A program made the translations under genes and the position numbers. Source: Macrostomum lignano (Eukaryota). Taken from it: a stretch of 64,000 nucleotides of DNA. Under the pieces are notes generated by a model that did not search any database, was not told the origin of the DNA, and was given only the letters and a program-made list of their open reading frames with translations. This document shows positions 1 to 64,000 of the stretch, in pieces (the first letter of the stretch is position 1; each line of letters starts with the position of its first letter). The stretch covers positions 62,001 to 126,000 of the forward strand of contig NIVC01000637.1 of assembly GCA_002269645.1 (NCBI GenBank), read 5' to 3'.

Positions 1-144
1 CCACCTATGCAGGGACATAAGAGTCCACTTATGCAGGGACATGAGAGTCCACCTATGCAGGGACATGAGAGTCCACCTATGCAGGGACATGAGAGTCCAC
101 CTATGCAGGGACATGAGAGTCCACCTATGCAGGGACATGAGAGT
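1..144. repeat. 24-bp minisatellite x6
   Basis: CCACCTATGCAGGGACATGAGAGT. Confidence 0.95.
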
Positions 145-1098
145 CCATTCGCAGGCGGGGCAGAGCGGTCCAGACCCCGCAGCAGGATTAACGCCAGCTG
201 TTTAACCGCTAGAGGGCTGCGGCAGTCCTGCAGTTTTCGGAGGTGTTCCCCGGCCCTGAAGCCGCTGCTCAGGCCTTGTCGGGGCGGCTCCCCTTTCCTG
301 ACTCCCCAGCTGAGCTGAGCCCCACCTGGCCGGCATTGCCGCATTCATCTGCCGGCTCTGAGCTCCACTTTCTCCTGAGCAGCCTCAGCTTCTCAATTAA
401 TTCCCGCTCCCGCCAGCTTCCTGCCTGCCCGCCGCCAATCTTTCACCGTCAGCCGCGCACCTCCGGCCCGGGCGGCCCCGCAGTGCGTGAAGCGTCTTGG
501 CGGAGCGGAGTCCCAGCCGCATGGCTGAGCCGAAATCCCCTGGGAGTCTCTGTAGGGAAGCGGGGGGTTGGGATTTATATTTTTCGGCCGCTGGAACCGG
601 GAGCGGCTTGCTGATGAGGGGCCGCCTCTGCACAAAAATATCCTCCTTGTCTGCTCGAAACTCGCGGCGGCTGCCTGAGCTGCCTGACTAACGAACTCGG
701 GGGGGGGGGCGCTGAGAGGGAGCCGATGGAAGCCTAGCAAGCAAAAAGTCCTCAGGGAGCGAGCGCAGGAGGGAGGGGAAACTACGGGGAAAACTTCTAG
801 AGCAGGGCAGTCGGGAGCAGATATTGCTGGTCAGGGAGTAGCGAACCAGCAGGTGGCGGGCGCGGGGCTCCCAGGCCGCGAGGGCGGGGCAGACGGCCTG
901 ATCAGGGAGGCTTGCGGAGTCCCCTGGAGGAGAATCCGAGTCTCCCAGCGGCTTTTGCAGAGGAGAAACTCAGCCCGCAAGTCGCTGCCCTCTCACCGGC
1001 TCTCGCGAGTCTCCACATCTGCAGACTAAGTTCCGGACTAAATGACGTCAGGCACTTTGGGAAGCCCCACTCGCACAGACTCCGCCCGCCATCCGCAG

Positions 1099-4000
1099 GC
1101 CCGGCGCGAGCAGCAGTGGGCGGCAGTCGGCAGCCCGCGGGCGGCTACACGAACTACGGAGCGACTGACGCAGGGGAGCCGCCGGAGCCCGCTCGCAAAG
1201 AGGCGGCCGAGGAGCTGGCGGCCAAGTCTTTGTCACGAAAGTGTGAGCCGTTTTGATGAAGCTGAAATAGAGTGGCGATTGCTCAGCACCTGACTTGATT
1301 TGGCACCGACTGGATTGACCTCGACCCGAATTGACCTTGACCCGAATTGACCTCAACCCGAATTTACCTCGACCCCAATTGACCTCGACCCGAATTGACC
1401 TTGACCCGAATTGACCTCGACCCGAATTGACCTCGACCCAATTGACATCGACCCAATTGACCTCGACCCCAGTTGACATCGACCCGAATTGACCTCGACC
1501 AGAGTTGACCTCGACCCGAATTAACCTCGACCTGAATTGACCTCGACCCGAATTGAACTCGACCCGAATTAACCTCGACCCGAATTGACCTCGACCAGAG
1601 TTGACCTCGACCTGAATTGACCTCGACCTGAATTGACCTCGAGCCGAATTGACCTCGACCAGAGTTGACCTCGACCTGAATTGACCTCGACCTGAATTGA
1701 CCTCGAGCCGAATTGACCTCGACCAGAGTTGACCTCGACCTGAATTGACCTCGACCTAATTGACCTCGACCCCAGTTGACCTCGACCCGAATTGACCTCG
1801 ACCAGAGTTGACCTCGACCCGAATTGACCTCGACCTGAATTGAACTCGACCCGAATTGAACTCGACCCGAATTAACCTCGACCCGAATTGACCTCGACCA
1901 GAGTTGACCTCGACCTGAATTGACCTCGACCCGAATTGACCTCGATCCGAATCGACCTCGACCCCAATTGACCTCGACCCAATTGACCTCGACCCGAATT
2001 GACCCCGACCCCAGTTGACCTCGACCCGAATTGACCCCGACCCCAGTTGACCTCGACCCGAATTGACCTCGACCCGAATTGACCTCGACCTGAATAGACA
2101 GGAAACCCAACACCCACAGCGTCAGCCAAGTCCGTCAAGAAGGAGTCGATCTCGGAATACACGCAAACTCCCGACGAGGCGCAGCTGCAGCAGCAGGAGC
2201 AGAAGGAGCAGCAAGAGCTGCAACAACAGCAGCAGCAACTGCAGGAGTTGCAGCGGATGAAGCTGGAGTCGCATTTTCCTAACCGGCAGCTGGGCCAGGT
2301 TCACTTCGCCCTGCAGTACCTGATCGCGAACTCGGCACTGTACATCCGCATCATCAAAGGCACCGGCATGACGGCCCAGGACTCGAACGGGCTGTCCGAT
2401 CCGTACGTGAAGATCCACCTGCTGCCGGACACGGGCAAGGGCACCAAGCTGCGCACCCGCACCTGCCACCGGACGCTCAGCCCCATCTGGGACGAGGAGT
2501 TCTGCTACAGCGGCGTCCTGCCCGCAGACCTGGAGAAGAAGAACTTGAGGCAGGCGGACGGGGCCGGGGCGCTCCAGCGAGTTCATGCGAGCTCTGCTGG
2601 CTAATACTGCCCATGGATGATGGTCCAGTTCAGGGATTGCGAGTCTAGTTCAAGGATTGCTAATCTAGCTCAAGGATTGCTAATCTAGCTCAAGGATTGC
2701 TAATCTAGCTCAAGGATTGCTAATCTAGCTAGTTTAAGACTAGTTTAAGGATTGCTAATTTAGTTCAAGGATTGCTAATCTAGTTCATGGATTGCTAGTC
2801 TAGTTCAAGGATTGCTAGTCTAGTTCATGGATTGCGAGTATAGTTCATGGATTGCAAGACTAGTTCATGGATTGCTAGACTAGTTCATGGATTGCAAGAC
2901 TAGCCGTAACAAAGATCATGAGTCGCTATATTATTCACGGATTTGCAGTCAGAATTGCCTGAAAGTCCACACATCGCTAAAGCAGTCCATGGACCACTAA
3001 TCCAGTTATCTAATAGATTCTCTACCCCCCCCCAGTGCGCAGCCAGTGATCAAACAGATGATCAGTTCGCAGCACCAGGCTGGGTCATCCAGTGCATTTA
3101 TCGACTTTGAGCTCCGAGAATCTCTTTAACTTATCTTTATTTGGGATTCAAAAGTACGCGACGGGGATTCAGCCTCACAATCTTCATCACCAAGAAACTT
3201 CCTCTCACCTCCCTCGCGACAATTCCGCCGACCCGCAGGCTCACGGTGCTGGACGAGGACACCATCGGCTACGACTGGATGGGGGAGGTCGTGTTCCCCC
3301 TCAGGCAGCTGGCCCACGGCCGGAAGGAGTGCTACGCTGTTCACCTGCAGCCCAAGAATGAGGTAGCCCTGGGGGATGCGGCTGCACAGATGGCGCTGGC
3401 TGAGCTGGGACTCACTGCTCAGCTTCCGGTGCAGGCAGACCGGCAGCGCCCACTCTCATCTCACTCTCGTTGCTGCGGGGTTTCTTTGAGCAATCTTATC
3501 TCTCCTGTCTCACTCTAATCTCTCCTATCTCACTCTAATCTCTCCTGTTTCAATCTAATCTCTCCTGTCTCAATCTAATCTCTCCTGTCTCACTTTAATC
3601 TCTCATATCGCACTCTAATCTCTCCTGTCTTACTCTAATCTCTTCTGTTTCAATCTAATCTCTCCTGTCTCAATCTAATCTCTCCTGTCTTACTCTAATC
3701 TCTCCTGTTTCACTCTAATCTCTCCTGTCTTAATCTAATCTCTCCTGTCTCACTCTAATCTCTCCTATCTCACTCTAATCTCTTCTGTTTCAATCTACTC
3801 TCTCCTATCTCACTCTAATCTCTCCTGTCTCAATCTACTCTCTCCTGTCTCAATCTAATCTCTCCTGTTTCACTCTAATCTCTCCTGTTTCACTCTAATC
3901 TCTCCCATCTCACTCTAATCTCTCGTGTTTCACTCTAATCCTCCCATCTCACTCTAATCTCTCCTGTTTCACCCTAATCTCTCCTGTCTCACTGTTGTCT

Positions 4001-7000
4001 CGCTCTCACGCCCTGGTCTTTCTATTTTCTTTCCCTCCCGTGTCTCTTCTGTCACTCATCTCTCTTCCCATCCTTTCTCCCCCACTATTTCATTCGTTTC
4101 TTCCCCCCGCCTCATCTCAGCCGCCTGCACTCTCCGACCCAATCGATGAATTTGCCCCTCGAATCAGAGAGCGGCCCGGCATCCGGCGCAGCTCTCGCCT
4201 GGGGGAATCGGTCGCGGTCCTTGGCTGTGTTAGTAGGGAAACAGCCCCCCATATGTATCCGCTGCCTGACTGAGCTTGTGGGATTTCTTCTTGGCTGAAG
4301 AAGTCGGTGTGAGTTCTTAACTTTCTCCCCGGCCAAGTCCTCTTATTTTTAGCGGCTAAGAGTCCGGCCGCCTCCGCACCGATCCGGCCTTGCAGCCCGA
4401 GCCCCTGACTGGAAAATTGTGTAGAGTTGGAGCGAAAACTAGCAAAAATATGATGCAGGGATGCAGGGACACAGCAATGAAGTAATGCAGGAATGCAGGG
4501 ATGCAGGGATGCAGGGATGCAGGGACACAGCAATGAAGTAATGCAGGAATGCAGGGATGCAGGGATGCAGGGATGCAGGGATGCAGGGATGCAGGGATAC
4601 AGCAATGAAGTAATGCAGGAATGCAGGGATGCAGGGATGCAGGGATGCAGGGATGCAGGGATGCAGGGATGCAGGGATGCAGGGATACAGCAAGAAGTAA
4701 TGCAGGGATGCAGGGATGCAGGAATGCAGGGATGCAGGGATGCAGGGATGCAGGGATGCAGGGATGCAGGGATGCAGGGATGCAGGGATGCAGGGATGCA
4801 GGGATGCAGGGATGCAGGGATGCAGGGATGCAGGGATGCAGGGATGCAGGGATACAGCAAGAAGTAATGCAGGGATGCAGGGATGCAGGAATGCAGGGAT
4901 GCAGGGATGCAGGGATGCAGGGATGCAGGGATGCAGGGATGCAGGGATGCAGGGATGCAGGGATGCAGGGATGCAGGGATGCAGGGATACAGCAAGAAGT
5001 AATGCAGGGATGCAGGGATGCAGGAATGCAGGGATGCAGGGATGCAGGGATGCAGGGATGCAGGGATGCAGGGATGCAGGGATGCAGGGATGCAGGGATG
5101 CAGGGATGCAGGGATACAGCAAGAAGTAATGCAGGGATGCAGGGATGCAGGGATGCAGGGATGCAGGGAATTTTGACAAATTCAGAGTTTTCCTCGATAA
5201 AAATTGTGATTCGGACTGTTGAGATCCAATTTATCACTTTATAGTTATTAAATGGGTGGCGAAGGCGCTCCGCTCCAGACGACCATCTCTCTGGTGAAAG
5301 TGGGACAGAAAACAGAAGGGAGCAAATTGGGTTGCAGGGAGAAAAGCAATGAGATGCAAGCCCCCCCACGCCTGGCAGGAGCTGGAGAAGTCGCTCACCG
5401 CGCAGGCCTGCGACCGCGGCAAGATCCAGATCGGCCTGTTTTATGCACCGGCCAAGAGCGAGCTGACTGTGAAGGTCATCCAGTGCGTGGGCCTGCTGGC
5501 CATGGACCCCAACGGCTACAGCGACCCCTTCGTGAAGCTGTGAGTACCGCGCCGCCTCGTTAGGGACTCGGAGGGGGCAGGGGGCAGGGGAAGATGGCAG
5601 GGGAAGGGGGCAGGGGAAGATGGTAGGGGAAGGGGGCAGGGGAAGATAGCAGGGGCAGGGGGCAGGGCAAGATGGTAGGGGAAGGGGGCAGGGGAAGATG
5701 GCAGGGGAAGGGGCAGGGGCAGGGGAAGATGGCAGGGGGCAGGGGAAGATGGCAGGGGGGGCAGGGGAAGATGGCAGGGGAAGGGGGCAGGGGGCAGGGG
5801 AAGATGGCAGGGGAAGGGGGCAGGGGCAGGGGAAGATGGCAGGGAAAGGGGGCAGAGGGCAGGGGAAGATGCCAGGGGAAGGGGCAGGGGGCAGGGGCGA
5901 TGCCGCCCGCATGCCTCCAAGCTTTGACCGCGACACGGAGGCGGGTGAAGAGAGAGTGAGGAGACGGAGCCCAGCCTCTCCGCCTCATCCTCGAGAAAAG
6001 GGCAGCTGGAATTCGCGGCAGGAATGCAAAGCAGGCATCTTACCAGCTGTTTCAGTGAGCTGGGCGATTCGCGCTGATGGGCCGCGCCCCGATGCGCACA
6101 CAAGCCGCCATCTGAGGCCCACTAAAGTATTTCTTTAGCTTCTCTGCATACGCAGACTCCAGGGCCAGTTCACAAAGTGGGTGTCGTGAAGTTTTGAGCC
6201 AGACTTTTTGGGCTTGAGGAAGCGACCCTGCATCTGCATTGCAGCGCTGTCTGCTCCTTCTTAATTATTGCCGGGCATGTCAGGCAGCTGTTGACGCGCC
6301 TTCCTCTCTGTAACTAAAAGTTGAAGCCTTCAATTTTCAAAAGCGTAGCTAGAAAAGGCGATCTGCTTTTTCGCGTAAATCCAGCCTTTAAAAACTTTCT
6401 TAGAAACAAAGCTTGCTGCCCTACTTTGCACAGCCCGCCCGCGCCTCCGCAGGTTCCTCCGGCCCGACCGCAACCGGAACGGGAAATTCAAAACTGCCGT
6501 CAAGAAGAAAACCCTGAACCCGGAGTTCAATGAGGTACCCCGCCGTGATCTGATATTTGAGTCCGGGTGCTCATCAGTGATCACTAGCTGGCTCGTTCAC
6601 TCTCCCGCAGGATTTCCTGTTCAGCGTGTCGCCTCAGGAGCTGCCGTTGAAGACCCTGGAGATCACCGTGTGGGACAAAGACTTCGGCGCCAAGAATGAC
6701 TTTATCGGTGAGTCAGGGCAAAGGGTGTGTGCACCTGGGGCTGTGTACACCTGGGGCAGAGTATGTCAGTGTGCAGGGGGGGGCTGTGTACACCTGGGGC
6801 AGAGTATGTCAGTGTGCAGGGGGGCTGTGTACACCTGGGGCAGAGTATGTCAGTGTGCAGGGGGGCTGTGTACACCTGGGGCAGAGTGTGTCAGTGTGCA
6901 GGGGGCTGTGTACACCAGAAATCGAACGCGAATTCCCCGCACCTTCGCAATCCCAGGCGCCCTGCGGCTCGGCAACAAGTGCAGCGGGGAGCGGTGGACG

Positions 7001-7084
7001 CACTGGGAGGCGGCCATCAAGATGCCCTACCAGACACACACAGTGTGGCACCCGCTGGGGGTGGAGCTGCACCATCATCACTGA
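1099..7084 (+). CDS. RPH3A: Rabphilin-3A/Doc2-family tandem C2 protein, 3' part (5' exons not identified)
   Basis: Exons: 1099-1242 (tentative), 2098-2549, 3239-3362, 5379-5539, 6453-6534, 6611-6707, 6957-7084 (TGA); splice phases are compatible. C2A: LGQVHFALQY..QDSNGLSDPYVKIHLLP..LRLTVLDEDTIGYDWMGE. C2B: DRGKIQIGLFY..AMDPNGYSDPFVKLFLRP..KKTLNPEFNE..TVWDKDFGAKNDFIG..ERWTHWE..WHPL. A Q/E-rich stretch precedes C2A. The model needs a GC donor at 2550. Symbol is family-level. Confidence 0.85.
1315..2094. repeat. 16-bp minisatellite with shorter variants
   Basis: GACCCGAATTGACCTC; fills the intron up to the AG at 2096-2097. Confidence 0.95.
2632..2903. repeat. 20-bp minisatellite
   Basis: CTAGTTCA(A/T)GGATTGCTAAT. 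Confidence 0.9.
3496..3990. repeat. 20-bp pyrimidine-rich minisatellite
   Basis: CTCTAATCTCTCCTGTCTCA. Confidence 0.92.
4452..5168. repeat. 8-bp repeat with periodic spacer
   Basis: (GATGCAGG)n interrupted by ATACAGCAAGAAGTAATG. Confidence 0.95.
5575..5897. repeat. G-run repeat (G-quadruplex-forming potential)
   Basis: GGCAGGGGAAGAT / GGGGGCAGGGG units. Confidence 0.9.
6725..6915. repeat. 41-43-bp minisatellite
   Basis: GTGTACACCTGGGGCAGAGTATGTCAGTGTGCAGGGGGGCT. Confidence 0.9.
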
Positions 7085-7489
7085 TGGCGGAGGTAAAAAC
7101 CTACCACAGGCAAGACGGAGAATCAACCTGGGCTGCACGTTCACTTCCGGCCCCATAAATATTTTCAACATCGAATGAACCACAGCTGACACTCCAGTTT
7201 TAGGCGCTGATGAGAGCAGAGCTATGAAAACTCGCCCAGTCACTGCGTTAATCCGTACTGTACCCTGCATTCGCATGCCTGCGCAATGTTGCTTTTCTGT
7301 ATAATTACCCAAGTCGCGATGCAGCGGCAATTAAAAATTAAACGTTTTGAAAAATCGATATTTTTACGTACAATAATAGCGACTGTTCAAATATATAAAA
7401 TATGAACTACTGATGTCCCCGCGTTACTTTGACAATTTTTTCACTGCAAATCAGCCAAGCAAAAAACGAATTCCTGTATCCTATGGTGA

Positions 7490-7790
7490 AATGCGCCCAG
7501 CCAACCAGGGCCCTGACTGCTGCAGTCTATGGTGAAATACGCCCAGCCAATCAGAGCCCTTCTTGATGCAGTCTATGAAAATACGCCCAGCCAATCAGAG
7601 CTCTTCCTTCTGCAGTCTATGAAAATACGCCCAGCCAATCAGAGCCCTTCCTGTTGCAGTCTATGGAAATACACCCAGCCAATCAGAGCTCTTCCTTCTG
7701 CAGTCTATGAAAATACGTCCAGCCAATCAGAGCTCTTCCTTCTGCAGTCTATGGAAATAAATACGCCCAGCCAATCAGAGCCCTTCCTGC
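7490..7790. repeat. 44-bp minisatellite x7, each unit with a CCAAT box
   Basis: ATACGCCCAGCCAATCAGAGCYCTTCCT..TGCAGTCTATGAAA. Confidence 0.92.
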
Positions 7791-8394
7791 TGCCGTTTGC
7801 AGCAAACATGCCAAAAGTAAATAAGAAATTCCTGTGCCCCTAACAAAAGCATTTTGAAAAAGTCTGTCCCCACGAGGGCTCCCTTCAAAGCCATTATAGT
7901 GATATTTAAATCCGAGCCAAAGGGCCGCACAGAGAGCCAGTTGGCTGCCTCTGATCCGCTGCTCGCTGCATTTCCCTCTGCTCAGTCAGGAAGAGGCAGA
8001 GGAGGCTTTGCCTTTGCAAATCCGAGGCCGCTCTTCTTTCATCTTTGTGCCTCTGGCCAGCCCTGCACCCGGTGGGCCGGCAGGACGGCTAGTTATTGAA
8101 AGCAGAAATCTGGGCGAAGGAAGCAGAAGACAGGAGTATACAGTACCGATAGAAGAGAACAGAGCAGGCCTTGGGAGCGGCACTGAGAGATGCACGGATC
8201 TGTGAAGGCTGCGTGCGTCGAACCCCGCCAGCTTCTGGGTAGCGGGTAGAGCGTTTTTGTCGATTAACAATTCATGTCTTGCTGGCCCCTGCGATGCATG
8301 CTGCTAGAAGTCTTCTCGATTCTATGATCTACCAGTAGAAGTCTGATTCTATGATCTAGAAGTCTGATCTATGATCTAGAAGTCTGATTCTATG

Positions 8395-8590
8395 AGCAGA
8401 CGAATGCGTACGCAGACAGGCGCTCACATGGGGTGTACAGCCTGTCGGGCAAATACACTCTGCGCCTTGGGGTTTCGTCCTCATGGACGAGAGAATCACG
8501 AGTCCCAGATTGATGTGACGGTACACGGAATCGAACCCGGGGTACTCTGGAGCGAGAGTCAGGCTCGCTAACCACTGAGCTGCTCTGTCT
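8395..8590 (-). mobile_element. tRNA-derived SINE copy
   Basis: The minus strand has an A-box (AGCTCAGTGGTTAG), a B-box (GGGTTCGATTCC) and an imperfect cloverleaf, followed by a body shared with three other copies in the window. Confidence 0.65.
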
Positions 8591-10145
8591 CTGCCAATGC
8601 GACTTCTTTGATATTTTGTCCATGTCACTCAGCCTACGTCACTGCCTATGTCACTCTGTCCATGTCCCTTAGCCTATGTCACTCTGCTCATTTAATTTCG
8701 TCCTTAAATGCTGTCCACTTACCCCATCAGTATTCAAGTCCGCCACTACACCCACCCAATGTCAGTCGAATTGCATATAAATTTCAATCGGCTGTTCAAT
8801 CGCCGAGCTCCCCGGGGTCCAATCTGAAGTCCTGAAAGCGCAAGCGGCAGATTCTGCGGTCCGCGGAGTCCGATGAGACGCGGCCGGTCGAGCGATGGAG
8901 CCGGCGGGAATCTGATTAGCCATGAGAGCAAAGCGATTGCTGGGAATTCGATTTGCTGCGATGCGGGAGACATGGGGGAACGACAGGACGGGGCCGGGAA
9001 TTCCGGTCAGCTAAAAAAACGCCCTCTTAATGCTTCACCCTCTGCGTAGACGGCCGCGGGATGGTGGACGGTGGCACTGAGGGAGGGGAAGGCACTTCAA
9101 AGAGCAGCCGCCTCGCGACTGCGGCCGAGACTGTCGGCCGCCGCCAGCGCTGGCCGGGCCGGGGCGAAATGCAAAATGAGCGGCGCGGTGCGGAAAGGCG
9201 AGCCGGGCGCGGGCGGAGTCTTGGCGAGAAGCTGCGTGCATGGGCTGGAGGGAGTTGCGGATTTGCTGCCAGCTCTGCACTGCCAAACGTGGGGAGCTCA
9301 GTCTGCGGCATCCTCTGCATCTCGACATCGCTCCTCTCCCTCTCCATCCTTCTCTCTCCTTCACTCTCTCCGTCTCCTCGCCTCTGAACTACAGCAGCCT
9401 CCATTTTATGTTCTGCATTGGCAGTGCAGTGAGTCACGAAGGAGAACATATTAAGCTTAACTTGATAAGTCACTCAACCCATTGCCCAGAATGCCCCAGA
9501 CAGAAGCAGGAATGGCAGCCTGCAGATCCGGTCAGCCTCATGCAGCGCCCCTCTGCTGCAGTCCAGACTCCCGCGGGAAGCCGTGCCCGTGCGATGCTCC
9601 CCCCCCCCAAGCGAACAGCATATATCGGGAGAGAGGCGAGGAATGATGGGGCTGCAATCGCTAATAAGACGGAGTGGGGAGCAGCTCTCTCTCTCCCGCA
9701 CAACTCTCAAGGCCAGAAGCACTTCTGCTGAGACAGTTGCCTCTCAATTTCTGCAGCCTCACATCTCCATCATTCCTTGGCCCACAAAGCATGCAGGAAA
9801 GGTCATGAGATGCATTGATCGCTAGGCGTTGGATGCTAGCAGTGCGCAGTTGCCAGGCGCTGGCCGTCTGGGTTTGAGATCGAATGAGCAGGCAGGCGCT
9901 GAACTGCGAGTGAGAGCTGAGAGCTGGCCAGGAAAGGAGCAATGAGTGCCCGTTGGCCAGGGCTTGATGGACAGGCAATAATACTTGACTCAGCTGCAGG
10001 CCGTGCTTTGAATTAGGAGAATAAACTATGCTGCACGCACACGTTCTATGCACTTTTATTGCTAGTCACCTACTATAAGTAGCTAGAAAGCGCAGTATCG
10101 GACCTACATGCACATTTATTCAGGGCTTTTGATGTGTCTGTAGAC

Positions 10146-10487
10146 ATTGCCGGGTGTATTGATACTGAGCTACTATTAGTAGCTGCAGTGCAAATTGCCG
10201 GGTGTATTGATACTGAGCTACTATTAGTAGCTGCAGTGCAAATTGCCGGGTGTATTGATACAGAGCTACTATTAGTAGCTGCAGTGCAAATTGCCGGGTC
10301 TATTGATATAGAGCTACTATTAGTAGCTGCAGTGCAAATTGCCGGGTGTATTGATACTGAGCTACTATTAGTAGCTGCAGTGCAAATTGCCGGGTGTATT
10401 GATACTGAGCTACTATTAGTAGCTGCAGTGCAAATTGTCGGGTGTATTGATACTGAGCTACTATTAGTAGCTGCAGTGCACATTGCT
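10146..10487. repeat. 48-bp minisatellite x7
   Basis: ATTGCCGGGTGTATTGATACTGAGCTACTATTAGTAGCTGCAGTGCAA. Confidence 0.95.
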
Positions 10488-11235
10488 GGATACTACGTAA
10501 TACTAAAGAATTAGTAATACTAATTAGAATTAGTAATACTAATACTAAAGAAAGCAAAAAAACAATTCTCTGAGATTGAATAAAGAGCAAAACTTGGCTA
10601 ACAGTTAGAATATAAATATAAATTGCTGGGTTAGTCTTCGTTTGTAATATGAATAATTAATTAGGAAAAATGATGAAGATAATATTTTCACACTCGCAAT
10701 TCAGCGAACTTTAAACGATCGCAGAAAATGATTAAATAGAATAAAAATGGCGGTCAGAAAAAGGTAATTGAGTGCAGATGAGATGTGCATAAATATAGCA
10801 CAGATCGACAGCATCAGTGAATGGCGGCAATATTCATAACAACAAACATTTCTATAGAAACTTGAAGACGAAAACTTCCAACTGTTGGCTGCGTTCGAAA
10901 ATCGAAAATAAAGTTTGCAGGGAAGCAATAAAATTTCGGTTGCTCAGCAGTTGGAGGGGGGTTGGCACAGCCAAGAGTTGCATGAGTAACCGGCCGCACT
11001 TTGAACAACCTTGAAAGCAGAGAAGGCGGACCGAGGCGCGGATGCGGTAAAAAGGGCCAGTTAGTGTAAATAATCAGTATAACAAAACTATAAATATTTT
11101 TTTCTATGAAATTTGTTCGCATAGCAACTGTTGCTGACGGCGGGCCTTTCAAATCTTGAGTCGGTGATTTTTGTTCGAATGGGTCAGTTCGGCAATTGTG
11201 AAACAAAACAGCTGGTGACTCGCGGGCCACTGACA

Positions 11236-11700
11236 GGGTTGGGATTCCTGATATCGGGATGGGATCTCAGGGTTGAGATTTACTGATATCGGGTTGGGAT
11301 CTAAAGCTTGGGATTCTCCTGATATCTAGATAGGATGTCAGGGTTAGGGTTTCTGATATCGGGATGGAATCTCAGGGTTAGGGTTTCTGATATCGGGATG
11401 GGATGTCAGGGTTAGGGTTTCTGGGTTAGGGTTTCTGGGATCTCAAGGTTGGGATCCCTGATACCGGGATGGGATCTCAAGGTTGAGACTCCTGATATTG
11501 GGATGGGATCACAGGGTTGAGATTCCTGATATCGGGATTGGATCTCAGGGTTAAGGTTTCTGGGTTAGGGTTAGGGCTTCTAGGGTTTCTGGGATCTCAA
11601 GGTTGGGATTCCTGATATCGGGATGGGATCTCAAGGTTGAGATTCCTGATATCGGGATGGGATCTCAGGGTTGGGATTCCTGATATCCTGATGGGATCTT
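11236..11700. repeat. About 34-bp minisatellite with TTAGGG inserts
   Basis: GGGATCTCAGGGTTGAGATTCCTGATATCGGGAT with GGGTTAGGGTT variants. Confidence 0.85.
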
Positions 11701-11758
11701 TAATGAAGGGATTTTATGTCGATTTTGCAGTGACAGCCAGCCAGCTTCCTCTAGGTGC

Positions 11759-14700
11759 TCACTTGATGAGCCCCAGCCTGCGCCTCATCTCATCGAAGGT
11801 GGCGTAGGAGATGCTGACGGCGGGGATCACCTTCAGCATGTTCGGCCCCATGCCACGGTAGAGGCCGCGGACGCCCTCCCGCTTGAGGATGTCGGCGAAC
11901 ATGCTGCCGAGGCCGCCGCCGCCGCCGATGCGGGCCTGCAGCTTGGTGCGCACCAGAGCCAGCGGGTAGGTGGCCACCTGGCCACACACGGAGGACACGG
12001 CACCGGCCACCAGGGACACGTAGATGGGCGGGCTGCCGCTCTCGTTGCCGCGCCACTTCTGGTAGGTCTGCTTGAAGGTCTCGTACAGGGCGAGGTCGAT
12101 GCCGGCGTATGGCAGGATGCCCAGCATGTTGGGCACGTAGCCGCGGTAGAAGATGGCCGCTCCGCCCTCCGCGTACACCTTGCGGGCGCAGTCAAACAGC
12201 GATGAGTACTGGCCGGTCTTGCGCAGGCACATCCGCGTCTTCAGCACCTCCAGCGGGTAGATCAGCGTCTGCGCCGTGGCCCCGGCCAGGGCGCCGGCAA
12301 CGAACTTCTCGTGCAGCTGCACCTGGAGGGAAGAGAGGGATAAAGTTTTGCTTCAACAATAGGGACTAACGATTCTCCCAAATGGGGATCTGCCGATTCT
12401 CCCAAATGGGGATCTGCCGATTCTCCCAAATGGGGATCTGCCGATTCTCCCAAATGGGGATCTGCCGATTCTCCCAAATGGGGATCTGCCGATTCTCCCA
12501 AATGGGGATCTGCCGATTCTCCCAAATGGGGATCTGCCGATTCTCCCAAATGGGGATCTGCCGATTCTCCCAAATGGGGATCTGCCGATTCTCCCAAATG
12601 GGGATCTGCCGATTCTACCAAATGGGGATCTGCCGATTCTACTAAATGGGGATCTGCCGATTCTCCCAAATGGGGATCTGCCGATTCTCCCAAATGGGGA
12701 TCTGCCGATTCTACTAAATGGGGATCTGCCGATTCTCCCAAATGGGGATCTGCCGATTCTACCAAATGGGGATCTGCCAATTCTCCCAAATGGGGATTTG
12801 CAGATTCTCCTAAAGGGGATCTGCCGATTCTCCCAAATGGGATCTCCCGATTCTCTAAATGGGGATTTGGGATTTTCCCGAATGGGGATCTGCTGATTCT
12901 TCAAAAATGGGGATCTGCCAATTCCCGCATATAGAGATTTACTGATCCTCCTAAAATGGGATCTAATCAAAAGGCAGCCCTCAAGATAAGTAATTACAAA
13001 TATCCTAAATAGGAGAAAGCAGGATCCAGGTAAGCCTCACCGGTCGCTTTGATTCGCCCACAATCAGGCCCTTGTAGGTCTCGTAGGCCAGGAACTTGAT
13101 GGCGGACTCCGGGGCGATCTTGATGCAGTTGACGCCGTTGCCGCGCCACAGACTGGCCACGCCGCCCTCTGTCACCATGCCGGCGATGCCGCGCCACATC
13201 GAGGCCTTGGCGCCGTGGCTGTCCTTGGAGCCGGCGCTGGCCTGCCAGGCCACCTTCAGGCGGTCCAGCGGCGCCGTGGCGCTGCGGGAAACGGCGCCGG
13301 CCAGGCCGCCGGAGACGAGCGTCTTCCAGGCCACGCCGGACTGCCGCTCCTCCGGTGTGTAATCGTCGGGGATCACGAAGCTCTCGCCGATGTCGAAGCT
13401 GGAGGCTCGGCGCATCAGCATGAAGATCTCATCTACCGAGTGCCGGCCCGTCAGCAGCAGGAAGTCGCGCCACTCCTGCGCGATGGCAGAATTATCCCAT
13501 TATGGTTAGGGTGCGATTGAGGGAGTTGGGAGAATTATCCCATTATGGTTAGGGTGCGATTGAGGGAGTTGGGAGAATTATCCCATTATGGTTAGGGTGC
13601 AATTGAGGGAGTTGGGAGAATTATCCCATTATGATTAGGGTGAGATTGGGGGAGTTGGGAGAATTATCCTATTATGGTTAGGGTGCGATTGAGGGAGTTG
13701 GGAGAATTATCCTATTATGGTTAGGGTGCGATTGAGGGAGTTGGGATAATTATCCCGTTATGATTAGGGTGCGATTGAAGGAGTTGGGAGAATTATCCCA
13801 TTATGATTAGTGTACGACTGAGGGAGTTGGGATAATTATCCCATTATGATTAGGGTGCGATTGAGGGAGTTGGGAGAATTATCCCATTATGGTTAGGGTG
13901 CGATTGAGGGAGTTGGGAGAATTATTCTATTATGATTAGAGTGCGATTGAGGGAGTTGGGAGAATTATCCCATTATGGTTAGGGTGCGATTGAGGGAGTT
14001 GGGATAATTATCCCATTATGATTAGGGTGCGATTGAGGGAGTTGGGATAATTATCCCATTATGATTAGGGTGCGATTGAGGGAGTTGGGATAATTATCCC
14101 ATTATGATTAGGGTGCGATTGGGGGAGTTGGGAGAATTATCCTATTATGGTTAGGGTGCGATTGAGGGAGTTGGGAGAATTATCCCGTTATGATTAGGGT
14201 GTGATTGAAGGAGTTAGGAGAATTGTCCATTATGATCATAGTGCGATCAATGGACTTGGGAGCAGTGATCCCAATCCGAAACAGAACCAAATCAACGGGT
14301 TCGTACCGGTACAACAAAATGAATTTACATCCAAGGAAAAGTATAAAATAAAAGTACATTAAGCAAAATACGAGGGGGCTGCTGGAAGCCAACAGCTATG
14401 ATGAAGGCCTAACAATAAAAATGCGGCGAAGACACAACAGTGACAAGCGGGCAATCAGTGGCTCCGCCACGCCACGTACATGCAGCGTGTGAGCAAGTGG
14501 CAGGTCCAACATCTCTAAAGCGGAGCGGCATACAATGCCAGCAGCCGATATTTAAACGTTATTAATAATAATCTGGGTATTAGCTCACACCATAACACAC
14601 TATTTACCCTTTCCGTAGTCCCGGGTCACTGGGGGCAACCGATGTATCAATGCGACCTGAGCAAACAAGATGGATGGCGGAGTGCGGACAACGCAGAAAT

Positions 14701-15632
14701 ACAGGAATTATTATGAAGCTCAATGCGGATCATCCAGGGCCCGCTGCCTCTCCATGCGGATCATCCAGGGCCCGCTGCCTCTCCATGCGGCTCATGCAGG
14801 GCCCGCTGCCTCTCCATGCGGCTCATCCAGGGCCCGCTGCCTCTCCATGCGGATCATCCAGGGCCCGCTGCCTCTCCATGCGGATCATCCAGGGCCCGCT
14901 GCCGCTCCATGCGGCTCATCCAGGGCCCGCTGCCTCTCCATGCGGCTCATCCAGGGCCCGCTGCCTCTCCATGCGACTCATCCAGGGCCCGCTGCCTCTC
15001 CATGCGGCTCATCCAGGGCCCGCTGCCTCTCCATGCGGCTCATCCAGGGCCCGCTGTCTCTCCATGCGGCTCATCCAGGGCCCGCTGCCTCTCCATGCGG
15101 CTCATCCAGGGCCCGCTGCCTCTCCATGCGACTCATCCAGGGCCCGCTGCCTCTCCATGCGACTCATCCAGGGCCCGAAATGGGCCAGCGCCAGGCCTCA
15201 GCCACTCACCTCATAATTAATGCTCAGTGAGCCGTCCTTGTCGAGTTTGTTGAGCAGCTGCTCAGCCTCTGCTTTGTTGAGCTTGATGCCGAGCTCCAGC
15301 ATGGCCGCCTGGATCTCCTCGGCATCGATGCGGTCGTCCTTGTTCTTGTCCAGCTCCTTGAAGGCCAGACGGAGCCGCCTGTTCTGATCTGTTACGTAAC
15401 GGACGAATTCGTCCATATCGAGGCCCGCGTCCGCGTTCGAGTCGCTGGCCTGGATCACGCGCTCGGCCGCCTCCAGTCGCTTGGCCTCCTGGCCGTACTG
15501 CTGCTTCAGGGCGGCGCTGAGCTCCGAGGCGCTGATGCGGCCGTCGCCGTCCTTGTCCAGCTGCTTGAACAGCCGGGCGATGCGGGCGCGCTCCGCCTCC
15601 GCATTGTAAGGCTTTTTGCCGTCCTTCGACAT
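11759..15632 (-). CDS. SCaMC: Calcium-binding mitochondrial carrier (SCaMC/APC, SLC25A23/24/25 family), about 473 aa
   Basis: Exons 15632-15210, 13475-13041, 12322-11759; all phase 0 with GT-AG. N-terminal EF hands (DKDGDGRIS, DKNKDDRID, DKDGSLSINYEEW). Carrier signatures ATAPLDRLK, IYPLEVLKTR, TYPLALVRTKL. Confidence 0.95.
12375..12960. repeat. 24-bp minisatellite (SCaMC intron 2)
   Basis: TCTCCCAAATGGGGATCTGCCGAT. Confidence 0.95.
13490..14225. repeat. 43-bp minisatellite (SCaMC intron 1)
   Basis: GAGGGAGTTGGGAGAATTATCCCATTATGGTTAGGGTGCGATT. Confidence 0.95.
14722..15177. repeat. 31-bp minisatellite (SCaMC intron 1)
   Basis: TCATCCAGGGCCCGCTGCCTCTCCATGCGGC. Confidence 0.95.
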
Positions 15633-15679
15633 CGGCCCTGAAACATGGATTAGGACAGTGGGATTATCATGGCCAGTTC

Positions 15680-16215
15680 TCAGACTGGGATTCTCATGGG
15701 GAGTACTCAGACTGGGATTCTCATGGGGAGTTCTCAGACTGGGATTCTCATGGGGAGTTCTCAGACTGGGATTCTCATGGGGAGTTCTCAGACTGTGATT
15801 CTCATGGGGAGTTCTCAGACTGGGATTCTCATGGGGAGTTCTCAGACTGGGATGGGGACAGTGGGATTCTCAGACTGGGATGGGGACAGTGGAATTCTCA
15901 GACTGGGATGGGGACACTGGGATTCTCAGACTGGGATGGGGACAGTGGGATTCTCAGACTGGGATGGGGACAGTGGGATTCTCAGACTGGGATGGGGACA
16001 GTGGAATTCTCAGACTGGGATGGGGACACTGGGATTCTCAGACTGGGATGGGGACAGTGGGATTCTCAGACTGGGATGGGGACAGTGGGATTCTCATGGG
16101 GTGCTCAGACTGGGATGGGGACAGTGGGATTCTCATGGGGTGCTCAGACTGGGATGGGGACAGTGGGATTCTCAGACTGGGATGGGGACAGTGGGATTTT
16201 CAGTATGGGATGGGG
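15680..16215. repeat. 22/28-bp minisatellite upstream of the SCaMC ATG
   Basis: CTCAGACTGGGATGGGGACAGTGGGATT and CTCAGACTGGGATTCTCATGGGGAGTT variants. Confidence 0.92.
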
Positions 16216-16861
16216 ACAGTGGTATCATCAAACAGGGATGGAACCGATTGGTATTATTGAAGAATTCCTTAGAATATTGACAAGTGTTCCTCTAAATTCA
16301 AATTTAAAAATAAAAAAGAACAAAACACATATAATCAGAAGGCCCACGGCATCAAAGATTATGTAGAAATTTCGTGTCTCAGAGCAGGCGCAACCACATG
16401 TACTTTTATGTACTTTAAAAAACCGAAGCGCACAGGAGATGCGAAAAATGTGAATAAGCAAACGGAGCCGCTGAATGGCGGGCAGATGGCAGACCCGCAG
16501 CTTGCCCGGTCTCACAGATCGCAAGCTTCTTTTGCAAGCATTTTAATAAAGAGCATAGTGAACTTAATGACAACCGGAGATAGGAAACGTTTTCTAAGAA
16601 ACAATATCCCATATATTTTACTTCTAGGGTTCTTTGAAATGAAACAGCCGGACCAGCTTTCCATCCGGTTGAGAACACAGATACCAGAGTAATCAGATGT
16701 CACTCTGCGCTCATCTACTCTTTAGTAGGCTGAAGATGACAGGAAAACTAAAAAACCCTAACCCAGTGCGTGTGCATAGCGAGCCAGAGAGAAAAGGCGT
16801 GGCGCCCCTGTACCCAGCCAGGCTTTTCGCTTGCACGCGTGTCTGACTTTAACGTCTTTCC

Positions 16862-16980
16862 TCACTGTCCTCTCATTGGCTGAGCTAGATTGGGCCTGCC
16901 CCCTAGGCTGGGTTTCGTCCGTCTAAATCTGACATCTTTCCTTAGTGCCCTCTCATTGGCTGAGCTAGATTGAGGCTGCC
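16862..16980 (-). promoter_or_regulatory. Duplicated CCAAT module, candidate SCaMC promoter
   Basis: CCTCTCATTGGCTGAGCTAGATTG occurs twice about 80 bp apart (AGCCAAT on minus), 1.3 kb upstream of the SCaMC ATG. Confidence 0.4.
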
Positions 16981-17522
16981 CCCGAGGAAGGAAAGGAAAT
17001 TTTAGCTGCCAGATTAAATTAAAGTGACAAAACGCAGACAAACTACTGATAAGAGTAGACGCTTCGCTTTTTTACATCTTTAATTGTGGATGACACACCT
17101 GGTTATTCCAGTATCTGCGGCTGAGAGAGAAAAAGGGGTACAAAAAGGTGGAAAATGCAATAGATCCCGGACCCGACTGTGAATTGAACCATTTAACTTT
17201 AAATCTGGGACTATGGGGAGTAAATTGCTGCGCGCACTACTGATCAGTAGTGTGACAAAGTCAACAATACTTTATATTTAAGTTTAAATTGCTTTGACTC
17301 ACACAAACAAACAAAACATTTACGTAATAGTATTACGCAATACAAAATAATTGTCGTTTATTATAAATTAGTAACTATGTTAATCCTTGAAAGCTGCTAA
17401 ATTGAATTGATCTGGATAGTAGCGGATCTGGGAGGCCGAACGGCTGTGCCTATATACTACTTAAGTCTGGGATGGAAAATAAAGCAGATAGTAGCAGAAT
17501 GCTAAAATTGGCAAAGCGCCAA

Positions 17523-19175
17523 TCAAAACAGTTTGCCGCCGTAGCCGAAGGTCTGCTTGATAGCCCTGAAGTAGTGCTCCTGCCAGCTGTTGCGGGTGAA
17601 CTCCACCTCCTTCTCCGGCACCTGCGTCTGCACCAGCTCCAGTTGGGTGCCGCCGTCACTTGGCCGGAAGTTCAGCTCGCAAATCGAATGGTGGCCGGCC
17701 GGCCACTTCCGGTGGCGCCAGCGCATCACCAGGCGGTCGGGTGGCAGCTGGAGTGAGGGGTGAGTATGAAGGTCAATGCTGACTTATAGTTTGCGTGCTA
17801 CTTATTGCTACCACAGGTAACCGCGAGTTCGAGTCCTAACTTTGGCACACAGAAACTCACAGATATCCCTGTACTGAATTTACTAAAATATCCCTGGCGT
17901 CAGGCAGGTCGCCGTGCACTCACCAGCTCGTCGAAGAAGCCGGTGATGGAGCCGTCGCAGAGGCTGAACTCGCCGCCCTCCCGAGCATCGGCGGTGGCGC
18001 GGGCGCGGACAAAGGCGGCCAGCAGGTGCTCCTGGGTGAACACGCGAAACAGGTCTTCGGGGGCGCAGAAGAACTCCTCCTTGAAGGTCAGCTTCTTGGT
18101 GGCCAGGCGGGCGCCAGAGGAATCGGCTGAGCCGGACGGAGCCTTGGGGCCGTCGCTGCCCGCGATGACGGTGCGGTCGCGAGTCACCGTGGAGGCGGCC
18201 GGGGCTGCGGCGTTGGAGGTGGCCGGCGCCGGCTTTCCGGTGTCGCCTTTGGTGGGCAGAATCAGGTTCTGGCGGGGGAGGGGGTGAGCTTTGTGTGAGG
18301 TTAGAAAATATACGAGTATGCTGCTGGCGGACTGGGTCTTCAGACACACGGCAGTGCCAGCAGACTGGGTCCTCAGACACACGGCAGTGCCAGCAGACTG
18401 GGTCCTCAGACACACGGCAGTGCCAGCAGACTGGGTCCTCAGACACACGGCAGTGCCAGCAGACTGGGTCCTCAGACACACGGCAGTGCCAGCAGACTGG
18501 GTCCTCAGACACACGGCAGTGCCAGCAGACTGGGTCCTCAGACACACGGCAGTGCCAGCAGACTGGGTCCTCAGACACACCTAAGTGCCAGCAGACTGGG
18601 TCCTCAGACACACGGGACGGCAGTGCCAGCAGACTGGGTCCTCAGACACACCTAAGTGCCAGCAGCGCAGAGCTCACCTGGGAGAACTCGGTCCGCAGCT
18701 GGTCGATGTACATCCCCAGTTGGGTCTGCAGCCGAGGCACAGCCACCCGGCGCACCAGCTCCTTCAGCTTGAAGGCATCGTTAGAGCTGGACTCCACCGA
18801 CACGTCCATGTCGATCTCGCTGGCGCTGTTCTCCTCTGACAGGTTGATGACCTCGACCTTGCCCTTGAACTTGGTCTTGTTGTCGCAGCCCAGCAGCTGG
18901 CCCTCCCAGTCCAGCGTGATGGTCCATTCGTAGAAGAAAATCAGCTTGGCCTTGCGGTTATTCGCCGTGGCCTCGCCGTCGCACTTGGGCATGTCGGACA
19001 CCCGGAACTCGAAGCTGCCGGCCTCGTTGACCTTGAAGCCCACCAGCAGCTCGCGCAGTTTGTCCTTGGACCACTGGGTGGCGTTCTTCTCCGTCCAGTG
19101 CCAGTTGTTGACATTCTTGGCGTCTGCCCGCTCCTCCACTATCCAGCGCGGATCGCCTTCGCCCCACTTGGCCAT
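17523..19175 (-). CDS. AHSA1: Activator of Hsp90 ATPase 1 (Aha1), about 355 aa
   Basis: Exons 19175-18678, 18268-17924, 17747-17523; phase 0, GT-AG. Starts MAKWGEGDPRWIVEERADAKNVNNWHWTEKNA and ends YFRAIKQTFGYGGKLF. Confidence 0.97.
18325..18665. repeat. 33-bp minisatellite (AHSA1 intron 1)
   Basis: GACTGGGTCCTCAGACACACGGCAGTGCCAGCA. Confidence 0.95.
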
Positions 19176-19739
19176 GGCAGAGTCAGAGCTGCTGCAATTC
19201 ATATATAAAATATGATTGAGCTTAAGTTGATAGGCCCTTTCTCCATGAGCCTTGGTATCTTAGCAATTCCCCAATGAATATTTTGTTTGACATAATGCTT
19301 CTCTTTATGTTTGATGTGGCACTTATTTCATGTTAAAAATGACACTTCTTTTATTTTTGACATGACACTGCTTTTATGGTTGATATGGCATTTTTCTTAC
19401 ATTTGACATGATATTTCTATAATGGTTAATATTAAATTAAATGTTTGATATTTGTTTATATGTTTAACATGATGCTTTGTTTAATATTTGATATCTAGCA
19501 ATCTTTGTTTGAGATTTCTTCAGTTTAAAAAAGCTTGTAGTAAAACATTTACACAATAAAAATCTGAATGTATGTTACTGTATTAGTAGTTCAAATCATT
19601 TGTATCTAGGCTAGCTTTTATCAAATCAATTACATGAATTATAGTACTTATAATTCAATATTCACATAAGTTGGTTAGAATAAGAATCATAAGAAAGTTT
19701 TATAATCAATTTGCTGTCAGTCAGTATCAGTAGTATCTT

Positions 19740-19977
19740 TTTTTTATTAGAGGCAGGGGGGTTGTGTGTACCCTGGCGCACTTTAAGCGACATAGGCACA
19801 CAACCGGCGAGGGGCATTACTGCCCATTCCGCTGACTCCCCTGAGCAGGCATACAAACATGCGGATATGTACGCAGGCACACTCACACAGGAGTGTATAG
19901 CAGCCCTAACTTTATATTTATTGTTAGGCATGTACACTTCACTACGCCTTGGGGGGTTGGCTCTCAAGGCCGTTAAT
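19740..19977 (-). mobile_element. SINE body and 3' end (same family)
   Basis: Reverse complement aligns by eye to 47390-47603 (TACATGCCTAAC, CACTCCTGTGTGAG, GCCTGCTCAGGGGAGTCAGCGGAATG, AAAGTGCGCCAGGGT, CTGCCTCTAATAAAAA). Confidence 0.7.
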
Positions 19978-19979
19978 TG

Positions 19980-21231
19980 CAGGTTCTCACAAAATTTGAC
20001 ACGATACTTCCCCTACATGTTCATAACAGCTGTGCAAAATTTCAGCTTGATTGGCTAAAATTCTGCAACGCAGTGGCCAAAGAAGCAGTGAAACTCCACA
20101 GGTTGCGCTGAGTCTCACTGATCAAGATAGATGAGTCACAATTCTCATCCAATTTCATCTTGGCCAGTCTGCTTCTAAGTGCATGCAAATGCTTCAAGTG
20201 GCCCTTGGCGATGAAGCCCCATCTCTGACGATGGTCCACAAGTGGTTCGCTCACTTTTGCTATGGCTCCATGTCTCTGGATGATGATGGCCAGGAAGGTC
20301 ATCTAAATGTGGCCATTACTAACATGACTATGGTCGCTGTCCAGAGGCTGCTGGACAAGAATAAATGTGTAACAGTTTGAGAGCTTGAGAAAAAAGTGAG
20401 GATTTCAGATTCAAGCATCATTTCTATCTTACACAATCACCTCGGCATGAGGAAGGTGTCCACATGCTGGGTCCCCTACCACCTAGACCCAAACTAGATG
20501 TGGGCTCGGGTCGAGTTCTCAAGCTTTATGCTCAAAAAGTTCAATGCAGGAGCTTCAAAACTGGTAGATAACATCATCACTGGTGATGAAACCTGGGTTT
20601 ACTTTTATGATCCAGAAACCAAAGAGCAAAGCTGGCAGTGGATCGCAAGAGAAAAGGATGTGCCTGCCAAGTTTCGTTGCAAGTGAAGCATTGGGAAAAT
20701 CATGGCGGCAGTTTTCTTTAAACAATGCAGCATTCTGCCACTTGTGCTGCTTGAAGATAGTGCCATAGTGACTGATGAATAGTACTCAACCATCTATCTA
20801 CTGCAAGTGCTCAAAAGTCTTGCTCAGCAGCATCTAGAGACGAGAGAATGTGAGATTCTGCTGCATCATGACAATGAACCTGCACATTGCGCCAAGATGA
20901 CCTAGCAGTTTTTCTAGTTAACTTAGCTAACGCTGCTGCCACATCTGGCTTATTCACTAGACCTTGCACTTTGACTTTTTCCTCTCCTAGGATCAAGAAG
21001 AACTTGAAGGGAAAGCAATTCGGTTGCTATTATGAGCTAGAAACACACTGAGAACTGAGTTGGAGAGTGTCTCATAGCTGGAATTGAGACATTGTTTTGA
21101 AGCTTGTTTCATCACAGGCTAGAAATTATATTGAGAAATGTCATTAGGTTAATGCTTATGCAGGTAAAATTTTGGGCAAATTGGATGAGCAGAAATGGGA
21201 TTTTCTATGAACTTATTAAGCAGCCCTCATA
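19980..21231 (+). mobile_element. Mariner DNA transposon, degenerate
   Basis: Interrupted transposase: LGDEAPSLTMVHKWF, RKVSTCWVPYHL, IITGDETWVYFYDPETKEQS, LLHHDNEPAH, HLAYSLDLA. A 3' TIR-like CTTATTAAGCAGCCCTCA + TA lies at 21212-21231; no 5' TIR was found. Confidence 0.9.
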
Positions 21232-22106
21232 TAGTAGGCCTATAATATCTTAGTGTAGTCTATATGACTTTAGGACAATATTTAGTTAGTCTTATTCTGC
21301 TTGTATATATCTATGTATCTTGAAATTAAACAAGAAATAAAAACAATATTGATTGACAGTTTGATAGAGTAATTAAGTCTAAATCATAAAGCTTGTCACC
21401 CATCATGTCTATGAATTTAGAATTTTGATTAAATATAATTGTCAAATCTATCATATAGAAAAATATGCATCTTCATTTTTTACCTATATTAACTGTGGGC
21501 CTATTTGTAGATGACAAATTTGACTGCACCCAATTTTTCCTCTTGTCTTGCCATGGTATTTTAGTATGTATTATGTAATGTAAGATTGTAAGTAGAAATG
21601 TTCAAATGTGAAATGTAGAATTAGAAAAAGTAGAATATAAGCAGAAGTAGGCCATCACCATCATGGTAAACAGTGTATTAGACACTACGTTGACCTGCAA
21701 TGCTAGTATATGCCATGCTGGTAAAACAAGAACCACGCCTATGTTTATAAAGCTTACAGATAACTGCAGAATAAGCCAAGTCTTAGCATCATCAGGCCTT
21801 TTCATATTGCTTGTTCTGGTTCTAGAACCAGATCCAATTTGTAAAGTATAACTTTTTGTCTCCTAAACTAAAGGGATACAAGTGCTTTAAAGTTGTTCAA
21901 AGACTTCAATAGTAGATAACTGCCTGCAGAAGACTGCCGGATCCATAGCCATTAGAAAACAGGTTCCGGTGCCGGAACTCTAGCCATTACCTTAGACTTA
22001 GAGGTAGGGGCATTTAAGTTGTGATTATTGAATGGCAATAGCCAAGAAGAAAGTGAAAAATTGTGAGGCAGTTAAGGCAGTCAAATAATTCAACAAAGTT
22101 AAATAG

Positions 22107-22390
22107 TTCCGTTCAGAAAATTAGGATTCTATGTTAATTTTTTATTCTACGTATATTTCCTGTATCTAAAAATCACAAAAATGCATGACACAGCTCTAAT
22201 ATTTGGTTTTATGAATCTATTTTATCATCTATGTTACGACTATTTGCTATACAGTCAGGTAAGAAGGATAAAATAGACTCATAAAATGAAAGAGCCAAGC
22301 CGTGGCATTCTAATGTATTTCAAGCACAAGACACATGAAAATAAACGTAGAATAAAAAATTAACATAGAATCCTAATTTTCTGAACGGAA
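22107..22390. repeat. Perfect 46-bp inverted repeat (foldback/MITE-like)
   Basis: 22107-22152 is the exact reverse complement of 22345-22390. Confidence 0.85.
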
Positions 22391-23189
22391 AGCTTTATAA
22401 ATATCGATAGAGCAATAAAAAAGGCACAACATATCAAAAGATCAACACTGGATCTGCCTCCTATCAAAAGTTATAGCAATTTTTGTGCTGAAAAAATGAA
22501 AATTTCCTATCTCCGCAGTGTATTTTTTCGGGAAAAAGTGCCTTCAAAAATTTTCTAAGAAACGAGGTTTCCCGTCCTTCTACTTAAGTCGTCCTTGATT
22601 AAGATGTGTAGATTGTTATATTTATTTATATATTATTTATTAAATAGTCATCCATTACATCCAATTGCATACAACCATTCTGCACCGCACAAACCAGCCC
22701 ACAGGAATGGTGCGAAGTTTTAATTTATGAAATTACATTTTTGTTTAAAACAAAAATTCTATGCAAAGCTATAAAATTTATTTTGGATTTGCCACTTGTA
22801 GCAATTTATTCGTCACTTTGTCTTTGAGTTCAGTTTACCAGAACTCAAGGACGACGACTTCGATAAGGAAGCGCCGTTCGTATATTCTGAAGGTTTTTGT
22901 CGGCCAGTTAATAGATTAAAAACGCAACTAGCAAGATTGACAGAAGTCCCCCGGTCCATTTTTGAAAAAATGTTTATTTTGAATAGTTGCAGCCATGTAC
23001 CTGTTCAGAAAAATATTTTTGCAATAATGATTACAGGGCGCAAGTGCTAAGATCTTAATCTCATTTATATTATTTGTTCTAACTGAGGTTTTGCCGTGTC
23101 AACATGTTCTTCGTTTTTTATTTTCTACACAGTAAATGTTGCTATGCATTTAATTAGTACATTCGCTGTTGAACTGGGCGGGGTTGAAC

Positions 23190-23278
23190 TGCTGGCGCCC
23201 CTGGTGCTGGCGCCCCTGGTGCTGGCACCCCTGGTGCTAGCGCCCCTGGTGCTGGCGCCCCTGGTGCTGGCGCCCCTG
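23190..23278. repeat. 15-bp minisatellite
   Basis: GCTGGCGCCCCTGGT. Confidence 0.9.
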
Positions 23279-24084
23279 TTGCTGGCGCCCCTGGTGCTGG
23301 CGCCCCTGGTGCTGGCGCCACAGTGCCAACAACCAAAAGCCACAGAAATATTATAAACAAAATAATGGCTGCTGATCATACATGTTCACGTTCCAGCCAA
23401 GCTAAAAATGCTCGCTTTTCTCTTTGAATACTACTATCAATAGCATTAGTCAATATTAGGTTATATAATGTGAATTACTTACCGATATTTTCATTGCGTT
23501 TATTAAACGAGCAGCTCTCCCAGATTACATACTGATATAATTTAATGAATAGAAATTTTTGCCCAGCAAATGCGCTCAAATTCGCCGCACTTTACGAGCC
23601 ACTTGCACGGAAGAGGAAATTCTCAATGCGGCTTGCAATAAAAAATATGCTGCTCTTTGGTGCTTTCGGCTTCCGTTTTTGGAGCAGCTCATGAATAAAT
23701 AACAGCAGGTTTGTCAGCCAACCGCTCCCTCAGTCCTACAGAGGCTCAAAAATGTCCAATTAGATGGTGCTGTAAAAATTGTTGTAAATTTTCCGCTGCG
23801 GAGTCTGTTGCTTTTTTTAAAATGCTGTCTTGATTAGGGACTGCCTTCCCCAGCAGAAAACACCCAGTTGCAGGGCTGGAATGCAAACAGATTCCTGCCG
23901 ACTGCAGCGGGTGGTTGGGCCAAGGAGATCTTGAACCAAATCACCCGGAGTGCCCAGTCTTCACCCGCAAGGCCCCCTTATTCAAGACCCCGTTAAAGCT
24001 GACTGCAGAGAGTAGTCGTAGAACTCCGGACCAAAGTGACGGCAATTGATAGACGATTAAGCAAACGGTTGGTGACGCAGTGGT

Positions 24085-24800
24085 TGAGACTGTGATGCAG
24101 GTTGAGGTTGTGGTGCAGGAGCAGGTTGAGGCTGTGGTGCAGGTTGAGGTTGTGGTGCAGGAGCAGGTTGAGGCTGTGGTGCAGATCGAGGTTGTGGTGC
24201 AGGAGCAGGTTGAGGCTGTGGTGCAGGTTGAGGTTGTGGTGCAGGAGCAGGTTGAGGCTGTGGTGCAGGTTGAGGTTGTGGTGCAGGAGCAGCTTGAGGT
24301 TGTGGTGCAGGTGGTTGAGGCTGTGGTGCAGGTGGTTGAGGCTGTGGTGCAGGTCGAGGTTGTGGTGCAGGAGCAGGTTGAGGCTGTGGTGCAGGTTGAG
24401 GTTGTGGTGCAGGAGCAGGTTGAGGTTGTGGTGCAGGTGGTTGAGGCTGTGGTGCAGGTGGTTGAGGTTGTGGTGCAGTGCAGGTTGAGGCTGTGGTGCA
24501 GGTTGAGGTTGTGGTGCAGGTGGTTGAGGCTGTGGTGCAGGTTGAGGTTGTAGTGCAGGAGCAGGTTGAGGCTGTGGTGCAGGTGGTTGAGGCTGTGGTG
24601 CAGGTGGTTGAGGCTGTGGTGCAGGTTGAGGTTGTGGTGCAGGAGCAGGTTGAGGCTGTGGTGCAGGTGGTTGAGGCTGTGGTGCAGGTGGTTGAGGCTG
24701 TGGTGCGGGTGCAGGTGGTTGAGGCTGTGGTGCAGGTGGTTGAGGCTGTGGTGCAGGTGGTTGAGGCTGTGGTGCGGGTGGTTGAGGCTGTCGTGCAGGT
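24085..24800. repeat. Degenerate GTTGAGGCTGTGGTGCAG repeat
   Basis: Reads partly as (PQPQP)n on the minus strand. Confidence 0.9.
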
Positions 24801-24927
24801 GCAGTTTGAGACTGTGGTTCATGAGTGCTTGCGTGAGTTCGGGATTCTCTCCCAATTTCATCCCCTGGTTCGCTTTCGTACTGGCCGCTATAATTTGAAG
24901 TTTGTGCAAGAAAAATAGGCCATTCAC

Positions 24928-25062
24928 GAGAGTGTACATGCCCGACGATTAGAAAGCCAGGGCTGCTGTACACCCCGTGTGAGCATGAGTGCCTGCGCAC
25001 AGTATTGGCGCGCTTGTATCTGATCTGTGTGCTCAGGAGTCAAAGGAATGGGAAAAATCGCC
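24928..25062 (+). mobile_element. SINE internal fragment (same family)
   Basis: AGTGTACATGCCCGAC..GGGCTGCTGTACACCCCGTGTGAG..GCCTGCG..CTCAGGAGTCA matches the other copies. Confidence 0.55.
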
Positions 25063-25194
25063 TCACCGCCGGCTTTTCGAAGGCGTTGCACATTTTTACG
25101 CTTGTTAAACTCTCCATAGGCCACTTAAAAATTACGAGATCCTGAGTGATGCACTCATAAACAGGCGGCAGCTGCTTGTGCAAATTAAAACCAG

Positions 25195-25345
25195 CAGCCA
25201 AGCAGCTGGCACTCCAGATCCTGGTTCACGGACTCCTTGGCTCGGCAGACAAGCAGCTGGCACTCCAGATCCTGGTTCACGGACTCCTTGGCTCGGCAGA
25301 CAAGCAGCTGGCACTCTAGATCCTGGTTCACGGACTCTTTGGCTC
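25195..25345. repeat. 51-bp repeat x3
   Basis: CAAGCAGCTGGCACTCCAGATCCTGGTTCACGGACTCCTTGGCTCGGCAGA. Confidence 0.85.
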
Positions 25346-25866
25346 GGCGGAGAAGCAGCAAAGCCCATCTTGGCAACCGTCCACTGAAATTCATAAAAGG
25401 TGCGCGCAGCCCTCCCAGCCCGTGTGCATCCATCCCATGCCGATAGCAGATAGCAGAGCTTCAATTGCTTCAAGCACTCAGGCGCGCAGCAGCCCCCCCC
25501 CCCACTCCCCTGCCAACCGTGGCTACGGGGCCAGAAAGCCCACAGGCTCTTGAATTGTTGCCACCTTGACAACAGACAATTTCTGAGTCCTTAGCAGCCA
25601 TTGTTTACCAGCTAGGCAAGCAGGCATCAGGCATTCTGTATGAAGTTAAATGAGTTCAGAAGCGCACTTCACCCCAAGCAGGCGAATGCGCTACCCTGTT
25701 GATTGGCAGGAGCTGAGGTTGGGGCAAGGTTGCGCAAAATACCATATTTACCCAAGCAGAGTCTCCGCGCTGCGTGAAAGAAAAGCAAGACAAATCCTAT
25801 TGTTAATCACTGAGCCTCCCAAACAGCTCTCAAGCAAAGCAAACGGAGACAAGCAAGTGGGAACTG

Positions 25867-28800
25867 ATGGCAGCTGAAACCTCATCTGGCTTCGCTCGTC
25901 CAAGGCAGGTAAGGCTGAAATTCCAGTTCTTTTATATTGAAAGCCGATCGAGTAGCTTGAAATCCTTTGAGAGCACTGCCTGAGGGTCTGAGCTCACCCA
26001 TGCACACTGTGACTGAGGGCCTCAGCTCACCCATGCACACTGTGACTGAGGGTCTCAGCTCACCCATGCACACTGTGACTGAGGGTCTCAGCTCACCCAT
26101 GCACACTGTGACTGAGGGTCTCAGCTCATCCATGCACACTGTGACTGAGGGCCTCAGCTCACCCATGCACACTGTGACTGAGGGTCTCTGTTGTGGCTTT
26201 TTGCACTATTAAAATGAACTTAGAATCAGCGCTGACTGCGAATATTTGTTCATGTTTAATCCTACGTAGACAGTACAGCTACGGAGGTTTTGAGCCCATG
26301 GCTCGAATGAATTATTTTATATAAAAAAAATATGAGAAAGAAGCCAAGAGCTGTAGGAGCTAAATAAACGCTCAACAACATTTAACAAACAATAAAGACC
26401 GCATCCTCCATCGATTATAACAAAATGGCGACGAGCTCAAGAGAATTCATCGAACCACTAAAGCGCGGTGACGACCCAATCGATGGCTTCTGCAGTCTGA
26501 GGCAGTCGCATCCTGGCAACAAATTCCGTAGGAGGGCGGCAGACTGAAAAGTGCACTGTTGGCAATGGTGGGGATTGAAGCGTTCAACATGGTAGCCGAC
26601 GCAATAGTTCCCCTGAAGCCAGCTGACAAGTCACTAAGCGAGCTGAAGGAGATCATCCTGGGACAGTTTCAGCCCAAGAAACTCCCGATTGCAGCCCGAT
26701 TCGATTTTTCAAATCTGCGCCAAGGCGATGACGACATTCCGACGTACGTGCGGAAGCTTCGAGCGGCAGCTGAGAACTGCGACTTCAGTTTAGAAACGCC
26801 GAAGCAAGATGGCCAAACAAGGGTCCTTCAGAGCTGGAAAGCCGACTTCGTGACCAATTTGTATTTGGGATTGCTAACCAAGAGGCACCGAGGAAGATGC
26901 TTACAGAAAAGTTATCCGACCTTTCGCTTCAAAAAGCAGTCGAAATCGCGACAGCTCACGAGGCAGTTATGAGGTCACAGAAGAACTGGCAACCCGAACA
27001 AGGCTCAATTTACAAGTTGGCTGCACGGGACAGGCGCATGTCCGGAAGCAAGATCGAGAATGGGCAGCAGGATTCGCGGAATGCTGGAAAAGGTCAGAGC
27101 TTTTGCAGATGCTGTGGAAAGAAAGGTCATCAGAAGCAAGACTGCAGATTTCGAAATGAAGCCTGCAGAGTTTGTCACAAGTCAGGTCATCTAGAGGCGG
27201 GTTGCCGTTACAAAAGGCGAGCAAATCAGGTTAGACTGATCGACGACAGCAGTAAAGCTCCTCGAGACTCCGAGCATAGTGGCTCCGATCGATATATATA
27301 TTTGCTGCTAGATTTCCGGACAGAAGAACGTTCATTGTCAGTCTGAATATCAACGGCAGTCATCTGTCCATGAACTTCGATACGTGGGCTTGAAGGTTTC
27401 CAGAGTTATCAAGACGATGTTATCGTGCACACGGCATCACGAGCTGACCATGATGCAGCAGTTCAATCAGTAAAGTCAAGGCTTCATCAGAACGGACTGC
27501 AGCTCAATGAAAGCAAATGCTCTTACTGCAAAGAAGAAGTAAATATCCTCGGACTCATTGTTAGTGCCCACGGAATTTGACCTGATCCACAGAAGGTTCG
27601 AGCGATAAAAGGATTCCAAAGACCAAAAAATCCGAATGAGCTAAGAAGCTTTTTGGGAATGCTCAAGTTCTATGGACGTTTCATTAAGGACCTCTCAGAC
27701 ATCAGAGCCCCACTGAGCCGACTTCTGCAATCGGATATCGCATAGTCTTGGGGCCAAGAGCAGGACGAAGCCTTCCAGAAGCTGAAAGAAGCATTGACGG
27801 GAGATTCCGTCCTGTTGCCGTTCAACCCGAAAGAAGAGGTCACGCTGACGACTGATGCATCTCCTCACGGAATTGGAGCGGTGATCAAGCAAAACGGTAG
27901 GCCTGTTCTGTACGTGTCGAAGACTCTCACAAAGGCACTCTCATGGAGGGCACTCTCGGTAGACCTGCCCGCGCGGAAGGCGTGCTGGTTCTGCGAGAGT
28001 GGGAAGCGCTTCAGCTCGGCCGAAAGTAGGCGCCAAAGCACCAGTCTCTCGAGGAGCTTGAGGCAGAAAGAAGTGAGGCTGATAGGCCTGAAGGCCTTCA
28101 CCGATTGCTAGTCACTCTTTCCAGGCTTGGGGATAAAGACCACCCGGGCCTCTCTCCACGCAACTGGTACATAGCCCAGCTCCACACAAGCTCGAAGGAG
28201 ACGACAGAGCAGGTCCAGGAAGCGGTGGTTTTTCACCGCCTCGTGCAAGAACGCTGGGTAGATGCCATCAGGCCCAGGCGCCTTGAACGGGTTAAAGGAC
28301 CTTGCCGCTCTAATAATGCGGTCTTTGGTGATCATATACTTTGCTAGGCCTTGTCCTCCCACTGTGTGGTCAGGCGGGCCCTGCTGAGTCGGAGATTTAG
28401 GGAAGAAACTGTTGAGCATTAGCTCTAGAGTCTCTTCTGAGCTCTCTGTGACCGAGTAATCAGGTCTCTTCACAACAGAGTTTAGAAAAACGGTCATTAG
28501 TGAGTGCCTTAACCACGCGGGCTACGGGGCGAGAGCCCTCAAGCCCTTCGCTATATTGGCGCCACTTGGCCGTCTTGGCCCTTCTGACTTGGCCCTTAAA
28601 CTCGTGGATCGCACGGGTATAGGCCTCTCTATCAGATGGGTCTTTGGTTTTGAGCGCTCGTCTTTGGAGGGCCTGGCTCGGCGCCGAAGGGCCCCGAGCC
28701 CTGGGTTCCACCAAGGAGCAGATTTCTTGCCTTTGTAGGCCTTAAGAGGGCAGGCTGCTTCAAAGGCAGTGGTGATCGCCCCGCCCAGGGAGGAGGCGAG

Positions 28801-31800
28801 ATCATCCACCACCTAGCAGTCAGAGAGGTCACTGGGGGGGGGTCAAGATCCCGAAGGCCGCGGCTCAGCTTCGAGCCAAAGGCGGCCCAATCGGTGTTCC
28901 TGACGTTCCGACTCCAAGTGACCTTAGGCTTTTGCTTGTTCGGCCCAATGCAAAAGCGTATAAAGCGGTGGTCCGAGAGCGAGTCCTCGTCCCACACTCG
29001 CCAGCCCGTGACTGCGGAAAGCAGCCCGGGTGAGGCGATGGTGGTGTCGATGACTTCGGCCCACCGCCCATTATTGAACGTTGGTGCATTGCCCACGTCA
29101 CAGAAATTGAGGTTTGTGCTGCTGACGTAGGCCAGCAGCTCATCGCCTCTGTTATTGGTGTTCTTGCTGCCCCAATGCAGGTGGTGTGCGTTCACATCCC
29201 CTGCAATGAGCAGCTCGAACCGACGGGACGCGGCGTAGTCAATTAGGTTGACTAGTGCGTCGCAGCCTACTGGGGCATCACCTGGGAAATAGGCAGATGC
29301 TACCAGCACAGGTTTATTTGGAATGAGGTTATTGATTTGAACAACACAGATGTCCCCAGTCGAGAGATCAGGTCTCATCCATGCCTCAAAAGCTTTTGCA
29401 GCAAAGACCAGAGATCTTGCGCAAGGCTGAGAGTCTGCCATGCAAAAACAGTGGTAGCCAGATGGCACATTATTTGGCTTACCTTTAGTCATCCAGGGCT
29501 CCTGCACGAAGACCAGGCCCGGAAGCTGTTGCTCTGTCGTGCGCATCAGGTTGACTGACGCCGCCACGCAGTGCTGGGTGTTGATCTGCAGACACCAGGT
29601 AGCCGCTGGCATCAGTGCAGATCGGGTGTTGCAGTCGCCAGGAGTTCCTCCTCCTCCTCGGCTCAGGCAACAGCTTCGGGTCGGGGTCGCCGGTGTCCAT
29701 GGGCTCCTCTTCAGCAAAAGGCCCCCGATTTGTCGGAAGGCAATAGGCAGCGTTCGCCGCCCTTCGCCCACCGGCCACGGGGTCCTCCGCTTCAGACTGG
29801 CCCAATGCCCTGGAGCAGCCAGCCGCCTGGGCAGGCGGGTCCGTCTCCAGTCGGCCCTGCCCCGAGGGGTTGGGCCCAGCTGGGACGTCCCCACCCTCCC
29901 TGGACGAGCTGGTGCGCCTAGGCGTCCCGGCGACCTCTCGCCTCAGCTGGGTGATTTTAGCGGTGCGGACCGCCTCAGCTGCGCGCTGGTACAGGCCGCG
30001 CCGCTTGGTGCTGCGCGCCGGGCGTCGGTCTCCTCCGCACTCAGCAGCGCGTTCGGCTTTACCCGCGCGGCCGTGCTGCCGGGCAGGGCGGTTTGCTTTG
30101 GCAGCCTAAGCAGAAGCTCGCGCCTCGGCCCCGGCTGCCTCGGCATTCCGCCCGCCCTGCTCACTGCCACGGGGAGGGTCGGCCTCGTAGGAGCGGATGC
30201 GCAGCTTCCAAAGGCCGACGTTGATGAAGCTGCCGTGTGGATAGCGCCTCATCCAGGCGTCCGACACCCCCAGGATGGCTGTGAAGCCAGTGCCGTCGGT
30301 GCGCTTAAGGGTGTCATGCACCATAGGCCCGCGGCGGGAAGCTCTCGTTTGACTGCTAGCAGACCTTTCCCGACCCGAGTCAGCATCACTGGGCCAAATG
30401 AGAAGGCACGAATCCCTCGTCGCATTCGAATGAATGTTCAGAGGCGTGCCCTTCAGAGTTTGTTTCCACAGGAGGCAATCAACGGCACCTCTCACCTGCT
30501 TCAGCTGGTCGGGAGACAGGCGCGCGTCCTTCCCCAGAATGACAACCGCCGGTTGCCTCTTTGCCGCATCAGCGTAGGAGGCCCGGGGGTCGGTGGAGCC
30601 TTCTTTAGGTGGGCTGTCCACCCTCCCGGCTGCATCGGCCTCCCTATCCTGGCCAGGGACTTCAGTGGGCTCGAGGCCCTCTTCCGCCACCGCCCCAGAT
30701 TGGGAAGCTTCGGCTGCCGCGGGCCGTTGACCCCTGGCGCCGGTTAGGCTTCCGCCCTCCTTGGCCCACCTCGCCTTGTTAAGTCGACGGCGGGCAGCTC
30801 CAGAGGTGGTGCTCAGCTGCTTGGCAGCTGGAGTAGCAGGTGTCTTCTCGGAGGCACCGCTCAGAGTTGGCTCCACGGGTCTCGCCGAGGCGTCCCCGAT
30901 GGTAGCAGGTGGTATGGCCGCGGGGTCTACGGCCCCAGCCGAGGCCGGAGGCACTGTGTCATCTACAGCCGGTTTTTTACTTCGGTTAGAAGCCATTGGC
31001 TGGAAGTAAAAAGGTGGGACTTCCTGCAAAACACAGGCAAAGAGCCGCAAGGACGCAACCCCAAGCCAAGCGGCAGGCCCCCAAAAAGCAGAATACCCCC
31101 CTGCGGGGGGACCCAGAAACGCAAGGGGAACCGTTAGCGACCAGACTACTCCCTGGCCAAGCGTCCATCAGCACGGAGTTACACTGGGACTTTAGAGGGT
31201 GCGTTTAAATGGTCACACCAAGACCCGGCGCCAACGAATAAGCTCGGCAAGGCCCAAGAGCCTGCCTTAACACCCACGGGACGAGTACCCTTCGAAGTGC
31301 GCCTTGCAAGGTGAAAATCAGGAGACAGAGTCTCTTGAGCTATCAGCCCGCCAGGGGAGGCGGAGGGGAGGAGGGGAGAGAGAAGCCAAGATCTTAGCGA
31401 TTTAGTATATTGTGATAAACGCTCAACAACATTTAACAAACAATAAAGACCGCATCCTCCATCAATTATAACAGTCTCAGCTTACCCATGCACACTGACT
31501 GAGGGTCTCAGCTCACCCATGCACACTGACTGAGGGTCTCAGCTCACCCATGCACACTGACTGAGGGTCTCAGCTCACCCATGCACACTGACTGAGGGTC
31601 TCAGCTAACCCATGCACACTGACTGAGGGTCTCAGCTCACCCATGCACACTGTGACTGAGGGTCTCAGCTCACCCATGCACACTGTGACTGAGTGCCTCA
31701 GCTCACCCATGTACACTGACTGAGGGTCTCAGCTCACCCATGCACACTGTGACTGAGGGTCTCAGCTCACCCATGCACACTGTGACTGAGTGCCTCAGCT

Positions 31801-34715
31801 CACCCATGTACACTGACTGATGGTCTCAGCTCACCCATGCACACTGTGACTGAGGGTCTCAGCTCACCCATGCACACTGTGACTGAGGGTCTCAGCTCAC
31901 CCATGCACACTGTGACTGAGTGCCTAAGCTCACCCATGTACACTGTGACTGAGGGTCTCAGCTCACCCATGCACACTGACTGAGGGCCTCAGCTCACCCA
32001 TGTACACTGACTGAGGGTCTCAGCTCACCCATGCACACTGTGACTGAGTGCCTCAGCTCTCCCATAGCAACTCTACATATTGCTGACATTTCAGGTTGCC
32101 CAAACGGGAGCCGAGCTGGTGAAGGCGCTGGCCGCGGTCAGCTACTGTCTGCTGCTGCCGCTGCTGCTGCTTCTGCCAGTTTTTGAGGCTGATGCGGCGC
32201 AGCACTGCGGCTCGAGACTGACCTTCTTGCCCAGAAATCCGGCCGCCTCCTGCTCTGATGACCGGCTGCGCGACGCATTGAGCAGCTGCGCCATGAGATG
32301 CGCTTTGGAAGCTCGCTGCCTCGGCGTTCGCCTCGCTGATAACGGCGGAAGCAGCGGCGTCTGCGCCCTGCTGAGCAGCGAGCAGGAGGTCAACGCGAGT
32401 GCGACTGCCGCCAGCGCGACTGACTGCACGGGCGACCGGGTGTTGGCATGGAAGCTTGGCAAGTTGCAGTCAGGGGCTTCAGTTCCATTTGGCTGGCAGC
32501 AAGTTGCAGTCAGGGGCTTCAGTTCCATTTGGCTGGCAAGTTGCAGTCAGGGGCTTCAGTTCCATTTGACTCTCAGCAAGTTGCAGTCAGGGGCTTCAGT
32601 TCCATTTGGCTGGCAAGTTGCAGTCAGGGGCTTCAGTTCCATTTGACTCTCAGCAAGTGGCAGTCAGGGGCTTCAGTTCCATTTGGCTGGCAGCAAGTTG
32701 CAGTCAGGGGCTTCAGTTCCATCTGGCTGGCAAGTTGCAGTCAGGGGCTTCAGTTCCATCTGGCTGGCAAGTTGCAGTCAGGGGCTTCAGTTGCATTTGG
32801 CTGGCAAGTTGCAGTCAGGGGCTTCAGTTCCATATGGCTGACAGCAAGTGGCAGTCAGGGGCTTCAGTTCCATTTGGCTGACAGCAAGTGGCAGTCAGGG
32901 GCTTCAGTTCCATTTGGCTGGCAAGTTGCAGTCAGGGGCTTCAGTTCCATTTGGCTGACAGCAAGTGGCAGTCAGGGGCTTCAGTTCCATTTGGCTGGCA
33001 AGTTGCAGTCAGGGGCTTCAGTTCCATTTGGCTGACAGCAAGTGGCAGTCAGGGGCTTCAGTTCCATCTGGCTGGCAAGTTGCAGTCAGGGGCTTCAGTT
33101 CCATTTGGCTGGCAGCAAGTTGCAGTCAGGGGCTTCAGTTCCATTTGGCTGGCAAGTTGCAGTCAGGGGCTTCAGTTCCATTTGGCTGGCAGCAAGTGGC
33201 AGTCAGGGGCTTCAGTTCCATTTGGCTGGCAGCAAGTTGCAGTCAGGGGCTTCAGTTCCATCTGGCTGGCAAGTGGCAGTCAGGGGCTTCAGTTCCATTT
33301 GGCTGGCAAGTTGCAGTCAGGGGCTTCAGTTCCATTTGGCTGGCAGCAAGTTGCAGTCAGGGGCTTCAGTTCCATCTGGCTGGCAAGTGGCAGTCAGGGG
33401 CTTCAGTTCCATTTGGCTGGCAGCAAGTTGCAGTCAGGGGCTTCAGTTCCATTTGGCTGGCAGCAAGTTGCAGTCAGGGGCTTCAGTTCCATCTGGCTGG
33501 CAAGTGGCAGTCAGGGGCTTCAGTTCCATTTGGCTGGCAGCAAGTTGCAGTCAGGGGCTTCAGTTCCATTTGGCTGGCAAGTTGCAGTCAGGGGCTTCAG
33601 TTCCATTTGGCTGGCAGCAAGTTGCAGTCAGGGGCTTCAGTTCCATTTGGCTGGCAAGTTGCAGTCAGGGGCTTCAGTTCCATTTGGCTGGCAAGTTGCA
33701 GTCAGGGGCTTCAGTTCCATTTGGCTGGCAGCAAGTGGCAGTCAGGGGCTTCAGTTCCATTTGGCTGACAGCAAGTGGCAGTCAGGGGCTTCAGTTGCAT
33801 TTGGCTGACAGCAAGTGGCAGTCAGGGGCTTCAGTTCCATTTGGCTGACAGCAAGTGGCAGTCAGGGGCGTCAGTTCCATTTGGCTGGCAGCAAGTTGCA
33901 GTCAGGGGCTTCAGTTCCATTTGGCTGGCAGCAAGTGGCAGTCAGGGGCTTCAGTTCCATTTGGCTGGCAGCAAGTTGCAGTCAGCTGATCCAGTCATTT
34001 TGCATAGAGGCTGAGATGCCAGCTAGCAGGAAGGCAAGCCGGCATGCATTTATGCTGAGCCCCGAGCACTTCTTAAGCCACCAGTGCGAATGTAACCCTA
34101 AATTTCAATGTGTGCGCAGTTGATGAAGAATGTATTTTTTAATGAAATTGCTAAACACTCGTTACCTACCGACTAGAAAGCAACTTTTTGGTGGCTTGTT
34201 GTGGCAATGCTCAGTTCTCTTAAAATCAAGATTAGAGTGAAGCAGTTTACTCAAGGCAAACAAGGGTGTAGAGAGCAAGCTTTGAGCATAAACATTTTTT
34301 TGAATAAAACATTCCAGAGCAGCTGCAGCTGTCAGGATGTAGCGAGTCAAGCACCTATGATGGAAACTGCAACAATGCCATTGACGGAAACTTGGACCAA
34401 AACCACAACTCTGGAGCCGTCTGCACCCATACCCAGGCAACAGTGGGCAACGAGTGGTGGCAGGCCTCCATGGCCTCCAGGGCCTTCGTCAGTCTGGTGC
34501 GCATCTACAACCGGCAGGACGGCAACGAGGGCAGACTGAATAACTTCGCGATCTCCGTGGACGGCCTGCAGTGCGCCAGCTACAACTCCACGCAGGCATT
34601 CAGCATCAAGGACTTTCCTTGCGAGCAGGTTGGCACGACTCTCAAGATCACGCAGCGCTTCAGTAATGAGTTCCTCACCCTGTGCGAGGTCATCGCCTTC
34701 GGACGTCTGCTGTAA
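25867..34715 (+). CDS. PAN/Apple-like + F-type lectin protein, copy A (about 267 aa)
   Basis: Exons 25867-25908, 32095-32458 (GC donor), 34318-34715. Hydrophobic LLLPLLLLLP..ADA leader and Cys-rich CAMRCALEARCLG..CALL domain. F-lectin motifs AIDGN, CTHT, EWWQ, VRIYNRQDGNEGRL, LTLCEV. Confidence 0.8.
25975..26188. repeat. 33-bp lectin intron-1 minisatellite (copy A, left of LTR)
   Basis: CACTGTGACTGAGGGTCTCAGCTCACCCATGCA. Confidence 0.95.
26189..31473 (+). mobile_element. Gypsy (Mag-type) LTR retrotransposon, internally deleted, inside intron 1 of lectin copy A
   Basis: 5' LTR 26189-26422 (TGTT..AACA). PBS TGGCGACGAG at 26426 is complementary to the tRNA-Ser(GCU) 3' end. Gag has two CCHC knuckles, followed by a protease stub FDT fused to RT YQDD and RNase H TDASPHGIGAV. 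The 3' LTR remnant spans about 31378-31473. 5-bp TSD GTCTC (26184-26188, 31474-31478). Confidence 0.93.
27947..31375 (-). mobile_element. Non-LTR retrotransposon (LOA/R1-like, I group), 3'-truncated and frameshifted, nested in the Gypsy element
   Basis: ORF1 at about 31000-29900. APE endonuclease: LQINTQH, VQEPW, IAGDVNAHH..WGS..TNNRG, IDTT, SDHRFI. RT start: FKAPGPDGIYPA, VVFIPKPGK, FRPISLTSFCLKLLERL, QHAFRAGRSTESALH. Clade assignment is by eye. Confidence 0.9.
31474..32065. repeat. 31/33-bp lectin intron-1 minisatellite (copy A, right of LTR)
   Basis: Same unit plus a 2-bp shorter variant. Confidence 0.95.
32459..33985. repeat. 37/40-bp donor-derived minisatellite (copy A intron 2)
   Basis: GCAAGTTGCAGTCAGGGGCTTCAGTTCCATTTGGCTG(GCA). 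Confidence 0.95.
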
Positions 34716-34784
34716 GCGTTTCTTAGCAGAGTCGATGGCCGATGCTGATTTGTGAAGTGAAGGCTGACAGCTAGCTGGAAGCTG

Positions 34785-35122
34785 TAGCCTTGAGCACACC
34801 TATGCTAAACATGATCAACTGTAGCCATGAGCACACCTATGCTAAACATGATCAACTGTATCCATGAGCACACCTATGCTAAACATGATCAACTGTAGCC
34901 ATGAGCACACCTATGCTAAACATGATCAACTGTAGCAATGAGCACACCTATGCTAAACATGATCAACTGTATCCATGAGCACACCTATGCTAAACATGAT
35001 CAACTGTAGCCATGAGCACACCTATGCTAAACATGATCAACTGTAGCCATGAGCACACCTATGCTAAACATGATCAACTGTAGCCATGAGCACACCTATG
35101 CTAAACATGATCAACTGTAGCC
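34785..35122. repeat. 37-bp minisatellite 3' of copy A
   Basis: TGATCAACTGTAGCCATGAGCACACCTATGCTAAACA. Confidence 0.95.
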
Positions 35123-35421
35123 AGTACATCTATTATATGTTAAACATACACCTATACCATCTGGAGCTTTTCTCTCGATTTTTCTTCACTACATAATCTT
35201 GCCTGGAGTTACTGTCTGTCACTTAATTTATACACAAAATATATTTTATCATTGCTTCAAAAATAACTCTTATCCGATAGATTTGACAGCATCAGCCCCA
35301 TAACTCGTTGACAGGTTTGCGAACTTGCATCAAATATAAAAAGCAAGCCAGCTGTGCAGCACCTGCAACTTTTTTTGTTTCTCCATCAACCAGTCCAGTT
35401 TCCCACAGTGCAATGATGAGC

Positions 35422-36238
35422 CTACCCTCAGCCTGGCCTCAGCCTGCCCTCAGCCTGCCCTCAGCCTGCCCTTAGCCTGCCCTCAGCCTGTCCTCAGCCT
35501 GCCCTCAGCTTGCCCTCAGCCTGCCCTCAGCCTGTCCTCAGCCTGCCCTCAGCTTGCCCTCAGCTTGCCCTCAGCCTGTCCTCAGCCTGCCCTCAGCTTG
35601 CCCTCAGCCTGTCCTCAGCCTGCCCTCAGCTTGCCCTCAGCCTGCCCTCAGCCTGCTCTCAGCCTGCCCTCAGCCTGTCCTCAGCCTGCCCTCAGCTTGC
35701 CCTCAGCCTGCCCTCAGCCTGCCTCAGCCTGCCCTCAGCCTGTCCTCAGCCTGTCCTCAGCCTGCCCTCAGCTTGCCCTCAGCTTGCCCTCAGCCTGTCC
35801 TCAGCCTGCCCTCAGCCTGCCCTCAGCTTTCCCTCAGCTTGCCCTCAGCCTGTCCTCAGCTTACCCTCAGCCTGCCCTCAGCCTGCCCTCAGCCTGTCCT
35901 CAGCCTGCCCTCAGCTTGCCCTCAGCCTGCCCTCAGCCTGCCTCAGCCTGCCCTCAGCCTGTCCTCAGCCTGTCCTCAGCCTGCCCTCAGCTTGCCCTCA
36001 GCTTGCCCTCAGCCTGTCCTCAGCCTGCCCTCAGCCTGCCCTCAGCTTTCCCTCAGCTTGCCCTCAGCCTGCCCTCAGCCTGTCCTCAGCCTGTCCTCAG
36101 CCTGCCCTCAGCCTGTCCTCAGCCTGTCCTCAGCCTGCCCTCAGCCTGCCCTCAGCCTGTCCTCAGCCTGTCCTCAGCCTGCCCTCAGCCTGCCCTCAGC
36201 CTGCCCTCAGCCTGCCCTCAGCCTACCCTCTGCCTGCC
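35422..36238. repeat. 11-bp repeat
   Basis: CCTCAGCCTGY. Confidence 0.95.
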
Positions 36239-36817
36239 CTTCCAAATGAAAGTATCCAATCTGTTTTCAAATAATACGACTGCTAATAAACTGTTGTCTG
36301 AAATAAAGCATATTTAGACCAAACAAGCCAAAAATCTCAATTTCTGTAAAATCCCTCTTGTCATTTTATTATTTTATTATTATTAATTTATTATTTTATC
36401 ATTTTTTTATTGCGATTAAAAACTCAACAGCCTGAGAATATTTAGAAATTGAACAACGACTTAATAAATTACACCGATGCTCCAAACCAACCGCTTTTCT
36501 GCCACGTCTTGACGCAGAAGCCTTCAGTCCTCGGTAGTGTGCTCATATATAGCTGGAATGTCTGGGCTGAGCATACCAACCTTTTCTGAGCGGAATACAG
36601 ATAAATTCATTCCAACTTCAAAGTATAGCCAAGCTGAATCTGCAAGGTATTTCTAGTAGACAGGAAGAGCAGCAATTGCTTTTAAAAATTATATTGACCG
36701 CAGAAGGATTGTTGAGAATTAATACTTATAAAATTTAGTGATGGGAGATGTGTCATATTTTAACGATTTTTTGCCACGCAAGTTGTGTATATGAGCAACC
36801 ACTAGTACATTTTATTA

Positions 36818-37265
36818 GAGAATCATCAGAGAATCATCAGAGAATCATCAGATAATCATCAGAGAATCATCAGAGAATCATCAGATAATCATCAGAGAAT
36901 CATCAGAGAATCATCAGATAATCATCAGAGAATCACCAGAGAATCATCAGAGAATCATCAAAGAGTCATCAGAGAATAATCAGAGAATCACCAGAGAATC
37001 ACCAGAGAATCATCAGAGAATCATCAAAGAGTCATCAGAGAATAATCAGAGAATCACCAGAGAATCACCAGAGAATCATCAGAGAATCATCAAAGAGTCA
37101 TCAGAGAATCACCAGAGAATCACCAGAGAATCATCAGAGAATCATCAGAGAGTCATCAGAGAATAATCAGAGAATCACCAGAGAATCATCAGAGAATCAT
37201 CAAAGAGTCATCAGAGAATAATCAGAGAATCACCAGAGAATCATCATAGAATCATCAGAGAGTCA
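36818..37265. repeat. 11-bp repeat
   Basis: AGAGAATCATC. Confidence 0.95.
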
Positions 37266-37773
37266 GAGCATTGTTGAGGATCAGAGCGAAACACCGGGCA
37301 GCTCTTCAGCTGCTCTGCATTCATGCAGGTCTGCTGGAAAGCACTTTCGTCCCCTCCTCACTCCTTTCTCCAGTTGCCGGGCAAATTTCACAGCCAATTT
37401 GAGACCTCTCGCTTCGCTCTCCTGTGCTGCGGCGGGAACTCAACTGAATGATGCTTACCGCAGGCAGAGCTGGCAGGGAGAAGCTCTTTGAATTGTTGCC
37501 TTTCTGTTCATTGACTCACGGCTGGCTCTACAGTTCGCAGTCAGGCCGGGGCTCTGAATGGGAGCTGCTAGTTAGTTGGCACGCTCCCATGCGCCCAAAC
37601 AATCAGCAGATTAAACAAAGGTGCGTAAGGAGGCTGAGATGAAGATGAAGATGAGCAGAAAACATATTTAACAAAGATATCTTCCCAAACCAGTGAAAAG
37701 AAAACAAGACAAATCCAATGAAAAGCATCTTGCAAAGCAGAAAGGCAGCGCAACAAGCGAAATAATTCCAACA

Positions 37774-40700
37774 ATGGCAGGTGAAAATCTCTCTATTTTT
37801 AGTCGGAAAACGCAGGTGAGTCTGAGATTTTCAATTCGGGTCTAATGCTACAATTTTCTTAGCTAGAATAATTATGCTAATCGGTTCGAACACTGTAACT
37901 GAGGGTCTCAGCTCACCCATGCACACTGTGACTGAGGGTCTCAGCTCACCCATTCACACTGTGACTGAGTGCCTCAGCTCACCCATGCACACTGTGACTG
38001 AGTGCCTCAGCTCACCCATTCACACTGTGACTGAGTGCCTCAGCTCACCCATGCACACACTGTGACTGAGGGTCTCAGCTCACCCATGCACACTGTGACT
38101 GAGGGTCTCAGCTCACCCATGCACACTGTGACTGAGTGCCTCAGCTCACCCATAGCAACTCTACATTTTGCTGATATTTCAGGTTGCCCAAACGGGAGCC
38201 GAGCTGGCGAAGGCGCTGGCCTCGGTCAGCTACTGTCTGCTGCTGCCGCTGCTGCTGCTTCTGCCAGTTTTTGAGGCTGATGCGGCGCAGCACTGCGGCT
38301 CGAGACTGACCTTCTTGCCCAGAAATCCGGCCGCCTCCTGCTCTGATGACCGGCTGCGCGACGCACTGAGCAGCTGCGCCATGAGATGCGCTTTGGAGGC
38401 TCGCTGCCGCGGTGTTCGCCTCGCTGATAACGGCGGAAGCGGCGGCGTCTGCGCCCTGCTGAGCAGCGAGCTGGAGGTCAACGCGAGTGCGACTGCCGCC
38501 AGCGCGACCGACTGCACGGGCGACCGGGTGTTGGCATGGAAGCCTGGTAAGTTGCAGTGCGGGGCTTCAGTTCCATTTGGCTGGCAAGTTGCAGTGCGGG
38601 GCTTCAGTTCCATTTGGCTGGCAAGTTGCAGTGCGGGGCTTCAGTTCCATTTGGCTGGCAAGTTGCAGTGCGGGGCTTCAGTTCCATTTGGCTGGCAAGT
38701 TGCAGTGCGGGGCTTCAGTTCCATTTGGCTGGCAAGTTGCAGTGCGGGGCTTCAGTTCCATTTGGCTGGCAAGTTGCAGTGCGGGGCTTCAGTTCCATTT
38801 GGCTGGCAAGTTGCAGTGCGGGGCTTCAGTTCCATTTGGCTGGCAAGTTGCAGTCAGGGGCTTCAGTTCCATTTGGCTGGCAAGTTGCAGTCAGGGGCTT
38901 CAGTTCCATTTGGCTGGCAGCAAGTTGCAGTCAGGGGCTTCAGTTCCATTAGGCTGGCAACAAGTTGCAGTCAGGGAAGCTTCAGTTCCATTCGGCTGGC
39001 AGGTTGCATTCAGGGGCTTCAGTTCCATTTGGCTGGCAAGTGGCAGTCAGGGGCTTCAGTTCCATTTGGCTGGCAGCAAGTTGCAGTCAGGGGCTTCAGT
39101 TCCATTTGGCTGGCAGCAAGTTGCAGTCAGGGGCTTCATTTCCATTTGGCTGGCAGCAAGTTGCAGTCAGGGGCTTCAGTTCCATTTGGCTGGCAGCAAG
39201 TTGCAGTCAGGGGCTTCAGTTCCATTTGGCTGGCAGCAAGTTGCAGTCAGGGGCTTCAGTTCCATTTGGCTGGCAAGTTGCAGTCAGGGGCTTCAGTTCG
39301 GTTTGGCTGGCAAGTTGCAGTCAGGGGCTTCAGTTCGGTTTGGCTGGCAAGTTGCAGTCAGGGGCTTCAGTTCCATTTGGCTGGCAGCAAGTTGCAGGAA
39401 GCTGATCCAGTTATTTTGCAGAGGCTGAGATGCCAGCTAGCGAGAAGGCAAGCCAGCATGCATTTATGCTGAGCCCCGAGCACTCCTTAAGCCATTAGGC
39501 CGAATGTAAGCCTAAATTACCATGGGTGCGCAATTGATGAAGATATTTATTAATGAAATTGCGATCATAACCTGTTACTTACCGACTAGAGAGAAACTGT
39601 TTGGTGAGTTGTGGCAATGTTCAGTTCTTTAAAAGTCTGAAGAGTTCGCTTTAGCACACTAGAGAGAGAGGGAAAGAGAGAATTAAGTCTAGTGTCTAAA
39701 CTCACGAACTCCCACTTCCAGATGTTAAGCCTGGGAACAGAATTCAGTGATCACTTACTGATGCGGGCTCCTCTTCTTTGTCGGGCAGGTTCTCCGAGCT
39801 CCTTTCTTCGAATATTCTTCCTCCGGAGTATTATCTTGAATTCTATAAATCGGCCGAATGTAAGAGCGTATATCTAAGAGTAAGAGTCAATATATTCCTC
39901 GAGTGCAGAAGTCAATATATTCCTCGAGTGCAGAAGTCAATATATTCCTCGAGTGCAGAAGTCAATATATTCCTCGCGTGCAGAAGTCAATATATTCCTC
40001 GCGTGCAGAAGTCAATATATTCCTCGCGTGCAGAAGTCAATATATTCCTCGCGTGCAGAAGTCAATATATTCCTCGCGTGCAGAAGTCAATATATTCCTC
40101 GCGTGCAGAAGTCAATATATTCCTCGAGTGCAGAAGTCAATATATTCCTCGCGTGCAGAAATCAATATATTCCTCGAGTGCAGAAGTCAATATATTCCTC
40201 GCGTGCAGAAGTCAATATATTCCTCGCGTGCAGAAGTCAATATATTCCTCGCGTGCAGAAATCAATATATTCCTCGCGTGCAGAAATCAATATATTCCTC
40301 GCGTGCAGAAGTCAATATATTCCTCGAGTGCAGAAGTCAATATATTCCTCGCGTGCAGAAGTCAATATATTCCTCGCGTGCAGAAGTCAATATATTCCTC
40401 GCGTGCAGAAGTCAATATATTCCTCGCGTGCAGAAGTCAATATATTCCTCGAGTGCAGAAGTCAATATATTCCTCGCGTGCAGAAGTCAATATATTCCTC
40501 GAGTGCAGAAGTCAATATATTCCTCGCGTGCAGAAATCAATATATTTCTCGCGTGCAGAAGTCAATATATTCCACGAGTGCAGAAGTCAATATATTCCTC
40601 GCGTGCAGAAGTCAATATATTCCTCGCGTGCAGAAATCAATATATTCCTCGAGTGCAGAAATCAATATATTCCTCGCGTGCAGACGTCAATATATTCCTC

Positions 40701-42006
40701 GAGTGCAGAAGTCAATATATTCCTCGAGTGCAGAAGTCAATATATTCCTCGAGTGCAGAAGTCAATATATTCCTCGCGTGCAGAAGTCAATATATTCCTC
40801 GAGTGCAGAAGTCAATATATTCCTCGCGTGCAGAAGTCAATATATTCCTCGAGTGCTGAGATCAGAGATGCGCCCTAATAACAAAGTCAACTCTAAAACA
40901 ATAACGAGGTCCTCCAGAAAGGGTGTCTTCTTCTAGAAATAACGGAATCGGAGTCGTGTGCCCGTATCGATTACTCTAGGGTACCAAAATCAATCAATCA
41001 ATAATCCTCTAAGGGTATCGGAATCGGTCCGCAGATCCTATCCAATCCTTTAGGAAAAGGAAGGCCTCAAACTTAATAGACTTAGTGAACTCAACTGATC
41101 AGTAACGGCCGGCAATAACGCAGCTCTCAATAATCAAATAACGAAGACTCGAACAAAGACTTACCGAATGGTATTTATTTCCCTCGGAGATGTAGCCTCG
41201 CTTAACTGCTTCGGCAAACTCAAGATCTTTGGAGGCTGCTCCGAGTCTGAGATTTTAGCTCGGATTTTGGCTTGTATTTATAGGCAAGTTTTTTACGTAT
41301 TAACATGATTCCTCTTTTTGTTATAAATGGTAAGCCGACTCATCTTTCATCATATGTAGTAACATGATACATCTTCCCATTATAAATAGTAACATGCTTC
41401 ATAGCTTCGTTATAAATAGTAACCTGATTCACAGTTTAAGTTTTGCTGCGCATGTTTGCATTAGTCTACTTACAGTAGCATTTTATGAATAATTATACTC
41501 TACAAGTCAAGATTAGAGTGAAGCAGTTTACTCAAGGCAAACAAGGGTGACGAGAGCAAGCTTTAAGCTATGAGCATAAACATTATTTTAAATAAAACAT
41601 TCCAGAGCAGCTGCAGCTGTCAGGATGTAGCGAGTCAAGCACACTTGAAGGAAACTGCAACAATGCCATTGACGGAAGCGTGGACCAAAACCACAATCCT
41701 GGAGCCGTCTGCACCCATACTGACCGGGCAACAGTGGCCAACGAGTGGTGGCAGGCCTCCATGACCTCCAGGGCCTTCGTCAGTCTGGTGCGCATCTACA
41801 ACCGGCAGGACTGCTGCGAGACAAGACTGAAGAACTTCGCGATCTCAGTGGACGGCCTGCAGTGCGCCAGCTACAACTCCACCCAGGCATTCAGCATCGA
41901 GGACTTTCCTTGCGAGCAGGTTGGCACGACTCTCATGGTCACGCAGCGCTTCAGTAATGAGTTCCTCACCCTGTGCGAGGTCATCGCGTTCGGACGGCTG
42001 CTGTGA
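37774..42006 (+). CDS. PAN/Apple-like + F-type lectin protein, copy B (about 268 aa)
   Basis: Exons 37774-37815, 38183-38546 (GT donor), 41606-42006. Binding loop RQDCCETRL. Confidence 0.85.
37893..38155. repeat. 33-bp lectin intron-1 minisatellite (copy B)
   Basis: Same unit as 25975. Confidence 0.95.
38547..39395. repeat. 37/40-bp donor-derived minisatellite (copy B intron 2)
   Basis: First unit begins GTAAGT; later units begin GCAAGT. Confidence 0.95.
39638..41504 (-). mobile_element. Solo LTR containing a 25-bp minisatellite, in intron 2 of lectin copy B
   Basis: Ends TGAAGAGT..ACTCTACA with 4-bp TSD AGTC (39634-39637, 41505-41508). The empty site is present in copy A (about 34220-34235). 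TATAAA (about 41280) and AATAAA (about 41175) are on the minus strand. Confidence 0.75.
39885..40856. repeat. 25-bp minisatellite inside the solo LTR
   Basis: GTGCAGAAGTCAATATATTCCTCG(C/A). Confidence 0.95.
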
Positions 42007-42099
42007 AGAAAGAAGAAGTGACCGGCCAAGTGTTTCTCAGCAAAGTCGATGGCTGATGCTGATTTGTGAAGTGAAAGCAGACGGTTACTTTGAAGCTGA

Positions 42100-42518
42100 T
42101 CAACTGTAGCCATGAGCACACCTATGCTAAACATGATCAACTGTAGCCATGAGCACACCTATGCTAAACATGATCAACTGTAGCCATGAGCACACCTATG
42201 CTAAACATGATCAACTGAAGCCACGAGCACACCTATGCTAAACATGATCAACTGTAGCCATGAGCACACCTATGCTAAACATGATCAACTGAAGCCTTGA
42301 GCACACCTATGCTAAACATGATCAACTGTAGCCATGAGCACACCTATGCTAAACATGATCAACTGTAGCCATGAGCACACCTATGCTAAACATGATCAAC
42401 TGTAGCAATGAGCACACCTATGCTAAACATGATCAACTGTAGCCATGAGCACACCTATGCTAAACATGATCAACTGTAGCCATGAGCACACCTATGCTAA
42501 ACATGATCAACTGTAGCC
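42100..42518. repeat. 37-bp minisatellite 3' of copy B
   Basis: Same unit as 34785. Confidence 0.95.
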
Positions 42519-42814
42519 AGTACACCTATTATATGTTAAACATACACCTATACAATCTGGAGCTTTTCTCTCGATTTTTCTTCACTACATAATGTTGCCT
42601 AGAATTACTGCCTGTCCCTTAATTTACACACAAAACAGATTTTATCATTGTTTCAGACGTAACTCTTATCCGATAGATTTGACAGCATCAGCCCCACAAA
42701 TGATTGACAGGTTTGCGAACTTACATCAAATATGAAAAGCAAGCCAGCTGTGCAGCACCTGCAACTTTTTTGTTTCTCCATCAACCAGCCCAGTTTCCCA
42801 CAGTGCAATGATAA

Positions 42815-43205
42815 GCCTGCCCTCAGCCTGCCCTCAGCCTGCCCTCAGCCTGTCCTCAGCCTGCCTCAGCCTGTCCTCAGCCTGTCCTCAGCCTGCTCTC
42901 AGCCTGCCCTCAGCCTGTCCTCAGCCGGCCCTCAGCCTGCCCTCAGCCCGCCTCAGCCTGTCCTCAGCCTGCCCTCAGCCTGCCCTCAGCCCGCCTCAGC
43001 CTGCCCTCAGCCTGCCCTCAGCCTGTCCTCAGCCGGCCCTCAGCCTGCCCTCAGCCCGCCTCAGCCTGTCATCAGCCTGCCCTCAGCCTGCCCTCAGCCT
43101 GTCCTCAGCCTGCCCTCAGCCCGCCTCAGCCTGCCCTCAGCCTGCCCTCAGCCTGTCCTCAGCCGGCCCTCAGCCTGCCCTCAGCCTGTCCTCAGCCGGC
43201 CCTCA
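42815..43205. repeat. 11-bp repeat
   Basis: Same unit as 35422. Confidence 0.92.
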
Positions 43206-43547
43206 AAGTGAAAGTTTTCAATCTCTTTCTGAACGATACAACAGCGAATTACCTGCTGTCTGAAATAAACAAAAGCATATTTATATCAAATAAGTCTTAA
43301 AAGTCCTCTCGCAGTTTCTGTAAAATTTTGTCGGCTTTTCATTTTATTTGACTTGCAACTTTCGGTCCTCAGCAGTGCTCTCATGCAGCTGGAATGCCAG
43401 GCTGACCATGCAAACATTTCCCGAGTGGAAAGCTTATAAAATGATAAATGTACACATTTTAGTCACGATAAAATTATTTCACGATAATAATTTTAATTAT
43501 TTTAATTATTTCACGATTTATTCACGATAAAATTTTTTCACGATTAT

Positions 43548-43688
43548 CAGAGAATCATCAGAGAATCATCAAAGAATCATCAGAGAGTCATCAGAACATC
43601 ATCAGAGAATCATCAGAGAATCATAAAAGAATCATCAAAGAATCATCAGAGAGTCATCAGAAAATCATCAGAGAATCATCAGAGAATC
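43548..43688. repeat. 11-bp repeat
   Basis: Same unit as 36818. Confidence 0.9.
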
Positions 43689-44357
43689 TAACATTAAAAT
43701 CACGAATCTTAAAGTTCATGCAGCATTTGAATGCTAAACCCACACACAGGCAGTCATAGGAGATCTTTCGTTCCCTTCCTGCAGATTCTGTGGCTGGGAA
43801 CAGCAAAAAGTGACTGGGATGCCAAACACGTCAATTCTCCTCCTCTTGGGCCTCGCAATGAGGATCAGAGCGAAACACCGGCCAGCTTCCCAGCTGCTCT
43901 GCATTCATGCAGGTGTGCTGGAGAGCATTTTCGTCCCCTCCTCAATTCTTCCTCCCGTTGCCGGGGCAACGATCACAGACAATGTGAAACCGCTCGCTTC
44001 GCTTCTTGGGCTGTTGGCGCCACTCTCGACTGTGGCAGCACAGCAGGCAGAGTTGACAGGGAGAAGCTCTTTGAATTGTTGCCTTTCTGTTGACTGACTC
44101 ACGGCGCTACGGCTCCGCAGTCAGGCCGGGGCTCTGAATGGGAGCTGCTGGTTAGTTGGCATGCTCTGTGCGCCTAAGCAACCATGCAGCAGACTTAAAC
44201 AATGGTGTGTTAAGGAGGAGGCTGAGAAGACACTTGAATGAAGATGAGCAGAAAACATATTTAGCAAAGAAACCTTCCGAACTCTGTAAAAAAGCGAGAC
44301 AAATTTAAAGCATTTTGCAAAGCAGAAAGGCAGCGCAGCAAGACAAGGCTTTCCAAC

Positions 44358-46759
44358 ATGGCAGGTGCAAACCTCTCTGTTTCTGGTCGGAAAACGCAGG
44401 TGAGTCGGAGATTTTCGATTCGGGTCTGATGCTACAATTTTCTTGGTTGGACTAATTATGCTTATCGATTGAAACACTGTGACTGAGGGTCTCAGCTCAC
44501 CCATGCACACTGTGACTGAGAGCCTCAGCTCACCCATGCACACTGTGACTGAGGGTCTCAGCTCACCCATGCACACTGTGACTGAGGGTCTCAGCTCACC
44601 CATGCACACTGTGACTGACGGTCTCAGCTCACCCATGCACACTGTGACTGAGTGCCTCAGCTCACCCATGCACACTGTGACTGAGTGCCTCAGCTCACCC
44701 ATGCACACTGTGACTGAGGGTCTCAGCTCCTTCATGCACACTGTGACTGAGGGTCATAGCTCACCAATGCACACTGTGACTGAGGGTCTCAGCTCACCCA
44801 TGCACACTGTGACTGAGTGCCTCAGCTCACCAATGCACACTGTGACTGAGGGTCTCAGCTTACCCATAGCAACTCCACATATTGCTGACATTTCAGGTTG
44901 CCCAAACGCGAGCCGAGCTGGTGAAGGCGCTGGCCGCGGTCAGCTACTGCCTGCTGCTGCCGCTGCTGCTGCTTCTGCCAGTTTTTGAGGCTGATGCGGC
45001 GCAGCACCGCAGCTCAGTATCGACCTTTCTGCCCAGAAATCCGGCCGCCTCCTGCTCCGACGGCAGGTTTTGGGACGCACTGTCCCGCTGTTCCATGAGA
45101 TGCGCTGTGGAGGCTCGCTGCCGCGGAATTCGCCTCGCTGATAACGGCGGAAGCGGCGGCGTCTGCGCCCTGCTGAGCAGCGAGCTGGAGGTCAACGCGA
45201 GTGCGAGTGCCGCCAGCGCGACCGACTGCACGGGCGACCGGGTGTTTGAAATGAAATGGAAGATTGGCAAGTTGCAGTGCGGGGAAGCTTCATTCGATTC
45301 AATGAATTTTACGAAGATAAATTAGGTATGTTATGAGATTATTAGGTCATTAGGTTTTTGTACAGAACAACCGTATGTGGATAGACTGATCCTCTGAGCT
45401 CAAAGTAAACAAATAAACTAACACACAGCCCACACACTCAAACAGGGCTCCACGGACTCTTCTTCTTTAAGTGTTAAAGCACGGATAGCTGAAGCAGAAG
45501 GATGCTAGACTCGATTTTCTTAGAAACGAGATGCGAACTCGTAGAGGCCAGAAAGGAATTTATATTTGTCGCATTGCTGCACCGTTCTACCGGTTTATTT
45601 TGACCATTGTCTGGCACTTGTTTGCATTTTTATGACCGCTGATTATTTATCCAAAGTCACATCAAACAAACAAAAATCAGTAAGAACCCCCTCATTCCCC
45701 ACGACTCCAGAGAATCAATAAGAACACACCACACCTTAGCAATGTTGAATAACAAGCAACAAGATTAGCAATGTTGACAGAGGCAGAATCATTGTGAGTC
45801 TAAGTATAAGTCTCAAGACACGGAAATTGTATATCAGTAAAAAGCTTAATGGTTAACAGCAAGCTGGCAAGGGAACTGCCAGACGAAACACCACGGGGCG
45901 CTTGAAGTTCTGCGAGTCGATTTGTTCAACGGAGGATGTCACAATCTGTAAATATAATTGAAGAGTTCGAATCGATACCCGGGGCCGGCCAGCTCACAGT
46001 GACTGAATAGAAAGAAGTGTCGCGAGTTTTTCGATGCGAATTTGGTCAAAATAGGCGACAAAACGGCGTAGCGCTGCAGAGAACGCATAGCGCTGAATTG
46101 GTTTTTGCCATAGACAAATCCGGTCGAGAAAAATCCGTGTTGCTCGAGAGCATGCTGAAGGCACTGGCGTTGCGACAAACATTCGTTCCTTACCGGCTCT
46201 TCGGCTCATTTCTAAGAAAATCCAGTGTGGGGTCCATATGTTAGAGCTTTCAAAGCTTAAACCCTAAATTATCGCCTGACATTTCTACGCAGGAGCAGGA
46301 CTGTTCTAAATTGAAGTCTTCAGGTAGTTAATACTCGCTCAATCGAACAAAAACATTCCAGAGCAGCTGCAGCTGTCAGGATGTAGCGAGTCAAGCACAC
46401 TTGAAGGCAACTGCAACAACGCCATTGACGGAAGCCTGGACCAAAACCACAACGCCGGGGCCGTCTGCACCCATACCCAGGCAACAGTGGGCAACGAGTG
46501 GTGGCAGGCCTCCATGGCCTCCAGGGCCTTCGTCAGTCTGGTGCGCATCTACAACCGGCAGGACGGCAACGAGGGCAGACTGAATAACTTCGCGATCTCC
46601 GTGGACGGCCTGCAGTGCGCCAGCTACAACTCCACCCAGGCATTCAGCATCAAGGACTTTCCTTGCGAGCAGGTTGGCACGACTCTCAAGGTCACGCAGC
46701 GCTTCAGTAATGAGTTCCTCACCCTGTGCGAAGTCATCGTCTTCGGACGGCTGCTGTGA
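44358..46759 (+). CDS. PAN/Apple-like + F-type lectin protein, copy C (about 269 aa)
   Basis: Exons 44358-44399, 44897-45266 (GC donor), 46362-46759. Loop RQDGNEGRL; first mature Cys replaced by Arg (QHRSS). Confidence 0.8.
44476..44870. repeat. 33-bp lectin intron-1 minisatellite (copy C)
   Basis: Same unit as 25975. Confidence 0.95.
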
Positions 46760-46851
46760 AGGAAGAAGCGACCGGCCAAGCGTTTCTTAGCGGAGTCGAA
46801 TGCGGTTGCTGCTGAAATAGTGAAAGAAAACAAAAGCTGAAAAAGAAACTT

Positions 46852-47138
46852 GAATACTCTACAATACTCTGAAATACCCTGCAATACCCTTTAATACTCT
46901 GAAACTCTGCAATACTCTGTAATACTCTGCAATACTCTGTAATGCTCTGCAATAACCTTTAATACTCTGTAATACTCTGCAATACTCTGTAATACTCTGC
47001 AATACTCTGTAATACTCTGCAATACTCTGTAATGCTCTGCAATAACCTTTAATACTCTGTAATACTCTGCAATACCCTGTAATACTCTGCAATACCCTGT
47101 AATACTCTGCAATACTCTGAAATACCCTGCAATACTCT
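46852..47138. repeat. 10-bp repeat
   Basis: AATACTCTG(C/T). Confidence 0.92.
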
Positions 47139-47216
47139 ACTGAAGGTAATATGGTTGCGCATTGCATCAAGCCAGTTCACCTCTGGCTACTGCCACAAGG
47201 CTTTGACCTTGACAGC

Positions 47217-47221
<5 letters not shown>

Positions 47222-47257
<36 letters not shown>

Positions 47258-47265
47258 ACTCTCTC
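47222..47265. repeat. (TC)n microsatellite
   Basis: Direct reading. Confidence 0.9.
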
Positions 47266-47320
47266 TGGTTGAGGCGTGAAGTTTTTACAAGCTCTTTTCT
47301 AGAAATTTAGGCCGACAGCA

Positions 47321-47603
47321 GGGGCCGTAGCCCAGTTGTCTAGCACGGCGCTCTTGTGTGCCAGCGGCCCAGGCTTGGGTCTGTTAGTGTGATTAACGCC
47401 CTTGGCACAAGGTTACATGCCTAACGGTGAATTAAGTGAGGGCCGCTGTGCACTCCTGTGTGAGTAGTGTGTGCCTGTGTGTGCATGACTGCGCAGTGCG
47501 CACGCATCCGAGCGCTTGTGTGCCTGCTCAGGGGAGTCAGCGGAATGACAATTTCGCTAAAAGTGCGCCAGGGTGCACACAGCCCCTCTGCCTCTAATAA
47601 AAA
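47321..47603 (+). mobile_element. SINE copy with tRNA-like 5' end and A-rich tail
   Basis: GGGGCCGTAGCCCAGTTG head with a degraded B-box; the body and AATAAAAA tail match 19740-19977. Confidence 0.65.
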
Positions 47604-48078
47604 GTTAGCCAGACAGTTGGAAATGTTTGTTTACAAAGAATTGATTGACGCAAACAGCAGCAATAGCCACTTAATTGATTCTGTCGGTCATGTTTGGCTC
47701 GGTGTATTTTCTCTAATGGCTGCATTGTCTTGAGAGCCTCTGCGGACTAGTGGGAGGCAGCAGCAGCACTCAAGTGGGGCAGGCAAAAACCGAGGCTGGC
47801 GGGTCTCCTATGCCGTGCGATGTCGGTAATTTTGCTAATTTTCCCTGCCAACTGACCTACCAAATCCACGCACTCCGATTGTTATTGATTGGGTCCGGGA
47901 ATAGCGACAAAAAAGTGGGCACCTGCAGAAATAGACAGGTAGCAGAGACGATAGTATAAAATCACCCACAGTGCTTCAGTGAATGCCAAATAATTGGCAG
48001 TTGCGCCCCGCAGCTGCAGTTTCTTTTCATTACAGCAGCCTATTTCTGTATATTCGGCATCTGCTGAGTCGAGTCTGC

Positions 48079-49298
48079 ATGCTGGTAAGCCCGCAGTTTT
48101 CTAGCAGGGACAGCTAAAGCAGAATAGCAGACCTCTCAAATCGTACAAACTTCGCAGCAAAATGCATTGGCAATATAGGAAGTATTTTCAGTTTATTTAG
48201 CACAAATTTTCCTATACCTCCCTTCTGCACTTCAGAATACCAAAATGAAGCAATTTCCAATGTTTGCATGAAATTTCACGGAATTTGCATCATCTGCACC
48301 ATAGTAGACTCGAACTGACGCAGGCTGAACGACTCATCCCTGTACAACTCGTAATTTTAGGCTGCCAAACCGACTTCAACAATGACGGTGTCGATGCCGC
48401 TGATCGCTGTATTCTGCTGCAGCTGTCTGCTGCTTGCAGTCCGCGGCGCTGAGGCTCTGCAGCCGTGCAGCTCGCGACTGATTTTCGAGCCGAGAAACCC
48501 GGCCACCGCCTGCTCGGGCGGCAGATTCAAAACTGCGCTCTCCGCGTGCGCCTGGAGATGCACACTGGAGCCCCTGTGCCGCGGCATCCGCCTTGTTGAC
48601 GACGGCAGCTGCGCCCTGCTAGGCAGCGAGCAGGAAGTCAGCGCGGCTGCATTGGCCGCCTCCGCGACTGACTGCAGCGGCGATCGGCTGTTTGCCTGGC
48701 GGTCAGGTGAGAAAGCTTAGTCTGAAGGAAGCTGACATGCTAAATTATGACAGAATTTTTTTGGCCATGCAGTTACCTGGAAAATAACTTTGAGTCTGAG
48801 GACTAATATTGCAATCCCGTATCCTCGAGGCTCTGAATTTAGGCTTCATATAAATATCCTCCATAAAAACATTCTGCAGAGCAGCTGCAGCTGAGCGGCT
48901 GCAGCCAGTCCAGCACCAGCTACAACGGCATCTGCGAACGCGTCACAGACGGCGGCACGGCACAGACCTACTCGGCCGGGAGCTGCGGTCACACAGACAA
49001 CTTGGCCAACACCAAACAGTGGTGGCAGGCGGCCGCGGCCTCCAAGGCCTTCATTAGCCTGGTGCGCATCTACAACCGGCAGGACTGCTGCGCCAACAGG
49101 CTGACGAACTTCACCATCGCCCTGGACGGCCAGCAGTGCGCCAGCTACAACTCCGGCCAGACATTCAGCGTGAAAGACTTCGCCTGCGATAAAGTCGGCA
49201 GCAACCTCAGGGTGACGCAGCGAACCGAGGGCGAGTACCTCACACTGTGCGAGGTCGTCGCCTTCGGCCGCCAGCTTCCAGCGTCTGGTCAGGAGTAG
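48079..49298 (+). CDS. PAN/Apple-like + F-type lectin protein, divergent copy D (about 256 aa)
   Basis: Exons 48079-48084 (tentative ATG CTG|GTAAGC), 48361-48706, 48880-49298; intron-2 phase is the same as in A-C. Signal peptide MPLIAVFCCSCLLLAVRGAEA; loop RQDCCANRL. Translation could instead start at 48382. Confidence 0.82.
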
Positions 49299-50044
49299 CG
49301 ACGGGATTATTGTTGATCAGCATTGTACTTTAATCACCCTGTCTCTTCACCCGCTCTTTCTCCTCTGCTGGCAACTCAGCCACAGTCAACAATTGCATAG
49401 GCCAGATGGTTTTCAATCACTTGGCTGCCAGTGCAAGCGAGACTGGCTGACTGAGCTCTGTGTGGAAATTTCGAGTGTTCCTGTGCCTGCATTTACTTCA
49501 GCTCATTGCCTTAAATGCGATGGGAAAAATCTTGCGCTGCAGCCCCCCCCCCCCGAGTCCACATTCTGTGGCGTTTCCAGTCCCATTCTGTATCTTTTGC
49601 AGTAAGAAGTTTGGAAAAATGAAAAATGAAAATAGAAAATGAAATTGTTTCTGATTTCAACTCAAAATTTAATCAATTTGTCTTCAACGCTAATGAAACA
49701 ACTCAAGCAATTATTTTATCAAGAAGAAAATCGGAGTTCCAAAAGACTGAATATTGAACGATCAAGAGCAAATTAAAGCATTTGCAAGTATGAGTTGCAA
49801 ATCACCGAGAAGCTGCGGTGCATGTACTCGGATCCTTAGCCAAGTTAAAATTCCTTATTGTCAACCCTATATGTCAACTTCATTACGTAAGCCAGGAGGC
49901 TGCAATATTAGACACTGCATTATCATCTCAACAAGAAGACTGCCAGTTCTTCCCAGTCCGACGAATGTACCGAGCAACCAGGCGATTTTTTTGAATGAAG
50001 TGGCATGCGAACGAGTCGGTCAGTCAAGTAGCCGTAAAAGCCAC

Positions 50045-53000
50045 CTAACCGAATTCCGCAACAACACTGCGGCAAACTCCCACAATGGGAGAATAATTTC
50101 TCGCATCGCCGTAGTTGAAAGGCCGGGCGACTTCCACAATCTGCCAGATACTGCGGTCCTTCTTCAGCAGGCAGACGATAAGGCCGCGGTAGCCACAGAA
50201 TCGGCTGAAGTTCAAGGTGCTCTCGGACAGACTCTGGGTAGGCCGGGCGCTGTCGTAGAACTCGAGCGTCGGCATCCGGAAGCCCTGCATGCTGGACCGA
50301 CGCCAGGCGCTCATCAGGAACAGCAGGTGAGTCACTGGCTGGCCTCGCACCACCAGATTGTCCAGGTTCTGCACCCACACCTGACGGGCAAGGTGTGACA
50401 TGCGATTGCAATCAATAACAAGTAGAATTGGAACGACCATTCTTCTATAGTCTAGTTTGTAGTTGTTTATAAATCCGGCCGAATCAGCCCGTCACAGCCT
50501 GTCAGAGTGTCGAAATGACATTTTTATACCCAAGATGCTAGTTTATCAGTACAGTACAATCGGAGTTTCTCTTAAAAAGAGGGCCGTCAAGATGCGACAA
50601 GTTGTCGGTAGGTGACTTTGAGTGACCTTGAACCTTACGCATAAAGACAAACTCACATTGAATGTCGATGTGCTACGCTGCCTAAGAATGTCCCTGGTTG
50701 CATTGCCGCAGTGCTGGATATAGTTGGCATAACACGTGTACCTATACGCCTGCTGCGGCCAGGTGGAGCGGAAGTCTATATTGTCTAGGTGAATGATGTG
50801 GTCTCCCACTTTGGAGAAGGTGATGCAGGCCGTATCCAGGTAATTCTTTGGATTGTTTTCCGGCCAGCCCCAGGACATGGAGAAGCGAATCTTGTTCAGG
50901 TCGCTGGGCACTTCGTACAGCACGCGGATGGCTCTGAGGCCGGTGCAGCCGCTGGCGATGCCCAGATCAGCGAGTGTCCGGTGGTCTCCCTGCGGTTGGT
51001 GCAGCAGTGGGACAAAGAAATTGATGAAATAAGACCGTTAGAAGAATGGTGGACTGTCAAGCCCAGGGCTGGGGTGCAGGGAGGAGAACAGATGCACTGG
51101 TGAGGTGCAGGGAGGAGAACAGATGCACTCGTGAGGTGCAGGGAGGGGAACAAATGCACTGGTGAGGTGCAGGGAGGGGAACAGATGCACTGGTGAGGTG
51201 CAGAGGGGAACAGATGCACTGGTGAGGTGCAGAGGGGAACAGATGCACTGGTGAGGTGCAGGGGGGAACAGATGCACTGGTGAGGTGCAGAGGGGAACAA
51301 ATGCACTGGTGAGGTGCAGAGGGGAACAGATGCACTGGTGAGGTGCAGAGGGGAACAAATGCACTGGTGAGGTGCAGGGGGAACAGATGCACTGGTGAGG
51401 TGCAGAGGGGAACAAATGCACTGGTGAGGTGCAGAGGGGAACAGATGCACTGGTGAGGTGCAGAGGGGAACAAATGCACTGGTGAGGTGCAGAGGGGAAC
51501 AGATGCACTGGTGAGGTGCAGAGGGGAACAAATGCACTGGTGAGGTGCAGAGGGGAACAGATGCACTGGTGAGGTGCAGAGGGGAACAGATGCACTGGTG
51601 AGGTGCAGAGGGGAACAGATGCACTGGTGAGGTGCAGAGGGGAACAGATGCGCTGGTGAGGTGCAGAGATCACTGGTGAGATGTGCACAGGCTGAAGCAG
51701 TGAATGCTCACCTCGAGTGATGTCCCGCCCATGAGGATTTTGATCTCGCGCACCGGCGGCCTGTCATCCATTTTCTGCTGCAATTTCAGCTTGAAGGCAT
51801 TGAGGGAGTCCAGACTCTGGGCGCTGATGATGGCCGTGTCGCCTGACATGAAGCTGACGGACAGGTTGAGCGGGATTGAAACCAGCTGCGATACTGCAAC
51901 CTGCGGCTGGGACACTGTGGGTGGGAAACGCAGCAAGCTGGAGACAGTCTTGCGCTCTGAAGGACTGCAAAAGTAAACCGAATATTGATACCTCAGCATC
52001 AATATCCCATCTCTGATACCTCAGCATCAATATCCCATCTCTGATACCTCAGCATCAAAATCCCATCCCTGATACCTCAGCATCAATATCCCATCTCTGA
52101 TACCTCAGCATCAATATCCCATCCCTGATACCTCAGCATCAATATCCCATCCCTGATACCTCAGCATCAGTATCCCATCCCTGATACCTCAGCATCAATA
52201 TCCCATCCCTGATACCTCAGCATCAATATCCCATCTCTGATACCTCAGCATCAAAATCCCATCCCTGATACCTCAGCATCAATATCCCATCTCTGATACC
52301 TCAGCATCAATATCCCATCCCTGATACCTCAGCATCAATATCCCATCCCTGATACCTCAGCATCAATATCCCATCTCTGATACCTCAGCATCAAAATCCC
52401 ATCCCTGATACCTCAGCATCAGTATCACATCCCTGATACCTCAGCATCAATATCCCATCCCTGATACCTCAGCATCAATATCCCATCCCTGATACCTCAG
52501 CATCAATATCCCATCCCTGATACCTCAGCATCAATATCCCATCCCTGATACCTCAGCATCAATATCCCATCCCTGATACCTCAGCATCAATATCCCATCC
52601 CTGATACCAGGTACCTCAGCATCAATATCCCATCCCTGATACCTCAGCATCAATATCCCATCCCTGATACCTCAGCATCAATATCCCATCTCTGATACCT
52701 CAGCATCAAAATCCCATCCCTGATACCTCAGCATCAATATCCCATCCCTGATACCTCAGCATCGATATCCCATCCCTGATACCTCAGCATCAATATCCCA
52801 TCCCTGATACCTCAGCATCAATATCCCATCCCTGATACCTCAGCATCCATATCCCATCCTTGATACTCCAGCATCAGTATCCCATCCCTGATACCTCAGC
52901 TTCAATATCCCATCCCTGATACCTCAGCATCAATATCCCATCCCTGATACCTTAGCATCAATATCCCATCGCTGATAACTCAGCATCAATATCCCATCCC

Positions 53001-53588
53001 TGATACTCCAGCATCAATATCCCATCCTTGATACTCCAGCATCAATATCCCATCCTTGATACTCCAGCATCAATATCCCATCCCTGATACTCCAGCACCA
53101 ATATCCCATCCCTGATACCTCAGCATCGATATCCCATCCCTGATACTTTGGTCTGAGACTCCAGTGGTATTTAACGAAACTCCAACCTCATTGCAGAGTC
53201 CTTCAGCATCCACACTGCATCAGCTTACCGGACACCTCCTTGTCCCTGTAGTCATAGACAACGCTCTCCAGTTGCAGTCTGTAGATGGCGGCGCTCTCTG
53301 AGTCCGGCTCCACCTCGCCATCGCACTGGCTGTATGGGCAGACACCTTCCGAGTCCACAGACTTCAAGCAGCACTATGGAAATTGTGCACCAACAGTTCA
53401 TATTTAGATACTCGTACAGGCATGCAAGTTTAAATGAATAATCATTTTCATTTAGTCAAAATTCAAACCCGAATGCAGATCTGCAGCAGCGGATGGTGAC
53501 ATGCGTCAGTCAGTGGCTCCAGTGGATATTCATTTGATGGTTTGTCAATGCAGCAGCTGCTGCACTTCATTGTCCAATTTGCATGCAT
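50045..53588 (-). CDS. RING-type Zn finger + ubiquitin-like + TerD-like domain protein (about 392 aa)
   Basis: Exons 53588-53469, 53373-53229, 51956-51712, 50989-50657, 50380-50045 (last acceptor could be 12 nt later). RING-like C-x2-C-x17-C-x-H-x5-C-x2-C-x10-C-x4-C. Ubl: LSVSFMSGD..FKLKLQ..LEGDHRTLADLGI. TerD-like: YLDTACITF..IDF..IQHCGN..HLLFLMSAW..IVCLLKKDRSIWQIVEV. Domain calls are by eye. Confidence 0.72.
51075..51668. repeat. 29-bp minisatellite (RING-Ubl-TerD intron)
   Basis: GGTGCAGAGGGGAACAGATGCACTGGTGA. Confidence 0.95.
51985..53146. repeat. 28-bp minisatellite (RING-Ubl-TerD intron)
   Basis: GATACCTCAGCATCAATATCCCATCCCT. Confidence 0.95.
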
Positions 53589-54406
53589 TAGAATGCCATT
53601 TTGTCACTGGCTAAACTTATTCAAAAACCAAAACTTGTATTTACTATTTAAAAAGTAGCTTTCAAAACATTGTTGCATCAATAGAATTTGATTAATAAGC
53701 ATGCTTTGATATACATATAATAATTTTTTTTAAACTGTCATGAGAGAGTTATGAGTCCTAGGTCCTAGATAGAAGATGCAAGACTCTTAGACATTTTGGT
53801 GGCTATAGGAAAATTTTAGCATATATTTATTATGCCTTTGCTAAGTATTTTTTAAAATAAATATGTGATCTTTTACAAGGGGAAAAGTAAATTTAACCTT
53901 TGATATTCCTTAGATAAGTCCTTAATACTAAATAGATATTAAATAATAATATTATTACAATGCCACAAAAGCAACTATACTTTTTTCTTTTCTTATTATA
54001 TTAATATTGATTTTTAGAATAAATTTATTTAGTATATTAGCTATTTATCTGTGTGATATCTATTCAATATGATTTGATATCATTTAATTCTTTGGTTTAA
54101 AACCAATGTTTAATATATTTATACAGTTAATTCTATATGATAGACTAGAAAAAAATTATGCATGTTTTAAGAAATAATATATACAAATGCAGAAACTATC
54201 AGTTTATTATATTAATTTTAACTTCTACTAGCATTTTTATTTGGACACTAGTGTCCAACTATAGTTATAGATATAGAAACATATTAAATAAAAAACGAAA
54301 TAAATGATTTGATTTTTTATCTATAACTAATTAAAATTTAATTCATAAAAAGTAAAAAGCCTGAAAAACCACATTTAGTGCAAACAAGAAAAAGAAAGAT
54401 TAAGTA

Positions 54407-54759
54407 CTGGGTTTTTTAGGCCATACAGTAGCCACTGGCTACCCAAAAAAGCCATTGGCAACTGGATTTGTGCCATCAGAGGCCAATCTGGCAACCAACT
54501 TGAACCAAGGCAGTTGCCAATGATAAAACAGTCTGTCACATTTTATTACTACTAAGATTGGCTTGGCTGAAAACCTGAAGCCTGAGCTGATTCAAGCATA
54601 TTCTTTTTTTATCAATGTGTGAAAATTGTGCTTCGCATATGATTTTTGCTATGCACAGGCACTGGGACACTGAAATAGGTCAGTTGCCAGTTGGCAACTG
54701 AGGATGGCAATTGGCAACTAAATTTTGAGTGGCAACTGGATTTTGGACAAAAAACCCAG
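54407..54759. mobile_element. MITE with imperfect TIRs and 8-bp TSD (hAT-like)
   Basis: CTGGGTTTTTT..AAAAAACCCAG termini; ATTAAGTA is duplicated at 54399-54406 and 54760-54767. Confidence 0.8.
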
Positions 54760-57252
54760 ATTAAGTATACAACCAAGAATTGATAAGGTACGAGTAATAA
54801 AGGAAAGACTAAACAAAGATATAAGGCAACCAAACTAAAGAAATGATTTAGAAATTTGAAATAGGATAAAAATTAGAAATAAATAAAACTGGTTTTTACA
54901 CATTTTAAACATTATAAGCACCAGTGTTGCCACTACAACAACCAAAGAAATTATTGCAGGATAAGAAAAAAATTGCAGGAACAAATTTCTTATTTGTCAT
55001 AGAAAAAAGGGTGCCAGTATATGAAAAAAAAATTATTTTAAGCTTTCCATTTTTAATTCCATTTTCTATTTGACCAAAAAGAACTACTACAATTTGCAAT
55101 AACTGTATACAACTCTCATTTACGCCAAATCAGTGAAGTAGTCATACAACACAAGCATTTTATTAAGGGAAGACAGGCATATATATAATATAGATTACTG
55201 TTGTTCATTATGGAACTGACCCAAGAAACCAACTAAAATACAGGATGCCACAATTGCTGATGAGTAATAACAATTTTACAACTAAATTTCATGCTATATT
55301 CAAGTTGTCTGAATCTGTTCTCAATTCTATATATCTGAAATGAATTCTTTTAATATTTTAATTGTTGATCAATGTTGGTAACTATATGGGAAGAAATACT
55401 TTTATGTGAATCTTTGTTTGGCTAGTCAAACGTTAGTCAGGCAAAACTGCAGGCTCTTCAGTGGATGTTAATTTTTTCTTTGGAACCTTTGGCAGAACAG
55501 ATCAAGCGCCGAACTCTGCCTGTCTCTTTTGCTGAGCCGTTTTGTCAGCAGCTTTCTTCAGTGCTCGCTTGACTGCAGCATGCTCAATCTCCTTTTGCCA
55601 AGCTTCAAAACTGGAGGCTTGCACAGCCTCACGCTATATTGATGACATTCATGACACTCAAATTGAGCACAAAATGAAACACAGTACTTGATAAAAACTT
55701 GAAAGGACTTATATCCACAAAAGAATCATATGAAACAAGCATAGGCCCTAATGGATAAAATTATTGCTGAGCAATTAAAAATTGCTGAATGATGAAAAAT
55801 CGCAGTGGTGGCAACACTGATAGGCACTTTAAATTTATAAAAATGTCTAAAAAGGCATAAAAAGGGTTATAATCATTCAATCAACTAAACTAAAGAATAT
55901 AAAAAGATCATAAATGTTTTTACACAACATTGCCTAGTCTCCTAACAATTTTCTAGGTCTCTTTTAAAGAGAAAAATGGCAGCTGCCTTACACTTTTTTC
56001 AACTATGGCCTTAAATGACATTTTCTCGATTCTGTTATCTAATTATTAGAATTAGGCCTAGTCATTAGATAATTTCATTTCTCTTCTTGGATACTGAAAA
56101 TCAATCATAATTAACCTATTAAACTAGTTACTTGTCCGTTTTTATAAACAAATTAGACTCTCTTAGCTACTAGGTCTACTGAAAGGCTTAAAAATCGTGT
56201 ACAGACAACTGAATTTTTCTTTTATAGTTTCACTCAAAGGTCATAATTCTAAGTATAAATTAGGATTCCAATAAGTGAAAAATTAACATCCTTAGAACAC
56301 AAAATTACATACAATAACACTTTGATCTATTTAACTTCGTTCTTATAACTAGAAAGAGCAAGAAACTGAGGTTCTTAAAAATGACGATCGATCACCATTT
56401 GATCAATCATGCGTGGCAGTGAGCTCGATCATGTATTTTTTAAAGTCAAGTTCGAAAATTAAATCGCGAAAACGAAAAGCGAAAATCTTTGAAGAACTAA
56501 AAAAATAATGGCTTAGCACCTTTTAAATGTAATATAAAACAAAAAGCTTAGCTTTCATATTAAATAGTCACGAAATTCGTGGTCTATTAGTATAGTGCAT
56601 AGCTACTTTGTTATAATCGATAGTTTCGTTACTTTTAAATTAAATAGTACAAAATGAACGGAATTACACTACTGTAATTTTCAGCTAAGCTCGCTAAGGT
56701 ATCTATGATGCCGTAATTCGGAAAGACAAATTTTTATCAATATCGACCAACAACCGCATACATGTACTTGAGCAGAAGGATGGTAACATGACACTAGCTG
56801 TGTACACGTAACATCAGAAGATAATTACTTTTTAAAGTCTGGCTTTCCGAGAAAAATTGCCTTACCGCAGGAAATCTTCACTCTCTCAACACAGAAAAGC
56901 AATAGTTGTTTACAGCAGAGTTTTAATACTCGTATCTTAATTTGAATCGTCCTTGCTTTTCTTGCGACTCTCTAAGGCTTACAATTCAATTAACCTCTAA
57001 GTCTTCAGGATCCTATGCAAAGTTGGATAATAGAAACGTGATATTCTATTGTCTTTCGTCCTAGACGGGCTCAATGCGGCTGGGGATGAGGAAGCGTAGG
57101 TCCCAGAGCTCTCCTCTTTCATAGTGCACATCTTACAGGGACTTAGAATATTACAGCTGCTATGATTATTTTGTTGGAGATACCACCGATACTGTCGGTG
57201 ATAATTGGTACTTTGATCCTCAGCTTCTATTTCATGCTATACTGCGACAGGC

Positions 57253-57692
57253 GGTTTACCCCCGACTCGCCGAATCCCGATTTGCCGATTCCCATCTCGA
57301 TTTGCCGATTTTGCTTGTTTCATTCACTCTACTATTTCTTAGTGACTTACTAATACTAATACTCAAGAAATAATAGAGTAAATGATAGCAAGCAAAAATG
57401 TACACAAGGTTCGAACAAAGAATGGCTTATCTATTAGCTAGCACAGGCCACAGGCATTACCAGAGATTCGACGTAGTACGAATTGACCTAATAGTGAATT
57501 CGCCGAGTCGGGAATTCGGCGAATCAGGAAATCGGCAAGTCGGGATTCGGCAAATGAGGAATTTCGGCAAATCAGGAATTTCGGCAAATCGGGAATAGGC
57601 GACTCGGGAATTTCGGCGAACCAGGAATCGGCGAATCAGGATTCGGCGAGATGGGAATCGGCAAATCGGGATTCGGCGAATCGGGGTAAACC
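57253..57692. mobile_element. MITE with about 46-bp TIRs and 8-9-bp TSD
   Basis: GGTTTACCCCGACTCGCCG.. / ..CGGCGAATCGGGGTAAACC with 1 mismatch. CGACAGGC(G) lies at 57245 and 57693; subterminal TTCGGC(G/A)AATC repeats. Confidence 0.85.
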
Positions 57693-58169
57693 CGACAGGC
57701 GCACTGTCTACTCACACTTCATGCCACGTACAGTTCATGACAAATAAGAAAATAGGCAGAAACAGACAAAGATTTGAATGGCTAATGCCCTGAATTTCCT
57801 GCCCTGCAAGCCGCACTAAAATACAAATAATTCGGTTAATTATTTACGTGAAACGGATTGAGAATGAATTTATTAGAAAACGGTGAGCAAAAGGAGGTGA
57901 AGACCTGACTGGAAATACCCAGACAGCGCAAAGGAGGAAGAAACCTTAGCAGACACGGCTGACGGGCAGGGCTGCTTGGCGCGGTGGTCGTCGGGTGGTC
58001 ACGGTAGCGGCTGCAGTCATGGATGAGCCAGGCGGAGGTCGCAATGATGGGGAAGTGGAAGACAAGTTAGCGGATGTCTAACTAGCGGAAGATCCTGAGG
58101 ATCTATGAGCAATCAAGTGTTTAGGGGAATCTAGCTTGATTAACTTAGGACTGAGATCACGCGTCAGGC

Positions 58170-58300
58170 GATCACGTGAGCGTGAAGCGTGATATTGAAG
58201 GCCGTGACTTGTCCTTGACCTCCGTTACCAAGCAACCCTGATGACGTCACCCGCGCTGTGATTGGACGAGAAATTTGGCGGTCGCAGAGGCGGGAAAAAG
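58170..58300. promoter_or_regulatory. Promoter-like motif cluster
   Basis: CACGTG 58173, TGACGTCA 58242, ATTGG 58261, TTTGGCGG 58274 and GGCGGGAAAA 58289 within 130 bp. Confidence 0.45.
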
Positions 58301-58942
58301 CTTGAGAGATAGGGAGTCATCATGAGACTGACATCCTAATGATCCCAATGAGTCATCCTGGGGCACAGGTATCACAGGGGAGGAAGGCAGGATGCGCAAA
58401 AATTAGTGGGAGGCGCAGGACGTCCCTACATCAGACTATACAGTCCAACTTGAATTATTTCCTTTGTGGCCACGCATGTGGATTGAAATTGGAATTTATC
58501 CACCTGCATATACACAATAATTCAAAGCATATACTTTCGAAACGGAGCTCCTGGATTGCGTATTAAAGATAAATTCTTCTACAAATTAGAAAAGTTGGAG
58601 AACAGGAGCTAATAAAATTTCTCCCTGCCAGAGCGCTGCAGAAGTAGCTGTTCCATGTCCACTAGCTATAAGCCAAATGGAATCAGAAAGAACTGGTAAT
58701 GTACAAGACGCTGGAATATCGTGTACTTTCGACAAAAATAGACAGTCTCACTTTGCCGATGCGATTGTCGAAGCACGAGGTGGAGGTGTGTCACCTACAC
58801 AGGTGTTCAACAAATTTTCTATCGCCATTTCAACCATACGGCTTATACTGTGTATTATTTCGCATAATTTAGAAGCGTCAAGTCTCGCAGTGAGTCGTTC
58901 AAAAGTTTCTGCCTGCTTGCCGCTGCTCTCTCTTTTGCACGC

Positions 58943-61311
58943 TCACTCCAGCTTGTTCGTCCACACCGGAGGCACATAGCAGAAATTCTTGTAGCTATCG
59001 GGGCACCTCCTGTGCTTGGAGCTCAGCCCTGCAAGTTGTGTTTGAGACTGACTGACTGACTGACTGACTGACTGACTGACTGACTGACTGACTGACTGAC
59101 TGACTGACTGACTGACTGACTGACTGACTGACTGACTGACTGACTGACTGACTGACTGACTGACTGACTGACTGACTGACTGACTGACTGACTGACTGAC
59201 TGACTGACTGACTGACTGACTGACTGACTGACTGACTGACTGACTGACTGACTGACTGACTGACTGACTGACTGACTGACTGACTGACTGACTGACTGAC
59301 TGACTGACTGACTGACTGACTGACTGACTGACTGACTGACTGACTGACTGACTGACTGACTGACTGACTGACTGACTGACTGACTGACTGACTGACTGAC
59401 TGACTGACTGACTGACTGACTGACTGACTGACTGACTGACTGACTGACTGACTGACTGACTGACTGACTGACTGACTGACTGACTGACTGACTGACTGAA
59501 TTGAGTGAGTGGGTGACTGACTGACTGACTGACTGACTTGAGTGAGTGGGTGACTGACTGACTGACTGACTGACTGACTGACTGACTGACTGACTGACTG
59601 ACTGACTGACTGACTGACTGACTGACTGACTGACTGACTGACTGACTGAATTGAGTGAGTGGGTGACTGACTGACTGACTGACTGACTTGAGTGAGTGGG
59701 TGACTGACTGACTGACTGACTGACTGACTGACTGACTGACTGACTGACTGACTGACTGACTGACTGACTGACTGACTGACTGACTGACTGACTGACTGAC
59801 TGACTGACTGACTGACTGACTGACTGACTGACTGACTGACTGACTGACTGACTGACTGACTGACTGACTGACTGACTGACTGACTGACTGACTGACTGAC
59901 TGACTGACTGACTGACTGACTGACTGACTGACTGACTGACTGACTGACTGACTGACTGACTGACTGACTGACTGACTGACTGACTGACTGACTGACTGAC
60001 TGACTGACTGACTGACTGACTGACTGACTGACTGACTGACTGACTGACTGACTGACTGACTGACTGACTGACTGACTGACTGACTGACTGACTGACTGAC
60101 TGACTGACTGACTGACTGACTGACTGACTGACTGACTGACTTACTAAAGAAGGCCGCGTAGTCTTTGTACGCGCTGACGGCGATCATCAGGCAGTTCTCG
60201 AACTGCTTGGCGCCCAACTCCTCGTGGTCCATCAGAGCCTCGCTGACGTTGCGCAGCAGGGTTCGCGACGGGACGTTCACGCAGAGGGGCTCGCTGGTTC
60301 CGCTCATGTCTATGATTAGGAACAGCTGAGAGTTGTGCCGGTTGAAGGGAAAGAAGAACCTGTACACCTGACTGTACATGATGGACAAGTAAAACTTGTG
60401 CTTGAAGTCCCACATAAAGTCGCTCGCTCGTGGTAGTGGAATAGTCACCTGAACCCTATAGGGCATATTATGGGCAAGTCGTTGTGGGTAAATATGCGGC
60501 CTGCTACTCGAAAACTTCCTGTATTGCTGATTCCCTCACGGCTACTATGAAAAGTAACTCACTTCAAAACCACATTATTCGCAGCTGTCTCAACTCTACA
60601 GACACCTCACTCCAGAGCCACCTTACTCCGCAGCCACCTCACTCCAGAGCCAACTCTCTCTACAGCCACCTCACTCCACAGCTACCTCACTCCACAACCA
60701 CCTCACTCCACAACCACCTCACTCCACAGCCACCTCACTCCACAGCCACCTCACTTCACAGCTACCTCACTCCACAACCACCTCACTCCGCAGCCACCTC
60801 ACTCCACAGCCACCTCACTTCACAGCTACCTCACTCCACAACCACCTCACTCCGCAGCCACCTCACTCCACAGCCACCTCACTTCACAGCTACCTCACTC
60901 CACAACCACCTCACTCCACAACCACCTCACTCCACAGCCACCTCACTTCACAGCTACCTCACTCACCGCTATCTCAACTCCAAAGCCACCTTACTCTGCA
61001 GCCAACCTTAGCACATATACTTACTCAAACGGATAGAAGAGTGTGTCGGAGCTGACAAACTTCCTAAGGTTGACCCGGGCCAGTCGGACATCCGTGTTCA
61101 GCCTCACCAGGGGGCCCAAGTTGGGGAAGTTCGGCATCGTGTGCACATTGTAGCCGCTGATGAACAGATCATACTGATGGTCGGCTGACGAGGAGACGGT
61201 CTGGGATTGGCTTATGAACTGGGTACTCGGCTGCTTCAGCTGCATTTGCATCTGCTGAGCAAGTAGGGATGGTTTCTCCTCCTGAGGTGCTGTGTCGCTA
61301 TCGATCTCCAT
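58943..61311 (-). CDS. Uncharacterised spliced gene (at least 227 aa)
   Basis: Exons 61311-61025 (GA|GTAAGT), 60455-60145 (A|GTAAGT), 59028-58943; phases match and codons are GC3-rich. Start and end are uncertain: GA|GTGAGC at 58947 may be a donor rather than the stop. Family not recognised. Confidence 0.6.
59046..60140. repeat. (GACT)n microsatellite, about 1.1 kb
   Basis: Nearly perfect, with a duplicated interruption near 59500 and 59650. Confidence 0.98.
60600..60990. repeat. 16-bp minisatellite
   Basis: CACCTCACTCCACAGC. Confidence 0.92.
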
Positions 61312-61759
61312 CAGCCAAGCCGCTGCTGAGCTTAACAAGATTCAGTCTTCTAGTCTTTTAACCTTTGTTTCTGAAGAGCCAAACAAATTCAGAACATATT
61401 TCGTACAACACAGTGTTTACACAGGGCGTGGATCTCGGCAAGCGTCTATGGCTTAACCTAAATGAAAAATGAGTTCCAAAAATAGAAGCTCAGCTGCATG
61501 GGAATGGGGATGGCTGAATGCGCTGCACAAATTTACTCGTAGCTTTTTGCAGCCCATTTGGGCTAACGCGCATTGAATTTAATCTAAGATTCATTTGCAA
61601 ATGTAACAGAGCTTTTGTCTATGGTAGCAAGGCTGGCACAGCGGCATTTTATTTGGTCCAACAAGCATCAATTTGGTCCATAGTTTCATTTTCAAGTGCT
61701 ACGGAGGAGCAAGATCAGCCCCACAATTGTTGGACCAAATGCTAGGCTATCGAACGAAT

Positions 61760-62170
61760 GCCATTGGCTTGTGATCGAAGCGCTTGACTGCAGAGGTGAA
61801 CACCCAAAGAACATTGCAAGGTTGCTGAATGTAAAGGAAAAAATGGTTTACAGAATTCATTGCTAGTGCGTTGAAACCTCTTCCGGCAGAGGTCGCCTGC
61901 GAAGGGGTGGCAATCGCCAAGGCAAGTTGCGAGAGCCTCAGGTCCAGCTGCTACTCGATGCAGTTAAGACGAACCCTTTGTTCACTGTGCAGAAATGCAG
62001 CAAAAGTTGAGGGAACAGTTTCAGTCGGTTATCAGATTTCTACTATCAGCAGAGCTCTGGAAAAGCGACTGAAAATTGTCGGTAGAGACGCTGACATTCC
62101 AGCGGTACTCAGCAACCCGCAGACGGTTGCGAGAGGGCAAGAGTTTGCCGATTGGCTCACAAGCGTCTGG
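61760..62170 (+). pseudogene. Degenerate IS630/Tc1-like transposase N-terminal fragment
   Basis: HTH-like HPKNIARLLNVKEKMVYRI, then ISTISRALEKRL..SNPQTVARGQEFADWL in another frame; no DDE region seen. Confidence 0.5.
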
Positions 62171-62362
62171 ACCAAATTGATGCTTGCTGGACCAAATTAA
62201 ATGTCAATGTGCCAGCCTTGCTACATAGACAAAAGCTCAATTGCATTGGCAAACATATCTTGGAATTAACTCATGCGCGTAGGCCCAAATGGGATGCAAA
62301 AATCTATATTTATCGATATGATAGGACCGTACCGTGACAGGCAGCTCACTAAGTCCAAGAAC

Positions 62363-62996
62363 TATCGCTTTTGACGCTCTAGATAAGACTTTAGACATTC
62401 AAAATAAGACTGCATAGGATCGCAAGCAAGGCCAGGCTAGCCACGGCCAGAGCATGCCCAGTCTTGGCTGCAGGAATGGCTTGGCCATAGACTAAAAAAT
62501 GGAATATCAAAATGAGAATAAGACGCTCAATATGAGACTGAGTGTGAAAGCCTTCAGATATCGCTCTAACCCTCTGACCTTCAGCCAGCTCTCCTTCTTC
62601 ACCCCTTGGGTTGCATCTGACCCCTTGGATTTCACTGTGATGGCACCATCGATTCCTGCAGCAGACCGTCAGCGTCTGATCGACGCAGTAAACAATGGAT
62701 CAACCATCCTAGCTGCCGCTCAAATTCTCAAGATCAAGAGAGCGTCCGCCTTGCCTAATTTCTCCTTAGCTGTTTGTATATGGTGACTGCCAAAAAGCAA
62801 ATAAATTACGTTCACTCCCGGTCTCATATTGAGCGTCTTATTCTCATTTTGATATTCCATTTTTTAGTCTATGGCCAAGCCATTCCTGCAGCCAAGACTG
62901 GGCATGCTCTGGCCGTGGCTAGCCTGGCCTTGCTTGCGATCCTATGCAGTCTTATTTCGAATGTCTAAAGTCTTATCTAGAGCGTCAAAAGCGATA
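62363..62996 (+). mobile_element. Non-autonomous DNA transposon with 176-bp TIRs
   Basis: 62363-62538 versus 62821-62996 are near-perfect inverted arms with terminal TA. The spacer encodes an HTH-like stub MAPSIPAADRQRLIDAVNNGSTILAAAQILKIKRASA. Confidence 0.85.
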
Positions 62997-64000
62997 TTGA
63001 AGCTGATGGATGGAACCCTTGGTTTCTTAGACATTTTTGAAGACTGGCTTACACAAAAAGTACCCTACTGAGACAAAAATAGCGATCGTTTTTTATGGAG
63101 CCAGATCAACTGTTCATCTTTTAATATGAAAAGTCTGCTTTACTTCTCTATATGCATAAATTATGGATTGATACTCGTATAAGATTGAATCACGAACCAT
63201 TTGCGATGGAAGTGCGCATGACAATCAATTATTTGTTTTGCCGAGCAACAAAGCAACAAAGGGCGCACTTAATTGACTCCTCACGAGTCGTCGGCATTTT
63301 TTACGAAGATTTATTGATAAAATTGGAAATTAGACCGCGTTTATTGTCTGAATGTTTACATGTATGTGTAGCTCAACAGAGTTCTTTTTCACACATCAGT
63401 TGAATTAGTTTGACGCAACTCGAGCAGCAGAAGTTAAAATCTTACGTTGTGAATGCACGGATACAGTACTGGAGCAAGGACTTCTAGACTAACAGGACGT
63501 AAAACTCAAAGATCGTGCAATTTTTTGGAGGCCACGATTTCCTGGAAAAAATACACTGCGAAGATAGGAAAAAATCAGTTTTTCGTCACAAAATCTGTGA
63601 TTGTATTTGATCTGGGGCAGTCAAGACTACCATTCTTTTAATTTAACATGCACAATATGTTACTCTATTATATTTTAGTCTAGAAGTCCTTGTACTGGAG
63701 TCATGCAGTCAGCTGACAGGATGACATGACAGGACAGCAGGGCTACATGTTTGTACATGATGTAGCATTTTACGAGCGTGCTAACAAACTGCACAACTCA
63801 CCTAAATCTACTGTTGTTGCACCGTCCGCACTTATGGCTCCTCTACTTACTTGACAAACGGAGAAAATAACCTATATAGCTTGATCACGATCGATGGAAT
63901 TGCTGCTGATAACTTTTCATGTGTACGCGATTTCACTTTTTTAAAGAAAAGTGAATTTTATGATTTTGCTGATACAATGTATAGTAGGTTCCCTTGCTGA

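Follow-up and report, generated by a model that had tools for sequence, protein, structure and literature searches.

A tandem array of four Macrostomum lignano genes for probable secretory-pathway F-type lectins with a putative PAN/Apple-like module

Introduction

F-type lectins are well studied, but to our knowledge hardly anything has been reported on those of flatworms. A member of the F-lectin family, oyster bindin, consists of F-lectin repeats in sperm, and its sugar-binding face varies rapidly among recent copies. The F-type motif is defined by a His followed about 24-26 residues downstream by R-x-D-x4-(R/K), and the domain also occurs in mosaic proteins such as Drosophila furrowed/CG9095, sea urchin SpCRL, Xenopus PXN-FBPL and hydra CTLD-FTLD (PMC5712786). 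The partners reviewed there are CCP, CTLD, pentraxin, FA58C, EGF, H-type lectin and transmembrane segments; PAN is not among the partners that this review names (PMC5712786).

Here we describe a tandem array of four M. lignano genes that, judged from sequence, probably encode small secretory-pathway proteins for glycan recognition, each combining an F-type lectin domain with what is likely to be a PAN/Apple-like module.

Results

Four neighbouring genes share a leader/Cys exon and a lectin exon

The window analysed is a stretch of 64,000 nucleotides from M. lignano contig NIVC01000637.1. At 25867-49298 on the + strand, from the ATG of g1 exon 1 (25867) to the g4 stop codon (49298), it carries four paralogous neighbouring genes, g1-g4, with intact spliced frames. 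When the window was searched by tblastn with the spliced proteins, exactly these four copies and no further ones were recovered. Their features are as follows.

25867-25908, + strand: g1 exon 1, ATG plus 14 codons (MAAETSSGFARPRQ), phase-0 donor GTAAGG; indel-free alignment to g2/g3 exon 1, tblastn
25909-32094, + strand: g1 intron 1, 6.2 kb, with a 33-bp minisatellite and nested retroelements (TRF, self-BLAST, Pfam)
32095-32458, + strand: g1 exon 2, hydrophobic leader and 7-Cys PAN-like module; GC donor (GCAAGT), phase 1
32459-33985, + strand: 37/40-bp minisatellite beginning exactly at the g1 exon 2 donor; same array in g2 at 38544-39386 (TRF)
34318-34715, + strand: g1 exon 3, complete F-type lectin domain; sugar loop RQDGNEGR, without vicinal Cys pair
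37774-37815, + strand: g2 exon 1 (MAGENLSIFSRKTQ), phase-0 donor GTGAGT; tblastn and alignment
38183-38546, + strand: g2 exon 2, leader and 7-Cys module; donor GTAAGT, phase 1
41606-42006, + strand: g2 exon 3, F-type lectin domain, canonical loop RQDCCETR
44358-44399, + strand: g3 exon 1 (MAGANLSVSGRKTQ), phase-0 donor GTGAGT; tblastn and alignment
44897-45266, + strand: g3 exon 2, leader and Cys-rich module, first Cys replaced (HCGS to HRSS); GC donor
46362-46759, + strand: g3 exon 3, F-type lectin domain; sugar loop RQDGNEGR
47983-48084, + strand: tentative g4 exon 1, a candidate by sequence pattern without homology to the other first exons; TATAAAA at 47955, ATG 47983, phase-0 donor GTAAGC after 48084
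48361-48706, + strand: g4 exon 2, acceptor 48361, ATG 48382, short signal peptide (MTVSMPLIAVFCCSCLLLAVRGAEA), 7-Cys module, donor GTGAGA, phase 1
48880-49298, + strand: g4 exon 3, F-type lectin domain, RQDCCANR; diverged older paralogue with 59% aa identity to g1-3

All spliced ORFs are open (267, 268, 269 and 247 aa for g1 to g4), intron 1 is in phase 0 in g1-g3, and the inter-domain intron is in phase 1 in all four genes. Exon 2 encodes the hydrophobic leader and the Cys module, exon 3 the entire F-type lectin domain. The preliminary description of this DNA, which had read it as four co-oriented genes with shared intron phases, a leader/Cys exon and a lectin exon, is borne out by these intact ORFs, except that a homologue of the 14-codon exon 1, sought upstream of g4, was not found.

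Two UniRef gene predictions from M. lignano, A0A1I8GDW5 and A0A1I8GDC7, are 94-99% identical to the cluster proteins and have an identical exon 2-exon 3 junction, which in g2 reads ...AWKP|EQLQ..., although A0A1I8GDW5 is a chimeric prediction fusing two genes. A reading of g2 exon 2 onwards through the 37-bp minisatellite (a 434-aa ORF) was rejected, because AWKP|EQLQ is the splice junction of the UniRef models and exon 3, which encodes the lectin, lies in phase. The ORFs immediately downstream, at 49754-50398 (+) and 49926-50411 (-), have no Pfam match and were set outside the family. Neither of the canonical poly(A) signals AATAAA and ATTAAA was present within 400 nt of any of the four stop codons.

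The introns are filled with repeats and transposons, as the preliminary description had it when it spoke of exons split by such elements (TRF, Pfam). In g1 intron 1 the 33-bp minisatellite lies at 25980-26188 and 31474-32065, divided by nested retroelement fragments (TRF, self-BLAST); these comprise LTR-type gag and RNase H on the + strand and a LINE endonuclease on the - strand (Pfam Retrotrans_gag, sub-threshold, RT_RNaseH_2 and Exo_endo_phos_2). The intron 2 donors of g1 and g3 are GC (GCAAGT) rather than GT, and a donor scan found a donor-like GGCAAGT in each unit of the 37/40-bp minisatellite; it is probable that this adjacent repeat converted the GT donor to GC.

Exon 3 encodes an F-type lectin domain

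Pfam F5_F8_type_C_2 scored 29.3-37.7 bits in g1-g4, above the gathering cut-off of 27.8 in all four. With the g2 domain as query, phmmer retrieved MsaFBP32 (3CQO, 1.7e-18), eel agglutinin (1K12, 1.4e-8), 2J1R (2.9e-8) and the F-lectin domains of S. pneumoniae/S. mitis from the PDB; fish fucolectins matched down to E 1.6e-14. The g2 domain aligns residue for residue with the PDB F-lectins through CTH..WW..RxDCCxxR. A pattern H-X27/28-R-x-D-x4-R is found in every gene (27 residues from His to Arg in g1 and g3, 28 in g2 and g4), its H, R, D and R being invariant columns and its basic triad aligning with His52/Arg79/Arg86 of Anguilla anguilla agglutinin (AAA). The h2DGx calcium motif reads AIDGN in g1 and AIDGS in g2 and g3; that of g4, VTDGG, departs from it at the second and last positions. 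The vicinal Cys-Cys of the sugar loop, a common but dispensable feature of the family that contacts fucose in AAA, is kept in g2 and g4 and replaced in g1 and g3. A single-sequence AlphaFold prediction of the whole g2 protein gave an unusable model (pLDDT 35).

On this sequence evidence the assignment of the exon 3 product to the F-type lectins is solid. The earlier claim of a complete F-type lectin on one exon, with fucose and calcium motifs, is thereby upheld by the Pfam and PDB matches and the invariant triad, with the deviating g4 calcium motif as its exception. Secreted fucose-recognition lectins are the most likely identity of the products, with the sugar specificity predicted from the motif.

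The N-terminal module is probably PAN/Apple-like

The N-terminal module spans ~88 aa and holds an odd seventh Cys in g1, g2 and g4; g3 has lost the first Cys. All four genes show the framework C1...C2-x3-C3-x5-C4...C5...C6 (ASC...SSC-AMR-C-ALEAR-C...VCALL...TDC), and the same six Cys are invariant in the relatives P0020-P0022. These, together with P0017, derive from assembly GCA_013332715.1. When 1.84 billion representatives were searched exhaustively with the module profile in HMMER, six matches were obtained, of which P0002 (the same gene family) and P0017 are credible, leaving P0017 as the one credible relative outside M. lignano. P0015, P0016 and P0019 were rejected as repeat or low-complexity artefacts, and P0018 as a 2400-aa beta-helix/NosD protein without PAN match.

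PAN_1/2/3/4 were the only Pfam families touched by any of the seven members (the module and its few relatives), in every case below cut-off. The best window protein scored 16.2 bits against PAN_1 (cut-off 21.4; E 0.0095) and g4 was unmatched; the best PAN match among the module members reached a sub-cut-off E of 0.001, the profile consensus scored 15.2 bits, likewise below cut-off, and P0017 came close with 20.8 bits for PAN_1 (21.4) and 20.5 for PAN_2 (21.1). In hhalign the six Cys, including C-x3-C-x5-C, fell in register with apple 1 of factor XI/prekallikrein (E 0.029), a comparison that is a lead and not a test. The plasminogen/HGF PAN pair gave no alignment in hhalign; four reference PAN/apple sequences aligned with MAFFT had their Cys out of register, and that alignment was dropped. 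In the PAN/Apple fold a central helix packs on an antiparallel sheet. An AlphaFold model of the module from a seven-sequence alignment (pLDDT 60.6, pTM 0.52) predicts a helix at 23-38 and a hairpin at 44-49/55-60. Foldseek with this weak model found nothing significant in the PDB (best E 1.7), PAN-type structures (6kyw and 5gyy, SRK; 2yio, SML-2; 2msx and 5h7v, MANEC) recurring among the non-significant matches, and the module profile had zero matches to PDB sequences at E <= 10.

These results can also be read as a lineage-specific Cys-rich fold whose likeness to PAN/Apple is chance Cys spacing, a serious competitor to which we give somewhat less than an even chance. It accommodates the uniformly sub-cut-off PAN scores, the unmatched g4, the empty PDB profile search, the poor Foldseek and hhalign values and the single credible relative beyond the species; against it speak the confinement of Pfam matches to PAN, the near-threshold scores of P0017, the Cys register with apple 1 and the recurrence of PAN-type structures. 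We retain a module that is probably PAN/Apple-like, with PAN membership as a lead. The PAN/Apple claim first made for this DNA is weakly supported: the Cys spacing and the exclusive match to PAN families agree with it, but no score passed its cut-off and no structural match fell below E 1.7.

Young copies differ in the sugar-binding loop

With dS of 0.09-0.15 among g1-g3 and about 0.7 between g4 and g1-3, g1-g3 are, by this measure, young duplicates and g4 an early split; the young tandem cluster that had been proposed is upheld as a tandem duplication, its youth holding for g1-g3, g4 being older. Self-BLAST revealed a mosaic in which g1 and g3 share 96% identity in exon 3, whereas g1 exon 2 is nearest to that of g2. 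The overall dN/dS of 0.4-0.65 indicates relaxed-purifying and not broadly diversifying selection. Between g4 and g1-3, pN was smaller than pS (Fisher p <= 5e-5), and by these counts long-term purifying selection on the family is shown; together with Pfam/PDB E-values down to 1e-18, this marks the locus as more than chance. Among g1-g3, pN/pS lay at 0.5-0.67 without being clearly smaller than 1 (p 0.18, 0.07, 0.005), only g1 versus g3 reaching significance (p = 0.005), and some of these copies may be decaying.

The RxD-xxxx-R sugar loop carries 6 nonsynonymous changes in 12 nt (Bonferroni p 0.005-0.02). The variants are CCET and GNEG among the young copies and DVES in a database paralogue with an otherwise conserved domain. 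Of the "diversifying" character ascribed to the family, this local cluster is the sole sign.

Should g2 and g4 be the only functional lectin genes, with g1 and g3 turning into pseudogenes, the apparent diversification would therefore be relaxed constraint. The GC donors of the domain-joining intron and the loss of the vicinal Cys pair in both copies would fit such decay, as would the lost first Cys and altered exon 2 end of g3, the 5.3 kb of retroelements inside g1 intron 1, and pN/pS values that for g1-g2 and g2-g3 are not significantly below 1. We nevertheless consider this unlikely: both ORFs are intact and keep the His/Arg/Arg triad, GCAAGT after G is, among GC donors, the form closest to consensus, and the g1-g3 pair does show pN < pS. 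Moreover, the Cys pair is also missing from functional F-lectin domains, one of MsaFBP32 among them (PMC5712786), and the third loop variant sits in a conserved domain.

Role and leader of the predicted proteins

Instead of an immune or mucosal role, the proteins of this hermaphrodite might serve reproduction, by recognition between sperm and egg or in seminal fluid, or the adhesive organs. The family includes oyster bindin, fertilization roles of F-type lectins have been reviewed (PMC5712786), and a rewritten sugar-binding loop among young copies is a pattern typical of reproductive and immune proteins alike. Literature searches on F-type lectins, fucolectins and seminal-fluid lectins of Macrostomum yielded nothing specific and no paper tying the fucolectins of M. 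lignano to adhesion or to seminal fluid; the overall dN/dS, moreover, is below 1. A reproductive or adhesive role appears doubtful.

The hydrophobic leader is followed by an AxA-type site, and N-x-S/T sites can be read from the sequence; the products are probably secreted. When exon 1 is included, however, the n-region before the hydrophobic core is ~26 aa, more than is usual in a signal peptide, and could instead point to a type II anchor. Translation of g1-g3 might instead start at the AUG at the 3' end of the trans-spliced leader, once this is spliced onto exon 2 at its acceptor; the product would then begin MVAQTG... and have a signal peptide of the normal short kind. In M. lignano the spliced leader has ...TTGCATG as its end, and trans-splicing, which affects about 30% of genes, uses [T/C]TNCAG acceptors (PMC8629364); the exon 2 acceptors of g1-g3 are TTTCAG with the frame opening at the first exon base, and codon evolution in exon 1 is neutral (omega about 1). 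A start in the spliced leader is rather improbable, since the cis exon 1 is kept in three copies including the diverged g1, with its upstream ATG, 14 indel-free codons and phase-0 GT donor, and cis-splicing is normally favoured where a cis donor lies upstream (PMC8629364).

Discussion

Taken together, these data describe a real yet fairly ordinary lineage-specific lectin expansion, the lectin part of which is already annotated automatically in public databases. In the account we favour, removal of the leader, which would route the product into the secretory pathway, would leave a mature protein of about 220 aa with a C-terminal lectin domain of ~130 aa. The latter would bind terminal L-fucose-type glycans via its basic triad, with the Cys-rich module as a second binding or oligomerisation surface. 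The proteins would act as soluble glycan-recognition molecules, by default in a mucosal or innate-immune role, with reproduction or adhesion as alternatives. In a region rich in minisatellites, unequal crossing-over or gene conversion would have enlarged the array, as is shown in part, g4 splitting early, g1-g3 being recent and mosaic, and the sugar-contact loop being rewritten among the young copies. A rapid-turnover recognition locus, in which minisatellite-driven exon shuffling and wholesale loop replacement would yield differing glycan specificities alongside an undescribed PAN-like partner, strikes us as quite improbable; if true, it would be a flatworm counterpart of diversified fucolectin/bindin repertoires for self/non-self or gamete recognition.

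The cluster opens no long-standing question, and it illustrates how minisatellites and gene conversion may mould young gene clusters. If the module is a true PAN/Apple domain, it would be a new partner for mosaic F-lectin architectures, and M. lignano, which is transgenic and RNAi-tractable, would gain a small defined set of candidate secreted glycan receptors relevant to immunity, mucus biology or reproduction. As to whether the architecture is already described, a point the preliminary description had left open, UniRef automatically labels near-identical M. lignano proteins 'FTP domain-containing protein', and the two-domain architecture was not found outside M. lignano among 5.8 billion proteins.

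Among the closest described systems are the fish fucolectins AAA (1K12) and MsaFBP32 (3CQO), which share with the flatworm set the CTH...WW...RxDCCxxR fucose motif, the AIDG calcium motif, AAA-matching Cys and an organization as secreted multigene or isoform families, secretion being predicted here. Fish fucolectins, however, consist of single or tandem lectin domains, whereas the flatworm proteins place a single one behind an unrelated 7-Cys module; the His-to-Arg spacing is 27-28 as against 26 in AAA, the flatworm domain has an additional Cys pair at its start, and identity is about 30-35%. Akin to the mosaic F-type lectins, the flatworm proteins join an F-lectin domain to another extracellular binding module in one polypeptide, a well-described theme (PMC5712786). 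Other M. lignano FTP-domain proteins, A0A1I8JGN9 (tandem F-lectin domains) and A0A1I8HUV8 (WSC and F-lectin), have lectin domains 48-52% identical to that of g4 and share with the cluster the lineage-specific extra Cys pair (L-S-x-C-S-Q-x-S...G-x-C); these differing architectures show that the lectin exon was shuffled beside several Cys-rich carbohydrate-type modules in the lineage.

Like the PAN/Apple domains of factor XI, prekallikrein, plant S-locus receptor kinase and SML-2, the flatworm module has six Cys with a C-x3-C-x5-C core and a predicted helix followed by a beta-hairpin; such modules, including the apicomplexan microneme apple lectins, are extracellular and bind proteins or glycans. 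It departs from them in its seventh Cys, its short pre-C1 region, an Ala/Ser-rich segment before C6 and its sub-cut-off scores. Finally, bindin owes its variation to repeat number, recombination and strong positive selection, whereas in the flatworm cluster the overall dN/dS is 0.4-0.65 and just one 4-residue loop stands out.

Gene structure of the cluster

The DNA of the window is eukaryotic and rich in repeats, and translation revealed four plus-strand stretches that encode near-identical peptides in two sets, the first reading "...LLLPLLLLLPVFEADAAQHCGSRLTF...DCTGDRVLAWK" and the second "EQLQLSGCSESS...NAIDG...CTHT...WWQ...RIYNRQDCCETRL...LTLCEV...". Exon 2 of the resulting paralogues (g1–g4) encodes a hydrophobic leader and a Cys-rich module, and exon 3 the whole F-type lectin domain.

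25867-25908, 32095-32458, 34318-34715 (+): g1, exons 1 to 3, 267 aa
37774-37815, 38183-38546, 41606-42006 (+): g2, exons 1 to 3, 268 aa
44358-44399, 44897-45266, 46362-46759 (+): g3, exons 1 to 3, 269 aa
48382-48706, 48880-49298 (+): g4, exon 2 from its ATG and exon 3, 247 aa
47983-48084 (+): putative 5' exon of g4 by sequence pattern (ATG 47983, phase-0 donor after 48084; TATAAAA upstream at 47955)

Acceptors (TTTCAG/G and TTCCAG/A, with the slash marking the junction) and donors match the consensus, and phase 1 joining of exons 2 and 3 yields an open frame in all four copies. Upstream of g1–g3, alignment uncovered a conserved mini-exon (ATG, 14 indel-free codons and a phase-0 GT donor) in flanks that contain indels. 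The start of g4 is an ATG within exon 2, and its putative 5' exon bears no similarity to exon 1 of g1–g3. Thus, of the four co-oriented three-exon genes in the preliminary description, four spliced genes with a phase 1 join stand, whereas g4 begins inside exon 2. The cluster extends exactly from its first ATG (25867) to its last stop codon (49298), and tblastn with the spliced proteins recovered only g1–g4 in the window, with no fifth copy.

The g2 protein matches two M. lignano UniRef entries, A0A1I8GDW5 (99% identity over shared parts) and A0A1I8GDC7 (94%), both named "FTP domain-containing protein". As these two predicted models use the same junction as g2 (AWKP/EQLQLSGC), the splice between exons 2 and 3 is independently supported. 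One UniRef model is clearly chimeric, joining a g2-like gene to a second lectin exon, and in one family copy the sugar loop takes a third form, RQDDVESR. The UniRef entries show further predicted copies of the family elsewhere in the polyploid M. lignano genome.

The lectin domain

All four proteins exceed the Pfam gathering score for F5_F8_type_C_2, and phmmer searches of PDB sequences with the g2 domain retrieved striped bass MsaFBP32 (3CQO, 1.7e-18), the Anguilla anguilla agglutinin AAA (1K12, 1.4e-8) and F-lectin modules of S. pneumoniae and S. mitis, with CTH, WW and RxDCCxxR aligned residue for residue. The His/Arg/Arg triad for fucose and the Asp are invariant across g1–g4. These data bear out the earlier assignment of a complete F-type lectin domain with fucose and Ca motifs. 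The motifs of the family are defined as H-X24-R-X-D-X4-(R/K) and h2DGx (Vasta et al., PMC5712786); in contrast to X24, a small insertion that follows the His brings the spacing to the Arg to 27-28 residues in g1–g4. This spacing, as previously described, holds in all four copies, while the Ca motif reads AIDGN/S in g1–g3 but VTDGG in g4. In AAA, a vicinal Cys pair makes contact with fucose; g2 and g4 retain this pair, whereas g1 and g3 have GNEG at the site. Loss of the pair occurs in functional F-lectin domains (PMC5712786).

The N-terminal Cys-rich module

The leader is followed by a stretch of ~88 residues that contains seven Cys, or six in the case of g3. Pfam detected only PAN_1 in the window proteins, below threshold (16.2 bits vs a cut-off of 21.4), and found no PAN match in the g4 module. 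A profile search run exhaustively over 1.84 billion representative proteins returned the family itself and one credible relative, P0017, which lies just below the Pfam cut-offs (PAN_1, 20.8 vs 21.4; PAN_2, 20.5 vs 21.1), and a word-indexed search with the enlarged profile added three more (P0020–P0022). These four database proteins, the only non-Macrostomum relatives, are short and consist of a PAN-like unit that stands alone or is duplicated; P0020 was placed at locus L001, 772-1125 on contig JAAUYG010153348.1 (GCA_013332715.1).

Among seven members, the only Pfam families reached at E <= 1 were PAN_1, PAN_2, PAN_3 and PAN_4. The relatives share six invariant Cys, which are in register with apple 1 of factor XI and prekallikrein, the C-x3-C-x5-C core included (hhalign E 0.029), a comparison that serves as a lead and not a test. 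AlphaFold produced a modest model from the 7-sequence alignment (pLDDT 60.6), in which a helix bearing C2 and C3 precedes a beta-hairpin. Foldseek returned no significant match for this model; PAN-type structures (S-locus receptor kinase, SML-2, MANEC) recurred among the non-significant ones. The PAN/Apple label proposed at the outset is therefore retained in weakened form: only PAN families are touched and the Cys are in register, but the Pfam cut-offs are missed and Foldseek gives nothing significant. PAN/Apple-like is the best available name, and membership, short of established, is slightly favoured.

Repeats, transposons and neighbouring sequence

As first described, the introns are filled by repeats and transposons.

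Intron 1 of g1–g3: 33-bp minisatellite
26559-27346 (+): LTR-type gag with CCHC knuckles, g1 intron 1
27794-28108 (+): RNase H piece, g1 intron 1
28111-29894 (-): LINE endonuclease/RT interrupting the gag/RNase H fragments, g1 intron 1
32459-33985 (g1), 38544-39386 (g2): 37/40-bp minisatellite, intron 2, its start coinciding exactly with the exon 2 donor
Intron 2 of g2: 25-bp minisatellite
34782-35123 (g1), 42097-42519 (g2): 37-bp arrays past the stop codons
35419-36240 (g1), 42814-43205 (g2): 11-bp arrays past the stop codons

In g1, ~5.3 kb of nested retroelement fragments (26189-31473) split the 33-bp array; a 314-aa ORF there (30109-31050, -) has no Pfam match. All three reading frames of the 37/40-bp array are open, which gives rise to long spurious ORFs. 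Every unit of it contains the donor-like GGCAAGT, and the true exon 2 donor, at the between-domain intron, is GTAAGT in g2 and a GC donor (GCAAGT) in g1 and g3; conversion by the neighbouring repeat may thus have produced these GC donors. The 37-bp and 11-bp arrays downstream were duplicated with g1 and g2 (93-98% identical) and mark the extent of the duplicated unit. The array downstream of g3 differs (10-bp, 46853-47138).

Just upstream of the cluster lies a 21/84-bp tandem repeat (24080-24818), whose minus strand holds a 335-aa ORF of PQPQPPA-type repeats (23993-25000, -), probably a minisatellite artefact and no gene. Further away are an ORF fragment of an unrelated mitochondrial carrier gene (11762-12322, -; Mito_carr, E 8.5e-48) and a 507-aa ATG-started ORF (58946-60466, -) with only repeat-driven Pfam matches (Gp5_C, DUF445), which is either a repetitive protein or a repeat artefact.

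Evolution of the array

Self-comparison delineated a duplicated unit of ~6-7 kb for g1–g3, with g4 compact and diverged. The copies are young, as had been proposed, with dS of 0.09-0.15 among g1–g3; g4 is older (~0.7). g1 and g3 share 96% identity in exon 3, yet in exon 2 the nearest match to g1 is g2, a mosaic pattern that suggests unequal exchange or gene conversion among the copies.

The accompanying claim of diversification fared less well. dN/dS is 0.4-0.65, and comparisons with g4 show significantly fewer nonsynonymous than synonymous changes (p <= 5e-5), a deficit that is unclear among g1–g3 (p 0.18, 0.07 and 0.005). One observation favours it: of the 23-26 sites at which exon 3 of g2 differs from that of g1 or g3, six fall within 12 nt inside RxD-xxxx-R, all of them nonsynonymous (Bonferroni p 0.005-0.02), in exons that are otherwise nearly identical.

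34524-34541 (+): RQD-xxxx-R codons of g1
41815-41832 (+): RQD-xxxx-R codons of g2
46568-46585 (+): RQD-xxxx-R codons of g3

Between D and R, the loop reads CCET in g2, GNEG in g1 and g3, CCAN in g4 and DVES in the UniRef paralogues; g4 shows CC to be the ancestral state. Relaxed constraint after loss of the disulfide is equally compatible with these loop changes.

Proposed function and start codon

In the mechanism we propose, the leader would route the protein into the secretory pathway, the lectin domain would then bind fucose-type ligands via the basic triad, and the Cys-rich module would offer a second interaction or oligomerisation surface. For g4 the leader is a short signal peptide of classical type; in g1–g3 the hydrophobic core is preceded by ~26 residues if exon 1 is used. 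Alternatively, g1–g3 could start in frame from the AUG of a spliced leader, bypassing exon 1: ATG forms the end of the M. lignano spliced leader and trans-splice acceptors are [T/C]TNCAG (PMC8629364), the exon 2 acceptors (32095, 38183, 44897) are TTTCAG, and the frame begins at the first exon base in g1–g3, so that such a start would give MVAQTG... and a signal peptide of normal length. By default, we infer from the family (PMC5712786) that the proteins act as soluble recognition lectins; they may instead have a reproductive or adhesive role, and literature searches on Macrostomum and F-type lectins yielded no expression data.

Comparison with known F-type lectins

It is established that F-lectin domains occur in planarians, that mosaic architectures exist and that isoforms form multigene families (PMC5712786). 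Other M. lignano F-lectin proteins, P0023 (A0A1I8JGN9) and P0024 (A0A1I8HUV8), have the domain in tandem arrays or adjoining a WSC domain, and share with g1–g4 an extra N-terminal Cys pair. In the M. lignano lineage, exon shuffling seems to have placed the lectin exon beside several Cys-rich modules. The lectin part was already annotated automatically in this species, and across protein searches its pairing with a PAN-like module occurred in M. lignano only; PAN is absent from the partner domains of F-lectins given in the 2017 review (PMC5712786).
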